From Salinispira sp. (GTDB taxonomy: Bacteria > Spirochaetota > Spirochaetia > DSM-27196 > Salinispiraceae): DNA of 64,000 nucleotides. The position numbers were made by a program, and so were the translations under genes. The DNA lies in contig OZ271918.1 of the NCBI GenBank assembly GCA_965602015.1, positions 3,424,001-3,488,000 on the forward strand, read 5' to 3'. Of the stretch, positions 1 to 64,000 are shown in pieces (the stretch's first letter is position 1; every line of letters begins with the position of its first letter). The notes under the pieces were generated by a model. It saw nothing but the letters and a program-made list of their open reading frames with translations. It was not told the origin of the DNA and did not search any database.

Positions 1-151
1 CTGGAATCGGCAATTCGCTTTTTACCCTTCGGACTGATCCCGACGGGTAGTTGTCCGTTGGCGATTTTCATCGCCGTTCCCGCCGTCAGCCGGTCATCTC
101 CAAAATAAAACGGTTTGCCGACGCGGTCTTTTTTTGTGGTCTTGGTCGAAG

Positions 152-844
152 TCATGGTTGATCTCCGGTTATTTTGTCCCCGCTGCGGGGAGCTGCAAAG
201 GCTAGCAAGAGGCCAAGAGCCACAGACAGCAGTGCAGCGAACAGTGTGCGGTAGGTGTCGGGAAGCAGAAAGGTGACAGTGTGGGCGGGAATCCAGAACA
301 GCGGAATGGTGCGGGCAAAAACGAACCCCCACATTCTCTTCCAGTCGGTGGCCTCAAGCAGTTCCCGGGTGTTCCAGTTTCGGAGAGGGAAGCGCCCTGC
401 GTGTGCTGCGATGAATCTGTCGCTAAGGTGGTGAAATATCATCATAACCGGGGCGAAGAACAGATTCATGAAGAGCGATATCAGAAAGGCTCCGGCAACC
501 GGAAGCCCAAAAATCCCGGCGGCAAAAGCTCCGGGAAAGGCGGATTGAACTCCCGCTGAGAAAATCCCGAAGATCCAGTATATAAGAACTCCGATGAAGC
601 CCCAAACGACCATCTTGGGCAATAGCCCGAAACCCTCCGGCAGGTAGCGGCCGGGCCCGCCCCTACGCACCCGTCCCGCGAGCATTTCTCCGGCGGTGGC
701 CAGAACGGCGAATTTGATAAAACTGATGATCAGGGGAATGGCGGCGTACGCCGTTTCGTAAACCTGCCTGGTGGCCGGAAGGAGGAAAAAAGCCGCAAAA
801 ATGAGCGCCAGAGCGAGGGCGGCGGCATCGGAGAATCTGAACAT
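152..844 (-). CDS. Mpv17/PMP22-like membrane protein
   Basis: 230 aa hydrophobic ORF with FWIPAHTVTFLLP motif typical of the family. Confidence 0.6.
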   Translation of the reverse strand: MFRFSDAAALALALIFAAFFLLPATRQVYETAYAAIPLIISFIKFAVLATAGEMLAGRVRRGGPGRYLPEGFGLLPKMVVWGFIGVLIYWIFGIFSAGVQSAFPGAFAAGIFGLPVAGAFLISLFMNLFFAPVMMIFHHLSDRFIAAHAGRFPLRNWNTRELLEATDWKRMWGFVFARTIPLFWIPAHTVTFLLPDTYRTLFAALLSVALGLLLAFAAPRSGDKITGDQP

Positions 845-934
845 AGAGGCTCCTTGAAAACTGCCTCCATTATATGCCCGGGGGTATAATCTGGCTATGA
901 GAATTTCAATATATTGAACAAACCGATGTGAGGT

Positions 935-1657
935 CTAATCCTTGAGCGGGGCAACGATAATCTCCCGCAGTTCCTGCGACGCCCGATTGCCTTCTCCCGG
1001 GGCATAGCGCCGGGGAGAATGAATGATGAGTTCGACCTTGGCGGGGGTAATAAGGCCCTCTTTCTCGAACAAGGCCCGGGAATTTTTGAGGGTGACGGGC
1101 AAAACCGTAAGCTGCTTATCCGCCAGCAGTCGAATGCCTGCCGTGTTGAACTTCCCGGGCTCCCCGCTGCGAGACCTGGTTCCCTCGGGAAACAGCACCA
1201 TGCACTGGCCGTTTTCCACCTGCAAGGCCGCAGCCTTGAGGGCATCGATGGCGGCCCGGAGGTTTTTCCGGTCGATAAAGACGCATCCGATGGCCTTCAT
1301 CCATGAGGATACAAAGGGAATTTTGCGAAGTTCGGTTTTCGCAATGAATCCGAGAGTTCGGGGTATTGCCGACAGAAGAATGGGAATATCCATGCTGCCC
1401 TGATGGTTGCCAACGACGCAGAATGCCCCGTTTTCCGGAATGTGCTCTTTTCCGCGTACTGTAATATGGGCGCCGGATGTGAGCATGTGCTGCCAGCCCC
1501 AAAACCGGGTTACTCCGAGCACGAAGCCTTTCGCCGCTTTTTGTGCCCGCAGCAGCCTTAATATGCCCAGGGGTAAAAGAAGGAAGAACGAGACAAAAAG
1601 CATGGTCCACATCCAGGCAAAAAACAGAATGGTGTGAATCCAGGTGAGTATTTTCAA
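935..1657 (-). CDS. plsC: 1-acyl-sn-glycerol-3-phosphate acyltransferase
   Basis: NHQGSMD (HX4D), FIDR and FPEGTRS motifs; GGAGG RBS. Confidence 0.85.
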   Translation of the reverse strand: MKILTWIHTILFFAWMWTMLFVSFFLLLPLGILRLLRAQKAAKGFVLGVTRFWGWQHMLTSGAHITVRGKEHIPENGAFCVVGNHQGSMDIPILLSAIPRTLGFIAKTELRKIPFVSSWMKAIGCVFIDRKNLRAAIDALKAAALQVENGQCMVLFPEGTRSRSGEPGKFNTAGIRLLADKQLTVLPVTLKNSRALFEKEGLITPAKVELIIHSPRRYAPGEGNRASQELREIIVAPLKD

Positions 1658-1712
1658 CGGATACCTCCGGGTTGCTCAGCAGTATACCGTTCTGACCCCC
1701 GAGTATCCAGCG

Positions 1713-1742
1713 CAAAAAAAGGGCCGGCATACATACCGGCCC
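1713..1742 (-). terminator. Intrinsic terminator after sugar ABC operon
   Basis: agggccgg/ccggccct stem followed by a T-run on the minus strand. Confidence 0.7.
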
Positions 1743-1783
1743 TCCTGGTACTCAGTGAAATAGTGCGGGTAAACAGCACATCA

Positions 1784-2746
1784 TCACTCTTTGACGCCTC
1801 CGGCGGACAGTCCGCCCACAAGCCGTTTCTGGATGGTCATAAACAGGGCGATAACCGGAATGGCCGTCAGCATCGATGCCGACATGATCCGGTCCCAAAT
1901 GGCGTTTTTTGATACAAACAGGCTGTTCAGGCCGATGGGCAGGGTGTAAATGTCCCTGTAGGCCTTGAGGAAAACCGATGCGAACAGGTATTCGTTCCAG
2001 GCAATCATAAACGAATAGATGTACACCGTCGCCAGGGCTGAAAAACTCAGGGGGATAATAATCCTGAAGATCGTTTCAAAACGGGTGCATCCGTCTATAA
2101 GGGCCGCTTCCTCGATTGAAAAGGGGATGGACCGGAAGAAATTGCCCAACATGTACAGGGACACCGGCAGGGTCTGGACCATATAGATGATCAGCAGGGC
2201 AATAAAGGTTCCCCACTGGGTTCTCGCCAGTCCGATGTCAACGGCCATTTTATACAGGGGAATCAGAAGCAGTATGCCTCCGAACATGTAGACAAACAGT
2301 ACCCCCCTCTGGATTACCGCCCGGCCCTTGTAGTTCGTACGGGCAAACGAATACGCTCCGAATACCGCCAGCATCAGGCTGATCAACGCCGCGATGGATG
2401 AAAGGAGGATGCTGTTACCGAAATACCTGAGGAAGGGGAACACATCCCCGGTATCCTGGTAGCGGGCGATTATCGCCTCCCTCTGCTCCCTGGTTAGCTC
2501 CGGACTCTCCTCGAGCAGGGTCACGATTGATTCAGGAACATTCTGCAGGGATTGTCCGATTCCCAAAAGCTCCCGGTATGCTTCGAAATTGAGCTGGGTG
2601 GGGATCAGCGAGGGATTACCCCAGTCCCACTGATATTTCAGGGAAGTCGAGAGCATCTGAACGAAGGGAAACAACGCGAAGGTCAGGATGAGCAGTATCA
2701 GCAGGACGAAACCGGTTTTATGAAATACGGTGTTTTTCCTTACCAT
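1784..2746 (-). CDS. Carbohydrate ABC transporter permease (MalG/YcjP-like)
   Basis: EEAALIDG EAA loop, WNEYLFA, multiple TM segments. Confidence 0.9.
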   Translation of the reverse strand: MVRKNTVFHKTGFVLLILLILTFALFPFVQMLSTSLKYQWDWGNPSLIPTQLNFEAYRELLGIGQSLQNVPESIVTLLEESPELTREQREAIIARYQDTGDVFPFLRYFGNSILLSSIAALISLMLAVFGAYSFARTNYKGRAVIQRGVLFVYMFGGILLLIPLYKMAVDIGLARTQWGTFIALLIIYMVQTLPVSLYMLGNFFRSIPFSIEEAALIDGCTRFETIFRIIIPLSFSALATVYIYSFMIAWNEYLFASVFLKAYRDIYTLPIGLNSLFVSKNAIWDRIMSASMLTAIPVIALFMTIQKRLVGGLSAGGVKE

Positions 2747-3621
2747 TTAAGTACCCTCTTCACATACACGATTATGATGCCCAATAGCAGCACGAATTGA
2801 ATGAGCGCGAGAGCGCTGGCATCGCCTAATTCCATGGTCCCGACGAAGGCTTTGAAATAGGTGTATATCGGCAGGGTTTTGATGTTCGTACCCGTGAGCA
2901 GAAACACTTCTTCGAATTTATTGAAGTTCCAGATAAACCTTAGAAGCATCAGGGCTCCAACGACGAAATACAGCTCCGGCACCGTTATATGCCTGAACTT
3001 GTGCCAGCCGTTGGCGCCGTCGATCTCCGCCGCCTCGTACAGGCTTTCATCGATGGCCTGCAGCCGGGAGAGGATCATCAGATAGCTGAACGGAAAGTTC
3101 TTCCAGATATTAAAGATGATAAGGACCCAGAGGGCGTTCTGGGGGTCTCTGATGAGGTTGAACCGTTCGCTCACCCATCCAAGCTGTTCGACCAGGGTAT
3201 GCATGAAAATTCCATTAACCGGGTCGAAGAAAAACTGCCAGGAGAACACTACGGATATTACCGGAGCCACGTAGGGGAACAGAATGAGGCTCCTGACAAG
3301 CCCCCGCAGGGGAAACTCCCGGTTCATTACCATGGCGACCCCGAGACCTGCCAGGGTGGTTCCCACGGTGGACAGCAGGACGTAGAGAAAGGTCATGAGA
3401 ACAGAGCGCCAGAATTCGCTGTCGGCGATGATGCTGGTGTAGTTCCGTATTCCGATGAATCGATTGGATCCCATGAGGGAAACATCGAAAAAACTCAGAT
3501 AGACATTGTAGATGATGGGATAGAGGATGAGCAGCAGGATTATTATGAGCGCAGGAGCGATTAATCCCCAGCCCAGTCTGGCTTCCCGTTCATCATTGGT
3601 TAATGCGCGTAAAGCAGGCAT
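2740..3621 (-). CDS. Carbohydrate ABC transporter permease (MalF/YcjO-like)
   Basis: LYEAAEIDGA EAA motif; overlaps next permease. Confidence 0.9.
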   Translation of the reverse strand: MPALRALTNDEREARLGWGLIAPALIIILLLILYPIIYNVYLSFFDVSLMGSNRFIGIRNYTSIIADSEFWRSVLMTFLYVLLSTVGTTLAGLGVAMVMNREFPLRGLVRSLILFPYVAPVISVVFSWQFFFDPVNGIFMHTLVEQLGWVSERFNLIRDPQNALWVLIIFNIWKNFPFSYLMILSRLQAIDESLYEAAEIDGANGWHKFRHITVPELYFVVGALMLLRFIWNFNKFEEVFLLTGTNIKTLPIYTYFKAFVGTMELGDASALALIQFVLLLGIIIVYVKRVLKW

Positions 3622-3641
3622 GGCAATACCTCTTTTCCAGT

Positions 3642-3671
3642 AAAACGGCCGCAGAACTATCTGCGGCCGTT
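3642..3671 (-). other. Intercistronic stem-loop between SBP and permease genes
   Basis: aacggccgcaga/tctgcggccgtt perfect inverted repeat. Confidence 0.65.
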
Positions 3672-3681
3672 AGTTCGAATG

Positions 3682-5052
3682 CTATTCGTTGACTATTTGC
3701 CTCATTGCTTGTTCCGCCCGGGTCATGGCGGTGTCGACCGCCACTCCTTCCTGGGTAATGGAGAAGAGCATCTGGGGAATAATCTGGTTGGAGAAAATCG
3801 CGCTGGCCGCTTCAATGCGTACGCCGTCTACAATGGAGAAGGTCTCGATTTCGTTCATGCCGGAAATGATTTCCGCCATTTTATCGGCGCCGTAGTTCTT
3901 GAATACCCCGTTGGGGTCGTTCTGGAAGCGCGCATTGGTGGCGATTTCCCGGAGCACGGGGTTCATTCCGCCTGGAGCCATATGCAGATAGGTGATGTAG
4001 GCGTTGGGGGTGTAGAGGTAGCGCAGGAACGCCGCAGCCGCTTCGGTCACTGCCGAGTCTTCCTGTTGGGGCAGAGCCATACTTACCACGACTCCGTAAC
4101 CCGCGGGTTCTGTGTTGGTGATAATGGGAGCCAGGGCGGTGTTGCTTACCAGCTCAGGGTCGAAGGACGCACCCTCGAGATCGGCGAAATTTTCGCTGGT
4201 CAGACTTCCGGCAGCCACATCGGCGATGGCGATATCGTCCATGATGTAGGTGGAGTAGAAGAACATGGCCATTTTACCCTGAAGGTAATAATCCCGTGCT
4301 CGCCATGTTTGTGGACCCGGTGGATTGTACTGCGCCAGTTCGGCGTAGTATTCAACGGCTTCCCTCATTTCCGGGCTGTTGAAGATCAAATTCCCCTCCC
4401 GGTCGAACAGGGCTGCGCCATTCGCCATGGCGATGGGAGTGAAGGACTGCTCGGTGAACGCTTCGGCAGTGGTTCCCACCAGAATGCCGTACTGATTGTT
4501 CTCCGGCTGATAGAAGTACTCGGCGGCGGTGAGAATGTTTTCCCAGGTATTCGGCGGATCCAGACCCGCCTCTTCGAACCAGTCGGATCGGTACCAGATG
4601 CCCTGAATCCAGCCGTGATAGGGCAGGGCGTAGTAGCCGCCTTCACCGTCGTTAACCAGCCGCAATACCCCGTCGTAGAAATTTTCCGCTCCGATGCTGT
4701 CTAGGACGGAGGCGATTGCGTCCTTGTCCATGAAGCCCTCGGCACCGAAGGTAACGGCGTTTTCCGCTCCCAGTTCGATGAGGCCCGGCAGGTTGCCCGC
4801 CGCCGCTGCGGCATTGATCTGGGTCGGGATGTCATTTTCATCCACGGGGATGAGGTTAATGGTGACATTCGGATTGATGGCGCTGTAGGTATCGATGAGT
4901 ACCTGGATTGTCGCCATGCGGTCGGACTGGGTCTGGGTCGTCCAGAAATCAAATTCGACCGGGCCGGCGGCGGTTTCACGTGCGCATCCGGTGAACAGCA
5001 CCGCGGTTATCAATAAAGACGCGGTTAAAAAAACTAGCAGTAGACGCTTCAT
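3682..5052 (-). CDS. Sugar ABC transporter substrate-binding lipoprotein (YcjN-like)
   Basis: Lipobox LFTGC; FYDGVLRLV, GIWYR and TEQSF segments resemble YcjN. Confidence 0.85.
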   Translation of the reverse strand: MKRLLLVFLTASLLITAVLFTGCARETAAGPVEFDFWTTQTQSDRMATIQVLIDTYSAINPNVTINLIPVDENDIPTQINAAAAAGNLPGLIELGAENAVTFGAEGFMDKDAIASVLDSIGAENFYDGVLRLVNDGEGGYYALPYHGWIQGIWYRSDWFEEAGLDPPNTWENILTAAEYFYQPENNQYGILVGTTAEAFTEQSFTPIAMANGAALFDREGNLIFNSPEMREAVEYYAELAQYNPPGPQTWRARDYYLQGKMAMFFYSTYIMDDIAIADVAAGSLTSENFADLEGASFDPELVSNTALAPIITNTEPAGYGVVVSMALPQQEDSAVTEAAAAFLRYLYTPNAYITYLHMAPGGMNPVLREIATNARFQNDPNGVFKNYGADKMAEIISGMNEIETFSIVDGVRIEAASAIFSNQIIPQMLFSITQEGVAVDTAMTRAEQAMRQIVNE

Positions 5053-5155
5053 ACAAAGCCTCCTAAGATTTTTTTCGGGAGAATGCCGGACCGTGATTCG
5101 CCGCGAATTCTCTCCACTACCTCGTTCAGTGTTTTTTTACCTGGTACTGCAGACG

Positions 5156-5205
5156 TGCCAACGATGGCATACATCCATCGTACGACCGATGATTTGAGCT
5201 GTCAA
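5156..5205 (-). promoter_or_regulatory. Sigma70 promoter of ABC operon with LacI-type operator
   Basis: Minus strand TTGACA(5205-5200)-17bp-TACGAT(5182-5177); palindrome TGCCAACGATGGCA at 5156-5169 just downstream of the predicted start site. Confidence 0.75.
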
Positions 5206-5320
5206 ATATTTTAGAGATAAAAACGCCTGTGCTGCTGCGGCAGACGTTGGCGATTTCTCCTCGCTGCTGTTACAATTGCGGGGCGCAGGGAGGGAATCCC
5301 TCCATATGTTCGGAGGAATC

Positions 5321-6340
5321 ATGGAAGGCTGTTCGGACAAAGTGACCATCAAGGATATCGCCCGGATGGCCGGAGTGTCGATCCGAACAGTCTCCCGGGT
5401 AATCAATAATAACCCCCGGGTCAGCGCGGAAACGCGGCGAAAAGTAGAAGAAATCATATCCGAAAAGGGATTTCAGCCGAACATTGTTGCCCAGTCCCTC
5501 CGCCGGCGAAAAACGAATACTCTGGTTATTTTTATCGAGCGCCAGGACGTGAGGCACTGGTCCCAGTATCATCCCCGGGTGGTTAACAGCCTGGTTGACC
5601 GGGCTCACCTCCGGGGATATCACGTGGTGATTTCATACTCGAACCCCCACTCATTTGAGGAAAATCAGAACGACGGATTTTACCTCCTTCGAAACGGCTA
5701 CGCCGATGCGGCCATCGTCCTCGACACAAATCATGAGGACCGAAGGGTGGAATATATGCTTAAAAACAATATCCCCTTTGTGATTCTGGGACACAGTCCT
5801 CAGCCTGAAAAAAGTTCCTGGGTGCGTTTGGATGACCGTCTGGCAGGACGGCTGATCGGGTCGTTTATCCTTCAACGCGAACTTCTCCCTGCCGTAGGCT
5901 TCTTCGGCGGAGGGAACTTCATCGTCACCGAGGACCGTCTTCAGGGAATTCTCGAAGGTCTTTCCCATCGCGCCGGCGAATTCGAAGCCCGGATGGATTG
6001 CCGGGACATGGAAGGGACCTACCGCAGGGCCTCCGGAGCTCTTTCGGGATTTCGCTGCGCCTTTGTGTCCGGCGATGACCGGGCGCCGGGGGTGTACCGG
6101 GCTGCTCGGGATGCGGGCCTTTCGATACCGAAGGATCTTGCTGTAATCGGATTCGACAATAATCCCCTGGCCGCATTTCTCTCTCCGCCTCTCACCAGCG
6201 TTGATCAGCCCTACGACAGCTTCGCAGAAGACCTTATCCGCATCATCGACGATCTGCAGGCCGACCCGGGCTGCATCCGACAGATTACCCATGAACCGTT
6301 TATCATAGAAAGGGGCTCGACCCCCGGAGGCGCCGGGTAA
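5321..6340 (+). CDS. LacI-family transcriptional regulator
   Basis: TIKDIARMAGVSIRTVSRVIN HTH; GFDN..PPLTSV; GGAGG RBS before ATG 5321. Confidence 0.9.
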   Translation: MEGCSDKVTIKDIARMAGVSIRTVSRVINNNPRVSAETRRKVEEIISEKGFQPNIVAQSLRRRKTNTLVIFIERQDVRHWSQYHPRVVNSLVDRAHLRGYHVVISYSNPHSFEENQNDGFYLLRNGYADAAIVLDTNHEDRRVEYMLKNNIPFVILGHSPQPEKSSWVRLDDRLAGRLIGSFILQRELLPAVGFFGGGNFIVTEDRLQGILEGLSHRAGEFEARMDCRDMEGTYRRASGALSGFRCAFVSGDDRAPGVYRAARDAGLSIPKDLAVIGFDNNPLAAFLSPPLTSVDQPYDSFAEDLIRIIDDLQADPGCIRQITHEPFIIERGSTPGGAG

Positions 6341-6349
6341 TACAGGAGA

Positions 6350-7447
6350 ATGCATATGACTATCGGCTCGAAGTTCATTATCGCCGTCCCGATCTGCGAA
6401 AATCTCGACGAGACCTGGCGGGTAATCGATTCATATCTCGAACTCGAGCCCGGCGGATTTATGGTAGGCGTCGGCGGGAAGCTGCCGGTCTTGTCGCCTC
6501 CGGGCCGGCGGGATCTGGTTGATTACGGAATGCTCAGCAGATTTATCTCCGACCTCAAGCGCCGTGCCCCGCAGGCATTTGTCGCAGTGGATGCCGAGGG
6601 CGGGAGTATTTTTAATATTCTTGAGGGCACCAGTCCCCTGAAGTCAACCCGCAGCTATGCGGGGTTCCGGTCCGACACCCGGTTGACCGTCGAGCTCGCG
6701 GAGCATTTGACCAGCCACGCGGAACTGCTGGCGGGGATAGGAGTCGATATCAACTTCGCCCCTCTTCTCGATGTTCCCCTGCCGGGCTACCTGGGCTATG
6801 CCGCCGAAGACAATCGATGCGTGTCCGATGATCCCGGGGAAATTTATGATTTTGCAGAGTTGTTTATCGAAACTCACCGGAAACAGGGCGTGCTGTGCAC
6901 CGCCAAACACTTTCCGGGCTACGGCCACCTTAATACCAATCCCCATACACGCCTCAGCGCAGAAGCCGCCGGCTGGAATGCAGACCTGGCGCTGGCCCCG
7001 TACCGAAGGCTTATACGCGAAAATCAGCTCGATGCGCTGATGCTTGGGCATTGCACAACTCCCCTTCATCCGGGAATACCCGCAACCCTCGCCCCGGCGG
7101 CATTGAATTTGCTTCGTGATGAGTTGGGCTTCAACGGTATTGCGGTAGCCGACGAGCTTTTTATGGGAGCGGTAAACGACTATTACCGGAGCGATTCTTC
7201 GGGTCGAAGCGACGGGGATCCCGAGGGGGAACAGCGCGCCGTTGATGCCTGGGAACTCTGCGACCTCATAATCGTCAGTTATCCCATTCAAAACCGGGAC
7301 GGCACCGTAAGTGGTATTCCCGGGGGGGAACGCCGTTTGCCGCGGATGATTTCCGCCGTGAAGGCCGCTCTCGAGGACGGGCGCATCACCTCTGGTTCCC
7401 TGGAGCTCAGTGGGGAGCGCCTGAGACGGGCGGGGCTTTTAAAATAA
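6350..7447 (+). CDS. Glycoside hydrolase family 3 (NagZ-like, single domain)
   Basis: VDAEGG, NFAPLLD, KHFPGYG, ADELFMGA motifs. Confidence 0.8.
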   Translation: MHMTIGSKFIIAVPICENLDETWRVIDSYLELEPGGFMVGVGGKLPVLSPPGRRDLVDYGMLSRFISDLKRRAPQAFVAVDAEGGSIFNILEGTSPLKSTRSYAGFRSDTRLTVELAEHLTSHAELLAGIGVDINFAPLLDVPLPGYLGYAAEDNRCVSDDPGEIYDFAELFIETHRKQGVLCTAKHFPGYGHLNTNPHTRLSAEAAGWNADLALAPYRRLIRENQLDALMLGHCTTPLHPGIPATLAPAALNLLRDELGFNGIAVADELFMGAVNDYYRSDSSGRSDGDPEGEQRAVDAWELCDLIIVSYPIQNRDGTVSGIPGGERRLPRMISAVKAALEDGRITSGSLELSGERLRRAGLLK

Positions 7448-7540
7448 GCGGGGACGCCATGAACAACTGCGCTGACGCTCCGACAAGCATGAAGGCTGCG
7501 GCCGAATATCCGCCGCGTATTTCAAGGCTAATGGAAAATA

Positions 7541-8017
7541 TCACCGCCCCTCGTGTACCCTCCCGTGGAGGGTCCTGCGAAGGGCAAACAGGCGGTGTTT
7601 TGCGCTCCCCTCGGGGATATTTAGGGTGCGGGCAAGTTCCGCGACGCTTCGCCTTTGGACGTAAAACAGCTCATAGAGGCGGCGCTCCCCACGGGACAGG
7701 CCCTCTATTGCGTATCGCAGGGCGAGACGTCTGAGGTCGGTTTTGTCCGCACCGGGAATTCCCTCGCTGAGCCGCTGCTCCAAGTTGCGGTACCGGCTTT
7801 TGTAATAAAACTTATGGAGAATATTTCGGGCTATCGCGAAGACCCAGGTAGCATGCGATGACTCCCCCCGAAAACGCCGGCCGGCGAGAAAGATGGCGAG
7901 CAGGGCTTCCTGGGTGAGATCCTCCGCCTCCGCCCGGTCCACGATATTGCGCTGAAAAAAACGCAAAAGGGGTCTTTCGTACCGTTTTATGAGGTAATTA
8001 ATCTCATCGCTTTTCAT
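7541..8017 (-). CDS. ECF RNA polymerase sigma factor
   Basis: AEDLTQEA..WVFAIARN region 2; region 4 HTH. Confidence 0.85.
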   Translation of the reverse strand: MKSDEINYLIKRYERPLLRFFQRNIVDRAEAEDLTQEALLAIFLAGRRFRGESSHATWVFAIARNILHKFYYKSRYRNLEQRLSEGIPGADKTDLRRLALRYAIEGLSRGERRLYELFYVQRRSVAELARTLNIPEGSAKHRLFALRRTLHGRVHEGR

Positions 8018-8039
8018 TATGCCGGCCTTCGTCGCGAAG

Positions 8040-8660
8040 TCACATCACCTCCAGCCTGTCCTTCAGAAGCCGAGGGTGCTGCTTTGACGCGAAAGACTCC
8101 AGGGTGGTCAGAATGAGATCGTATTCCCGTTCGGTTCTGCGCATGGCGCTGCGTTTCATCTCCGCCATGATTTCCAGGAGACTTTCGGGGCTGTGTCCGT
8201 TAATCATGAGCTGCATGGCCTTTGCAATTCCCGGATGCGGGGCACGGTCTACAAAGCCTTCGAGGGCAAGCGGCGGGTGCATCTGGATAAAATAGGAAAA
8301 CCGAAGCAGAAACTCCTTGGGATCCTCTGAAAACGAGGTGTCCGGGAAATGAGCGGCTGCATCGGCGGCCCGATTTGGCTCATCCCGCATAAACCGGTGA
8401 TAAATATTCAAATGGTGCTCGAATACATCCAGCCCCTGTCGCCCGGCATTGCGGGGAAGATTTCCTTCGGCCTCCCGCATCTCCTCCTGTATCATTTCGA
8501 CGGCCCGGGGAGACATGTTGCGGAAAATAACTTTCCTCATCGCCTCGTCCAGTTCCAGGAGCGCCGGAGTTAATACTTCTGTTTCAATCTCCCGAAGGGC
8601 CATCTGGATTATGCGGTTGTTGTAGTCCGAGTTCTCTTCAAAATCATGTATATGTTTCAT
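8040..8660 (-). CDS. FliG C-terminal-domain protein with MotA-like C-terminal segment
   Basis: IQMALREI..IFRNMSPRAVEMIQEEM (FliG-C); LALEGFVD..AKAMQLMING..HPRLLKDRL resembles MotA cytoplasmic helices. Confidence 0.6.
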   Translation of the reverse strand: MKHIHDFEENSDYNNRIIQMALREIETEVLTPALLELDEAMRKVIFRNMSPRAVEMIQEEMREAEGNLPRNAGRQGLDVFEHHLNIYHRFMRDEPNRAADAAAHFPDTSFSEDPKEFLLRFSYFIQMHPPLALEGFVDRAPHPGIAKAMQLMINGHSPESLLEIMAEMKRSAMRRTEREYDLILTTLESFASKQHPRLLKDRLEVM

Positions 8661-8769
8661 TTGCGTCTCCTTATATACTTGTAGTACCGTTTCATGCGAA
8701 AAGGTTTAAAAAAATCTCGGGCGACGAGGTTTTTTCCGCATTGCCGCTGCGTGCGGACTGGGAGGAAAT

Positions 8770-9570
8770 ATGGACAGTATTTTTAGCGGAGATAGCTACC
8801 ATACCGAGGGAAGCCGGCGGCTCCCGCTGAGTCATTACCTGTTTTTGGGAAGCCGGTGGGGTATGCATTTCACGTTTATCAAGGACATCGTGTTTCGTTA
8901 CCGGCGGGAAGTTCTCGACGGGGTGTACACCGATCAGAGATGGGTGGACAGCTCTCACCATTCACTGCGGATAATTGAGCAATACGGCGGACAAATACAC
9001 ATTACCGGCATGGACAATCTCACCAGAGGAGACGGCCCCTACGTAATCATCGCTAATCATATGAGCACCCTGGAGACCGCTGTGCTTCCGGGTATTATCA
9101 GGCCCCACATGCCGGTCACCTTCGTGGTGAAAAAGAGCCTCACCGAGGGTAATATATTTGGGCACATTATGCGGAGCCGGGACCCCATCGCCGTGGGCAG
9201 GGTGAATCCCCGGGAGGATTTAACCACGGTTCTCACCGAAGGGGTGAAGCGGCTCGAAAAGGGAATCTCTGTGATTATCTTTCCCCAAGCCACCCGAACG
9301 CCGGAGTTCGACCCCGAGAAATTCAACAGCCTCGGAATCAAGCTGGCTCTTCGGGCCGGGGTAAAAGTCATACCCATCGCGTTGAAGACTGATTTTTGGG
9401 GTGAGGGGAGCATAATCCGGGGCTTCGGACGAATCCGGCGGAAAAACCCGATTCATTTTGAAATCGGGGAACCCATAGAACCCGAAGGTCGGGGAAAAGA
9501 AGCCCACCAGAAGATTGTCGATTTCATCCAGGACCGCCTGCGAACATGGCGGGAACAGGATGGCAGATAA
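8770..9570 (+). CDS. Lysophospholipid acyltransferase family protein
   Basis: NHMSTLE and IFPQATR variant motifs. Confidence 0.8.
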   Translation: MDSIFSGDSYHTEGSRRLPLSHYLFLGSRWGMHFTFIKDIVFRYRREVLDGVYTDQRWVDSSHHSLRIIEQYGGQIHITGMDNLTRGDGPYVIIANHMSTLETAVLPGIIRPHMPVTFVVKKSLTEGNIFGHIMRSRDPIAVGRVNPREDLTTVLTEGVKRLEKGISVIIFPQATRTPEFDPEKFNSLGIKLALRAGVKVIPIALKTDFWGEGSIIRGFGRIRRKNPIHFEIGEPIEPEGRGKEAHQKIVDFIQDRLRTWREQDGR

Positions 9571-9579
9571 GACTGCGTT

Positions 9580-10557
9580 ATGAAGGAAATACGCTGGGGA
9601 ATTGTGGCTCCCGGGCACATCGCTCACAAATTCGCCGCCGCAATGACAGTGGTGGAGGGATCGCGGATCGAGTCGGTGGCGTCCCGGGACATTCGTCGCG
9701 CCCGGGACTTTGCCGGACGCTTTTCCATTCCCCGGGTTTCCCCCAGCTATGCCGATCTCAACGCCGACCCCAATATCGATGCCCTGTACGTCGCATTGCC
9801 GAACAGCCTCCACATGGACGCAAGCATTCCCGCTCTCGAAAGGGGCAAGGCTGTTCTCTGCGAAAAACCCCTGGCGTGCAGCGCAGCAGAGGGACGGCGG
9901 ATGGTTTCGGCCGCCCGGAGCGGGGGCGGTTTTCTCATGGAGGCCCTGTGGACCCGATTCCTGCCGGCGTTTTCCCAGGCTCAAAAAGTCGTGTTGGCCG
10001 GGGAAATAGGCGAACTCCGGCGCATCGAGGCAGACTACTCGTTCGATATCCCTGAGAGCGCCGATCACCGCTTAAACCGGCAGGATCTCGGCGGAGGCAC
10101 CCTGCTGGACACCGGGGTGTACGTCCTGCATGCAGCCGCGGCCTTCGCCGGCATGTCTCCGGATCAAATCCAGGCGTTGGGCAGATTCTCTGAAAGCACG
10201 GTGGATGACGAGGTACTGATTCAGCTCAGCTACCCTTCGATGCTGCTGGCACAGCTAAGCTGCGCCATTAGAACCGAAGGCCGCCGGGATTTGCGGGTGA
10301 TCGGCGACCGGGGTGTACTCGAAATTCCGGCACCCTTCATCGCCGCCCAAATGGCGGTCATTCGAAGCGAAACCGGCGAGCGGCGCATCAATGAACCCTT
10401 TGATAAAAACGGCTTCGAATACCAGATTCGCGAAGCTAACCGCTGCATCAGGCGCGGGCTCACAGAGAGCCCCCGGCTCCCTCTGGACCAAAGCCTGGGG
10501 GTGCTGGAGCTCATTGACGATGTCCGGGTGCAACTGGGGGGCAGAAACGCAAAATAG
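9580..10557 (+). CDS. Gfo/Idh/MocA oxidoreductase
   Basis: WGIVAPGHIA, LCEKP, GGGTLLDTGVY. Confidence 0.88.
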   Translation: MKEIRWGIVAPGHIAHKFAAAMTVVEGSRIESVASRDIRRARDFAGRFSIPRVSPSYADLNADPNIDALYVALPNSLHMDASIPALERGKAVLCEKPLACSAAEGRRMVSAARSGGGFLMEALWTRFLPAFSQAQKVVLAGEIGELRRIEADYSFDIPESADHRLNRQDLGGGTLLDTGVYVLHAAAAFAGMSPDQIQALGRFSESTVDDEVLIQLSYPSMLLAQLSCAIRTEGRRDLRVIGDRGVLEIPAPFIAAQMAVIRSETGERRINEPFDKNGFEYQIREANRCIRRGLTESPRLPLDQSLGVLELIDDVRVQLGGRNAK

Positions 10558-10616
10558 GGCGCGTTGGGCTGTCGGAACTGGCGGAGTAAGCCGCTTCCCT
10601 GTGAAAAATGCGGGAG

Positions 10617-11522
10617 CTATCCTGCGCTCACCATGTTCCTTCCAGATTCCTTGCTCTTGTAAAGAAACCGGTCAGCCCGATCAATGATGCTGCCGCTGTT
10701 ATCCCCTTCCTGAGCCATGGTTGCTCCGACGGAAACCGTAACCTGCAGTTTCTCTTTGCCCTGCATCACATAGGACTCGGCGACAAGGATTCTCAGGCGC
10801 TCTGCAGCAGCCAGCAATCTTTCCTGGTCGACATTGCGAATTATCCCGATAAACTCCTCGCCGCCCCAGCGGCCGAAGGTATCGAAAGGGCGGGCGTTAT
10901 AGAGCAGGGTGTTCGCAACATATTGAAGCACCTGGTCGCCCATCACGTGGCCATAATCATCGTTGAAGCGCTTGAAATGATCGATGTCGAACAGAATGAC
11001 GCCGAATGATACGCTGTTCCTCTGCAGGTCCTGGAAGCGTGATAAAAGTTCTCGTTCGATATAGTGCCGATTTGCCAGTTGGGTCAGGTTATCGAGCATG
11101 GCGAGGCGCTCCAGTTCGCGGATTTTTATTTCCGTGGCCTCCATGCTGCTGATATCGGTGAACAGTTCCGCCGCGCCGTTAATGGTTCCCGCTGCGTCGT
11201 ACAGAGGATTTACCCGCACATGAACCGGAACCCGGTGGCCTTCCTTATGATGCAGGTACACCTCAAGTTCCCGTTGCTTTCCGTCCCGCATGCTCAAGGC
11301 GAGGGGGCAGAGTCCGAGACAGAGATTCACGCCCTGCTCGTTTACGTGGGTGAGAATATTCGCCCGGCATGATTTTCCCAGCAGTTCTTGGGCTGCGAAG
11401 CCGGTAATTTCTTCGGCGGCGCGGTTCCAGTAGGTGATAACCCGTTCGCTATTCACCAAATAGAGACCTTCATGGAGGTTGTTGATGATGTTTTCGAAGG
11501 ACTCTTCCAGTAAATCCACCAA
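10617..11522 (-). CDS. PAS-GGDEF diguanylate cyclase
   Basis: PAS (YWNRAAEEITG), DNLTQLANR, DIDHFKRFND, RPFD I-site, GGEEF. Confidence 0.9.
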   Translation of the reverse strand: MVDLLEESFENIINNLHEGLYLVNSERVITYWNRAAEEITGFAAQELLGKSCRANILTHVNEQGVNLCLGLCPLALSMRDGKQRELEVYLHHKEGHRVPVHVRVNPLYDAAGTINGAAELFTDISSMEATEIKIRELERLAMLDNLTQLANRHYIERELLSRFQDLQRNSVSFGVILFDIDHFKRFNDDYGHVMGDQVLQYVANTLLYNARPFDTFGRWGGEEFIGIIRNVDQERLLAAAERLRILVAESYVMQGKEKLQVTVSVGATMAQEGDNSGSIIDRADRFLYKSKESGRNMVSAG

Positions 11523-11604
11523 GGCCCGCCTGAAAAGAGATGCTAATAAAAGTATAGTGCCCCGGCAAAAATATGCCAGGGCACGGATGGGGAAATATCC
11601 CGGA

Positions 11605-12207
11605 TTAGTGATGCATCGAAAGGCCGAAGAACGGGAGTCCGCCTACATAGCGCAGATCGGGTGAAAAGCGTACGCCTCCTTCCGCCACAGCCCGCCGGGC
11701 GGCGGCTTCAGCGCCTCTTGAGGACCATACTCCCAGCAGATGGTTTAGGATATTGCCTGAAAAGAGAACAGCCGCCGAGGGAAGAAGCTCGCGGTAGTTG
11801 ACGGTTTCGAAGTACGCTTTTTTCTCCGCATAATTGTCAAAACCGGTCTGAAGCTGTTCGGGAAGCAGGAACCAGGCGGCAACCAGACTCCCGCCGGTAA
11901 CCGCAAGATGAGCGCTGAGCTGGGCGATTCCCAGCCCGGTTTGTCCGGACATGAGCTGTCCGGTTCCGGGAATAAAAAACGATGAACGGGCGACCCGTTC
12001 TATATACTTTTCTTCCTGGACGCGCACCGACATGGACTCGGCCAGTAATAGCAGGTCATCGATGAGCACATCGGAAAGTGCCGCGCCTTCGAGTCCCGGG
12101 GCCATTGCAAAAATATCCGCCGCATCGACGGCTTCGGACGAGTCATCAGCGTTGAGGGTGAAAACCGCAAGGCCCGCCAGTATTATGATCAGGATAGATT
12201 TTTTCAT
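11605..12207 (-). CDS. Hypothetical exported/membrane protein
   Basis: Signal peptide, GAGGAG RBS, SFFIPGTGQL motif. Confidence 0.65.
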   Translation of the reverse strand: MKKSILIIILAGLAVFTLNADDSSEAVDAADIFAMAPGLEGAALSDVLIDDLLLLAESMSVRVQEEKYIERVARSSFFIPGTGQLMSGQTGLGIAQLSAHLAVTGGSLVAAWFLLPEQLQTGFDNYAEKKAYFETVNYRELLPSAAVLFSGNILNHLLGVWSSRGAEAAARRAVAEGGVRFSPDLRYVGGLPFFGLSMHH

Positions 12208-12317
12208 ACCTATTCTCCTCTTTTTCTCTGTTCCGTTTAAACATAGCGATTATCCGAGGGGTAAGACAGAAAAACCTGAGGCTTAGCCAAGCAGTTCATT
12301 TAACGCGGTAAAATATG

Positions 12318-12470
12318 GGTAGTGCCCCCAAAACAGCTGATTTAAACAGCGTAAATCGTTTGCATAATGTGATTTGTCTTTCATCCAATGAAGCCATTGA
12401 TAAAACTCCTGTTTTTGATTTTCACACAGCGAGTTACACCGCACAAATCAGCTGTTTTCGGGGCAGTACC
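12318..12470. mobile_element. MITE-like element (153 bp) with 26-bp terminal inverted repeats
   Basis: GGTAGTGCCCCCAAAACAGCTGATTT vs reverse complement of the right end GGTACTGCCCCGAAAACAGCTGATTT (24/26); no transposase inside. Confidence 0.7.
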
Positions 12471-12784
12471 AATGATTTGCGGGGGTTTTTTCACACCCTA
12501 TTTATTTACCTCACGCGTAAAGCATAGCAGAAAATTTTTGTGTGGGAAAAATCCCGTACTAATACCCGCCCTGTCATAATTTTTCGATTGTAGAACCGTT
12601 AATATCTCAGTATAATAGAGAAAAGATTGTTAATTATGAAAAAGGTTTTCCTATCATTGGCAGTTATTATTATCTCATTTTAGCTAATTATTTTATTCAT
12701 TAAAATAACACTTATGTTCTCGGTATTATAAAATAAACATTGAGAATCTACTGAGTTTTGACCTCCAGTCTTCCTGTATACCCT

Positions 12785-12889
12785 TTATTCCACCATCTCG
12801 CCGGGCCGAGCGACTACCACTTCCCCGGCTTCATCGAGTTCTTTCAGGATTTCGATAATCCGCATTTTCGCCACATCTACATCCTTGAG
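12785..12889 (-). pseudogene. 3' remnant of a fliG-like gene cut by IS256
   Basis: Translates LKDVDVAKMRIIEILKELDEAGEVVVARPGEMVE*, matching the FliG C-terminal helix; abuts the probable IS end. Confidence 0.65.
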
Positions 12890-13264
12890 GGATAGTGTCC
12901 AAAACAGTTCGCAATTTCATTTAGGAGCCAGCTTCCTCCAGGTGGGTTAAGCGGCTATTTTCGGGATGAGGTCTCTTTGCTCATCCAGTATTTCCTTTTT
13001 TAATATAGGCCTTGCCGGCTGTCCAGTCTTCCGTGTATTCAATCAGGAAACAGGTCACCAATCTTAGGTAAGAGTCCTGAGATGGGAAAATCCCGACGAC
13101 TTTCGACCTCCGACGTATCTCTCGATTCAGTCTTTCCAGCATGTTTGTCGAAGCGACCTTCCGATGATCGAGCTTTGGAAATTCATAGAACTGGAGTGAT
13201 GTCAACGCCGGAATGAAATTGCAGTTTTTCACCGGAGTTAAATTGCAGACTTCCGGCAAATTTT

Positions 13265-14026
13265 TTAGAAGTCAACGACTCCGATTTTCATTCGATCCTT
13301 CATCCGATACGAGTCTCCTTTCAGGCTGATCACATGGGAGTGATGAAGCAGCCGGTCCAAAGTGGCCGTAGCAACTGCGTCATCAGTCATGATTTCTCCC
13401 CACTTCCCGAATACTTTGTTGCTGGTCAGAATGATTGATCCATGCTCATAGCGGGTATTGATCAGCTGGAAAAACAAGGCTGCCTGCTCAGCATTCAGGT
13501 TTTCATACCCAACTTCATCAATCAACAGAACGTGGGGTTTGCCAAACCAGGTCAGTTTGTTTTTCAATCTTCCCTGATCCCGGGAACGCTGTAATCGTTC
13601 AAGCAAATCAAGACAGCTGATGAAATAGGCCGTATACCCATTCATACATGCCTTCTGTCCAAGCGCTGTCATGAGGTGCGTTTTACCCAATCCACTGGGA
13701 CCAAGCAGAATGACATTCTCTTTACGTTCAATGAACGCAAGGGTGGACAGTTCGTTGAACTGCTTGTGTGTAAGACCGCCTTTCGGCCATGACAGATCAA
13801 AGGATTCAAGATTCTTTCCCTGGGGAATTCCTGAAACCTTCAAGCGGGTTTTGGCCATTCGTTCCTTTCGGGGAATCAGTTCCAGATCAATGAGTTCTCC
13901 GATCGCTTCAATCAGAGGCGCATCCTGATTCACCTGGCTTGAGAGAAAACTGTCCAGACCGGCAGCCATGAAGCTCAAACCCAACTCTTCCATACGGGCT
14001 GTAATCATTGTGCTTTTACTAGTCAT
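13265..14026 (-). CDS. istB: IS21 helper ATPase IstB
   Basis: GPSGLGKT Walker A, LLIDEVGY, LDRLLHH. Confidence 0.95.
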   Translation of the reverse strand: MTSKSTMITARMEELGLSFMAAGLDSFLSSQVNQDAPLIEAIGELIDLELIPRKERMAKTRLKVSGIPQGKNLESFDLSWPKGGLTHKQFNELSTLAFIERKENVILLGPSGLGKTHLMTALGQKACMNGYTAYFISCLDLLERLQRSRDQGRLKNKLTWFGKPHVLLIDEVGYENLNAEQAALFFQLINTRYEHGSIILTSNKVFGKWGEIMTDDAVATATLDRLLHHSHVISLKGDSYRMKDRMKIGVVDF

Positions 14027-15273
14027 GAGGCCGCCTCCTGCAGTGCAAACAAGCGGTCGTACTCCCCAGGTGAGCGGACATCAACATCGGTAGAAACCTT
14101 TATCCGTTTTCTTCTCTTGGGTATCCGGTACTGCCTTTTCCAGAGCTCGGTCAGCGCCGCTGAGTGTTCAGCCAGGTAGAACCGTTGATTTCGCAATTCG
14201 AGGTTAAGCATGAAGGTTCGGATGATCTGATCCTCTGATGATACTTCGGCCTCACCGGTGAGCGGATCGATACGTACAATTACCTCTGCACCAATGAATT
14301 GCGGGTGAACGCTGTACCAGTTGTTTCTCACCCGTACCAGAGATTCACCGGAGACACGCACATTGGTCGGTTTCCGGTAATCAAACGGCTGCGTTGGTAA
14401 GGGGGTAAGGAAAGCCTTTTCATGCGTAAAGCGTTCTGATCGGCTTTCATTGAGCCCGCCGATGACTCTGTGGCTGATATCCTCGCACCAGGTGATGACT
14501 GCTTCGTTTAACTCAATCAGTCCAGCTGGCAGTGCTTTGTGCTCGATCCAGAAGTTGTTCTCGTAGAACTGGATGAACCGTTCGACCTTTCCTTTGGTCT
14601 GAGGCCGGCGGACCTGGCATCGGCGGGGTGTGAATCCATAGTGCCGGGCCAGAGACAGCAGGTGCTTGTTGACCTGCCATTTCTCCTCTGCGGCCTGGTA
14701 GATAAAGGCGGTTTTCATGTTGTCGTACAGGATTTCTTCCGGCACCCCGCCAAAATATGTGAATGCCAATACGTGGCACATCAGAAAGGTGGCCATGTCC
14801 ATGCTCGTGGTATGAATGACAAACGGCATTCTCGAGTAGCCGAATACCATGACAAAGGCATAGAGTTTCTGCCACCGTCCGTCCACCAGCTGTTTTCCCA
14901 GGATTTTCCAATCCACCTGAGCCTGGTAGCCCGGTTCGGTTTCGAACCGGATAACTGCCTGTTTTGTGATATCTGCAGCCTTCCTGGCAGCATAATCCCT
15001 GAGGATTGTGACCCCGCCATCGTATTTCTGTTTTCGCAGGTTCCTCAACAGAACCTCCCGATTGAAGGACGGGTCTTCCTCGAGTATAGTGTCGATGTAG
15101 GGTTTGAACGGATCGAGCTTGCTCGTGTAATTCCGCTTCTTTCGAGACCTTGAAGGCTCTGCAAGGTAGTAGTGAACCATGCGTTCACTTTTTCCCAGGG
15201 CTTCGGCGATCTGACCGATTCTCTTACCCTGTTGTTTCAACATCTGTGCTTCATGCATCAGTAGCTCCAGCAT
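14023..15273 (-). CDS. istA: IS21 transposase IstA
   Basis: RFETEPGYQAQVDW, YDNMK, PQTKGKVER. Confidence 0.95.
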   Translation of the reverse strand: MLELLMHEAQMLKQQGKRIGQIAEALGKSERMVHYYLAEPSRSRKKRNYTSKLDPFKPYIDTILEEDPSFNREVLLRNLRKQKYDGGVTILRDYAARKAADITKQAVIRFETEPGYQAQVDWKILGKQLVDGRWQKLYAFVMVFGYSRMPFVIHTTSMDMATFLMCHVLAFTYFGGVPEEILYDNMKTAFIYQAAEEKWQVNKHLLSLARHYGFTPRRCQVRRPQTKGKVERFIQFYENNFWIEHKALPAGLIELNEAVITWCEDISHRVIGGLNESRSERFTHEKAFLTPLPTQPFDYRKPTNVRVSGESLVRVRNNWYSVHPQFIGAEVIVRIDPLTGEAEVSSEDQIIRTFMLNLELRNQRFYLAEHSAALTELWKRQYRIPKRRKRIKVSTDVDVRSPGEYDRLFALQEAAS

Positions 15274-15753
15274 TTTAGGGCGTGCTCCTTACTTGAATGA
15301 TTGTGTGGTAACAACCATTACAAGGTAGCATCGCCCTTTTTTTCAAGCCGGAGTCTGCAATTTTAGTCCGGTGATTTCCTGCAATTTAGCACCGGTGATG
15401 ACAAGTGAGTCTTCAAGTCCGTTATCCAGGATTTCTACCGCCTCAGGGAATTGCGATTCCAGATCTTCCATCACCTGTTTGGCATATTCCCGAGCGGTAC
15501 CGGCATCCGTTTGAAGCCAGATATGTTTGATACGGGCGGCAACATGCTCTTTGTGTTTGGCTCTGACTTTTGCCAACACGTTCCGCATGAAATGTACTTT
15601 GCAGCGTTGCCAGCTGGAAACAAGGAATTCTTTCTGGATAGGATTCTTCAATCCCAGATGAGCATCTGAGACCACAAGCCACACGGACCGAAGGCCACGC
15701 TCCTTCAACCTCTGGACCAGGAACCGGTAATTGTCTTCATTTTCAGCATCCAT

Positions 15754-15783
15754 GGCGAGTCCGACTCGAAGTGCTTGTTAAAT
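15754..15783 (-). repeat. Truncated attC (R''-L'' half only), cassette 15
   Basis: ggcgagtccgactcgaagtgcttgttaaat joined directly to IS256 coding sequence. Confidence 0.85.
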
Positions 15784-15787
15784 GCCT

Positions 15788-16636
15788 CTAAAATGCCGCG
15801 AATTCAGTCACAATATATATTTCCGAAATAGTATTTTCTTCGATCACAAAAGATAATGAATGTGTATCGATTATTATGTCAGACATAAAAATAATCCTAT
15901 TGTCTCTTTCGAAATATTCTTCTCCAATATTTGAGGAAATATCTGCAACGGTATCTCCGACGTTGATTTTATATTCAGAAGACACAAAGTTTGTGATGAT
16001 TATACTAGCAACTATAAAGCTATCATCGTTTTCATTATGGAGAATCCATAATCTGCCAAATGGAGTCCGGTACTCTTGTAAATTACTCTGTTGAAAATTT
16101 GGTATAGTCCTATCGGTATTTTGAAGTAATTGGTAATTATCTAGTCTCTCTTTTGAAATTCGAAAAGATAGATCGCCTGTCAATTCTGCTATTATCTGTC
16201 GCTGGAAGGCAATTTTTTCATAGTTCCACAATCCTACGCGTTGTATGAAGTGTTCTTCAAGCCAAAACTCCAATGGATAATCATCCCTGAAACTCACATA
16301 CTTGCCATACACCCATCCTGTAATAGAATCATCATCTAAAGTTTCGATTTGATACCAAGGGAAAGATTCACCATTTATTTCATATAGATCTGTTGTAATA
16401 GCTCGTATTTTTATAGGCGTATTTGAATTTAAGTGAGTCAAAATATTGCTCATTTGTAATACAGGCAAATCACGAACTCGCAATCGATCTGCATTTATGT
16501 AGGGAGAAGCATAAACATACTGTGATTCTGTAACTGTCTGATCATTCAGTTTGAAAGATTGTGCGAATAACGATGAACAGATAGAAATTGCAATTAGCAA
16601 TAGTATTATTTTTTTCATCTCAAACCCCGCAAACAT
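15788..16636 (-). CDS. Cassette 15: exported SH3-domain protein
   Basis: Signal peptide MKKIILL..LFA; LRVRDLP..WYQIE..GWVYGKYV. Confidence 0.75.
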   Translation of the reverse strand: MFAGFEMKKIILLLIAISICSSLFAQSFKLNDQTVTESQYVYASPYINADRLRVRDLPVLQMSNILTHLNSNTPIKIRAITTDLYEINGESFPWYQIETLDDDSITGWVYGKYVSFRDDYPLEFWLEEHFIQRVGLWNYEKIAFQRQIIAELTGDLSFRISKERLDNYQLLQNTDRTIPNFQQSNLQEYRTPFGRLWILHNENDDSFIVASIIITNFVSSEYKINVGDTVADISSNIGEEYFERDNRIIFMSDIIIDTHSLSFVIEENTISEIYIVTEFAAF

Positions 16637-16644
16637 CTAAGTGC

Positions 16645-16761
16645 ATTTAACAACCACTTAACCTGTGAGCCGTACGTTGGCATGGAGTTTGCCCTGCCCT
16701 TCAGGGCAGGACAAGCAAACTCCATGCCAATAGGCGAATCAGGCTGAAGTGCTTGTTATGT
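16645..16761 (-). repeat. attC site (cassette 14)
   Basis: 117-bp palindrome ATTTAAC...GTTATGT. Confidence 0.92.
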
Positions 16762-16824
16762 AGCTCCTTTTTCATCAGCGCAACCTGTACTACTGACTTT
16801 TTTTATTTCTGCTAATGGCAGCGC

Positions 16825-17379
16825 TTATAAGTTAGTCAAATAATTCTCATTTTGGTTCTTAATTAAGTAATTGAGTACACTAGTTTCCCTTATGATCCAA
16901 GGGAAGTTTCGATTTGCCCCCGGTTTCATTAGGGTTTTATTTTTCTGAAATGCATAGTTTGGTGATACCCATACAGGCACGATTTGGTACTCTTGTTCCA
17001 TCTTTGTCAGATTAACTTCATCGAATTTATCCATATATACTGTGCTCACATAGAAGTAAGAAATCATATGAAAATAATCATACTCCGGCAGAAACGATGT
17101 TCTAAATTCCTCGGTGATTAACGCTAAATCGCGAATTTCCTCTATCCTATATCCCGTCTCTTCATTTATTTCACGAATCAATGTCATTTCATTTGTTTCG
17201 CCTGATTCTTGGCCGCCACCAGGGAAACTGTATTCGCCAAATTTATTTGACTTGATTAAAAGCAATTTTGAATCAGATTTATCGAATATGATTCCACGGA
17301 TGCTTTTGTATGATGCTATTTTAATTTTCGAGTCATTCGGATCAGGGAAATCTACTTCCAAAAATGATAGTTTTTCCAC
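16825..17379 (-). CDS. Cassette 14: NUDIX hydrolase (copy of cassette 1)
   Basis: Nudix box GGQESGETNEMTLIREINEETGY. Confidence 0.9.
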   Translation of the reverse strand: MEKLSFLEVDFPDPNDSKIKIASYKSIRGIIFDKSDSKLLLIKSNKFGEYSFPGGGQESGETNEMTLIREINEETGYRIEEIRDLALITEEFRTSFLPEYDYFHMISYFYVSTVYMDKFDEVNLTKMEQEYQIVPVWVSPNYAFQKNKTLMKPGANRNFPWIIRETSVLNYLIKNQNENYLTNL

Positions 17380-17696
17380 TAAGTCTCCCTGAGTCTACAT
17401 AACAACGCCTTGAGCGGCACGCCGTCAATTGGCGTGGAGTTTGCCCCGCGCAGCGGGAAAAGCAAACTCCATGACAATAGGCGTGTCCGTCTCGAATGTA
17501 GCCTCTCAAATTAAATTGATCAAACCAGCATAGAAAATCTCACAAACAGTTAAACAATCTCTCATTCCACTTAGACCGGAAATTTTATCTGCCGACAAAA
17601 AAAGAGCAATGGTGTTGAAGTTTGCCGACTCCCCATTGCTCTTAAAACCTCACCCCCAAAGGGGGCAAATAAACGTTACTTATTTGTCGGATAGTT

Positions 17697-18194
17697 TTGG
17701 AAAAACTTCAAGCGCTTGGGAAACAGTTCCACTGGAAAAAACCTGAATGTTGTCCCGAGTGTGGAAGCATACGGCTATGGGGGCACGGCTTCGTTCTTCG
17801 GCAGTTTGTCGGGTTTGCCCAAGGACTGTGGATGAAGCGGTATCGATGTCCGGACTGCCATGGGGTTCATACCTGTAGGCCACAGCAGTTCTTGCCGGGG
17901 ATGCAATATCCTGTTCAAACTCAAATCTCCAGCCTGGAAGCAAAGCTTGCAGGAAAGCCGTTCCTTCAAACTGTGTCGAGGCAGATCCAGCAGCATTGGT
18001 GGAAGACATTTCTCAACCACTGCCGCCGTAGCGGCAACTGGACTGCCCCACATTCGGTTTTCCTCCGCAGGCAGAGCGATGATCAAATACCAGTAACAAC
18101 CAGGCGAATATACCGTGAGATCTGGTCAGAAGCCTGCGTACCCTACCTGCCTTTTGCGCTGACAGTGAAACCGCGTCCATTTAGCCTTGAGTGA
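17697..18194 (+). CDS. Zn-finger accessory protein of the element (DUF6431-like)
   Basis: CPEC..LWGHG..RYRCPDC; true start may be further upstream. Confidence 0.75.
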   Translation: MEKLQALGKQFHWKKPECCPECGSIRLWGHGFVLRQFVGFAQGLWMKRYRCPDCHGVHTCRPQQFLPGMQYPVQTQISSLEAKLAGKPFLQTVSRQIQQHWWKTFLNHCRRSGNWTAPHSVFLRRQSDDQIPVTTRRIYREIWSEACVPYLPFALTVKPRPFSLE

Positions 18195-18223
18195 GAAAAC
18201 GTATCACTCTCAAGGAGGAGAAA

Positions 18224-19507
18224 ATGGACAGAGAAAAGAAAGAAAAGATCGCAGTATTCCGCTTCGGGGTCATCTTTCCGCTTGTGGAGAAAGACCTACA
18301 CCAGTATTGGGGAGAGAAAGAGCGAATCCTGCGGGAGCTGGTCAGCAAGGAATGGGAGATTCCCTTTTCAAACCGAAACTACATCAGCAAGGCCACCATC
18401 CTGACCTGGGTAAAGCGCTACGAAGATGGCGGGCGGAAGATTGAAGCCTTGTTTCCTGAGAATCGCGGCGACAAGGGCCGGATGAGAAGCATTTCCGATG
18501 AACAAATCGATGCGCTCATGCTGCTTCGAAAAGAGCATCCAAAACTCTCCACCCCGCGTCTGGTTGAAATTGCTCAAGGAAACGGCGTCTTTCCGTCCGG
18601 AAAAGAGGTCTCCATGGCCAGCATTTACCGGCTCATGAAGATCCGCAAAGCCCAACGGGTCAAAGTCGAGTCTGACATGAGGAAGTTCGAGGTACAATTG
18701 CCCAACGACCTGTGGCAGTCAGACTGCATGCACGGTCCGAAAGTTCTGCATGGCGGGAAACTGAGAAAGACCTATCTGTTTGCAATCATTGACGACCATT
18801 CAAGGCTCATTACCCATGGCCAGTTCTACCTGGCTGAAACACTGGAAAATTACCTGGACTGCTTATGGACGGCGTTACGCAAGCGGGGAGTTCCCCGAAA
18901 GCTCTATGTCGATAACGGGGCATCATTTAAGGCGCACAGGCTCCAGTTGGGATGTGCTTCGCTGGAAATCGGGCTGCGCTATGCACGGCCGTACCGACCC
19001 CAGGGAAAGGGCAAGATTGAACGGTTCTTTCGTACCGTACGTAGCCAGTTTATCCCCGAGCTGCCTGATGAACTTCCTCTGGATGAGATCAACCGGCTGT
19101 TTCACCACTACATTGAAAACGGTTATCACCAGAGGATCCATGGCGGTACGGGGCAGAAGCCCCTGGAGCGTTACCTGCAGGATGCCCATGCCTTGCGAAA
19201 AGCGCCGGAGAACTTGCCTGAATACTTTCGAAAACGCGAGGAGCGAACGGTAAACAACGACCGGACGGTGAAACTCGATGGCCGTTTGTATGAAGCCCCT
19301 GCGGGATTGGTTGGCATGAAAGTCGTCCTGCGTTTTGAGAATTACGACCGGATTGAAGTCTTTCTCGAGAATCAGTCAAAGGGATTCTTAAGGGATCTGG
19401 ATCAGGGAGTGAACAGCCGCATTAAGCGGGACGGCACGGGTCCGGTCATGCCGTCGGCTTCGGGGGGAGCTCTTTTTGAAAAGCTGGGCTCAAAGGCAGG
19501 TAGCTAA
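18224..19507 (+). CDS. DDE transposase/integrase (rve core, Mu-like C-terminus)
   Basis: LWQSD, IIDDHSR, YVDNG, GKGKIERFFRT; AGGAG RBS before ATG 18224. Confidence 0.92.
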   Translation: MDREKKEKIAVFRFGVIFPLVEKDLHQYWGEKERILRELVSKEWEIPFSNRNYISKATILTWVKRYEDGGRKIEALFPENRGDKGRMRSISDEQIDALMLLRKEHPKLSTPRLVEIAQGNGVFPSGKEVSMASIYRLMKIRKAQRVKVESDMRKFEVQLPNDLWQSDCMHGPKVLHGGKLRKTYLFAIIDDHSRLITHGQFYLAETLENYLDCLWTALRKRGVPRKLYVDNGASFKAHRLQLGCASLEIGLRYARPYRPQGKGKIERFFRTVRSQFIPELPDELPLDEINRLFHHYIENGYHQRIHGGTGQKPLERYLQDAHALRKAPENLPEYFRKREERTVNNDRTVKLDGRLYEAPAGLVGMKVVLRFENYDRIEVFLENQSKGFLRDLDQGVNSRIKRDGTGPVMPSASGGALFEKLGSKAGS

Positions 19508-20313
19508 TGGATACGCTGCGCCACCACTTTGGATTCCGGCACAACCCGTTCCCGCAGAATGTAGCGGTAAAGGACCTGTACCCCTTACCGGCATTGGAAC
19601 CCCTGCGGCAGCGGGTGTTCTTTGCCCTGGAGCAGAAAGCCATTGCCGTCATCACCGGAGATGTGGGGTCGGGAAAGTCTACGTCATTGCGCTATGTCTC
19701 AAGCAAATGCCATTCGAGTGAGTATGAACTGATTACCATTGTCGGCGGGAACTTCTCACCCATGGAACTGTACCGGCAGATCCTGCTCACTTTCGGCATG
19801 AGCTATATGTCGTTCCAGGTATCGATCATGATCTCGAAGATCCGGGAGCTTATTCTGGAAATTGCATCCCGCAATGTCATCCCGGTGCTGGTAATCGATG
19901 AGGCTCATCTGCTGAAACGGTCAGTGTTTACCCAGCTGCATACCCTTGCTCAGTTTGAATTCGATTCCAAACCGGTCATGCCGATGATTCTCTGCGGTCA
20001 GGATTTCCTGCTCGATCATCTGATGGCTAACTCAGTTCGGCCTCTGGCGTCCCGGGTGCTGGGCAAGAATCATCTGGAGTCTATTAAGAAGGAGGTGATG
20101 GAAGATTACCTGAATCATCACATCACCCTGGCCGGGGGAACAAAGAAAGCATTCAGTGATGAGGCGATCTTTGCCATTCATCAGGGATCCGGTGGTCTCT
20201 TGCGGAAAGCCAACTCCCTGGCGAAAACGGCTCTCCTTGCCTGCGCCGGAGATGGTGGACAGACTGTTTCTGCAGAACACGTCCGGGTCGCTTCCACCGA
20301 GATTTTTATGTAA
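19507..20313 (+). CDS. ExeA-like AAA ATPase (transposition helper)
   Basis: HFGFRHNPF, GDVGSGKS, VIDEAH, ILCGQ. Confidence 0.9.
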   Translation: MDTLRHHFGFRHNPFPQNVAVKDLYPLPALEPLRQRVFFALEQKAIAVITGDVGSGKSTSLRYVSSKCHSSEYELITIVGGNFSPMELYRQILLTFGMSYMSFQVSIMISKIRELILEIASRNVIPVLVIDEAHLLKRSVFTQLHTLAQFEFDSKPVMPMILCGQDFLLDHLMANSVRPLASRVLGKNHLESIKKEVMEDYLNHHITLAGGTKKAFSDEAIFAIHQGSGGLLRKANSLAKTALLACAGDGGQTVSAEHVRVASTEIFM

Positions 20314-20433
20314 ATGCTGCCCCTGCCGCGAATGCGGCAGGGGGTACCCTTCGTCAGTTTTACTTGTAAAATTGTTTGTCTGTACGTGCGAGGGTTAGGC
20401 TAATTTAATGTGCGAAGCTACACGAAGCGCTTG

Positions 20434-21228
20434 TTATGCAGCGACCTCTTTCCTCATGGTACTGCTGTTGCCCTTTATCATGAATCGAGTCAACAAAAGC
20501 AAGATTCCAAGCAAAAAGATTGTGACTATCCATCGCATCATCGATGGAAAATCCAATGTATTTAAAAACAGGTCCCCAATATATCGAGAAGATAAATTTA
20601 CGATTCCATGAATTAGAATTGCGAAGTGAATTGAATAACCTTGAATAATAATCCAACCAAGAAAAAATCCTAATACAAGAGTAAATGAAATAAGGAGGAT
20701 GGTGCCATGAATAAGTGCAAAACAGATTGTGGATACAATAAGCGATGTATATTTATAATTTTCGGTAAACGGCAGGACATCCCGAAAGATTAGCTCTTCA
20801 ATAATTGGTGATAGGATCCCAATTGAGATCAGAGTGAATATTTTTCTTGTATTGTCTCCTGTGTCATACATTTGAATTATCTGGGATATTTCAATTTCAG
20901 CTTGTCCGGGAAAAAATATGTGTCCGATATTCCATGAAAATGAGATGAAGCTTATTCCCCAAAATAGCATAATCAATACCTGAAAGGGATCCATCTCCGG
21001 TTTTTGAAATACATTCGAAAATAATCTTTTGCTTGGGAGCAATAGCATAAGAATTAGAAAGATAAATTTTCCAATAGCTACCCGTTCGGGAAACTGTGAA
21101 GATGGATTGATGCTTATATTATATCCAGTATCATTTTGGGTAATTGTTGTGGATGCAAATACGAGAGTAAGAAAATATAAGAATACCAGGAGAAGCATGA
21201 ATAGTAAGGGTTTTCCTGGAAATTTCAT
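20434..21228 (-). CDS. Cassette 13: CPBP/CAAX intramembrane metalloprotease
   Basis: PIIEELIFR, FALIH, HGIVN motifs; stop codon inside R''. Confidence 0.88.
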   Translation of the reverse strand: MKFPGKPLLFMLLLVFLYFLTLVFASTTITQNDTGYNISINPSSQFPERVAIGKFIFLILMLLLPSKRLFSNVFQKPEMDPFQVLIMLFWGISFISFSWNIGHIFFPGQAEIEISQIIQMYDTGDNTRKIFTLISIGILSPIIEELIFRDVLPFTENYKYTSLIVSTICFALIHGTILLISFTLVLGFFLGWIIIQGYSIHFAILIHGIVNLSSRYIGDLFLNTLDFPSMMRWIVTIFLLGILLLLTRFMIKGNSSTMRKEVAA

Positions 21229-21261
21229 ACTCGGTGTATCCTATAAATCATTCTTGCGTCT

Positions 21262-21378
21262 GCATAACAACCACTTAACCTGTGAGCCGTACATTGGCAT
21301 GGAGTTTGCCCTGCCCTTCAGGGCAGGACAAGCAAACTCCATGCCAATAGGCGAATCAGGTTGAAGTGCTTGTTATGC
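21262..21378 (-). repeat. attC site (cassette 12)
   Basis: 117-bp palindrome GCATAAC...GTTATGC. Confidence 0.92.
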
Positions 21379-21807
21379 ACCCTCTAATATTTCGCTTTTT
21401 ATTTTTTCTATTGTCTGAAGCGCATTATTTATCAAAGGGAAAAGCAGTTCCTGATCGAGCATAAATCCATATGAATGACGAAAGAAATGTCGAAAACTCT
21501 GATAATCACGGACCGATTCATAGGTTTCTTTTGAAATGATTTTTCGATCTGTTATTAGCGTTAATAATTCTGAATGCCATTTTGGTCCATCAGGAATTTT
21601 AATTTCCTGATCTGTTAATATTAGTACGAAAATTTTTTCTATTCCGTTATAGATCGAATGTAGCGTGGTGGCCGCTGCTCTTACTTGAATTTCATCAATC
21701 CGATTTGCTGTGAAAAGTGGTATGAGAATTTTGGTAAGTTCGGCTTCCTTTAGGATTTGAGAAAATTCAAATTGGATATCATCTTTTGCTTCAGGCGACA
21801 CGTTCAA
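21373..21807 (-). CDS. Cassette 12: HEPN (HepT-like) RNase toxin
   Basis: HSIYNGIEKI; RHFFRH (RX4H) followed by SY. Confidence 0.85.
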   Translation of the reverse strand: MNVSPEAKDDIQFEFSQILKEAELTKILIPLFTANRIDEIQVRAAATTLHSIYNGIEKIFVLILTDQEIKIPDGPKWHSELLTLITDRKIISKETYESVRDYQSFRHFFRHSYGFMLDQELLFPLINNALQTIEKIKSEILEGA

Positions 21808-22081
21808 GTTTTTTTCTATCTCTTAATCTTCGACTAAAATCATGATCATAATCCAAGCCGATTAAGTCTACACTTCGGCTTAGTTTTTCAATGAGCTCCC
21901 CGTATGCCGTAAAAAATTTGCTTTTAGGGAGGCCGACGACCGCGATATCGATATCCGAATTATCCGTGAAATTTCCTTCAATTAAGGATCCAAAGATATA
22001 GATTTCACGGCATCCAAACTTCAGAAGAATTTCTTTTGCGAGATCTATATCTTCTTTGGTCTTTGTATCTGCCTTAATCAT
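21791..22081 (-). CDS. Cassette 12: MNT nucleotidyltransferase antitoxin
   Basis: FGS-X10-DID motif. Confidence 0.88.
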   Translation of the reverse strand: MIKADTKTKEDIDLAKEILLKFGCREIYIFGSLIEGNFTDNSDIDIAVVGLPKSKFFTAYGELIEKLSRSVDLIGLDYDHDFSRRLRDRKKLERVA

Positions 22082-22162
22082 TAATCCAATTCTATTTTAT
22101 AGATTTGAAAAACACAAGAATTCGGTAAGACTGCTTGTTAATCTAAAATATTAAAAAAGTGT

Positions 22163-22260
22163 GCATAACAACCACTTAACCTGTGAGCCGTACATTGGCG
22201 CGTGTTTTTGCGAATGCAAAAACCGTGACAATAGGCGAATCAGGTTGAAGCTTGTTATGT
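22163..22260 (-). repeat. attC site (cassette 11), short, with 2-bp spacer deletion
   Basis: 98 bp; ttgaag-ctt-gtta instead of ttgaag-tgctt-gtta. Confidence 0.85.
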
Positions 22261-22262
22261 GG

Positions 22263-22496
22263 TCATTTATCATGCTGTTCAGGTTCTGTATTGGGAACCT
22301 TTTTCAATATCTCTTTGTATTTGTCAGTGCTGCCCGACTTTGCTCGTTCGCTAAGATAATTTTCCGTTTCTAGTGCAGTGATTTTTTCAGCAACTGCAGC
22401 AGCGATAAACTGATTTATCGAGACATGATCTTCTTTCGAGAACCGCTTCACTGATGCGTGAAGAGAGTCTGGGATTCTTATACTCAACGTACTCAT
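22263..22496 (-). CDS. Cassette 11: RHH/HicB-like antitoxin
   Basis: MSTLSIRIPDSLH..SINQFIAAAVAEK. Confidence 0.8.
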   Translation of the reverse strand: MSTLSIRIPDSLHASVKRFSKEDHVSINQFIAAAVAEKITALETENYLSERAKSGSTDKYKEILKKVPNTEPEQHDK

Positions 22497-22921
22497 TTGT
22501 CCTCCTCAAGGATTTGCAGGAATTCATATGGCGTAATTGCTGAAATACCAAATGTGCTGGCTCGTTCAAAGTCTTTCACATTGTACGTAATTATCCATTT
22601 TGCATTTGCGGCTACCGCAACCTCAAGTAAATGATCATCATAAGGATCTTTGAGAATTGGTCGCCATAGATAATATACTTTGATATGTCTCCCAATCTTG
22701 CATAGGTAATCAATAATTGCCTGTATGTCCTGGTCTGAATAAATTTTCTTATCTAGTTTCTTTTTCAGTATTGCCTCGTATTCAAGAATGACCGGAACAG
22801 AAATTGAAATATTGAATTTCTCTTCCGCTAAAAGCTGGAGAATCTGAAAGGACTTTCCGTTTCGGCTACCTAAACCAGATAATAGGACATTGGTATCGAG
22901 AATTGCTTCTTGCTTCTCCAT
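22493..22921 (-). CDS. Cassette 11: PIN-domain toxin
   Basis: ILDTNVL, EY, DPYDD, ITYNVKDF. Confidence 0.88.
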   Translation of the reverse strand: MEKQEAILDTNVLLSGLGSRNGKSFQILQLLAEEKFNISISVPVILEYEAILKKKLDKKIYSDQDIQAIIDYLCKIGRHIKVYYLWRPILKDPYDDHLLEVAVAANAKWIITYNVKDFERASTFGISAITPYEFLQILEEDK

Positions 22922-22924
22922 AAA

Positions 22925-22955
22925 GGTATTATATATGATACCGAAATACTTTCAA
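22925..22955 (-). promoter_or_regulatory. PIN-TA promoter with palindromic operator
   Basis: TTGAAA-16-TATAAT-6nt-ATG; GGTATCATATATAATACC inverted repeat over the -10. Confidence 0.7.
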
Positions 22956-22966
22956 GTGTAGAGTAA

Positions 22967-23206
22967 TTACCAAATATAAAACATTGCATATGTCAGAGGA
23001 ACTACTACTATGGGGGACAGAAAGACTATTACAAGTGAAGGAAATTTCTGTTCTTTTCTTTTTTGATTAGAATATTGATTCAGAATTTTGATCCAATGCT
23101 GTCCATCCAATTCAATATTATTATCGATTAAGTATTTCTCCATAAGTGCCGCGCCTATGGCCTGGGGAACAATTATTAATAAGAATAGAATGAATATAGG
23201 AAGCAT
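22967..23206 (-). CDS. Cassette 11: small membrane protein
   Basis: 79 aa, two hydrophobic segments, AGGAG RBS. Confidence 0.6.
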   Translation of the reverse strand: MLPIFILFLLIIVPQAIGAALMEKYLIDNNIELDGQHWIKILNQYSNQKRKEQKFPSLVIVFLSPIVVVPLTYAMFYIW

Positions 23207-23241
23207 TCAGGCTCCTAGTCCTCGTTTGTAAATCTTGATCC

Positions 23242-23355
23242 ACATAACAACCACTTGAGCGGCGAGCCGTCAATTGGCGTGGAGTTTGCCCGCCGTCAGG
23301 CGGATCAGCAAACTCCATGACAATAGGCGAGTCCGTCTCGAAGTGCTTGTTAAAT
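23242..23355 (-). repeat. attC site (cassette 10)
   Basis: ACATAAC...GTTAAAT palindrome. Confidence 0.92.
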
Positions 23356-23369
23356 GTCCTATATGTATA

Positions 23370-24389
23370 TTAAACCGCCAGTTTAAAATCTGAGAGACCG
23401 TGACTCTCCAAGACCTCATTATATTTTTCGATGAAATCCGATTTTCCTTCAAGGATTAAAAAGATCTCTTCGAGTCCAAATCGAGCTAAAAGCATTCCGA
23501 AAAGTTCTGTTCCGAATAAGTAGTTTGGATATTGAGACAATTGCTTCTCGGATGAATCGATTCGTCCTGATGTGAACCATTTCTTATAGATTTTCCCCAT
23601 ATCAATATTTGGATTATTTGAAACCTCGGCGAAGTCATCACAAAATTGGCTGAAGTAATATGTATAGTGAGCACGGAAATAATCCCAATCATCAACCTCA
23701 ATCACATAATTCTTTCTAGCGGGTTCGATGATTGGTGAGAATAATGTCTCAGGATGGTTGAAGGATTTAATAGCTAATCCTTCGAATGCGAAGAAGAATA
23801 AAAATTCCTGCCAATTATCGAGATCTGAAAAGTTCGCAAAATATTTTTGGAACCCTATATGGTGTAATTCATGTGCGATGAGATTTTCTAACTGCTGGAT
23901 AGATTCATATTGTGTGAGTGCTTCAATAAAATCAAAGTGGATTACGTTTTTATATGGCCATCCAAAACTATTCCCGATTCCCACAGTGATGAGTATATCG
24001 AAATCTGGAAGTTGAATATTCTTAGGTAGTTTTTCAGCTGCTTTTACTTTCGCAGCTGTGATCACGCTCTCCCACCCTTTGGTAAATCCTTTCCATTTCG
24101 ATTTGATAACCTCAATATTGTTTAGCAGTTGCACAATCCGTTTTATATGCGGATGAGAATCATTATTCACTGGAGTAGGTTTCTGTCCTGAGAAGCCAGA
24201 AATTGTCTCAATTATTTCAGGAGTTGGAAAGGAAAACTCTGAATCCCTGGAAGTATATCGTTCGATTTCCAAAAGATAATCTTCGTGTTGATATAGTTTT
24301 GAGATATCATTTTTCGGCACAACGCCGTTTAAAATTTGATCGGTGAGATTGAATAAGACGGGTATTGTAGCTGAACGTAAAGTTCCCAT
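23370..24389 (-). CDS. Cassette 10: putative Zn-dependent protease
   Basis: IAHELHHIG (HExxH) with downstream EGLA. Confidence 0.7.
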   Translation of the reverse strand: MGTLRSATIPVLFNLTDQILNGVVPKNDISKLYQHEDYLLEIERYTSRDSEFSFPTPEIIETISGFSGQKPTPVNNDSHPHIKRIVQLLNNIEVIKSKWKGFTKGWESVITAAKVKAAEKLPKNIQLPDFDILITVGIGNSFGWPYKNVIHFDFIEALTQYESIQQLENLIAHELHHIGFQKYFANFSDLDNWQEFLFFFAFEGLAIKSFNHPETLFSPIIEPARKNYVIEVDDWDYFRAHYTYYFSQFCDDFAEVSNNPNIDMGKIYKKWFTSGRIDSSEKQLSQYPNYLFGTELFGMLLARFGLEEIFLILEGKSDFIEKYNEVLESHGLSDFKLAV

Positions 24390-24406
24390 TAATTCACCTT
24401 AGGTAC

Positions 24407-24523
24407 ATTTAACACTCGCTTGAGCTGCGAGCCGAAATTGGCGTGGAGTTTGCCCTGCCCTCCTGGGCAGGAATAGCAAACTCCATGACAATAGGCGAGT
24501 CAGACTCAAAGCGTTTGTTATGA
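24407..24523 (-). repeat. attC site (cassette 9)
   Basis: ATTTAAC...GTTATGA palindrome. Confidence 0.9.
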
Positions 24524-25204
24524 CGCGCTTTTCTGTTTATGGCAGGACATCTGAGCTAAATAAATCTGTAAGTCTTCTTCAGATATACCACTGCTTTCAA
24601 GAGCTCGCCAATTGCCAGAGTCCTTTAAATTTTGAAATAGTTCTTTGACTGATACTGATAAATCTTCGCCATAATATTTTCCGGTCATCTGATATATTTG
24701 TTGTGAAATTGTAATGGTCTTAAGGATATCTTGCTTTAGGGTGGCATTATAACAAAGGTGTCCACCTACTGCATAAACCAGAAAGCCTTTCTCAGTAAGA
24801 TGATTTTCTTCATCAATAAACTCTCTTTTTCTTAGAAGTCTGTAATTTTCGTCTTCATTTTCAGGTTTAATTCTGAAATAGCATTGTTGTAGTATTTTCC
24901 AAATTTCTTTTTTTGAGAGCAGAGAGAAAAAGTCAGAAACGGTAGTGAAGTCTTCGAGATAATTTCCAATCGCATATGTAGGCAAGTTGGTTGTATACCA
25001 TCCATTTTTTAAATCATATGCGAGCAATTGAGATAAACCTTGATGTGAATTTTCATGGACAGTTTTTTTTAGGTTTTCAAGGGCAACATCGTGTCCACAT
25101 ACTGCACTTGTCGATTCTATTTTGGAGTCTAGTTCTGCAAGCTTGATTTTCAATCGAGTGATCTCTTGTTTCAAGAACACAGGATTTTCTTCTGATTGAT
25201 TCAT
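24518..25204 (-). CDS. Cassette 9: hypothetical protein with N-terminal coiled coil
   Basis: 228 aa ORF filling the cassette; stop in R''. Confidence 0.7.
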   Translation of the reverse strand: MNQSEENPVFLKQEITRLKIKLAELDSKIESTSAVCGHDVALENLKKTVHENSHQGLSQLLAYDLKNGWYTTNLPTYAIGNYLEDFTTVSDFFSLLSKKEIWKILQQCYFRIKPENEDENYRLLRKREFIDEENHLTEKGFLVYAVGGHLCYNATLKQDILKTITISQQIYQMTGKYYGEDLSVSVKELFQNLKDSGNWRALESSGISEEDLQIYLAQMSCHKQKSAS

Positions 25205-25287
25205 GTTGCCCCCACATCTTATTAGAGATTACAAACATAATATCATAATTATCATTAATTGAAACTAAGAAAATATTTTTTGCGTCG

Positions 25288-25408
25288 TCATAACAACCAC
25301 TTGAGCGGCGAGCCGTCAATTGGCGTGGAGTTTGCCCTGCCCGATTAGGGCAGGAATTAAGCAAACTCCATGACAATAGGCGAGTCCGTCTCGAAGTGCT
25401 TGTTATAT
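25288..25408 (-). repeat. attC site (cassette 8)
   Basis: TCATAAC...GTTATAT palindrome. Confidence 0.9.
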
Positions 25409-25436
25409 TTCAACTCCAATCAACAGTTTTGTTCCT

Positions 25437-26195
25437 TTAATTTTTATTCGCTTGATAAGTCTCCATCGAAATTTTGATAACATCCATAATTATTTTCAAT
25501 TCATCTGTACTAGCTAGCTCAGCCCCGAATTTCCATTCATTTGATAATATGGATTGCTCTGCCAGCAATTCTCCATCTTGGAAATAGTAATTCGCATTCC
25601 ATCGAATTTCATTCTCCAGTGAAAATGGATTCAATCCCCAATGGATATTCGATATCAAAATAATTTCATCTTCATCGAAATATGTGGTGTATGTGAATCC
25701 CGAACCATCACCGATAACTCGAATAATAAATTTGACCAGTGAATCATTCGTATTCGTATATGCACTGATTCGATATCCAACAGGGTACCCAGGACCATCC
25801 TCGTGCAGGATTTCAAAATTAAAATCAAAATCGCTTCGATCCATATCGATCTTATCAAGATGATCAATTTGAGTGGTGATATCATTAATTAGAAAAATAT
25901 TTGGGTTAAAAAGGAGCTGCCAAACATCAGCGGTTACAACACCATCATCAATTAGTGAGAATCTATTCTGAAAAATTGTGATTGCAATTTCTGAGTTCGG
26001 ACCAAACCATCCATCTACAGTACCCACTTCTGCATATCCTAAATCTAATAACCGTTGCTGAACTTGCGTTACATCAGGACCATTCATCCGGGGACTTGCC
26101 AAGTAAATGTCTCGGTAAAATTCCTGATTCTGAGCTGATAGCGAGGATATCGATAAAAGAAAAAATAAGGTAAATAATGATTTTCGGTTTTTCAT
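25437..26195 (-). CDS. Cassette 8: exported peptidoglycan-binding-domain protein
   Basis: Signal peptide from ATG 26195; GPDVTQVQQRL..VDGWFGPNS..FQ..DGVV (PG_binding_1). Confidence 0.8.
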   Translation of the reverse strand: MKNRKSLFTLFFLLSISSLSAQNQEFYRDIYLASPRMNGPDVTQVQQRLLDLGYAEVGTVDGWFGPNSEIAITIFQNRFSLIDDGVVTADVWQLLFNPNIFLINDITTQIDHLDKIDMDRSDFDFNFEILHEDGPGYPVGYRISAYTNTNDSLVKFIIRVIGDGSGFTYTTYFDEDEIILISNIHWGLNPFSLENEIRWNANYYFQDGELLAEQSILSNEWKFGAELASTDELKIIMDVIKISMETYQANKN

Positions 26196-26214
26196 GCAAT
26201 TTCCCCGGTTGTAA

Positions 26215-26369
26215 ATATAACAACCACTTGAGCCGCGAGCCGTAATTGGCGCGTGTTCTTGCGCCGTACCTCCCTGCAGGCTTCTTCTTTTGATTGTACC
26301 CGTAGTTCCCCTCACCGCTCAAGCAAGAACCGTGACAATAGGCGAGTCGGCTCAAAGTGCTTGTTATAT
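26215..26369 (-). repeat. attC site (cassette 7), long variant
   Basis: 155 bp; conserved arms with a long pyrimidine-rich central loop. Confidence 0.88.
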
Positions 26370-26903
26370 TGCGCACATCTTTAGGCAATCTTTTTGGTTT
26401 TTGGCTTTCAGGATATAGCAGTTTTTCGATATGATCGCAGTCAGTGAATACAAGCAGATAGGTTTAGTATCCCACGAGCCAAATACCAAAGCGCGGATGA
26501 ATTTGCCGGATGCGGCAATCTGCTATGCTTTGATTTCGGTTTTTCATATCATTTCAATTTGCGCAGGGTACAAAATAGCACCTGGCTTTCAAATCGATGT
26601 TCGATCTGAATCAGAAAAAATAGATCACTGGCAAGAGATGCGAGGACAATGACCGAAAATCACTGATTACTTTGTAATAAAGCCACGCGGCAATTTCGAG
26701 CCTTTCAGAGACCATAGATTGGTGCACTATTTGCCGATCGGATCACACAGTTCAGTGCGCCAAAAATGACTTGAGCTGTGAACCTCGGCAGAATACGAAT
26801 CAGGCGTTATAGCCGTTGACTCAGCAGTCACAGAATTCCAGAACCAAAATAAATGAAGCGGCTAAATTCGACTGCAACTTCGGTTTATGCATTTCCTGAG
26901 TCC
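26370..26903 (-). other. Cassette 7: no substantial ORF
   Basis: ~530 bp between two attC sites; only a 23-codon ORF at the sense start and a 73-codon antisense ORF. Confidence 0.75.
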
Positions 26904-27014
26904 ATATAACAACCGCTTGAGCGGCACGCCGTCAATTGGCGTGAAAAATGCCGAGCGCAGCGACAAGCATTTTTCATGACAATAGGCGTGTCCGTCTCAA
27001 AGCGCTTGTTATGT
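26904..27014 (-). repeat. attC site (cassette 6)
   Basis: ATATAAC...GTTATGT palindrome. Confidence 0.9.
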
Positions 27015-27023
27015 CGCCCCTTT

Positions 27024-27320
27024 TTATCTCATACATATTATTTTGTTGAGAAATTTTCCTTCAATATTACCTTTCAATTTCAGATAATAGGATAACCAAA
27101 GAATAATCACCAATAAAACAAAAATAAACTGAGGAATCCCCTGAAGATATCGAAATATATTATCCAGTTGCTCGATTTGGAAATTAAGATCTCCATCTTG
27201 CCTTACCTCAAATCTTCCGACATACCATCCTCGAAGAAAATCATGCGAAAATGAAATTAAGAGGTGCAATATGTATGCAATTCCTCCAGAGAAAAGTACA
27301 ATTCTTCCAGCATTATTCAT
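27024..27320 (-). CDS. Cassette 6: small membrane protein
   Basis: AAGGAG RBS; two TM-like segments. Confidence 0.6.
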   Translation of the reverse strand: MNNAGRIVLFSGGIAYILHLLISFSHDFLRGWYVGRFEVRQDGDLNFQIEQLDNIFRYLQGIPQFIFVLLVIILWLSYYLKLKGNIEGKFLNKIICMR

Positions 27321-27389
27321 TTCATAAATCTCCTTTCTTCAACCTGCATTATCGAAATTTATTTCTCGCAATAATTTAAGTTGTCTGGT

Positions 27390-28025
27390 TTAAAATCCTA
27401 TTTCATTTTCTAGGTGATGTAAGATCATTTCGATTTGATACATTAAATATTGCTCAGGATGATCCAATGCTATCTCAATATAGTTTTCATCAAAGTTTTC
27501 CCTAGTTAAAATTACCTCGCTCATCATTGAATTTGTTCTAATATCCAATAAATCATTTTTCAGCTTTAGCAATTTATTTTTGTCATACCTGATGAGATAT
27601 TGAACTGCAAACTTATTTGCGTCTAACTCCATTTCATATGGTGATAATTCCCATATATCATTCTGCACTTGAATGTAATGACCAAATTCATGAGCAATAA
27701 AAAACCAATTAAAGAGATCATGAAATATCTCGGGATCGGTTAGATTTGTTGAAATAAATTGCTTCTGCTCAGTGTTCAGTTCATTATATTTGGGTACCAC
27801 AATAGTATTACTTGCTCTGTCATAGAATATTAGGAGATCTGTCGTTCGAAATTCTATTTTTGGAATGTCGCTGTACCCAATTTCGGATAAATCTTCGTTC
27901 AGTGAATTATATAGCCTTTTTGACTCGCTTAAATATGTGCATGACGTGATTGAAATGATAATGATCAATAATCCCATGATAATTTTTATCCATTTCATTA
28001 AAAAAATCATATCAGTTTGGTCCAA
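27390..28025 (-). CDS. Cassette 6: putative lipoprotein metallopeptidase
   Basis: SITSC lipobox-like; IAHEFGH..ELDAN. Confidence 0.65.
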   Translation of the reverse strand: MDQTDMIFLMKWIKIIMGLLIIIISITSCTYLSESKRLYNSLNEDLSEIGYSDIPKIEFRTTDLLIFYDRASNTIVVPKYNELNTEQKQFISTNLTDPEIFHDLFNWFFIAHEFGHYIQVQNDIWELSPYEMELDANKFAVQYLIRYDKNKLLKLKNDLLDIRTNSMMSEVILTRENFDENYIEIALDHPEQYLMYQIEMILHHLENEIGF

Positions 28026-28042
28026 TACTTAATCTTTTGTCG

Positions 28043-28159
28043 ACATAACAACCACTTAACCTGTGAGCCGTACATTGGCATGGAGTTTGCCCTGCCCTTC
28101 AGGGCAGGACAAGCAAACTCCATGCCAATAGGCGAATCAGGTTGAAGTGCTTGTTATGC
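28043..28159 (-). repeat. attC site (cassette 5)
   Basis: Same as 21262-21378 apart from the R' extension. Confidence 0.92.
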
Positions 28160-28588
28160 ACCCTCTAATATTTCGCTTTTTATTTTTTCTATTGTCTGAA
28201 GCGCATTATTTATCAAAGGGAAAAGCAGTTCCTGATCGAGCATAAATCCATATGAATGACGAAAGAAATGTCGAAAACTCTGATAATCACGGACCGATTC
28301 ATAGGTTTCTTTTGAAATGATTTTTCGATCTGTTATTAGCGTTAATAATTCTGAATGCCATTTTGGTCCATCAGGAATTTTAATTTCCTGATCTGTTAAT
28401 ATTAGTACGAAAATTTTTTCTATTCCGTTATAGATCGAATGTAGCGTGGTGGCCGCTGCTCTTACTTGAATTTCATCAATCCGATTTGCTGTGAAAAGTG
28501 GTATGAGAATTTTGGTAAGTTCGGCTTCCTTTAGGATTTGAGAAAATTCAAATTGGATATCATCTTTTGCTTCAGGCGACACGTTCAA
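28154..28588 (-). CDS. Cassette 5: HEPN toxin (copy of cassette 12)
   Basis: Identical protein to 21373-21807. Confidence 0.85.
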   Translation of the reverse strand: MNVSPEAKDDIQFEFSQILKEAELTKILIPLFTANRIDEIQVRAAATTLHSIYNGIEKIFVLILTDQEIKIPDGPKWHSELLTLITDRKIISKETYESVRDYQSFRHFFRHSYGFMLDQELLFPLINNALQTIEKIKSEILEGA

Positions 28589-28862
28589 GTTTTTTTCTAT
28601 CTCTTAATCTTCGACTAAAATCATGATCATAATCCAAGCCGATTAAGTCTACACTTCGGCTTAGTTTTTCAATGAGCTCCCCGTATGCCGTAAAAAATTT
28701 GCTTTTAGGGAGGCCGACGACCGCGATATCGATATCCGAATTATCCGTGAAATTTCCTTCAATTAAGGATCCAAAGATATAGATTTCACGGCATCCAAAC
28801 TTCAGAAGAATTTCTTTTGCGAGATCTATATCTTCTTTGGTCTTTGTATCTGCCTTAATCAT
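28572..28862 (-). CDS. Cassette 5: MNT antitoxin (copy of cassette 12)
   Basis: Identical protein to 21791-22081. Confidence 0.88.
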   Translation of the reverse strand: MIKADTKTKEDIDLAKEILLKFGCREIYIFGSLIEGNFTDNSDIDIAVVGLPKSKFFTAYGELIEKLSRSVDLIGLDYDHDFSRRLRDRKKLERVA

Positions 28863-28943
28863 TAATCCAATTCTATTTTATAGATTTGAAAAACACAAGA
28901 ATTCGGTAAGACTGCTTGTTAATCTAAAATATTAAAAAAGTGT

Positions 28944-29056
28944 GCATAACAACCGCTTGAGCGGCGAGCCGTAATTGGCGTGGAGTTTGCCCGCCGCCAG
29001 GCGGATCAGCAAACTCCATGACAATAGGCGAGTCCGTCTCGAAGCGCTTGTTATGT
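28944..29056 (-). repeat. attC site (cassette 4)
   Basis: GCATAAC...GTTATGT palindrome. Confidence 0.92.
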
Positions 29057-29066
29057 AGCCCACTAT

Positions 29067-29348
29067 TTATAGACTATTCGATTCATTTTCTCTTTTTTCA
29101 TTTTTTCTTTTTATAATTTTATAAATCAGAAATACCGAAATGAAACCCATAAAAAGGGTATATATAAATCCAATTGACACAAATACACTTGCCCATAATT
29201 CAGTTTCTAATTTTGTAGAATCAGCCGTATTAAAAATAAAAAACATAATTCCAGCAAACGAGAAGAAACCTATAATCAACCCGGGGATGAATTTTAACAT
29301 CAAAATTTGAATTTTCTTTCCAATTTTTTTAAAGCTCAATATTGGCAT
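29067..29348 (-). CDS. Cassette 4: small membrane protein
   Basis: 93 aa, two TM-like segments; overlaps HD gene stop. Confidence 0.6.
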   Translation of the reverse strand: MPILSFKKIGKKIQILMLKFIPGLIIGFFSFAGIMFFIFNTADSTKLETELWASVFVSIGFIYTLFMGFISVFLIYKIIKRKNEKRENESNSL

Positions 29349-29937
29349 TTGTCGTTCTCTCTGTTTTTTCTGAATATAAAAAATCTAAATTAGTCTTAGT
29401 TTTCTGCTTAAAATAAGAAAGCAGTTCGTATTTCTTTTCTAAATTTTGTATGAATTGCTTAGATGGAGATTTTACTCTGGATAAAACATCCTCGATTCGA
29501 TCTTCGATTTTACAGAGTCGGTCTGGAAGTCCCAAGAAATCACAGAGCTGAATTAACTTATCATAATCATTATAATTATATTTCTGAAGTAGCGTTTCTA
29601 CCGTTGATAATTCCGATTCAGTGTAATCATTATAATCTTGGTATATGGAAATGTCTTTTAGCGTATAGCAATGAGTTATACATATTCTTGCATGGTTATT
29701 ATGACCTTGCGCCAACATGAAATAATATCCGTCAATTGCATGCCTTATTTTATATATTCCTTTCCGTCTTCCAATATCGTGGAGTAATCCATAGGTATAG
29801 GCTAAATCAGAATCTAAATTTGCGGCAGATGCAATTTTTTCAGCTGCTATTGCAACATTATACGAGTGACCAACCCATTTCCCAGGATTCAATTTTCCCG
29901 CTTCTGTTATATAAGCTTCTGCTCTGCTTCTATTCAT
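29329..29937 (-). CDS. Cassette 4: HD-domain phosphohydrolase
   Basis: HSYNVA..GLLHDIGR..H..LCD. Confidence 0.85.
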   Translation of the reverse strand: MNRSRAEAYITEAGKLNPGKWVGHSYNVAIAAEKIASAANLDSDLAYTYGLLHDIGRRKGIYKIRHAIDGYYFMLAQGHNNHARICITHCYTLKDISIYQDYNDYTESELSTVETLLQKYNYNDYDKLIQLCDFLGLPDRLCKIEDRIEDVLSRVKSPSKQFIQNLEKKYELLSYFKQKTKTNLDFLYSEKTERTTNANIEL

Positions 29938-29954
29938 ATTTTCTTCCGGGGTCT

Positions 29955-30071
29955 ACATAACAACCACTTAACCTGTGAGCCGTACATTGGCGTGGAGTTT
30001 GCCCTGCCCTTCAGGGCAGGAACAGCAAAATCCATGACAATAGGCGAATCAGGTTGAAGTGCTTGTTAAAT
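29955..30071 (-). repeat. attC site (cassette 3)
   Basis: ACATAAC...GTTAAAT palindrome. Confidence 0.92.
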
Positions 30072-30078
30072 GCCCATT

Positions 30079-30507
30079 TCATTTCCCAATTATATTTTCA
30101 ATCTCTTCAAGAAATTGATTTGTTAAGGATGGAATCTTCTTAATAATCGATTCGATCGAATCTTTTTTGAGTTCAAACGCATATGCATGCCTGACAAAAT
30201 GATGGAAGCTGAGAAAAGATTTAAGTTCGTCAAAGATCTTATCAGATATGATCTGATTGTCTTTAGATGATTTCAATAAGTTCAGATGCCAAGAATCGTC
30301 TTTGGCAATCAGAATCTGTTTGGATTCCAATACAAATCGAAGAATTTTCTCTATTCCGTTATAGATTGCAGTTGTTGTAAGAGCCAATCCGCGAATTTCA
30401 ATTTCATCTAGTTCTTTATTTTCTATTTTCTTTGCATACAACTCGATAAATGACTTTTCTTCATCGATATTCTGAATTTCAATCTGTATTTTTTGGATAG
30501 GATCCAT
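30079..30507 (-). CDS. Cassette 3: HEPN (HepT-like) toxin, variant motif
   Basis: IYNGIEKI; HHFVRH in place of RX4H. Confidence 0.82.
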   Translation of the reverse strand: MDPIQKIQIEIQNIDEEKSFIELYAKKIENKELDEIEIRGLALTTTAIYNGIEKILRFVLESKQILIAKDDSWHLNLLKSSKDNQIISDKIFDELKSFLSFHHFVRHAYAFELKKDSIESIIKKIPSLTNQFLEEIENIIGK

Positions 30508-30804
30508 CTATGCCACCCGGAGAATTTCATCGGATTGTAGCAATATTCTGCCGAATTTTTCCTGAAGTTGCAGATCGACAAGATCGATTTGATGTTCGAG
30601 CAAGAACATCAATTCTCCATAAACTTCAAAAAATTTTTCAGCGGGTATTCCCTTCACGGCTATATCGAGATCTGATTTTTCGTTTGCTTTTCCAGTTACG
30701 GCAGATCCAAAAATATAAATTTCTGAGCAACCGATGTCTTTTAAATAGGAAATTGCTTTTTCAACATCAGTTGCATATCTGGAATCCAATTTTAATTCGG
30801 TCAT
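30508..30804 (-). CDS. Cassette 3: MNT antitoxin
   Basis: FGSAVTGKANEKSDLD. Confidence 0.88.
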   Translation of the reverse strand: MTELKLDSRYATDVEKAISYLKDIGCSEIYIFGSAVTGKANEKSDLDIAVKGIPAEKFFEVYGELMFLLEHQIDLVDLQLQEKFGRILLQSDEILRVA

Positions 30805-30902
30805 ATAATGATATTATATATTGTAGAGATTCAGTACTCAACGAGTTTTTCTGTTACTCATTCCAGGAACATGAAAAAGACGGTTATTTTCTTTTTTGGT
30901 GC

Positions 30903-31015
30903 ATTTAACAACCACTTGAGCGGCACACCGTCAATTGGCATGCGTTTTTGCCCGAGCGTAGCGAGAAGCAAAAACCATGACAATAGGTGTGTCCGTCTCG
31001 AAGTGCTTGTTATGT
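30903..31015 (-). repeat. attC site (cassette 2)
   Basis: ATTTAAC...GTTATGT palindrome. Confidence 0.92.
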
Positions 31016-31030
31016 GGCGGTATCAATCGG

Positions 31031-31330
31031 TTAGTCATTCGCCAAATACCTTGGGAAGCCATGCCAACCAGTACTCATTATAAAAGTTTTATCGTTTATG
31101 CTGATTCTATATTCTACTTGGAGCTGTTTTGAAAGTGGACCAGTATTTTCATAAAAGAGCTTTCTCACCTTTGCATTCATTCCATAAATCAAAGAAAGAT
31201 CATTTGCGATATGTCCATCAGAAACCAATTGGAGAAATATTTTTCTTTTGAGTCGTGAATTAAAATAAAGGACGAATATAAACAGAACTATGAAAAATGT
31301 GACTACTTGAAAAATCATATCATTATTCAT
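31031..31330 (-). CDS. Cassette 2: small protein with N-terminal TM segment
   Basis: 99 aa ORF with AAGGG RBS. Confidence 0.55.
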   Translation of the reverse strand: MNNDMIFQVVTFFIVLFIFVLYFNSRLKRKIFLQLVSDGHIANDLSLIYGMNAKVRKLFYENTGPLSKQLQVEYRISINDKTFIMSTGWHGFPRYLAND

Positions 31331-31377
31331 GTCATTCCCTTGTTATAAATTTACAGCATTCAATTATAAAACTAAGT

Positions 31378-31944
31378 CTATTTTGTTTCTATAAGTGAAT
31401 ATATATAGTAATTATAAAATTTTCCCTCGATCATAAAGTGATCCCGCAACTCTGCGTCTCGTAAAAACCCTGCGGATTCTAGAATTTTCTGAGATGGTAT
31501 ATTCAGTTCACTTGTCCACGCTGTAAGTTTGCGTATAGGAAGACTGTCATTAAATAACAAACGTACAAACTCGGATAATCCAAAACTACCGAAACCTTTT
31601 GCTCTATTGATTTCGGGAAAAAAATAACCAATTTCTATATTTTGATTTCGAGCGTTATAATCAAATGCTTCAAACTTACCCAAACATTCAGAGGGGTTGG
31701 ATGTATCGATAAGGCTTTTTAAGAATACATTAGGAATAGATTTTTGCTTATTTTTCTTCAACAACCACTGTTCATACTCTGGGATTTCCTTAACTAGTCT
31801 ACAGGAATAGTTTTCACGATTTGGCTCTTTAAGCATCCATTCATGCATTTGTAATAAATGCCCTTCTGTGGGTTCAATTAATTTCAAGTACATATTGACA
31901 TTCCCAAAACCATCGTTTCTGCTTAAATCAAAGTTTACGTCCAC
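31378..31944 (-). CDS. Cassette 2: GNAT (RimJ/RimL-like) acetyltransferase
   Basis: EIGY..RAKGFG..NIPSQKILESAGF; start may be the later ATG (MYLKL). Confidence 0.85.
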   Translation of the reverse strand: MDVNFDLSRNDGFGNVNMYLKLIEPTEGHLLQMHEWMLKEPNRENYSCRLVKEIPEYEQWLLKKNKQKSIPNVFLKSLIDTSNPSECLGKFEAFDYNARNQNIEIGYFFPEINRAKGFGSFGLSEFVRLLFNDSLPIRKLTAWTSELNIPSQKILESAGFLRDAELRDHFMIEGKFYNYYIYSLIETK

Positions 31945-32059
31945 ATAACAACCACTTAACCTGTGAGCCGTACGTTGGCATGGAGTTTGCCCTGCCCTTC
32001 AGGGCAGGACAAGCAAACTCCATGCCAATAGGCGAATCAGGCTGAAGTGCTTGTTATGT
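31943..32059 (-). repeat. attC site (cassette 1)
   Basis: Same as 16645-16761 apart from the R' extension. Confidence 0.92.
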
Positions 32060-32122
32060 AGCTCCTTTTTCATCAGCGCAACCTGTACTACTGACTTTTT
32101 TTATTTCTGCTAATGGCAGCGC

Positions 32123-32677
32123 TTATAAGTTAGTCAAATAATTCTCATTTTGGTTCTTAATTAAGTAATTGAGTACACTAGTTTCCCTTATGATCCAAGG
32201 GAAGTTTCGATTTGCCCCCGGTTTCATTAGGGTTTTATTTTTCTGAAATGCATAGTTTGGTGATACCCATACAGGCACGATTTGGTACTCTTGTTCCATC
32301 TTTGTCAGATTAACTTCATCGAATTTATCCATATATACTGTGCTCACATAGAAGTAAGAAATCATATGAAAATAATCATACTCCGGCAGAAACGATGTTC
32401 TAAATTCCTCGGTGATTAACGCTAAATCGCGAATTTCCTCTATCCTATATCCCGTCTCTTCATTTATTTCACGAATCAATGTCATTTCATTTGTTTCGCC
32501 TGATTCTTGGCCGCCACCAGGGAAACTGTATTCGCCAAATTTATTTGACTTGATTAAAAGCAATTTTGAATCAGATTTATCGAATATGATTCCACGGATG
32601 CTTTTGTATGATGCTATTTTAATTTTCGAGTCATTCGGATCAGGGAAATCTACTTCCAAAAATGATAGTTTTTCCAC
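32123..32677 (-). CDS. Cassette 1: NUDIX hydrolase
   Basis: Identical protein to 16825-17379. Confidence 0.9.
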   Translation of the reverse strand: MEKLSFLEVDFPDPNDSKIKIASYKSIRGIIFDKSDSKLLLIKSNKFGEYSFPGGGQESGETNEMTLIREINEETGYRIEEIRDLALITEEFRTSFLPEYDYFHMISYFYVSTVYMDKFDEVNLTKMEQEYQIVPVWVSPNYAFQKNKTLMKPGANRNFPWIIRETSVLNYLIKNQNENYLTNL

Positions 32678-32694
32678 TAAGTCTCCCTGAGTCT

Positions 32695-32745
32695 ACATAA
32701 CAACCCACTTAAGCTTAAAACCATTGTTATTAGAATTGTATCATA
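32695..32745 (-). promoter_or_regulatory. Candidate attI site and Pc promoter
   Basis: First GTTATGT core (G at 32701) has no long attC hairpin; extended -10 TGATACAAT at 32743-32735. Confidence 0.55.
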
Positions 32746-32902
32746 ACTCTGAAAGCTGAGAAAATGTAGATAAGTCTTGGCAGATATTTGGTTTTCTACT
32801 TAAGTGCATCATAGAGATCGACAGAAAAAAAACTCACCGACCGGAAGGGATTTATATTGACCAGCAGTCTTCTTTTCAACACGTGAAGTTTACGCCTCCG
32901 GC

Positions 32903-34144
32903 CTATCCCTCCCTCAATGCTTCCACGGGCTTTATCCTGCTGACCTTCCTTGCCGGCAGATAACTGGCCAGGGAGCTAATGAGCGAGGCGAACAGGAAAA
33001 CATAGAGCAGGGTTCCCGGGCTTACCAGGATGTGAAGGCGGGTTGAAAACTCCTCCCCGAATTCGCTCATGAAGGAATCGTAGAGGGGAATGCCGTTTCT
33101 CATGACGGGGATCGAAAGGACATAACCGAGCAGAGTTCCCGCAAGGGCGCCGATTATCCCTAGCATGGTCGCCTCGGTGAAAAATAGCCGGACGATTTGA
33201 CCGGGCTCCATTCCAAGGGCGCCCAGGGTTCCGATTTCCCGCTGGCGCTCGTAGACCGTCATAATCGTCGTGTTGATAATCACCGTACTGCCCAAAAGGA
33301 AAAAAATCGCCGCCATTACGCCGTAAATGATGTCCGCGAACACAATCATTGAGTAAAAGTCCGAAGCCTCGTTCCAGGGCGATATAGTCAGCTCCCCACG
33401 GTCTGACAGTTGCCGGCGCAGGTCCTCCGCCAAAACAGCCAGTTCATTTAAATCGCTGTCCTCTACGTCGCTGCGGATCAGAATCTCCATTACACCGTCG
33501 CCCGTGCGGACAATACGCTGCATCAGCTCCAGCGGTGCAAAGAACGTTTCCTGATTCATGCTAACGCCATCAAAATCCGCTATTCCGCTGACCGTCAGCG
33601 TAACGGCGTTGCTGCTTCTTCGGCGGGTTGCGAGCAAAAGGGTAATACTGTCCCCCAGCGATAGATCGAGTTTATCCGCAAGGGGCGCGGAAAACACCGC
33701 CTCACGGGCACCCGGGGTAGGAATTCTCCCCTCATTCACGAACTGTGCAAAACCGAGGAAATTTTCCTCGGCCGCGAAGTCAATCGCCATGCCGACTGCC
33801 GGAATTGTGCGGCCGTTCCGGTAGGCCATGGTCCCGAGGTGAAGCCGTGGGCTCAAGGCGATAATCCCCGGGGTACCTCTCAGAACCCTCTCCAGGGATT
33901 CAACATCTTCAACGAGGAACTCCAGGAGATTGCCCTCGCTGTCTTCATCAAAATTCTCATGACGGATTCTCAGATCTCCAGAAATATACGTCGTGAGATT
34001 TGTGCGGATGTCCTCCTTCATCCAGGCTATCAGACCCATCATAAAGACCATGACAATGGCGGTTACCGCAATGGCCGAAAGGGAGAGAATGCTTCGGCGC
34101 CGATTCCGGTGAAGATTTCTGAATGCGATGGTGGTCAGACGCAT
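32903..34144 (-). CDS. FtsX/LolE-like ABC permease
   Basis: RNLHRNRRRS, ERQREIGTLGALG, PARKVSRIKPVEAL. Confidence 0.9.
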   Translation of the reverse strand: MRLTTIAFRNLHRNRRRSILSLSAIAVTAIVMVFMMGLIAWMKEDIRTNLTTYISGDLRIRHENFDEDSEGNLLEFLVEDVESLERVLRGTPGIIALSPRLHLGTMAYRNGRTIPAVGMAIDFAAEENFLGFAQFVNEGRIPTPGAREAVFSAPLADKLDLSLGDSITLLLATRRRSSNAVTLTVSGIADFDGVSMNQETFFAPLELMQRIVRTGDGVMEILIRSDVEDSDLNELAVLAEDLRRQLSDRGELTISPWNEASDFYSMIVFADIIYGVMAAIFFLLGSTVIINTTIMTVYERQREIGTLGALGMEPGQIVRLFFTEATMLGIIGALAGTLLGYVLSIPVMRNGIPLYDSFMSEFGEEFSTRLHILVSPGTLLYVFLFASLISSLASYLPARKVSRIKPVEALREG

Positions 34145-34153
34145 AATTTCCCC

Positions 34154-35404
34154 CTATTCAAAACGCAGGCAATCGACGATGCTGCGCTTTATGGCCCGCC
34201 GTGCGGGGATAATGGCAACCAGACCGGAAACCAGAATCCCCAGAATGAGTGACAGCAGCATGGTTTCCGGATTCCACAGACCCCGGAAGACCGGGTCGAA
34301 ACGAAATCCGACGGCAACATTTCCCATAAACGCGCTGAAATCCCAGCCCCGCTCCACCAGAAGCCAATTGGTCGGCAAGGAGAACACAATGCCGAACACT
34401 CCGCCCAGAAGCCCGATTCCAGAGGCTTCAAGAACCAGTGTGAGAAGGATCTTCCTGTCATCCATCCCTATGGCTCTGAGCATGCCGATCTCCCTGAACC
34501 GTTCATAGACTGCGTTGAGCATGGTATTCGATATGCCGACCATGGCGATAATAAAAATGAAAAACGTAAAGGCCTGGGTTTCCGCATTGGCTACGGTTAC
34601 CAGCTCGCTGGTCATCGGTTCGATATCTTCCCATGATTTTGCAACCAGCTCCGGCGGGAGCAGACTCTGAATCTGATTGCGGACTTCATTCTGATCGGTT
34701 CTCGGCGGGTAGCGCAGATTTATATCGGTCACCGTCCCGTTCATTTCCAGGGCCTGATCTGCCACATCGATGGGTATAAACGCCGAGTTCATGTCCACAT
34801 AGGGGTTCGGTGTGTCGATGATTCCCGCCACCGTCAGGTCGATGGTCTGAAATGCGCCGGCACGGGTCCTGGTCTTCACGAGGATTGGAAATCCCGGTTC
34901 GGCTCCGATGCGCTCGGCAATTTCCGCGCCGAGGACGATTTCCCACCGGCCGGGGCGGAGCCATTGTCCGCGGTCCAGGGATTCAGCAACCCTAAACACC
35001 TCCGCATCCAGGAGGGGGTCGACAGCTTTGAGCACGATATTGCTGCTTCCGTTATTCGGGAAGGGATCTTCATAGAACAGCAGCTCTGCACGGAAGTGGA
35101 TGCGTGGGGCGGCGGCCGGCGCCTCGTTCGTCAGCAGCGCAAGCAGCGGGGCGGGATTCTCAATCGACTCGTCGAGGGGATAAAACTCCCGGTCCTCCCA
35201 GTATTCCCGGGTGGTTACCCTCACGGTTGAGGTTTCATACTCTACCAGGTTAAATGTCTGGTCGTAGACCATGCCCTGAACCATGGAATCCATAAAGACA
35301 TAGGCCCAAATGCCCGCGGCTATGGAAATGGCGGTAATTACCGTGCGCTTTTTATGCCGAAGCAGATTTTTCAAAACCAGGGACAGGTAAAACCGCATAC
35401 GCAC
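34154..35404 (-). CDS. FtsX/LolE-like ABC permease
   Basis: KNLLRHKKRT, ERFREIGMLRAIG, PARRA. Confidence 0.9.
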   Translation of the reverse strand: MRMRFYLSLVLKNLLRHKKRTVITAISIAAGIWAYVFMDSMVQGMVYDQTFNLVEYETSTVRVTTREYWEDREFYPLDESIENPAPLLALLTNEAPAAAPRIHFRAELLFYEDPFPNNGSSNIVLKAVDPLLDAEVFRVAESLDRGQWLRPGRWEIVLGAEIAERIGAEPGFPILVKTRTRAGAFQTIDLTVAGIIDTPNPYVDMNSAFIPIDVADQALEMNGTVTDINLRYPPRTDQNEVRNQIQSLLPPELVAKSWEDIEPMTSELVTVANAETQAFTFFIFIIAMVGISNTMLNAVYERFREIGMLRAIGMDDRKILLTLVLEASGIGLLGGVFGIVFSLPTNWLLVERGWDFSAFMGNVAVGFRFDPVFRGLWNPETMLLSLILGILVSGLVAIIPARRAIKRSIVDCLRFE

Positions 35405-35537
35405 TCCTGTACTAAACGTCTAATACAATAGTACACCTTGAGTCGCCTGAATACAAGACGCATCATCGATTTTCCGCAACTCTTGCCCGATGCTCTGTCA
35501 GGGTCTACATTACAGTATATGACAGAGGATTTGCGAA

Positions 35538-36218
35538 ATGCGACGCCATGATTGCTGTGTATTCTCCACTGATAATAAAGTTGAGGCCTCGGCAGTCCGG
35601 GATAAACTTGGAGATCGCGGCGTTGACGTTTCGGTGCGCATCGATACCCGTAGCGATCTGTTCGGCATCCGAACCATCGCCGGTCCTCAGGTCCTGCTCA
35701 GCGGTACATACCAGATCATGGTGGCGGAGACGGACCGCGATAAAGTCCTGGAAATCCTTCCGGATATTTTGGAAACCCTCGACCGGGAGAGTGAATACCT
35801 AATAAGCGACAGCCTGCCCCAGTACTTCTCACGTCCGGTACCCGCTGATGACGCGGATTTGGATCGGGACGACAGATGGTGGTTCCAACGGAGCCTTGCG
35901 CTCTCTTTGGTTCCCCTGCTGGGGTTCGGCTTTATCGCCTTCCTTCGGTATGGCCGGGGCATATCGGAGGCGAATAGAACGCTGAAACGTATCGCCCTCT
36001 TGTTTGCCCCAGCAATGCAGCTGCTGTACGCCGGTCTGCTGCTTCTTGCCAATCAGCTGCTTGGAAGACCCGGGCAGTGGTCCCTGCTGGTGGCGCTGAT
36101 TATCGGCATTCACTGCGCCACAGCGCTTATCTTCCTCTTTACACACAGGGGTGTACTGATTTCGGCCCTTGCTGCGGTACCGGGTTTGTTGATTCTGATT
36201 TTGTGGATGATTGTCTGA
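35538..36218 (+). CDS. Membrane protein with N-terminal DUF2007-like domain
   Basis: EASAVRDKL..GVDV N-terminus; hydrophobic C-terminus. Confidence 0.55.
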   Translation: MRRHDCCVFSTDNKVEASAVRDKLGDRGVDVSVRIDTRSDLFGIRTIAGPQVLLSGTYQIMVAETDRDKVLEILPDILETLDRESEYLISDSLPQYFSRPVPADDADLDRDDRWWFQRSLALSLVPLLGFGFIAFLRYGRGISEANRTLKRIALLFAPAMQLLYAGLLLLANQLLGRPGQWSLLVALIIGIHCATALIFLFTHRGVLISALAAVPGLLILILWMIV

Positions 36219-36227
36219 GGAAACAGC

Positions 36228-37109
36228 TTAGCGGCGGAGTTTGGAGGACGCCGCCAGGTCCGCCAGGCGTTGTACAAAGGTGATGTAGTGCTCTCCCAGC
36301 TCCACCGAGTGTTCCCGCGAGACGGGAAATACGCCGATTTTTCTGCTTCCGCTTATGTGCTCCGTCCTCGCTATTTCAAGCTTTCTCCGATTCCGGCCCC
36401 AGTCGACCATCCCGGCAACCCAATGAGGCGCGAGATCGAAGGCCAGGGCAAACGAATGGTCCCGGCGAATCAGAAGCGGCAATTCCGCGACGACCGCATG
36501 TCCGGATTCAAGGTTGTCGGCACCGCCGCCCAGGTCAAGAGGCCTTCCCTTGATAAGAACCTGAGAATTCCTGGCCGGCCTGAGGAAATTGCAGCCCGCG
36601 ATTACCGGCGGCCGATCCCAGGGCAGTTCGTCAAAATCCTGTGCGTCTCCCGCCGGTTCCACGACGATCCCCTGCCAGGGTTGGAACCGGTCATCGCCGG
36701 GAACAAGATCTACCGGAAGTACGCCCGCCACCGGCGTGCCCAGATACACGTCGGAATCGCCGCAGAAACTGCCCCACCCGCCGAGCATCAAAAGGGGAGC
36801 CCCCCTGTGATGGGCCGAGGCGACTGCCGAGAGAAATGCCTCGCTGCCCTCGGGGGCGCCGTAATCGCTGAGGATGATGACATCGAAGCGCAGCAAATAG
36901 TCCGGGTCGCAATACTGATTCGGGGGAATTTCTCCACTGCAGACGTAATCGATTTCCCATCCTCCGTCGTGCAGCACTGCGCACACGTAACCGGCTGCGC
37001 GGTCAATGTCGTCATCTCCCGCATAAAGACAGCGCTTTTGGGTTTCCACCGCCGGATTGTTGCTCAACAGATCGACTTCTTCGATATTGCTGCCGTATAT
37101 GCGCTTCAT
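36228..37109 (-). CDS. Glutamine amidotransferase-like (DUF1355-type) protein
   Basis: DVIILSDY, LLMLGGWGSF, LPV, APHW. Confidence 0.7.
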   Translation of the reverse strand: MKRIYGSNIEEVDLLSNNPAVETQKRCLYAGDDDIDRAAGYVCAVLHDGGWEIDYVCSGEIPPNQYCDPDYLLRFDVIILSDYGAPEGSEAFLSAVASAHHRGAPLLMLGGWGSFCGDSDVYLGTPVAGVLPVDLVPGDDRFQPWQGIVVEPAGDAQDFDELPWDRPPVIAGCNFLRPARNSQVLIKGRPLDLGGGADNLESGHAVVAELPLLIRRDHSFALAFDLAPHWVAGMVDWGRNRRKLEIARTEHISGSRKIGVFPVSREHSVELGEHYITFVQRLADLAASSKLRR

Positions 37110-37188
37110 ACTATAGATAGTAGCGTATACCCCGAGGGACTGCCACTGTTACGGCGGCGACTGGGTTTTTATACAGGGCTCACAGATT

Positions 37189-37575
37189 TCATTTGCCATT
37201 TTCCGCCTCATCGAAGAGGGCTTTCACCATGTCGAGGAACTCGCCGCGCTTGAGCCCCAGCTGACAGGAGACCTCGATAATATCCCGCAGATCTTCTTCA
37301 ATAGACTCCTTGCGCACCCTTGCGATGGTATCGCTGTCGATGCTGCGGACGAACGATCCTTTTCCAGTTACGGTGTATATGAGACCATTGCGCTCCAGCA
37401 TTTCCCAGGCTTTTTTCACCGTTATGATGCTGACCCGGAATTCCTTTGCGGTTATCCTGATCGAGGGAAGCATGCTTTCGGTTTCCAGCTCGCCTTTGAT
37501 TATCTGGGAAGCTATCTGATCGTAGAGCTGTTGATAGATGGCCTTGTTCGATTGGTAATGAATCTGTACATTGAG
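37189..37575 (-). CDS. GntR (YtrA-like) regulator, start codon unclear
   Basis: In-frame IYQQLYDQIASQII..LPSIR..VSIITVKKAW..GKGSFV; no canonical start before the conserved N-terminus. Confidence 0.75.
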   Translation of the reverse strand, partial: LNVQIHYQSNKAIYQQLYDQIASQIIKGELETESMLPSIRITAKEFRVSIITVKKAWEMLERNGLIYTVTGKGSFVRSIDSDTIARVRKESIEEDLRDIIEVSCQLGLKRGEFLDMVKALFDEAENGK

Positions 37576-37576
37576 C

Positions 37577-38239
37577 TTAGGTATAACGAATTAGTTCCGG
37601 TTCATCGGGCACCAGAAGTTCGGCCTCGGTGAGCCGGGTCACCTCTTCGAGACTGGTTTCCTCGGCAATTTCCCGCAGCACCAGGCCGTTCTGGTTGCAT
37701 TCAATCACCGCCAGCTCGGTTACGATGAGATCCGCCTGACCGCGGGCGGTAAGCGGCAGTGTGCAGCGCTCGCGGATTTTCGGCCGGCCGTGTTTGTCGC
37801 AGTGGCTACTGGCGATTATTACCTTTTTCGCACCGGCGCAGAGATCCATGGCGCCGCCCATTCCGGCGACCATTTTGCCCGGAATGATGTAATTGGCGAT
37901 GTTTCCCTGTCGATCGACTTCCAGAGCTCCGAGAACCGTCACGTCCAGGTGGCCGCCGCGGATAATGCCGAAACTGAAAGCCGAATCGAAAAATGCCGCG
38001 CCCGGCAGAACCGTGACCGCCTGGTTCCCCGCGTTAATAAGGTCGGAGTCCTCTTCGCCCGGGACCGGGCTTGGCCCCATGCCCACGAACCCGTTTTCCG
38101 ACTGGAGGATAATTTCCACTCCCTTCGGGAGGTAATTGGCCGCCAAGGTCGGCATGCCTATTCCGAGGTTTACCACCATGCCGTCCTCGAATTCCCGGGC
38201 GATGCGCCGGACGATTTTTTCCCTCAGCTCAATGCTCAT
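37577..38239 (-). CDS. atoA: Acetoacetate/butyrate CoA-transferase beta subunit
   Basis: VNLGIGMP, SENG, GMGGAMDL. Confidence 0.9.
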   Translation of the reverse strand: MSIELREKIVRRIAREFEDGMVVNLGIGMPTLAANYLPKGVEIILQSENGFVGMGPSPVPGEEDSDLINAGNQAVTVLPGAAFFDSAFSFGIIRGGHLDVTVLGALEVDRQGNIANYIIPGKMVAGMGGAMDLCAGAKKVIIASSHCDKHGRPKIRERCTLPLTARGQADLIVTELAVIECNQNGLVLREIAEETSLEEVTRLTEAELLVPDEPELIRYT

Positions 38240-38922
38240 CGCGGTCCCCCCTTAGAAGGCGTCAGTTCCTCTCTGGGAGCCAATACCAGGGCATCGATGA
38301 ATATCCCGGGAAGCATGACCGAGTCGGGATCAATGTGGCCGGTCTCGACGATTTCCTCCACTTCCGCAACCACATAATCCGCAGCAGTGGCCATGACCGG
38401 ATTAAAATTGCGGGCGGATTTGCTGAATACCAGATTACCCGAGGTATCGGCGGTTTGTGCCTTGATAAGCGCCGCATCGGCTCCGAGGGCGGTCTCGAGT
38501 ATGTAATCCGTTCCGCTGATGTTTTTGCGTTCCTTGCCTTCTTCTACGAGGGTTCCCACTCCCGTGGGCGTATAGAAGCCCCCGAGTCCTGCGCCTGCGC
38601 TCCGGATTCTTTCGGCAAGGGTTCCCTGGGGGACCAGTTCGACGGCGACCGTTCCGTCGTTCATCGCCGCTCCCATTTCAGGATTGAGGCCGATGTGGCT
38701 TGTAATGTAGCCGGAAATCTGACCGCTTCTGAGGAGTTTTCCCGCTCCGTTGCCGGGGGTTCCCGCATCGTTGCAGATTATCGTAAAGCCTCCTTTCCCC
38801 TGTGATACCAGCTCATCGACCAGATTCTGCGGCGTGCCAACGCACATGAATCCCCCGAGCATAATAGTCGAACCCTCTTTAATACGGGAAATTGCCTCGG
38901 CGGCCGACGTGATTTTGATCAT
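38236..38922 (-). CDS. atoD: Acetoacetate/butyrate CoA-transferase alpha subunit
   Basis: GGF..GTP, PQGTLAERIR, TPTGVGT, ARNFNP. Confidence 0.9.
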   Translation of the reverse strand: MIKITSAAEAISRIKEGSTIMLGGFMCVGTPQNLVDELVSQGKGGFTIICNDAGTPGNGAGKLLRSGQISGYITSHIGLNPEMGAAMNDGTVAVELVPQGTLAERIRSAGAGLGGFYTPTGVGTLVEEGKERKNISGTDYILETALGADAALIKAQTADTSGNLVFSKSARNFNPVMATAADYVVAEVEEIVETGHIDPDSVMLPGIFIDALVLAPREELTPSKGGPR

Positions 38923-40184
38923 CCTATTTCCTCTCTGACGATGGCCAGGGCGCTTCGAACGGCGCGAATGCAGCGCTCCAGGTCTTCCCGGCTGTGGCGG
39001 TAGCAGATATAGCCGTGATGGTAGGGCTGTTGGAATATACCCTGGCGTATAAGCATGCTGTAAAACAGTTCGCGGCGGGCCTTGTATTTTTTATCAGGAT
39101 CTTTGCCGAAGGTGATAAATGACATGGGAGCAATCCCGCTTATTTCGACCAGCAAGTCCTCGTGGTAGCCGCCTTCCCTGATCACCTGCCGGATACCGTC
39201 CATGTAGTACGTGCCGTTCTGCCAGATAGACTCCAGAACTTGATCCCGCTCCATAATCTCGATGGTCTTGAGAGCAGCAATGTAGGAAAGGCTATTGGGA
39301 AAATAGGTGGAGGAAATAAACACCTCGCTTTCGCCCATGCTCATGATGTCTTTCCGTCCGCATACCGCGGCGATGGAATATCCGTTACCCATGGCCTTAC
39401 CAAACACCGACATGTGGGGTGTGACTCCGTATGTACGTTGGGCGCCGCCCATGGAGATGCGGAAGCCGCTGCGAATTTCATCGAAGATCAGCACGGCGCC
39501 GTATTCTTCTGCCAGCCGCTTTGCGCCATCCAGGAAACCCGGGGCAGGTTCTTCCATCTTCGCTCCCAGGGGATGACCGAATGGCGTCATGATTATGGCC
39601 GCCGTTTGACCGCCGTATTCCCGAAGCAGGGTCTCCAGCTCGTCCAGCCTGTTGTAGCCGAATTCGTGGACATCCTCATACAGCTTCCGGGGAATGCCGC
39701 CTTTTACTTCGACGCACCAGTCATGCCAGCCGTGATATCCGCATCGCAGTACTTTTACCCTATCGGTGTAGGCCCGGGCCAGGCGGATGGCGGTGGTGGT
39801 GGCATCGCTACCGGTTTTAACAAAGAGGCTCATCTGTGCAGAGGGAATCAGTTCGCGAAGTTTTTCAGCAAGGGTATTTTGCCAAGTTTGGGTCAGTGAG
39901 AAGCAAAAACCCCTGTCGCGGATTTGGGAGATTACCGCCTCATCCACCTCGCTTTCCCGGTAGCCCAGAATAATGGGGCCGTAGGCGCAGAGGAAATCCA
40001 CGTATTCATTGCCGTCGACATCGGTCACCCTTCCGCCCTTGCCTTCATGGAAAAACGACGGGTATTCGCCCTCAACGAAGTTGTACGGCCGCCGGATGCC
40101 CAATACGCCGCCGGGGATGAGGCTTCGGGCTCTTTCCAGTTCCTTTTCTGATATGCTGATGTTGAGTTTTCCAGGTTTTTCCAC
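38919..40184 (-). CDS. kat: 3-aminobutyryl-CoA aminotransferase (class III PLP)
   Basis: GIRRPYNFV.GEYP, YHGWHDWCVEVKGGIP, DEIRSGFR, FGKAM, QPYHHGYICYRH match Cloacimonas Kat as recalled; located in lysine cluster. Confidence 0.85.
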   Translation of the reverse strand: MEKPGKLNISISEKELERARSLIPGGVLGIRRPYNFVEGEYPSFFHEGKGGRVTDVDGNEYVDFLCAYGPIILGYRESEVDEAVISQIRDRGFCFSLTQTWQNTLAEKLRELIPSAQMSLFVKTGSDATTTAIRLARAYTDRVKVLRCGYHGWHDWCVEVKGGIPRKLYEDVHEFGYNRLDELETLLREYGGQTAAIIMTPFGHPLGAKMEEPAPGFLDGAKRLAEEYGAVLIFDEIRSGFRISMGGAQRTYGVTPHMSVFGKAMGNGYSIAAVCGRKDIMSMGESEVFISSTYFPNSLSYIAALKTIEIMERDQVLESIWQNGTYYMDGIRQVIREGGYHEDLLVEISGIAPMSFITFGKDPDKKYKARRELFYSMLIRQGIFQQPYHHGYICYRHSREDLERCIRAVRSALAIVREEIG

Positions 40185-40233
40185 GAGTAAGTTCTCCTAC
40201 AGAGTCTGTTATGCTCGGTACCGGATACCAGCT

Positions 40234-40248
40234 GCAGATTCCATGCCA
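40234..40248 (-). promoter_or_regulatory. Sigma-54 promoter of kat-atoDA
   Basis: TGGCATGGAATCTGC (GG-N10-GC). Confidence 0.8.
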
Positions 40249-40376
40249 TTTCAACTCTGAATGGCAAATACGCTGATTTTCCATGGATAGCGCGTCTAAT
40301 CGAATCTGTGAGCAGAGATTGAGCCGTGATTTGAGTCGTTTATGACTCAGTGAGGACTTGGAAGCTTGCCGTCGGA

Positions 40377-41906
40377 TCAGGTGCTGATTCCGTAGCGGGC
40401 GAGCTTCCGTACAACCGTGGACTGGCTGATGTTCAGGGCGCCGGCGATTTTCCGGGTGGATCCGTGTTGGAGCCAGGCGGCCTTGAGGATCGCGGATTCG
40501 ATTTCTTCGACCGCCTCATTCAGATCTGAAGGCAGATCTCCGTCGCCCTCCCAGTGGGCGGAGGAAACAGGTTTATCCTGGGAACCGACCTCTATATTTT
40601 CACCCTGGTCCGGACAGCCGGTGGTGATTCTGGCGGACACTCCGGCTGCCATGCCGGATAATCCCCGGCCGGTTTCTTCGCTCGTTTTCTCCCGGTAATA
40701 CGCGAGTATGTGATGTGGCAACTGAGTAAGATCCGCCCTCCCTTCATCGGCGAGCACCACCATTCTCTCAACGCTGTTTTCAAGCTCGCGGACATTTCCC
40801 GGCCATTCCCACAGTTCCAGGGCTCGAAGCACTTCCGGGGCAAAGTGAACCTCCCGGGAAAACCGGTGATTTAGTTCCTGTAAAAAATGCTGTATCAGCG
40901 GAATGACCGCAGCCCGCCGTTCGCGAAGGGGAGGTATACGCAAGGGTATAACGTTTAGTCGATAGTACAAATCCCGCCGGAATCTGCCCTGCTCGACCAG
41001 GGCTTCTAAATCCCGGTTCGTGGCCGCAATTACCCGGACGTCAATTTTTACGGGAACCCGTCCGCCAACCCGAAGGACTTCTTTCTCATGAAGAGCCCTC
41101 AGTAGTTTGACCTGTATATTCAGGCTCACGTCGCCGATTTCGTCGAGAAAGAGGGTGCCCCCCCGGGCAACCTCGAAGAGTCCGGGCTTGCCGCTTCGCT
41201 CGGCCCCGGTAAACGCGCCTTTTTCGTAGCCGAACAGCTCGCTTTCCAAAAGACTTTCGGGAATCGCGCTGCAGTTCGTCGCAATCAGGGGGGCCTGCTC
41301 ACCCCGTCCCGCCCGGTGAATTGCCCGTGCGACAATCTCCTTTCCGACCCCCGATTCGCCGGTAATGAGAACCGTGGAATCCACATCTGCCAGCTGCAGC
41401 GCGGTGCGCATAATCCGCTTCATTTCCGGGGAAACAATAATCACGTTGTCCATTTTTATCCGGTTGAGACGGAGCTGGAGCAACTCCATGCGGTAACGCT
41501 CCTTTTGCTCCACGCTTCTGGCCAAATCTTCTTTGAGGCTATTGAGGTCGGCCATGTCCCTCAGAGTGGTGACCACCCTGAGAATTTCCCCGTTTTGGTT
41601 AAAAACAGGAGTTCCGGTGAGCAAAACCTCCTTCCCGTTTTTCAGGGTTTCCATCATGCTCTGCTCTTTTCTGGTTTCCAATACTTGAAGGCTTACTGAC
41701 TTTTCGAAGACACCGCTTGACAGCAGTTCCCGCACATGGCGGTTTTTGATCTCAGACCCGGTAATGCCGGTTATCTGTTCGAATGCCCTGTTGACTCTCA
41801 GGGTTCGGCCTTCACCGTCGGTTACATATATCCCGTCACTCACCGAATCAAAAATAGATTGGTACTCTAACAGTATCTGGTGGTACTCTTCATTGGTCAT
41901 CATCAA
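40377..41906 (-). CDS. PAS-domain sigma-54 enhancer-binding protein
   Basis: GESGVGKE, GAFTGA, FLDEIGD, WPGNVREL, C-terminal HTH. Confidence 0.93.
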   Translation of the reverse strand: MMMTNEEYHQILLEYQSIFDSVSDGIYVTDGEGRTLRVNRAFEQITGITGSEIKNRHVRELLSSGVFEKSVSLQVLETRKEQSMMETLKNGKEVLLTGTPVFNQNGEILRVVTTLRDMADLNSLKEDLARSVEQKERYRMELLQLRLNRIKMDNVIIVSPEMKRIMRTALQLADVDSTVLITGESGVGKEIVARAIHRAGRGEQAPLIATNCSAIPESLLESELFGYEKGAFTGAERSGKPGLFEVARGGTLFLDEIGDVSLNIQVKLLRALHEKEVLRVGGRVPVKIDVRVIAATNRDLEALVEQGRFRRDLYYRLNVIPLRIPPLRERRAAVIPLIQHFLQELNHRFSREVHFAPEVLRALELWEWPGNVRELENSVERMVVLADEGRADLTQLPHHILAYYREKTSEETGRGLSGMAAGVSARITTGCPDQGENIEVGSQDKPVSSAHWEGDGDLPSDLNEAVEEIESAILKAAWLQHGSTRKIAGALNISQSTVVRKLARYGIST

Positions 41907-42052
41907 ACTCAGTATAAATCCGAACCATATTTAACTCAAATGATTCATAATTGAATCGATTTCGTCGGAAAGAACTGGGATTTTCCTCCATACAGGGCTA
42001 AATATACAGAGGTTTGACGGCAGCAAGCCCGTCTCAGGACCAGGCAGATGGA

Positions 42053-42067
42053 TGGCATGGTTTCTGC
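42053..42067 (+). promoter_or_regulatory. Sigma-54 promoter of kam operon
   Basis: TGGCATGGTTTCTGC (GG-N10-GC). Confidence 0.78.
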
Positions 42068-42078
42068 TGCACTGACTC

Positions 42079-43689
42079 GTGATGAACCTTTCTCTTGATC
42101 AGGCAGTAATCGAAGAATGCCGACGGCACGCCGCATCAATAGCAGATGATGTCATCTCTCACACCGTCGGGCGTAGCACCATCTCGGTTGAACGGAGCAT
42201 CTGTCGGCTCCTGGGAATCGACGGAGTGGATGACGAGGGAGTTCCTCTTCCCAATGTCATCTGCGACCAGCTCGCGGATTACGATGTGCTTTCAGACGGA
42301 GCGGCGTACCGCATCGCCTGCGCTGTGAAGGCCAGCGGTAAACAGCCCTCCGAAATCGCCGGTGATCTGGGCCGTGGTGAATACCTCCTGCATGATTTTC
42401 CTGAGATTCCCCACAGTGACGCCCGGGACGTACTAAGGCCGATGGTGTCTGCCGGTTTGGAACGCATAGACGAGGCGAGAACCAAACGGTCTCAGCTTCG
42501 CCGGCAGAATCCTGCCGGGCCCATGCCGTGGTTATACGTCATCGTGGCTACCGGCAACATTTACGAAGATACTCTCCAGGCTCAGGCGGCGGCGGAACAG
42601 GGCGCGGATATAATCGCGGTAATCAGAAGCACCGCACAAAGCCTGTTGGACTATATTCCCTACGGTCCGACAACCGAGGGGTTCGGCGGAACCTACGCGA
42701 CCCAGGAAAACTTCCGGATAATGCGCAAGGCCCTCAATGAGTCCGTCGGCAAAACCGGCCGCTATGTCCAGCTGGTGAATTACGCCTCGGGATTATGCAT
42801 GCCCGAGATTGCGGTGTGCGGCGCATTCGAAGGCCTGGACATGATGCTCAATGACGCAATCTATGGAATACTTTTTCGGGACATCAATATGCGGCGGACC
42901 TTTATCGATCAGCATTTCTCCCGGATGGTAAACGCCTACGCGGACATCATCATAAATACCGGCGAAGATAATTACCTCACCACCGCCGATGCGGTGGAAG
43001 AGGCTCACACCGTACTTGCCAGCCAGTTTATCAATCAGGCCATGGCACGGCGATCGGGCATGCCCGACGGCCTTATGGGGCTCGGGCACGCATTCGAAAT
43101 CGATCCGGACCGGGAGGACGGCTTTCTTATGGAGCTGGCCCAGGCCCAGATGGTTCGCCAGATATTTCCCGATTCCCCAATAAAATTCATGCCGCCGACG
43201 AAACATATGAGCGGGAACATCTTCAAAGGTCATGTGATGGACGCCATGTTCAATTTGGCCGCAATCATGACGGGGCAGAGTATACAGCTCCTTGGTATGC
43301 TCACCGAGGCGGTGCATACCCCATTTCTGCATGATCGGGCCCTGGCCATTGAAAATGCCCGGTATGTTTTTTCCTCCGCGCGCCATTTGTCCGGGGAGAT
43401 AAGTTTTAGCCCAGACGGGCGAATTCAAAAACGCGCATCGTCTGTACTGGGGGAAACCCGGCATATGCTGGAAATCATTCAATCGGAAGGACTCATGGCT
43501 GCCCTTGAGAATTCCCGTTTCGCCGGCATCAGCCGGCGGGAAGGGGGCGGCAAGGGAGCTGACGGAGTTGTGGAAGTCAGCGACCGGTGGTTTAATCCCT
43601 TTGCCGAAGAAATGACCGCCAGGCTTGAAGAGCGAAAAACGCATGCTGACCCGGACGTCCGGATTTCCGCCAAGGGAGGAAGGACATGA
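42079..43689 (+). CDS. kamD: Lysine 5,6-aminomutase alpha subunit
   Basis: YVIVATGNIYED, AVIRSTAQSLLDY, TEGFGGT, MPPTK. Confidence 0.93.
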   Translation: MMNLSLDQAVIEECRRHAASIADDVISHTVGRSTISVERSICRLLGIDGVDDEGVPLPNVICDQLADYDVLSDGAAYRIACAVKASGKQPSEIAGDLGRGEYLLHDFPEIPHSDARDVLRPMVSAGLERIDEARTKRSQLRRQNPAGPMPWLYVIVATGNIYEDTLQAQAAAEQGADIIAVIRSTAQSLLDYIPYGPTTEGFGGTYATQENFRIMRKALNESVGKTGRYVQLVNYASGLCMPEIAVCGAFEGLDMMLNDAIYGILFRDINMRRTFIDQHFSRMVNAYADIIINTGEDNYLTTADAVEEAHTVLASQFINQAMARRSGMPDGLMGLGHAFEIDPDREDGFLMELAQAQMVRQIFPDSPIKFMPPTKHMSGNIFKGHVMDAMFNLAAIMTGQSIQLLGMLTEAVHTPFLHDRALAIENARYVFSSARHLSGEISFSPDGRIQKRASSVLGETRHMLEIIQSEGLMAALENSRFAGISRREGGGKGADGVVEVSDRWFNPFAEEMTARLEERKTHADPDVRISAKGGRT

Positions 43690-44456
43690 ACGGCGATTAC
43701 AGCAGGGTCCTGCCCTACGGCGATACCCTCAATGATGGAAAGGTTCAGCTCTCATTCACCGTGCCAATGGCCATGAGTCCCGAAGCCCGGGAGTGCGCCC
43801 GGCAGCTGGCATCGAATATGAACCTCGAAGAAATCAGCGTAGTTCATTCGGAAAATCTCGGGATGGGATTTAGTTTCCACGTGCTCTATGGGCGGCTGAC
43901 TACAGGGGTGGACGCAACGCGTATCGAAGTTCCCAAAGTCAGTACGCCGGTACTGAGTTATTACCAGATCAATTCATTTATAGCCGAGACATTTCCCCGG
44001 CGGCTTCGGGTTGTGGGGGCATGTACGGGAAGCGACGCCCATACGGTAGGTCTGGACGCGATTATGAATATGAAGGGATATGCCGGTGAGTATGGACTCG
44101 AACGATATCCGGGATTCGAAACCTGGAACCTGGGCAGCCAGGTCCAGAATGAGGACCTTATTGAGAGGGCGGCGGAGGTTCGCGCCGATGTTATTCTGGT
44201 CAGCCAGGTTGTCACCCAAAAGGACATCCACATCAAGAATCTCACGCAGCTTGTGGAACTTCTCGAAGCCGAAGGATTGCGTGAGAGATTTCTGCTGATA
44301 GTCGGCGGCCCCCGGGTAAGTCACGAACTGGCCCTTGAACTGGGTTTCGATGCGGGATTCGGGCCGGGAACCCTCCCGCCGGATGTTGCGTCCTACATCG
44401 CTCAGACCCTGGGAGACCGCGGGCTGCAGAACTGGGAGGCGGACAATGGCAAGTAA
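43686..44456 (+). CDS. kamE: Lysine 5,6-aminomutase beta subunit (B12-binding)
   Basis: PYGDTLNDGKVQLSF, DAHTVG, MKG. Confidence 0.93.
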   Translation: MNGDYSRVLPYGDTLNDGKVQLSFTVPMAMSPEARECARQLASNMNLEEISVVHSENLGMGFSFHVLYGRLTTGVDATRIEVPKVSTPVLSYYQINSFIAETFPRRLRVVGACTGSDAHTVGLDAIMNMKGYAGEYGLERYPGFETWNLGSQVQNEDLIERAAEVRADVILVSQVVTQKDIHIKNLTQLVELLEAEGLRERFLLIVGGPRVSHELALELGFDAGFGPGTLPPDVASYIAQTLGDRGLQNWEADNGK

Positions 44457-45324
44457 CGGCATGCCGCTGATTATCACCGCCGCAATCTGCGGGGCTGAGG
44501 TCAACCGGGATGATAATCCCGCACTACCGCTCACTCCCGAAGAGCTCGCGGCAGACGCTCTGGCCTGCCAAAAAGCCGGGGCCTCGATAATTCACCTGCA
44601 TGTCAGGGATGAAAACGGTTTGCCGACCCAGGGGCTGGGGTTTTTCCGCGCCGCAATAGAAGCTATTGAAGCAGCCGGTGTCACGGCCATCATTCAGCCC
44701 TCTACCGGGGGCGCCGCGGGAATGAGCGCGGAGGAGCGGATCCAGCCGATTTCCCTGGGTCCCGAGATGGCCAGCCTGGACTGCGGCAGCCTCAATTTCG
44801 GCGATGAGCTGTTCATTAACTCCATGCCCATGCTGCGGAAATTCGCCGGGCGCATGCGCTCTTCGGGTACTATTCCCGAACTGGAATGTTTCGAGGCCGG
44901 TCATGTGGCATCTGCTTTGCGGCTGGCGGCCGAGGGATTGCTGCCGGACCATCTGCACTTCAACCTGGTTCTCGGGGTTCCGGGAGCCATGCCCTACAGC
45001 GTAAAGAACCTGCTGTTCATGCGTGACCTGCTTCCCGCGGGGGCGAGCTGGACAGTTTCGGGCATTGGCCGGTACCAGCTTCCCGCCGCACTCCAGGCCA
45101 TCATGTTGGGCGGGCACGCCCGGGTCGGCTTTGAAGACAATATTTACTTCAGCCGGGGAGTTCTGGCGGAAAGCAACGCCCAGCTGGTGAGCCGGATCGC
45201 AAGACTTTCGCACGAGCTGGGACGTCCCGTCGCCGACCCGGCAAGCGCAAGGGAAATACTCTCGATTGCGGCGCGCCCAGGAGCGCAAAGCTCAGGAGCA
45301 CAAAGCCCAGGAGTGCAAAAATGA
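44446..45324 (+). CDS. kce: 3-keto-5-aminohexanoate cleavage enzyme
   Basis: LIITAAICGAE, IHLHVR, STGGA, RVGFEDN; GGAGG RBS before ATG 44446. Confidence 0.92.
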   Translation: MASNGMPLIITAAICGAEVNRDDNPALPLTPEELAADALACQKAGASIIHLHVRDENGLPTQGLGFFRAAIEAIEAAGVTAIIQPSTGGAAGMSAEERIQPISLGPEMASLDCGSLNFGDELFINSMPMLRKFAGRMRSSGTIPELECFEAGHVASALRLAAEGLLPDHLHFNLVLGVPGAMPYSVKNLLFMRDLLPAGASWTVSGIGRYQLPAALQAIMLGGHARVGFEDNIYFSRGVLAESNAQLVSRIARLSHELGRPVADPASAREILSIAARPGAQSSGAQSPGVQK

Positions 45325-46355
45325 AACAGGGAAACTTTTACGGCATGCGCCGGGTTATCGAGCCAGTCGGGGTTTTGCCCCAGGCAGCAGCCCGGCTGGA
45401 CAATGGCCGGGAAATCTACCGCGACGAACTGTTGATCGATGTAGATATGCTCAACATCGATTCCGCCAGCTTCACACAAATCATCTCCCAGGTCGGCGAC
45501 GATCCCCAGGCCATTTCTCGCCGCATTCTGGAGATCGTTGCAGAGCGGGGCAAGATGCAGAATCCGGTTACCGGATCCGGCGGGATGTTCATAGGCAGGG
45601 TACATAGCGTCGGTGCGGACTTCCCGGATCAGAGTCTTCGGCCGGGAGACCGCATTGCGAGCCTGGTTTCCCTTTCCCTTACACCCCTGCGTATAGACGA
45701 AATTCTTTCGGTAAACAGCGCCAACGATCAGATTGGAATCCGGGGCCAGGCGGTGTTGTTCGCCAGCGGCCTCTTTGCAAGGCTGCCCGAGGACATGAGC
45801 GATGCCCTGGCGCTTTCGGTACTGGATGTCGCCGGCGCTCCGGCCCAAACCGCCCGGCTGGTAAAACCCGGGAATACCGTGCTGATTGCCGGGGCCGGAG
45901 GGAAGTCCGGTCTGCTCTGTCTGCATGAGGCGAAAAAAGCCGCCGGGCCTCGGGGAAAAATAATCGCCCTGGATTACGGCGCCGAGAGCCTGGAGCGGGT
46001 GCGCCTCACCGGCCTGGCGGACCACATCATTACCGCCGATGCCCGGGACGCGCTGGCGGTGCTTGCCGCCGTCGACGATATCACCAACGGAGCCCTCGCC
46101 GACTTGAGCATTAATTGCGTCAATATTGAGAACACGGAAATGTCCTGCATTCTCTCCACCAGGGAAGGGGGGCGGGTGTACTTTTTTAGTATGGCGACCA
46201 GCTTTACCCGGGCAGCCCTTGGGGCCGAGGGAGTCGGAAAGGACATTGAGATGATTATCGGCAACGGATATGCCCGGGGCCATGCCGGGCTTGCCCTGGG
46301 AGTTCTACGGGAAAATGAGATTATCCGGGAGCTATATACGAGGTTATTTGCATGA
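45321..46355 (+). CDS. kdd: L-erythro-3,5-diaminohexanoate dehydrogenase
   Basis: NIDSASF, NPVTGSGGM, LVSLSLTPL, LDVAGAP, FSMATSF. Confidence 0.93.
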   Translation: MKQGNFYGMRRVIEPVGVLPQAAARLDNGREIYRDELLIDVDMLNIDSASFTQIISQVGDDPQAISRRILEIVAERGKMQNPVTGSGGMFIGRVHSVGADFPDQSLRPGDRIASLVSLSLTPLRIDEILSVNSANDQIGIRGQAVLFASGLFARLPEDMSDALALSVLDVAGAPAQTARLVKPGNTVLIAGAGGKSGLLCLHEAKKAAGPRGKIIALDYGAESLERVRLTGLADHIITADARDALAVLAAVDDITNGALADLSINCVNIENTEMSCILSTREGGRVYFFSMATSFTRAALGAEGVGKDIEMIIGNGYARGHAGLALGVLRENEIIRELYTRLFA

Positions 46356-47677
46356 ACGATTACCGGGATGTGGACTGGCGGGGCATCGAATTATACAAGG
46401 ATGTGAGCGACGAGCAGTGGAATGACTGGCGCTGGCAAATGAGAAACAGCATACAGGATGTAGCCACTCTCAAACGGGTTGTGGAGATCAATGCTGATGA
46501 AGAAGCGGAGCTTGAGAAGACCCTCAAGCGCTTTCGAATGGCGATTACTCCGTACTACGCCGCCCTGATGGACAGAAACTACCGGCTTTGCTCTGTCCGC
46601 CTTCAAGCCGTCCCGAGGATTCAGGAAATGAGCGAAGATCACTCGGATATGGACGACCCCCTCCATGAGGATGTCGATTCGAGCATCCCTGGACTCACCC
46701 ATCGATATCCCGACCGGGTCCTGCTTTTGGTGACGAATATCTGCTCGATGAATTGCCGTCACTGCACCAGGAGGCGGGTGGTCGGCCAGACCGATCGGCC
46801 CATGACCCGGGACAATATCGCCCGGGCGGTGGAGTATATCCGCTCTCACGGTGAGATCCGGGATGTGCTGCTTTCCGGCGGCGATCCGCTAACCCTGGGA
46901 ACCGACAGGCTCGAGGAAATCATCAGCGCCATCCGTGATATTCCCCACGTTGAAATCATCAGGATCGGGAGCCGGACGCCGGTTGTTATGCCCATGCGCA
47001 TCGATGACGAACTGGTAAATATGCTGCGGAAGTACCATCCCATCTATATTAATACCCACTTTAACCACTATGACGAAATCACCATTCAGTCCAAACAGGC
47101 CTGCGCCAGGCTTGCGGACGCCGGCATTCCCTTGGGAAATCAGTCGGTGCTTCTTCGGGACGTAAATGATTGCCCCAGGATCATGAAAAAGCTCGTTCAC
47201 CAGCTGCTGAAAATTCGGGTGAAGCCGTATTATATCTACCAATGCGACCTTACCAGGGGGATCAGTCACTTCCGAACCTCGCTCTCCAAGGGTATCGAAA
47301 TCATCGAAAGTCTCAGGGGACACACCAGCGGAATGGCGGTTCCCACCTTCGTAGTCGATGCCCCAGGTGGCGGCGGAAAAATTCCCCTCGGCCCGGAATA
47401 TCTGGTGTCCCAGTCGGACCGTCATTATGTGTTGAGAAATTACGAGGGGGTTCTGACCACCTACACCCAGCCTTCCAACATCTTCAGCGAGTGCTGGTGC
47501 GAGCTGTGCAAGGAAGACGCGTACGGACCGGAGGACGGGGTGGCGAATATGCTCAACGGTAAAACACTGGCCCTCGAGCCTCGGCATCTGGCCCGGAGAA
47601 ACAGGGTTGAGGGAAGCCCTGAACCAGGGAGGACCCGGCCCTCGGGAGCCGGGGCGGCACCGGACGGCAATGGATAG
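46352..47677 (+). CDS. kamA: Lysine 2,3-aminomutase (radical SAM)
   Basis: THRYPDR, CSMNCRHC, DAPGGGGKIP. Confidence 0.95.
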   Translation: MNDYRDVDWRGIELYKDVSDEQWNDWRWQMRNSIQDVATLKRVVEINADEEAELEKTLKRFRMAITPYYAALMDRNYRLCSVRLQAVPRIQEMSEDHSDMDDPLHEDVDSSIPGLTHRYPDRVLLLVTNICSMNCRHCTRRRVVGQTDRPMTRDNIARAVEYIRSHGEIRDVLLSGGDPLTLGTDRLEEIISAIRDIPHVEIIRIGSRTPVVMPMRIDDELVNMLRKYHPIYINTHFNHYDEITIQSKQACARLADAGIPLGNQSVLLRDVNDCPRIMKKLVHQLLKIRVKPYYIYQCDLTRGISHFRTSLSKGIEIIESLRGHTSGMAVPTFVVDAPGGGGKIPLGPEYLVSQSDRHYVLRNYEGVLTTYTQPSNIFSECWCELCKEDAYGPEDGVANMLNGKTLALEPRHLARRNRVEGSPEPGRTRPSGAGAAPDGNG

Positions 47678-48587
47678 TTACCGCTCGGAGCGGGAACGTT
47701 TGGTCGATGCGGCTGCGTCCTGTGGCAGGCCTGCCATCGTCGGCCTGGCAAAAAACGCCGGGAAGACTACAGTCCTTAATTTTCTTGTTTCCGAATTCGC
47801 CCGTCGTGGCTTGCATCCGGGCATCGCATCCATCGGTCGTGACGGCGAACACACAGACCTCATCACTCTGAAGAAAAAGCCCCTAATATTTCTGCCGCCG
47901 GGCTGTTGCTGCGTCACCGCGTCGCGCCTCGCCCCGGAGGGTTTTATTCTCTTAGAGGAGCTGGAGGGGAGGGGGGTGCTGGGCAAACCCGGTGTCTATC
48001 GAAACCCCCGGGAAGCCGCAGCTGCCGTGCAGGTTGAACTGGCGGGGGTGAACCGCATCGAAGCCATGTCCCGGGCTCTGGGGATAATGACTGCTTATGC
48101 CGGGCCCCTCCTGGTCGACGGGGCTCTGGACAGGCGAAGCCAGGGGAATCCGCTGCTCAGCGACGGTGTAATCCTTTCTACCGGCGCAACGGTGGGTAAC
48201 AGCATCGATCTGGTGTGTAAAAAAACCCTCGAGCAGCTGGACCTGATTGGCCTTAAAGAACCCGAGTTTTCGGCTTCGGTTCTCGAAGTATCCGGCGCCC
48301 TGACCGACCGCAAAGCCCTGCATATTGAAAAACGCGGTTTCACCGGATGCCTGCTGGTAAACGATTGGACAAAGATCTTTCTTACCGCGGCGGTCCGACG
48401 GCGCCTGGGGCTTCGGGGGGTGAGCATTTCGGTCCGCTACCCGGCACGCCTCATCGGACTGACCGTCAACCCTCATAATCCCCGGGGGAGAGACTTGCCG
48501 GCAGATGAGCTCAGGAGCCATCTCACAGCAGCCATTAAGAACCGGGGCTGGTCAATTCCCTGTGTGGATGTAAAGAACAGTCCGTAA
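47670..48587 (+). CDS. KamB-like accessory protein of lysine fermentation cluster
   Basis: GLAKNAGKTT, SIGRDGE, VDGALDR, ILSTGA. Confidence 0.65.
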   Translation: MDSYRSERERLVDAAASCGRPAIVGLAKNAGKTTVLNFLVSEFARRGLHPGIASIGRDGEHTDLITLKKKPLIFLPPGCCCVTASRLAPEGFILLEELEGRGVLGKPGVYRNPREAAAAVQVELAGVNRIEAMSRALGIMTAYAGPLLVDGALDRRSQGNPLLSDGVILSTGATVGNSIDLVCKKTLEQLDLIGLKEPEFSASVLEVSGALTDRKALHIEKRGFTGCLLVNDWTKIFLTAAVRRRLGLRGVSISVRYPARLIGLTVNPHNPRGRDLPADELRSHLTAAIKNRGWSIPCVDVKNSP

Positions 48588-48597
48588 GAGTCTGGGC

Positions 48598-48632
48598 AAA
48601 AAAAACACCCCGGCGGAGAGCGCCGGAGTGTC
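48598..48632 (-). terminator. Intrinsic terminator between convergent genes
   Basis: acaccccggcg/cgccggagtgt stem with a T-run on the minus strand. Confidence 0.6.
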
Positions 48633-48683
48633 GAACTTTGTTACATTTCCCCTTCCCGCGGAGAGCGGGCTGGATGAAATAGC

Positions 48684-49451
48684 TTACTTGAGCTGGGCTT
48701 CTGCCATGAGAATAAGCGAGAAGTAGTCGCGGAAGTCGGAAGCGGTTGCGCCGGTTACAGCATCTGCAACTGCCCAGAAGTTGTCGCCCTGCCGTACCAT
48801 TTCGTCGAAGGAGAAGGCTACGCCGCTTTCTTCAGCGAAGGTTTCAATGGCTTCCATGTTGCCCTTCCAGCCGATTCCGAAGTTCCAGTACTCAGAGTCG
48901 AGCTTGGTCAGACCGCCGTAGCTGGTGCCGGTAACGGTAGTTGCCGCACCGCCGAATTCGGTGAAGGTCTTAAAGCTGCCTGCGGCGATGTTGTCATAAT
49001 ATGCCGCCATGGTTCCCTGGTTGCGAAGAATCAGTTTTTCCAGACTCTTGCTTCCGGCGGGCATGCCGTTTTCATCGGCTGCAACATAGGCGAGAGCGGT
49101 GCCGACGGTGGTTCCCACATACACGGTGCCGTCATATTCAACGAATTTCGCAACGCGAACTTCATCGCCGCGCTGAACATAGAAAACGGTGTTTTCTTCT
49201 GTCCACTCATCGGCTTCGATGTCTACGATAGCGAGGGTGTGGGGAAGAAAGGCTTCATCGAGGGTTACGTCCATGTTGCCTTCGGCATCGGTGGTAATTG
49301 CTGCCTGGCCGACATAGCCGCCGTGGCTGTATAGATAGGCCTCAACGCTCTGATTGGGTGCGTAGCCCTCGGCTGCCGGAGCATTGCCGCCGCAACTGAT
49401 CAATGTGAAAAGTACGAGAGCCGCGACGAGCGCGGTGATAGCATTTCGCAT
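48684..49451 (-). CDS. Lipoprotein with putative FMN-attachment motif
   Basis: LISC lipobox; C-terminal DAVTGAT. Confidence 0.65.
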   Translation of the reverse strand: MRNAITALVAALVLFTLISCGGNAPAAEGYAPNQSVEAYLYSHGGYVGQAAITTDAEGNMDVTLDEAFLPHTLAIVDIEADEWTEENTVFYVQRGDEVRVAKFVEYDGTVYVGTTVGTALAYVAADENGMPAGSKSLEKLILRNQGTMAAYYDNIAAGSFKTFTEFGGAATTVTGTSYGGLTKLDSEYWNFGIGWKGNMEAIETFAEESGVAFSFDEMVRQGDNFWAVADAVTGATASDFRDYFSLILMAEAQLK

Positions 49452-49729
49452 CAGGATTCTCCTAATGATTTCTGGTTTTCGATAAGGATTATCGATGGCT
49501 AAAATGATATATCCATCAGTTTAAGTTGTCAATGAGCTTTTAATATGATTATTAATCTTTTTAATGTGAATAAATCACAAAAAAGCATACTCATTAGGAC
49601 TGCCATCTCACGGCGGGTCAAGTCGCCGGCCTGTTTTTTTTATCATCCTGCTGATATTATGGCCGCGCTTCTGTATTATCCTGCAAAGATAGGATAGTAT
49701 CCTGATAAAGTAAAAATGGGGTAGTCACT

Positions 49730-50497
49730 ATGAAAAAAACTGCAATACTGTTGTGCATGCTGGTTCTCGCCGGGATATCCCAACTGGTCGGCCAGTCCGG
49801 CGAGCAGGAAAGCCCCGGTGCCCGGCTTTCAATTATTCGAAGCAAGGCTTCCAGCGGAGATCCCCTGTTGAAGCTCGAAGCCCTGAAATGGGTTGACCGG
49901 ATGATCAACGAGAACAGCATGGGCGGAATCGAATCCGAAGTCGTCAATATCGTTGCCAACCTCGGCCTTGAACCCTTCCTCAGCACCCAGAGAAGCGGCA
50001 TATCACCGATAATCGTGAATGACCATCCGCTGGTCCGGCGGGAAGCCGCAGTTGTTCTCGGGCGCATCGGCGGCGCTGGTTCCGTACGAGCCCTGGTGGA
50101 TATGGTTCATCATGAGGAAGATTTGGACGTACTAAAGAACATCATGTACGCCTTCGGAAATATCGGCGAGAATCCCGGTCAACGGGTAACCGAGGCAATC
50201 GGACGCCGGATTTATCGGGTTAACGCCACGGGAAGCATCGATGATGAGCTGGCGTACGCAACCCTCTACGCAATCGAACAGATCAGCATACTGGAAGGCG
50301 GTATTGAGGATCCTTCGGTCTACGATACCCTGGCGATCCTCTCCGACGAGCGCTTTGCCAATGTGGTGACCGAGAAAGCCCTCAATGTCATCGAGCTGCT
50401 GTGGGAGGCGGACAACGGCGAAAACCGCGGCGTTCAGGGTCCTATGGTAATACCCGATGACCCGGAAGGCCGGCCTGAGGATGATCAGAGTATCTGA
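49730..50497 (+). CDS. Exported HEAT-repeat protein
   Basis: Signal peptide; VRREAAVVLGRIG, AFGNIG. Confidence 0.75.
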   Translation: MKKTAILLCMLVLAGISQLVGQSGEQESPGARLSIIRSKASSGDPLLKLEALKWVDRMINENSMGGIESEVVNIVANLGLEPFLSTQRSGISPIIVNDHPLVRREAAVVLGRIGGAGSVRALVDMVHHEEDLDVLKNIMYAFGNIGENPGQRVTEAIGRRIYRVNATGSIDDELAYATLYAIEQISILEGGIEDPSVYDTLAILSDERFANVVTEKALNVIELLWEADNGENRGVQGPMVIPDDPEGRPEDDQSI

Positions 50498-50512
50498 TCG
50501 GACGCAGGGCGG

Positions 50513-50929
50513 TCAGTCGAGCCGCAGGGCATCCAGTTCTGCATCGCTGAGTTTCCGTTTTGATCCGGGGCTTCGGCCCCGGGCGGGCGACCAGTCCCCC
50601 CGGGCCTGATGCAATAGGCGGATGCTCTGATCCATGCTATCCGATAGGGCAAACATTCCGCAGGTTTCAAGTCTTTTTCGAAGGTCGTTGGCTGGCCGAA
50701 GGAAGATTTCCTTTCCGTTGCAGTTGGTGATATCCAGGTGAAAGTTTATCAACTCATTCAGAAACCATTGGATGTCCGGTAAAGACCGGCTGCAATCGAC
50801 CACAGCGAACGGGTCGTTAAAGAGACAGAAATCCGAAAGAGGTCCGTCACCTGTTTTTTCCAAAGCGATAACGCTGACCAACGATGAAGGCCGATCAACT
50901 ATGCGGTAAAACAGCTCCTTCATCACCAA
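50513..50929 (-). CDS. Hypothetical protein (STAS-like)
   Basis: 138 aa ORF; weak resemblance only. Confidence 0.45.
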   Translation of the reverse strand: MVMKELFYRIVDRPSSLVSVIALEKTGDGPLSDFCLFNDPFAVVDCSRSLPDIQWFLNELINFHLDITNCNGKEIFLRPANDLRKRLETCGMFALSDSMDQSIRLLHQARGDWSPARGRSPGSKRKLSDAELDALRLD

Positions 50930-51009
50930 TACCCCCGGAAAAAAACCTCACACAACAGCGAAATTCTGATATACAGTATTTATATAAAATATAGCCGAGG
51001 AAATATAGC

Positions 51010-51153
51010 ATGACCTATTACAAAATGAACGGGGCGAAATTCGAATCCCTGGAAGACCTCATTGAAAGCCTGTGGCCCATCTACGAGGACCGGATGAGCC
51101 GGGAAGATTTCGAAGCCTATGCCAAAGACAACGCCGAAGTAATTGAAGAGTAA
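51010..51153 (+). CDS. Small acidic protein, 47 aa (below ORF-track cutoff)
   Basis: GAGG RBS; MTYYKMNGAKFESLEDLIESLWPIYEDRMSREDFEAYAKDNAEVIEE*. Confidence 0.65.
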   Translation: MTYYKMNGAKFESLEDLIESLWPIYEDRMSREDFEAYAKDNAEVIEE

Positions 51154-51168
51154 GCTCAATCAAATATC

Positions 51169-51372
51169 ATGGAAGACCGCATAATCAAACTTGAAACAAA
51201 GGTCGCCTATCTCGAACACAGTATTTCAGAACTCAGCGATGTCATGGCTGAGCAGAACCAATCGGTGACTGATCTTCAGAAAAAGCTCGAGGTTTTGATC
51301 GGGATGTACCGCCGGCTCAAAGAAGACGGGGAAGGCGGCGAGATGCCTCATGAAAGACCGCCCCACTACTAA
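51169..51372 (+). CDS. slyX: SlyX family protein
   Basis: RIIKLETKVAYLE..ERPPHY. Confidence 0.9.
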   Translation: MEDRIIKLETKVAYLEHSISELSDVMAEQNQSVTDLQKKLEVLIGMYRRLKEDGEGGEMPHERPPHY

Positions 51373-51415
51373 TGCGCCCTTGCCAAAGCATCCGGCTAGG
51401 GGTACAACTACAACA

Positions 51416-51574
51416 AGGCTCTAACGGAAAGCGGTGAGAATCCGCTGCGGACGCGCCACTGTAACCGGATACCGGAAAATCGTTTTGCCACTGGGACACT
51501 GGGAAGGCTGATTTTCCACAACGGCATCGCATCTAATGCTGCGCCACGGACCGGAAGCCAGGAGACGGGAGCCT
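51416..51574 (+). ncRNA. Cobalamin riboswitch
   Basis: GGAAAGCGGTGAGAATCCGC..GCCACTGT, GCCACTG..GGGAAGGC, AAGCCAGGAGAC B12 box; upstream TTGCCA-17-TACAAC promoter. Confidence 0.9.
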
Positions 51575-51619
51575 CCGTACATCAATACCCTGTACGCGTA
51601 CATTATACAGGAGTAGCCC

Positions 51620-52633
51620 ATGAACAGGAAATTCAGGGTAATTCTCTTACTGTCATTATCACTTCTTATCAGCGTCTCTCTTTTTGCCGGGGGACAGAGC
51701 GAACCAAATGCGGCGGCCGAAGGGCCTGCAGCAGAGCAAACCGTCGGGGAATCAGTACAATTCCCCATGACGGTCACCGACGGCCTCGGGAATGAAATGG
51801 TCATTGAACGCCTCCCCGAGCGCATTGCGAGCTTGACACTGTTCAGCGATGAGGTTCTCTTTGAGCTCGTCGGTCCCGAGCGGCTGGCTGCAGTTACCTT
51901 CCTGGCAAGCGATCCGGTGTACTCGAATATCGCCGATCAGGCAGATGTGTTTTCCGTCCAGCTCGACCTTAACGTCGAGGCCCTTATCGACATTTTTCCC
52001 GACATCATTTTCACTGCCGACTGGAGCGATGCGGCAAAGGTCGAACAACTGCGCCAGGCGGGCCTTACAGTCTATGCCTTGAGCACGCCTTTTACCATTG
52101 AAGGCATTCAGCGGGAGATTCTTCAGCTGGGAACCATCGTCGGAGCGGAGGATGAGGCCCGGAATCTCATCGATGAAATGAACCGCAGCCTGGACGACCT
52201 TCGGGAGACCGTCGACGGAGCAATCAGCGCGGGAACCGTCGGGACCCGGCGGGTAATGGATTACAGCACCTGGGGCAGCGCAAGCGGAGTCGATACCACC
52301 TTTCAGGCCATGCTTGATGCCGCCGGAGCGGTGAATGCGGTGGCGGAACTCGAAGCCGGCGACTTCGGGCAGGTTCCGGTGTCCAAGGAAGTACTCGTCG
52401 AGCAAAACCCCGACGTCCTGGTTCTTCCGGGGTTTATCTGGGGAGACCCCGACGGCGCTGAGAATTTCCTCGAGGAGACCACCGGTGATCCGGCGCTTGC
52501 CGGCGTTGCCGCTGTGGTGGAAGGCAGGACCTTCCTCATGCCCGAACATCTCAAATCGACCTACAGTCAGTACATCGTGGACGGGATCTACTTCCTCGCC
52601 GAAAACGTCTATCCCGAAGCCTTTGCGGAGTAG
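51620..52633 (+). CDS. btuF: Cobalamin ABC transporter substrate-binding protein
   Basis: FPMTVTDGLG..PERIASL; downstream of B12 riboswitch. Confidence 0.8.
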   Translation: MNRKFRVILLLSLSLLISVSLFAGGQSEPNAAAEGPAAEQTVGESVQFPMTVTDGLGNEMVIERLPERIASLTLFSDEVLFELVGPERLAAVTFLASDPVYSNIADQADVFSVQLDLNVEALIDIFPDIIFTADWSDAAKVEQLRQAGLTVYALSTPFTIEGIQREILQLGTIVGAEDEARNLIDEMNRSLDDLRETVDGAISAGTVGTRRVMDYSTWGSASGVDTTFQAMLDAAGAVNAVAELEAGDFGQVPVSKEVLVEQNPDVLVLPGFIWGDPDGAENFLEETTGDPALAGVAAVVEGRTFLMPEHLKSTYSQYIVDGIYFLAENVYPEAFAE

Positions 52634-52636
52634 AGC

Positions 52637-53668
52637 TTGATCCGGTCTTCTCAATTTCCGCTGATAATGACCATTCTGTTTGTTGCGGCGGGAATCGTTC
52701 TTTTATTATCTGTCGCCCTGGGGGCCGTGTCCCTTCCCCCGGGGCAGATTATTTCTGTCTTCCTCCAAAAAATCACCGGCGAGGCGGACCCGGCCCTGCG
52801 TCGGGTTGAAGCCATAGCCTGGTATATCCGCCTGCCCAGGACGCTTGCGGCGTTTTTCGCCGGTACGGCCCTGGCGCTGAGCGGCGCGGCGGTTCAGGGA
52901 GTGTTTCGCAATCCCATGGCAAGCCCGGATATTCTCGGTATTTCCGCCGGCAGCAGCTTTGGTGCCGTTACGGCGATTACCCTGGGTGTGGCAATGCGCA
53001 ACTCGCTGAACCTGCCGGCATTCGCCTTCGCCGGGGCCCTGGGTGCCGCGGCCTTTGTCTACCTCATTGGGTCTGACCGGGGGCGCAGCCACCTCCTGTT
53101 TGTCATTTTGGCGGGCCTGGCGGTCAGCAGCTTTCTCAACGGACTGGTTTCAGCCCTGCTCCTTTTTTCCGAACGCTATGAGATGTCGCTGTTCCTGTTC
53201 TGGACCATGGGGGGCGTGGAAGGCGCACGGTTCGATGCCCTTTTGGTTCCCCTTCCGGTTATACTTATCGGGTCGTTCCTGCTTTTGCGGATGGGTCGGC
53301 CGCTTAATCTTCTCGCCCTGGGCGACGAGCAGGCCCACAGTCTCGGGCTGCCGGTTCAGCGGAGCAAACTGGCCGTGTTGGCGTTGGCTTCTCTGCTTAC
53401 CGCAATGGCCATTGCCCTGGCGGGGCCTGTGGGCTTTGTCGGGCTCATGATCCCCCATCTTGTGCGCATACTCATCGGATCCAATCACATCCGGCTCTTG
53501 CCGGCGTCGGCCCTCGCGGGGGGCATTTTCCTGACATTCAGCGATATTATCGGACGGATTATTCTGCCGCCCTATGAAATCAAAACCGGTATAATTACGG
53601 CGCTTATCGGCGGTCCGTATTTTATTTTCCTGATCATCCGCTATCAGCGGAAGGGACGTCTGATTTGA
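52637..53668 (+). CDS. btuC: Cobalamin ABC permease (FecCD family)
   Basis: IRLPR, RNPMASPDILGIS, GFVGLMIPH. Confidence 0.82.
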   Translation: MIRSSQFPLIMTILFVAAGIVLLLSVALGAVSLPPGQIISVFLQKITGEADPALRRVEAIAWYIRLPRTLAAFFAGTALALSGAAVQGVFRNPMASPDILGISAGSSFGAVTAITLGVAMRNSLNLPAFAFAGALGAAAFVYLIGSDRGRSHLLFVILAGLAVSSFLNGLVSALLLFSERYEMSLFLFWTMGGVEGARFDALLVPLPVILIGSFLLLRMGRPLNLLALGDEQAHSLGLPVQRSKLAVLALASLLTAMAIALAGPVGFVGLMIPHLVRILIGSNHIRLLPASALAGGIFLTFSDIIGRIILPPYEIKTGIITALIGGPYFIFLIIRYQRKGRLI

Positions 53669-54906
53669 GCGGAGCTGAGTACCTTATTGAAACCCGCAAT
53701 CTTCGCTGCAGTCTCCAGGGAAACGAAATCCTCCGGGGAGTCGACCTGCGCTTGGGCGAAGGAGAGGTTTTAGGCCTCATCGGGCCGAACGGTGCGGGCA
53801 AAAGTACCCTGCTCAAGGCGTTGATGGGCTACTATCCCTCAGAGGGTTCGATTACCCTTTCCGGAACGCCCCTCGGGAATCTCAGCGGCGAGGGCAGGGC
53901 GCAGTTATTGTCCTATGTCTCGCAGCAGGGCCCTGATCAGCTTTCGTTCAGCGCCCTGGAAGTGGTGGAAATGGGCGCCTACGGACAGGGCGGACTGTTC
54001 GGCCGATCGAGATACGATGATTGTGAACAGGCCCTCCGCAGTCTGGAATACGTGGGCATGGGAGCCTTCGCCGATCGGGATTTTTCTACCCTCTCGGGAG
54101 GCGAACGCCAGCTGGTTCTGTTCGCCCGGGTCCTGCTGCAGGATGCTCCGGTCCTTCTCCTCGACGAACCGACGGCAAACCTCGATATCGGCCATGAACA
54201 GGCCGTGCTGGAAATGGTGGATGAGCTGCGAGGCGAGGGCAAATCGACGGTAATTGCAATACACAATCTCAACCTGGCTGCGGAATACTGCGACCGGCTT
54301 ATCCTTCTGGAAGCCGGAAGGGTTAAGGAGTCGGGACCTCCGGAAGACGTTCTTACACCGGAAAATATCCGCGATGCATACGGCAGAGAGGTTCATATTG
54401 ACCGGAATCAGGCAAGCGGAAGCCTCACGGTAACTCCCATACGAAAGTTTCCCGCAGGAGGCGCAAAGCGCATTCATATTATCGGCGGGGCCGGAAGCGG
54501 CGTGAATCTCACCAGGCTGCTGCTCAGGCAGGGCTATGAGGTAAGCGGCGGAGTTGCCCATCGTCTGGACTCCGATGCCCGGCTGTGGCAGAGTCTTTCC
54601 ATTGAATCGGTGGTTGTCGATGCCTTCGATGAAATTGACGATGCGTCCTATGCCAGGGCTGCAGATCTTGCCGGTCGGGCGGATTACGTCATACTGGCGG
54701 CCTTTCCCGTCGGCAGCGGCAATCGCAGGAATCTGGAATTGGCCGCATCCTTTGCAGACAGGCTGATCATTCTCGATGACCATACGCGCAGTTTTTACGG
54801 CGATGGTCTTCAATCCCTTTTTGAATCCATTCGGCCGTGGGGACGGGTGTTCCGCAGCTCTGAAGTTCTGGATTTACTGGGCGGCGTCTCCCCGAAGGGC
54901 GGATGA
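53665..54906 (+). CDS. btuD: Cobalamin ABC ATPase with C-terminal extension
   Basis: GPNGAGKS, LSGGE, LLDEPT; extra HIIGGAGSG domain. Confidence 0.8.
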   Translation: MSGAEYLIETRNLRCSLQGNEILRGVDLRLGEGEVLGLIGPNGAGKSTLLKALMGYYPSEGSITLSGTPLGNLSGEGRAQLLSYVSQQGPDQLSFSALEVVEMGAYGQGGLFGRSRYDDCEQALRSLEYVGMGAFADRDFSTLSGGERQLVLFARVLLQDAPVLLLDEPTANLDIGHEQAVLEMVDELRGEGKSTVIAIHNLNLAAEYCDRLILLEAGRVKESGPPEDVLTPENIRDAYGREVHIDRNQASGSLTVTPIRKFPAGGAKRIHIIGGAGSGVNLTRLLLRQGYEVSGGVAHRLDSDARLWQSLSIESVVVDAFDEIDDASYARAADLAGRADYVILAAFPVGSGNRRNLELAASFADRLIILDDHTRSFYGDGLQSLFESIRPWGRVFRSSEVLDLLGGVSPKGG

Positions 54907-55509
54907 GTCCCGCAAATCTTCAATCAAGGTCCTGATTGCCGCTTCCAGCCCCGCGGCCATCATGTGCACACTCATAAACGGCACGTGGGCGGACTTTTCT
55001 GCCGCCTGACTGCTGCTGTAAGGCAGATGAATGAAGCCCGAGGCCAAGCCGCCATGGATATGCCGCAGATGATAAAAAACCGAGTTGCAGACGAAGGTGC
55101 CTGCGCTGTAACTCAGATGCGCCGGAATACCCTTGGCGCGGATCGCCTCCTCCATTGCTCTCAACGGCAGGTTAGAAAAGTAGGCCTCAGGTCCCGTTGG
55201 ATACATCGCCGCATCCCGGGGTTGATTCCCCGCATTGTCGGGAATGCGGGCGTCCTGAATATTTATCGCCACCCGTTCAAGACTGATCTTCCCCCTGCCC
55301 TCGGCCTGACCGGTGCAGATTACCGCGTCGGGCCCAATCTCACTGATTGCGGCGTCGAGCACTTCTATGCTCCGCAGAAATTCCGTCGGGATAGTTCGTT
55401 TTTCGATCCGTTCGCCGGAAATCTCCCCCGGAAGAAGTGAAACGGCGGCAGAGCTGGGGTTTTCGCTTTCACCCCCGAAGGGATCGAAGCCGGTAATCAG
55501 AATTGTCAT
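54874..55509 (-). CDS. pcp: Pyroglutamyl-peptidase I
   Basis: ILITGFDPFG..NPS, ERVAIN, SAGTFVCN, GFIHLP. Confidence 0.93.
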   Translation of the reverse strand: MTILITGFDPFGGESENPSSAAVSLLPGEISGERIEKRTIPTEFLRSIEVLDAAISEIGPDAVICTGQAEGRGKISLERVAINIQDARIPDNAGNQPRDAAMYPTGPEAYFSNLPLRAMEEAIRAKGIPAHLSYSAGTFVCNSVFYHLRHIHGGLASGFIHLPYSSSQAAEKSAHVPFMSVHMMAAGLEAAIRTLIEDLRDSSALRGDAAQ

Positions 55510-55636
55510 GACGATTCTCCGGATATGCCAAAGGAAGTTGTCCCCAGCATAGCACCCCAATCCCGCCGTTAGCAATGTTCAGCCTTCAGGATGTGAACTC
55601 TTGTGCCCGGTTTACCGGGGGCATATACTCGATTAT

Positions 55637-57913
55637 ATGAGTTGGCTTACACAGGCCGGGGATTTGATTCGCCGGCTCCGCGCTGGCGGAAAAGCAGAGA
55701 AAACCGGTGAAAACCAGGCCGTAACCGCCGAATATGCTCCATCGGGCAGCAGTTCTGAAGTCGGTACGGTATCACGAACCCTGGGTACCTTTGGCGGCGT
55801 TTTCACCCCGAGTTTTCTCACGATTATCGGCGTAATCATGTACCTCCGATTCAGCTGGGTAGTGGCCAATGCAGGGCTGTGGCACACACTGCTCATCGTT
55901 ATTCTGGCAAACGTTATCACCTTTATTACCGCCTTGTCGGTTTCAAGCATCGCCTCAAACGAACGGATGGAAACCGGAGGCGCGTACTTCATGGTCAGCC
56001 GGGTGCTGGGTTATCAGGCCGGAGGGGGCATCGGAATACCGCTGTATCTCAGCCAGGCACTTTCGATAGCCCTATACATCATCGGTTTTGCCGAGAGTCT
56101 GAACAATCTGCTGCCGACCTTTCCAATCAGGCTGGTTTCGCTGATCAGCCTCGGGGTGCTGACCCTGGTATCCCTCTTCGGAGCCGGAGTTATGGTCAAG
56201 GTCCAGTACGGTATTTTTGCAGTGATCCTGCTGAGCTTCGTCTCCATAATCGCCGGAATCCGGCCCCCGTCCGGGCCTGCGGTGCTCGAGCCCGCCTATG
56301 CTGCCGGAGAGAATTTCTGGGGCGTCTTCGCCGTTTTTTTTCCCGCAGTAACCGGAATACTGGCGGGAGTTTCCATGTCCGGGGATCTGAAGGAACCGGC
56401 AAAGAGCATTCCCCGGGGAACCCTCCTTGCCGTCATAATCGGCTTCACGGTGTACATGCTTGTGCCGGTTTTCCTGGCCTTCAGCCTTCCCCGGGCCGAG
56501 CTGTACGCATCCTCGGCGTTGGGAAGCGCGGCGCGCTGGCCGTTCCTGGTCAGCCTGGGGGTGTTCGGGGCGACCTTAAGTTCCGCCATCGGTAGTTTGA
56601 TGGGCGCCCCCCGCACCATGCAGGCTCTGGGCAACGACGGAATCCTTCCGAAATTCCTGAGCAAAGGGGCGGGAAGAACCAACGAACCGCTTGTGGCCCT
56701 CGCGTTCTCCCTTGCTCTTTCATTTGTGGTGCTGCTAATAGGCGACCTCAATATGATTGCGGAAATTCTCACCATGTTTTTCCTCACGACATACGGGGTT
56801 CTTAATTTCTCCGCGGCTCTGGAGCGCTTTGTTGATAATCCTTCATTCAGACCGGCGCTGAAAATTCACTGGTCGATAAATCTCCTGGGCGGCCTCGGCT
56901 GCTTTGCGGTTATGTATCTCATCAGTCCCGTATCCATGCTCATTGCTCTGGCCCTGGTGGCCGTGGTGTTTTTCCTGGTGGGAAGAAGCGGCCGTGGTCC
57001 CGTGGGTTCCGGGGGCTTGTGGGAAGGGTTTTGGACCCGGGCATTCTTCGCGGTTTCCCACCGTATGGCTAAAGCCCGCAGCAGTTCGGGGAAAAACTGG
57101 CGTCCGATGATTCAGGTTTTCGCCTCGGAGACCGAGTCCCATCTCGAGCTGGTGGAAACCGCTGCGCTGCTGACCAGCAGAGGCGGCAGCCTGTCCGCCT
57201 ATGCCATGATCGAAGCGGCGAAACGGGGAGAACGGGAAGCGGTCCTTCGGGATATGGAGCAGTTGGTCGGCCGCTGGGGTACGGGCAACGCATTCGTGAG
57301 CGTCGTTGAAACCGCAAACATGTACAACGGCGTAGCGGTTGCCAGTCAGGCATCGGGGTTCGCCGCGGCGCTGCACAACACTGTTATGCTGGGTCTACCG
57401 GGTAACGATAAGAATGACCGGCAGTATCTCGACCTGCTCATTCAACTGGTTCACATCGACCGGAATATCCTACTGTTTAAGCGGGGAAGCGTTCGTTGGA
57501 CCGATAACGGCGGCCGTATTCAGGTGTGGTGGGGCGGTTTACAGACCAATGTGCGGCTAATGCTGATTCTCGCATATCTGCTTCAGCAAAATCTCGAAAT
57601 CCACCGCACAATTTCCCTGGCGACCATTGTGTCCGAAGAGGATCAGGTGGCTACCGCCCGGGATCAATTGGAGAAGACGCTAAAGGATCTCAGGCTCCGT
57701 GGAGAAACCAGGATAATTATCAACAGCGAGAAAAAGCCTATTCCCGAGGTCATCAGGGAGGAATCGGAGGACGCATCAATGGTACTGCTGGGCATGGCCC
57801 GACCTGATGAAAACATGAAGGGAAGCTATATCAACCAGTTGAGAAATGCATCTGGGAGAATGAATGCAACCCTTTACGTACTTCACAATATTCGAAACCA
57901 GGACTATGAGTAA
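55637..57913 (+). CDS. Cation-chloride cotransporter (SLC12-like) APC permease
   Basis: LGTFGGVFTP, GGAYFMVSR, FFPAVTGI..SGDLK, NWRP, VWWGG. Confidence 0.85.
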   Translation: MSWLTQAGDLIRRLRAGGKAEKTGENQAVTAEYAPSGSSSEVGTVSRTLGTFGGVFTPSFLTIIGVIMYLRFSWVVANAGLWHTLLIVILANVITFITALSVSSIASNERMETGGAYFMVSRVLGYQAGGGIGIPLYLSQALSIALYIIGFAESLNNLLPTFPIRLVSLISLGVLTLVSLFGAGVMVKVQYGIFAVILLSFVSIIAGIRPPSGPAVLEPAYAAGENFWGVFAVFFPAVTGILAGVSMSGDLKEPAKSIPRGTLLAVIIGFTVYMLVPVFLAFSLPRAELYASSALGSAARWPFLVSLGVFGATLSSAIGSLMGAPRTMQALGNDGILPKFLSKGAGRTNEPLVALAFSLALSFVVLLIGDLNMIAEILTMFFLTTYGVLNFSAALERFVDNPSFRPALKIHWSINLLGGLGCFAVMYLISPVSMLIALALVAVVFFLVGRSGRGPVGSGGLWEGFWTRAFFAVSHRMAKARSSSGKNWRPMIQVFASETESHLELVETAALLTSRGGSLSAYAMIEAAKRGEREAVLRDMEQLVGRWGTGNAFVSVVETANMYNGVAVASQASGFAAALHNTVMLGLPGNDKNDRQYLDLLIQLVHIDRNILLFKRGSVRWTDNGGRIQVWWGGLQTNVRLMLILAYLLQQNLEIHRTISLATIVSEEDQVATARDQLEKTLKDLRLRGETRIIINSEKKPIPEVIREESEDASMVLLGMARPDENMKGSYINQLRNASGRMNATLYVLHNIRNQDYE

Positions 57914-57986
57914 GAATTTTATCTTACCGAGTCTGGATAGTAAAAATAAGCACTTTTTGTTGTGTAATATATTAAACTATTGCTGT

Positions 57987-58424
57987 ATGGCATTTACATC
58001 CCACGGTAAATACGAGGTTTCGGTAAAAAAACGGCTCCTGGTGGTGGATGCCACCGGACCATGGAATCTCGAAGCGGCGCAAAGGTTCGACGGCCTCGTA
58101 CGTTCCCAGGTGTCAGAGAAATTGGACAGCGGCTCAAGCTGGGGGATGATAGCCTTACTCCACGGTCAGAGCATATACACCCAGGAGGCTACTCCTATCC
58201 TGGAAGAACTTCACCCGTGGAGGGTAGCACACGGACTTCGGCATATCGCGATAGTCCACAGCGACAGTGACCCCGATGTGAATTCCCTTACCAATTATCA
58301 GTTCGACCGAATCTATGAATCCGATAGTTCCCGGCGCTGCGTCACCCGCTATTTTACAAATAAAAAGGAAGCGTTCAAATGGCTTGGCAGCTTTGGTTAT
58401 CTCGATAAAAACGACCTGCTTTGA
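57987..58424 (+). CDS. Hypothetical protein (STAS/SEC14-like)
   Basis: HGKY..ATGPWN..F..EAFKWL pattern. Confidence 0.55.
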   Translation: MAFTSHGKYEVSVKKRLLVVDATGPWNLEAAQRFDGLVRSQVSEKLDSGSSWGMIALLHGQSIYTQEATPILEELHPWRVAHGLRHIAIVHSDSDPDVNSLTNYQFDRIYESDSSRRCVTRYFTNKKEAFKWLGSFGYLDKNDLL

Positions 58425-58543
58425 AATTATGTAGATGTACCACAGGCCTTATGAAAATCTGATAAAATTTGCCCCTCTGGAAAAATATCCGTAAATTACA
58501 GCTCAGAAACGATTTACGAACGCAAATTATTGGCGGAGGAATA

Positions 58544-59005
58544 ATGAAGAAAATAACCGTACTGTTTGTAATGCTTCTGACCGCATCGTGTATAGTCGCT
58601 CAAGTTTCCGACGATGCCGTGGTGTGGACTGGAGAAATGATTGAGTTTGTCAAAGCCGACGATGCTAATCCCGGTCAGGAAGCTAACCAGGACCGTATTA
58701 CTGAAAACCTGTGGATTACCCGGGGAAACAGCGGCGGGCAAATCTACAATGCCGCTGAAGAGCGGCGAGCCAACTCCCGCAATAGCCCCGCGAATACCCT
58801 GTGGGCATTGGGTACCACCGATGAGCTTGAGGATTTGAACTTTCGACCCTTCAGAGCGGCTGTTGGCAAACCCCAAAATGTCGTCGGCAGGGAGCTTGTA
58901 ATGCACGTTGTTTCCGAGGATATTTACATCGATGTTGTCTTCACTTCATGGTCGAGAAGCAAGGCCGGCGGTTTTAGCTATATGCGGAGCACCCCTGCAG
59001 AATAG
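58544..59005 (+). CDS. Hypothetical exported protein
   Basis: GGAGG RBS, signal peptide, DRIT.NLWITRG, GGFSY.RST. Confidence 0.7.
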   Translation: MKKITVLFVMLLTASCIVAQVSDDAVVWTGEMIEFVKADDANPGQEANQDRITENLWITRGNSGGQIYNAAEERRANSRNSPANTLWALGTTDELEDLNFRPFRAAVGKPQNVVGRELVMHVVSEDIYIDVVFTSWSRSKAGGFSYMRSTPAE

Positions 59006-59019
59006 TAAGCAGCCATGCA

Positions 59020-59062
59020 AAAGAAACGCGCGCCGTTGAGTATTCGGCGCGCATTTTTTTTT
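59020..59062. terminator. Likely bidirectional terminator
   Basis: gcgcgccg/cggcgcgc stem flanked by A- and T-runs. Confidence 0.7.
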
Positions 59063-59070
59063 CGTATTGA

Positions 59071-59157
59071 CGGAGAGAGGGAGATTCGAACTCCCGGTAC
59101 AGCAAGCTGCACACCTGATTTCGAGTCAGGCCCGTTCGACCACTCCGGCATCTCTCC
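59071..59157 (-). tRNA. tRNA-Ser(CGA)
   Basis: GGAGAGA acceptor, CCTGA-CTCGAAA-TCAGG anticodon arm, long variable arm, GTTCGAATC; CCA not encoded. Confidence 0.95.
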
Positions 59158-59298
59158 AGTGATCTATGTATCAGAAAACCAAATGTACAACAGAACGGTG
59201 AAAACCGCAATCACCGCAAAAAATGCCGTCCCCCTGTCACTGAGAGGACGGCGTGCTTCTACCGCTGTATGAATTGGCGATGAATTGTGCTAGCCATA

Positions 59299-60309
59299 TT
59301 ATGTGCTGGCGATCTGAAAATCCATCTGGGCGGGTTTGGTCTGCATGATGTCTTCGATGCTGTCCAAAACGTCCTGGCTGAGCTTTTCGACGAGATCAAG
59401 GGCTTTGAGATTTTCCTCGAGCTGGGAAACCCGGCTGGCGCCGGTGATTACCGTGCTGACATTCGCATTTTTTAGGCACCAGGCAAGTGCGAGATGCGCC
59501 CGGCTGGTACCCAGGTCATCGGCGACCTTCTTTAAATCCCGAACCTTGGCGAGCTTTTGTTTGCCTTCGTCGCTTTCAAACATTTCCTTCAGCCATTCAT
59601 AGCCCGGGAGATTCAGGCGTGAATCTTCGGGGATTCCGCTGTCGTATTTCCCCGTCAGTACTCCCGAAGCAAGCGGGGACCAGATGGTGGTTCCCAGACC
59701 GATGGCATCGTAGAGCCGGGCGTATTCCACTTCAAAGCGATAGCGTTCGAAAAGGTTGTACTGGGGCTGCTCCATTGTCGGGGGGATGAGGTTAAACTGC
59801 CGGGCTACAGAGTATGCTTCCATAAGCTGCTGAGCCGACCACTCGCTGGTTCCCCAGTATCGAACCTTGCCCTGCTGGATCAGCTCTGTCATTGATCGAA
59901 CCACTTCCTCCATGGGAATTCTGGGGTCCGGGCGGTGACAGAAGTACAGGTCGAGATGATCGACTTGAAGCCGTTCCATAGCTTGGTGGCATCCATCGTA
60001 AATATGGACCCTGCTCAGGCCGCGCTGGTTGGGGTTCGGCTTGTCTACCACGCCGCCGTACACCTTGCTCGAGACCAAAAAACTGTCTCTGCGCAGTCCA
60101 AGTTTCTTGAACGCCTCGCCCATTACCAGTTCCGACTTGCCCCGTTCATAGACTTCCGCATTGTCGAAAAAATTCACGCCGGCGTCATATGCGGTCTTAA
60201 TCATATCAGCCGCCAGGTCGACATCGGCCTGCTTGCTGAATGTCACCCAGGAGCCGAACGAGAGCTCGCTGACATATGCCCCGGATTTTCCAAGAGATCG
60301 GTATTTCAT
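59299..60309 (-). CDS. Aldo/keto reductase (Kv-beta-like)
   Basis: FGSWVTF, FFDNAEVY, YWGTSEWS, WSPLASG. Confidence 0.9.
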   Translation of the reverse strand: MKYRSLGKSGAYVSELSFGSWVTFSKQADVDLAADMIKTAYDAGVNFFDNAEVYERGKSELVMGEAFKKLGLRRDSFLVSSKVYGGVVDKPNPNQRGLSRVHIYDGCHQAMERLQVDHLDLYFCHRPDPRIPMEEVVRSMTELIQQGKVRYWGTSEWSAQQLMEAYSVARQFNLIPPTMEQPQYNLFERYRFEVEYARLYDAIGLGTTIWSPLASGVLTGKYDSGIPEDSRLNLPGYEWLKEMFESDEGKQKLAKVRDLKKVADDLGTSRAHLALAWCLKNANVSTVITGASRVSQLEENLKALDLVEKLSQDVLDSIEDIMQTKPAQMDFQIAST

Positions 60310-60362
60310 GTATTCCTCCAGGTGACAATATATTCCCGCGCTTCACCCGGGGCAAATGTCCC

Positions 60363-60647
60363 TTACTGCTCTTCGACGATTACAATGGCGTTGTAAATGA
60401 TGGTCCGCTTGCCGTCCAGATCGAAGAGGACCTTATTGCCGAATTCCGTGGACTCAACGTCGATTCGCCCTTCGTAGGTTCGAAGGAGTTCCCCATTCTG
60501 ACCGTAAACCGAAACCACCCGGTTGAGGCCGGTAACCGACGAGCTGAAATCCTTCATGGATCGGGACCACTCTTCGCAGCCGCTTACGCCAATAAGCAGG
60601 ACGGCGACCAGGGCGATCAGCTTGAAATACGTAATTCTTTGTTTCAT
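60363..60647 (-). CDS. Small lipoprotein (DUF5052-like)
   Basis: VSGC lipobox; GLNRVVSVY..DGKR.IIYNA. Confidence 0.65.
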   Translation of the reverse strand: MKQRITYFKLIALVAVLLIGVSGCEEWSRSMKDFSSSVTGLNRVVSVYGQNGELLRTYEGRIDVESTEFGNKVLFDLDGKRTIIYNAIVIVEEQ

Positions 60648-60701
60648 TGATATCTCCTGCGGGCTGTACCGCCTGGCGCAGGAGATTATTCATTCACAAT
60701 G

Positions 60702-62456
60702 CTAAAATACTCCAAGAAAGGATTTTCCACGAATGTCCCGGGCATCGAAGGCGAAGGGATCTATCCTCGATGCGTAGCGCAGGCTGTAGGGATCGGCGGA
60801 GTCGAGGGCCCGTTCCCTGAATCCACCCTCGTCCCAGTGACGGGAGTCCAGGCTGCCATATCGATTATCTCCCATAAAAAAGTATTCCCTCCGGGATAAC
60901 ACTTCATTTTCCGGGAAGGGTGCGAAGTTGCGCATATCGAAATAGGTCTGGACATAGGTGCCGGTGTAATCGTTAAGCTCGGCGAGGGAAGGGGCGAACG
61001 ACGTGCCGCCGTTACCCATCGAATCGACCATATCCAATAGCGCCCGGGCGAACTTTAGCTTAAAGAGCCGGTTGGTGCGCCGGGCGGATATTTCGAAGGC
61101 GGATGCATTGCGTGAGCCGCGGTTGCCTGTGCCGGCGAGCATAAAATCCCGGAAGTCTTCGGCAAAGACCCGGGTATCGGTCAGGGCAAACACGGCATAT
61201 TCTGCGAGCATGTCTTCGCTTATTTCAAACCAGCCCCGGAAGCGGAAATCCGGCGTCGACCTGACGGCCGGAAGATCTCCAGGCACTGACAGCTCCTCGG
61301 CAAGGGCAATCAGTTCCTCGGTTATGTCGTTGGCCCGGCCGGGGTAACTTCCGGTCAGCTCTTCTTTTTCCCTGTCCCAGCGGAGCATTTCTTCACGAAC
61401 AAGCGGAGAGACCGTGATGCGTTCAATCCTTCTGGTATTTACCGGGAGGTTTGTTACAAAGTTCAGGGCGTGTGAATCGTCGCCCTCGAGAATCCGGAAC
61501 TCGCCGTCCGTGGAATCGCGAACATAGACCACATCGTCCACCATCATAATCTGCTCTCCGGGCATTCCAATAAGCCGTTTGATCAGAGGTTCCACCACAA
61601 TGTCGCCGTTGATGTCGATTTTCGGGCGCTGAACCGCGGAGAAGGTGATCATAAACAAGGCATTGTCGAAAAACTCTTTGAGGGCCTGGTTTCTCGGCAG
61701 TGTGTGCCTCGGGTTGTCGAGAACGAGCTGATCGAAGCGGTTAACTCCAAGGGTCACCGGGATGTCCACCAGCGAAAGGGGTATGCGCGGATTATACAAG
61801 GTTTTCACCGCGAGCACTCGGGAACCGACATAATGCTCGGGAACCATGGACTCGGTGGGAATCTGGTAGAGCTGGAAAATGAGCGAGTTGATAAAAATCA
61901 CGAACACGATGGTCCATAGAATCGCGTCCACCCATGACAGCACTTCTGCTGCGAAGCCTCTAAAAACCTTGACCGGCACGGCCTTCCGCCGGGACCCTTT
62001 TTTCTCGAAGGTGATTAGTCCCAGGCGCTTGAGGTTTTCTTTGTGGTTTACCGAGCGGTAGAGGGGGATGTACAATCCGTAGGAGAGCACGACCATGGCA
62101 TAAAGCGCATAATAGACCGGCAGCTCAATGGCCTCGTTGCTCCAGGCAAGTATGAGATTTACCGAGGAGAGAATAAACTGAATCAGGCCGAAGTATGATG
62201 CGCTCTTCTTCGCGATAATGAAGCCTTTTTTATCGACTCTTTGATCATCCCTGCTGCTTCGGTACACCCTGTACAGGAGCAAGCCGGTGCCGCCGGCCGC
62301 CAGAAGCGACAGCATTATGGTGATGGCGTTACCGGAAAGAATACCCGAGAGTAGGGTCATGATCGTAGCCGGAATGAGCCAAATGAGCAGGTGCAAGCCT
62401 TTGGTGCCGAAATTCTTTTCAAGCCATGAGTTGGCGCGTTCTACATGTGGTTTCAT
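60702..62456 (-). CDS. lepB: Signal peptidase I with N-terminal TM extension
   Basis: IPTESM, IKRLIGMPGE, MGDNR..SLDSR; start uncertain (62456 or 62504). Confidence 0.85.
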   Translation of the reverse strand: MKPHVERANSWLEKNFGTKGLHLLIWLIPATIMTLLSGILSGNAITIMLSLLAAGGTGLLLYRVYRSSRDDQRVDKKGFIIAKKSASYFGLIQFILSSVNLILAWSNEAIELPVYYALYAMVVLSYGLYIPLYRSVNHKENLKRLGLITFEKKGSRRKAVPVKVFRGFAAEVLSWVDAILWTIVFVIFINSLIFQLYQIPTESMVPEHYVGSRVLAVKTLYNPRIPLSLVDIPVTLGVNRFDQLVLDNPRHTLPRNQALKEFFDNALFMITFSAVQRPKIDINGDIVVEPLIKRLIGMPGEQIMMVDDVVYVRDSTDGEFRILEGDDSHALNFVTNLPVNTRRIERITVSPLVREEMLRWDREKEELTGSYPGRANDITEELIALAEELSVPGDLPAVRSTPDFRFRGWFEISEDMLAEYAVFALTDTRVFAEDFRDFMLAGTGNRGSRNASAFEISARRTNRLFKLKFARALLDMVDSMGNGGTSFAPSLAELNDYTGTYVQTYFDMRNFAPFPENEVLSRREYFFMGDNRYGSLDSRHWDEGGFRERALDSADPYSLRYASRIDPFAFDARDIRGKSFLGVF

Positions 62457-62620
62457 TATCCTATATATACACTGATTATCTAAAAGGTAACAGATCTCTT
62501 GCAAGGAGAAGGTGTGGAGGCAGGACTATTGCAGGAGGCCTCAGACCGGCCAAAGCTGCTAACCGGTGGCGGTTTCAAGCCGGCGGTGGGCGATAGCCGG
62601 CTTTATTTTCCTCTCGTCCA

Positions 62621-63685
62621 TCAGGCTGAGGGTTTGTCGAAGTAGAAACCCTGAACGTATGTGGCGCCGTTTGATTTGACCCACTCATAGTCGAGTTCGG
62701 TTTCGACTCCTTCGGCGACGCTGCAGATATCAAGCTCATTACTCAAGTCGAGAATACTCCGGGTAATTGACTGTTTAAAACGGTCTCCCGACACATTTTG
62801 AATTAGTTCCATATCGAGTTTTACGATATCCGGTTTAAGCTTGTGAAGGAGATTCAGGGACGAATATCCGGCTCCCAGATCATCAAGGGCAATGAGAAAA
62901 CCGTGTTCCCGGTAGACCTTAATGATCGACAGCATTCGGTTCAAATCGGCATTTTTATCGCTTTCCACTATTTCGAATACGATATCCTCCGGCTTGAGGT
63001 CGGTGACGGCTATGGCAGCGAATGTCGATGACAGGCAGTTTTCCGGGGAGTAGATCGATGTCGGGTTGAAATTTATGAAGAGTTTTTCATTCCAACCCCT
63101 GTCGGCCGCATTTCTTACTGCCGACAGCCGTGCTTCCCTGTCCAGAAAAAACAGTAAATCCGCCTTCCTCGCTACGTCGAATAGCTGTCCTGCGGGGACA
63201 ATGCTTCCGTCATCGGCTATTCCCCGCAGCAATGACTCCCTGCCGTATATACGCTCGGGTTCTGCGGCGCTGCGGATAGCGTGGTAATGGCTCGTGATTT
63301 TTTTGTTCCTGAGAATTTCCGTCAGCCAGGTCGCATCGGCCAGGGTGAAAATAGACAGGAGATTTTCCATATGAATGAGATCCCTCATTTCCGGCTTTTT
63401 CCCCTCTGGCAAGACCAGGGCTCTGGCTGATTCGAGCTCTGCTTCGCTGAACTGCTGCTTGTAATCCCGAAGTATTTCTATGAGTGTGGCAGATGGCAGG
63501 GTGGAATGCAGTATGCCCTGATCGCTTTCAAGCGGGTAGCCGCTTTTTTCAAACGCCTTTTGGAGTTTTTCTCCGGTAGCCATAATAGCCGGAGATATGT
63601 AAATGCTGCCTATTTCCGGAAGGCCGTCGGGGATTAATTCACACCGGTCGCAGAGCGGGGTTTTTATGGTTTCATCCATGTTCAC
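62621..63685 (-). CDS. EAL-domain c-di-GMP phosphodiesterase
   Basis: ESLLR, FINFNP, EIVES, DDLGAGYSSL, AEGVE, QGFYF. Confidence 0.9.
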   Translation of the reverse strand: MNMDETIKTPLCDRCELIPDGLPEIGSIYISPAIMATGEKLQKAFEKSGYPLESDQGILHSTLPSATLIEILRDYKQQFSEAELESARALVLPEGKKPEMRDLIHMENLLSIFTLADATWLTEILRNKKITSHYHAIRSAAEPERIYGRESLLRGIADDGSIVPAGQLFDVARKADLLFFLDREARLSAVRNAADRGWNEKLFINFNPTSIYSPENCLSSTFAAIAVTDLKPEDIVFEIVESDKNADLNRMLSIIKVYREHGFLIALDDLGAGYSSLNLLHKLKPDIVKLDMELIQNVSGDRFKQSITRSILDLSNELDICSVAEGVETELDYEWVKSNGATYVQGFYFDKPSA

Positions 63686-63770
63686 ATCCTACTGAGAAAA
63701 ACTACATGCTATAAGCTAAGGGTAATGGCCGCGCAACGCAAAATCAAATTGAAAGACCGAAGCTGTATTT

Positions 63771-64000
63771 TCAAACGGGCATATACTTGTCGGCAATCTC
63801 GTTGCTGATGTCCCAGATTTTCCGTCCCAGTTCCCGGTCCAACGCATGAGGCGCGGGTTTTTCTTCGGTGGTCAGGTTAAAAAACCGGCCGCTTACCCCA
63901 CGTAGGTCGGGGTCCGATGCAAGATAGTGAATGGCCAGACCCGAAATCGCCACATCATCGAGGCCGGGCTGAACCATGGTTTTCTGGAACCAGCGGTACA
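63771..64000 (-). CDS. SDR oxidoreductase, C-terminal part (runs off window)
   Basis: YLAS.P..VSGRFF..A.D.ELGRKIW.IS. Confidence 0.7.
   Translation of the reverse strand, partial: YRWFQKTMVQPGLDDVAISGLAIHYLASDPDLRGVSGRFFNLTTEEKPAPHALDRELGRKIWDISNEIADKYMPV

Follow-up and report, generated by a model that had tools for sequence, protein, structure and literature searches.

The cassette array described here is probably an integrase-free integron platform that retains an attI site and a predicted Pc promoter, is served in trans by a distant IntI and was likely left by an old loss of intI. It lies in a 64,000-nucleotide stretch of a Salinispira genome (hereafter the window); the genome (G000) is 99.67% complete, consists of a single contig and encodes one intact IntI, 1.71 Mb from the array. 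A split platform served in trans had been raised in a sequence-only reading of the window, and it gained support on three counts: an IntI is present in the genome, the leader of the array is homologous to the attI and Pc of that IntI, and cassettes are common to both arrays.

Layout of the array and its attC sites

The 15 minus-strand cassettes with related attC sites reported from the sequence proved real, and their crossovers and cores were mapped. The G/TT crossovers fall at the first coordinate given in Table 1 for the leader and for each of the cassettes C1 to C14. As described earlier, the crossover of the first cassette lies about 200 bp from the permease stop codon (32903), and none of the genome's five PF00589 (tyrosine recombinase) matches falls inside the window. 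The GC content of the array is low (0.37 vs. 0.54). The array is origin-proximal (~110-125 kb from dnaA), and its attC bottom strands occupy the lagging-strand template. The intI-linked array (18 attC sites) lies in the terminus half of the genome with its bottom strands on the leading template; the two are oppositely oriented relative to replication.

Of the attC sites, 13 are intact; a 2.9-kb insertion sequence (IS) interrupts another, and half an IS256 cuts off one more at 15754. They are long, with mutual identity reaching 100%. Folding of 12 of the 13 intact sites (the 155-nt attC was omitted) gave z values of -5.0 to -10.4, with 0/200 shuffles equally stable for each site. In all 15 cassettes the inverse core of the attC is complementary to the first seven bases of its own cassette, for which 25,225,200 orderings are possible given these core compositions; this is the pattern of circular intermediates. 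No Rfam match was obtained for C7, and PADLOC returned partial-domain matches only, none of which was counted as a defence system.

Damage to the array tail by insertion sequences had not been noted before. IS insertions are eroding the tail, and the head is intact. For the 2.9-kb element the best NCBIfam match was IS481, below the cut-off; that it targets attC sites was rejected, with one of its six genome copies sitting in an attC.

Table 1. Coordinates of the cassette array and neighbouring features within the window.
Feature	Position	Strand	Description
IS256, 3' half	12887..15755	-	Truncates the array tail
IS21	13198-15403		Inserted within the IS256 half
C15	15754..16650	-	SH3-domain protein (Pfam); attC cut after ~30 nt
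C14	16651..17402	-	Duplicate of C1 (sequence identity 752/752)
C13	17403..21267	-	CAAX-protease-like; attC interrupted by IS; first 845 nt 100% identical to intI-array cassette 2
2.9-kb TG...CA element	17497..20422	+	DUF6431, DDE transposase, AAA ATPase; 4-bp target duplication
C12	21268..22168	-	Duplicate of C5 (sequence identity 901/901)
C11	22169..23247	-	79-aa ORF, PIN-domain toxin, HicB-like partner (Pfam)
C10	23248..24412	-	DUF5700 putative peptidase (Pfam)
C9	24413..25293	-	228-aa protein without Pfam match; 76.7% to an intI-array cassette
C8	25294..26220	-	Peptidoglycan-binding-domain protein (Pfam)
C7	26221..26909	-	No sense-strand ORF of at least 70 aa; 155-nt attC; 688/689 to intI-array cassette 8
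C6	26910..28048	-	Two ORFs without Pfam match; 1137/1139 to intI-array cassette 7
C5	28049..28949	-	Second nucleotidyltransferase and HepT-like pair; 901/901 identical to C12
C4	28950..29960	-	HD-domain protein and 93-aa ORF (Pfam)
C3	29961..30908	-	Nucleotidyltransferase and HepT-like pair, toxin-antitoxin type (Pfam); 946/948 to intI-array cassette 10
C2	30909..31948	-	GNAT acetyltransferase and 99-aa ORF (Pfam)
C1	31949..32700	-	NUDIX hydrolase (Pfam), first position; 752/752 identical to C14 and intI-array cassette 6
Orphan attI and Pc leader (putative)	32701..32809	-	Crossover G/TT at 32701/32700; homology to the intI leader
Predicted Pc	32735..32762	-	-35 at 32762-32757, 16-nt spacer, extended -10 at 32740-32735
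Spacer	32810..32902		93 bp, at the place where intI would start
ABC permease	32903..34144	-	MacB/FtsX-type (Pfam), upstream host gene

The leader and the missing intI

By homology and position the head of the array is a putative attI. The window leader is identical to the leader of the sole intI (G000 1742570-1742678) at 92 of 109 positions (84%; E 6e-31), shares its crossover and agrees with it in all of the last 11 nt of attI; the genome holds only these two copies. The first site had been taken to differ from attC, and it indeed forms no hairpin (z -1.3; 23/200 shuffles as stable). The predicted Pc fits the consensus at 9/12 positions (2 sites vs. 0.7 expected), a match that is weak taken alone, and recurs at the equal position in the intI leader. 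A block 70-109 nt from the crossover, conserved on a par with Pc (35/40), may contain the intI promoter. In the spacer faint homology continues for 23 more nt (4/300 shuffles equal) and fades out ~15 nt short of where the intI start codon would lie; tblastn and blastn detected no coding remnant of intI there. The spacer also bears a 22-nt likeness to a hairpin near G000 3619140, which is absent from the intI 3' flank.

The distant integrase and shared cassettes

The whole-genome profile search recommended with the sequence-only reading returned one intact IntI (TIGR02249, 380 bits against a cut-off of 265, no stops). It is 418 aa long and covers TIGR02249 positions 2-315, with the frame intact and the catalytic motifs present. 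ORFs of 517-526 aa in the intI arrays were considered as intron reverse transcriptases and rejected, being DDE transposases.

Copies at 99.8-100% identity in the distant intI array were found for 6/15 window cassettes, and the exact duplications already recognised within the window were recovered (Table 1). The match of C13 to intI-array cassette 2 resumes in its tail past the IS. C6 and C7 were transferred together, as a pair, and C9 and its counterpart are an older relation. Since the leaders are 84% identical and the cassettes 100%, the cassette traffic is later than the divergence of the leaders.

Relatives

The possibility that relatives carry intI at the permease junction, with a clean deletion here, was not borne out in two same-genus relatives (G001, G002), which have the permease orthologue without an integron leader behind it, one of the two contigs stopping ~60 bp past the stop codon. 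Orphan attI heads occur in 3/5 of the single-contig genomes compared, G000 counted in. In G014 a 19-kb array headed by an orphan attI core lies 429 kb from its IntI. The orphan leader of G054 (120/126 identical, 95%) lies 1.37 Mb from the only IntI of that genome and adjoins a degraded intI stub (43/71; start codon lost; 1/300 shuffles). No near-identical cassette was shared by the orphan and main arrays of these two genomes in the stretches compared, and their attC counts are lower bounds, generic attC finders being insensitive.

A second leader is absent from G002 and G057, G005 (a draft genome) has one leader copy, and the window leader was found in 0/4 and 0/7 relatives. No same-species genome was found by attI pattern, permease or leader searches; the permease search gave no confirmed locus and the attI pattern 0 matches in metagenome contigs. 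One strict attI pattern overlooked known sites, and another one overlooked G054's own. Among genome contigs, the closest IntI relatives share 40-61% identity. Partial TIGR02249 matches in G014, G024, G016 and G005 were set aside, with no attC of this family near them. In G015 a TIGR02249 copy is broken by a stop.

Comparison with known integron types

The integrase gene normally adjoins attI, and arrays without intI (CALINs) are usually read as decaying. Of the traits of a complete integron the window array has attC-bounded cassettes, a folded bottom strand and complementary cores; it does not have intI beside attI, the sole IntI being distant and no remnant being left. By definition it falls among the CALINs, having two or more attC sites and lacking intI within 4-10 kb, yet it is not a headless decaying one. 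It shares with CALINs the IS damage and an IntI elsewhere in the genome, which the accessible text of Cury et al. (2016, PMC4889954) gives for half of CALINs. That text places split-off CALINs beyond the reach of Pc, as possible donors to an integron attI, and also raises integrase loss in one of several integrons as a scenario; the accessible part of Neron et al. (2022, PMC9024848) treats CALINs as degraded integrons. What sets the window array apart is that it has an attI and a predicted Pc of its own and appears to accept cassettes; in the published figures available, more than 10 attC sites are found in only 6.6% of CALINs, against 15 here. An origin by IS-mediated splitting was rejected: the head bears its own leader and no IS, and the ISs are at the tail.

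Class 2 integrons with a defective intI2 can be served in trans by another integrase. They resemble the window array, whose Pc is a predicted one, in having attI and Pc intact beside no working integrase (intI2 stop codon; PMC8876359, PMC2426708), but in them the intI2 gene is still present and arrays seldom vary, whereas the window array has no intI. The leader with attI and predicted Pc, the homogeneous family of long attC sites, the low GC, the toxin-antitoxin and ORF-less cassettes and the cassette duplication recall sedentary chromosomal integrons. The window array differs from these in lacking intI in cis and in its lagging-strand attC bottom strands, 25/30 sedentary integrons being leading according to the accessible part of PMC5371416. 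In attG insertions and SALINs, too, cassettes lie distant from intI and are placed by a far-acting integrase; attG, as described in the available text (bioRxiv 10.1101/2022.09.11.507474), differs from attI in sequence and structure, while the window head is a 109-bp homologue of an attI leader, and derivation of the array from attG/SALINs was rejected on this homology. Conserved Xanthomonas CALINs likewise occupy fixed loci away from a single intI and are said to be mobilisable in trans, but the available text reports neither attI/Pc heads nor cassette traffic with the main array (bioRxiv 10.1101/2025.06.18.660453). Our literature searches found no description of an integrase-free array headed by attI and Pc and served in trans.

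Proposed mechanism and alternatives

The single IntI likely loads and unloads the window array in trans: it would excise circles from either array and insert them at either attI. A donor copy could survive excision, giving exact duplicates within and between arrays; copy-and-paste insertion at the first position is documented in the accessible part of PMC8024014. The predicted Pc would drive the newest cassette of the window array. The locus may descend from a second integron that had its intI removed in the distant past or from a leader-only copy, with the leader presumably retained by selection.

Rather improbable, and less likely than a split platform served in trans, is a second complete integron from which intI disappeared only very recently, once the shared cassettes had been exchanged, leaving an array that is frozen or acts as donor only. 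Two intI genes in one genome, and intI pseudogenes, are a common occurrence (PMC2426708, as far as available), G028 has two attI+intI loci of which one is frameshifted, and the conserved block with the possible intI promoter fits recent loss too. The deletion would, however, have to postdate a duplication with 0/752 differences and remove the whole ORF without coding remnant or IS scar, with a breakpoint no more than ~15 nt upstream of the start codon. The IntI that is left should still see, even in that case, an attI that is 84% identical with its last 11 nt identical.

We regard as very unlikely an inert array that acquired its identical cassettes by homologous recombination or gene conversion between attC repeats. 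The borders of the shared cassettes speak against it. C1 is identical in three contexts, with a shared flank of just 4-5 nt on the upstream side and 3-6 nt on the downstream side; its upstream flank in the window is attI, so attC-to-attC homologous recombination is unable to place it, and because C1 sits directly behind attI its insertion or excision as first cassette requires attI. Shared upstream sequence is similarly short for C5/C12 (5 nt) and C3/I10 (9 nt). For C6/I7 and C13/I2 the upstream attC is also identical over 25 and 31 nt, respectively, as an inert array with long attC sites up to 100% alike would allow, and these two borders are therefore uninformative. Copies of some age could stay identical through gene conversion, but the leaders and the cassette pairs at 76.7% and 94% are not homogenised, and the complementary cores in all cassettes are those of circular intermediates.

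Even less credit goes to an orphan site served by transient integrases on mobile DNA, or to a loaded locus imported whole from a sibling strain: exogenous IntIs can handle CALIN cassettes (accessible part of PMC9668308), but the shared cassettes have their copies in the resident array, the leader matches that of the resident IntI and the genome has no other IntI.

The probability of an assembly artefact in the duplications or at the junction, as might be suspected in a repeat-rich array whose permease-side contig extends only ~25 nt beyond the crossover (a bridge call requires 31), is practically negligible given the stepped word depth, the C1 context ends and the differences of 1-2 bases among some shared cassette copies. 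In the two best runs depth was ~30 for unique, 55-72 for two-copy and 80-85 for three-copy cassettes. Separately assembled contigs, from runs that are probably of the source sample, back the duplications: they give three upstream contexts for C1, and the loose ends at 32704-32705 match its two other contexts. Contig joints linking similar attC sites were not accepted as circles.

Implications

Were an array lacking the integrase to retain attI and Pc and go on receiving cassettes, a single enzyme would provide two first positions per cell. CALINs number 2961 against 2760 complete integrons in the available part of PMC9024848, and such counts would then conceal working platforms. The genome makes the question testable, with a single IntI, two naturally differing attI sites, a marker cassette present in three identical copies and opposite replication orientations of the arrays. 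To our knowledge, attI goes undetected by standard software outside the clinical classes. A further, doubtful but conceivable reading is a distributed integron, recurrent and maintained in the order, in which one integrase serves two selected attI-Pc platforms that split the work between them, a stable reservoir by intI and a high-turnover, origin-proximal expression platform at the window array; if it is true, many CALINs would be working acceptors, not ruins.

The window array and its head

The cassette array described in the sequence-only reading is real, with 15 minus-strand cassettes (C1 to C15, C1 heading the array), related attC sites and a GC content of 0.37 against 0.54 genome-wide. 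Of the attC sites, 13 are intact and one is interrupted by a 2.9-kb element; half an IS256, itself carrying an IS21, truncates the last. In bottom-strand folding each of the 12 intact sites tested was more stable than any of 200 shuffles (z -5.0 to -10.4), whereas the leading core site (z -1.3) did not and is, as had been claimed, a non-attC site. In 15/15 cassettes the initial seven bases are complementary to the inverse core of that same cassette, the mark left when a circle inserts at G|TT. The cargo is ordinary (NUDIX, GNAT, HD, CAAX-protease-like, SH3 and peptidoglycan-binding proteins), with toxin-antitoxin-type pairs in four cassettes and one further cassette ORF-less.

The leader, comprising attI and a predicted Pc, matches the stretch between a distant intI and its first cassette at 92/109 positions, ungapped and reaching the same crossover; a profile of the two leaders found just these two copies in the source genome (G000). 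Both share an extended -10 promoter consensus, a weak match on its own. Beyond the leader, homology to the intI side fades over 23 more bases (4/300 shuffles equally good) and stops about 15 bases short of where the intI start codon would be; no intI coding remnant was found at the array head, and a local intI lost only very recently is considered unlikely. At the permease-array junction, which was compared in two relatives, no leader follows the permease orthologue: in G002 (55% identity) the next gene is chemoreceptor-like, and in G001 (71%) no leader match occurs in the roughly 60 bases before the contig end. The intI of G002 has other neighbours, and integron location is therefore not conserved in the genus.

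Coordinates of features in the window, the source genome (G000) and relatives
Feature	Position	Observation
Window array	window 15754-32700 (-)
Leader of window array	window 32701-32809
Permease gene	window 32903-34144 (-)	MacB/FtsX-type ABC permease
2.9-kb element	window 17497-20422	TG...CA ends; DUF6431, DDE transposase, AAA ATPase; splits attC of C13
Window cassette	window 26221-26909	little or no coding capacity
First cassette of intI array	G000 1742076-1742569	likewise of little or no coding capacity; 94% copy further down
Leader of intI array	G000 1742570-1742678
intI	G000 1,743,026
intI-array cassette	G000 1725933-1727826 (L009 17933-19826)	Vsr, NgoFVII-type restriction endonuclease, C5 methylase fragment
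Lone cassette-like unit	G000 3339522-3340400 (L010 about 5520-6400)	antitoxin/PIN-like gene pair (read by eye) and one same-family attC, behind an IS256; dnaA is about 9 kb away
Degenerate half attC	G000 3619306-3619388	close to a 2.9-kb element copy; hairpin ~150 bp away resembles first bases past the window's permease stop
Orphan C-terminal gene fragment	window 12785-12892	just past IS256 end; 52% identity over 31 aa to gene at G000 2123997
Nested elements	G000 3858040-3863837	2.9-kb element carrying an IS21 and abutting IS256 pieces; the three families that damage the window array
1776-bp DDE element	G000 1717456-1719231 and 1729085-1733790 (L009, L008)	DUF772 + DDE_Tnp_1_6
Part of G014 orphan array	G014 1170484-1173955 (L165)	Drt3a/Drt3b antiviral reverse-transcriptase pair, both over NCBIfam cut-off
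Third, weaker head	G054 3,733,395
attI beside intI	G058:C93 (L172)	IS91-type-transposase-like ORF within ~90 bp (read by eye)

The distant integrase and cassette traffic

The earlier suggestion of an integrase serving from afar gains support from an IntI profile search of the whole of G000 (a single contig of 3.87 Mb, 99.67% complete), which returned one match over the integron-integrase cut-off (380 bits, free of stops; the frame spans 418 aa and contains the catalytic motifs). None of the five genome matches to tyrosine recombinases falls in the window. The intI lies 1,714,131 bases from the window crossover, at the head of a second array whose 18 attC sites belong to the window's attC family.

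Near-identical copies in the intI array exist for 6/15 window cassettes. C1 and C14 are identical to each other and to their intI-array copy (752/752), and C5 equals C12, so that the exact duplications reported earlier are present; C3 (946/948), C6 (1137/1139) and C7 (688/689) follow, and C13 is identical apart from the IS. Identity among the three NUDIX copies (C1, C14 and intI array) ends 4-5 bases upstream and 3-6 downstream of the crossovers, extends 5 bases either way for C5/C12, and reaches 9 bases upstream for C3. The borders of C6 and C13 are uninformative because identity enters a like upstream attC by 25 and 31 bases and C6-C7 travelled jointly.

The key case is C1, which stands directly behind attI; an integrase would have had to act on the window attI, whether C1 was inserted there or copied out, and homologous recombination alone, which would leave this step unexplained, is most improbable. 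Copy-and-paste insertion at the first position is an integrase outcome on record (PMC8024014, excerpt). Judged from the sequences, the action on the window attI would postdate the last common state of the three C1 copies, the leaders meanwhile being 16% apart. Gene conversion could mask the true age of the copies; this is countered by the leaders and the cassette pairs at 76.7% and 94%, which stayed unhomogenised. Beside the single IntI and the shared cassettes of this genome, visiting integrases, or import of the whole locus, are given marginally less credence still.

An assembly artefact is scarcely credible. Contigs from four runs of a single sample, which is probably the source, were compared with window 22300-34200. 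Their depth, a measure that is not copy number, was in the best two runs near 30 for unique cassettes and the permease, 55-72 for two-copy cassettes and 80-85 for C1. Loose contig ends at 32704-32705 agree with the two other contexts of C1, and the permease-side contig extends just ~25 bases past the crossover.

The most likely reading is the one first proposed, a 'split' platform served in trans, given the distant intact IntI, the homologous leader and the shared near-identical cassettes. IntI from the gene 1.71 Mb away would quite probably excise cassettes out of either array and insert them at either attI, the newest arrivals being expressed from the local predicted Pc.

The cumulative GC skew of G000 turns at 3.32 and 1.415 Mb, with dnaA at 3,330,724. 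Because the two arrays share the minus strand yet belong to separate replichores, the attC bottom strands would be on the lagging template in the window array and on the leading template in the intI array. Lagging-template bottom strands favour excision and the leading template is usual for sedentary integrons (PMC5371416, excerpt); the opposite orientation within one genome may be chance.

Orphan heads in relatives

Five single-contig genomes of the order, each with an IntI, were searched with their own leader, and a second copy was present in G000, G014 and G054 and absent from G002 and G057; 3/5 is a biased rate, as G054 was chosen for attC-linked elements far from its intI. G014 has a low-GC array of 19 kb that is headed by a 28-bp attI core (93%) and lies 429 kb away from intI; 48 kb there gave no IntI match. 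The core motif occurs at 8 distinct sites in 6/99 genomes, 7 adjoining an intI and the G014 orphan site not. The orphan leader of G054 (120/126 identical, 1.37 Mb from the sole IntI) is flanked by a decayed intI 5'-end stub (43/71, start codon lost, 1/300 shuffles), a contrast which suggests that intI was lost long ago and the leader retained through selection or conversion. Counting against the main reading, no near-identical cassettes common to orphan and main arrays were seen in the stretches of G014 and G054 compared. The draft genome G028 has two attI+intI loci, one frameshifted, possibly an earlier stage.

Mobile elements and the array tail

The orphan fragment beyond the array tail, which had no Pfam match, resembles the end of FliG and suggests that the array-cutting deletion also took most of a host gene. 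In both G000 copies the 1776-bp DDE element, presumably an IS1182, is inserted precisely at the attC crossover and has GTT on either side. GTTA follows its right end in 4/4 copies read in G002 (L185, L189, L192, L195/L197; three left ends inside an attC, and a fifth fragment without visible end) and in 5/5 in G054 (L187, L191, L194, L196, L198); a literature search listed no paper on such targeting.

Relation to known integrons

By definition the window array counts as a CALIN rather than a complete integron, yet its sequence suggests that it functions like an integron platform. In the excerpts consulted, Cury et al. (PMC4889954) envisage CALINs that lack Pc and act as donors, and also mention the case of several integrons of which one loses its integrase; Neron et al. 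(PMC9024848) call CALINs degraded and note that attI goes undetected outside class 1, and trans mobilisation is stated as possible (PMC9668308; bioRxiv 10.1101/2025.06.18.660453). Also consulted were PMC3607928, PMC9229058, PMC7923331, PMC8876359, PMC2426708, bioRxiv 10.1101/2022.09.11.507474 and PMC12901181. In the literature searched, mostly outside subscription journals, no integrase-free attI+Pc head accepting cassettes was described, and no paper joined 'orphan attI' with 'integron'; the supplements of Cury et al. and Neron et al. may list such cases. What the window locus contributes is direct sequence evidence for recent cassette traffic, the first position included.
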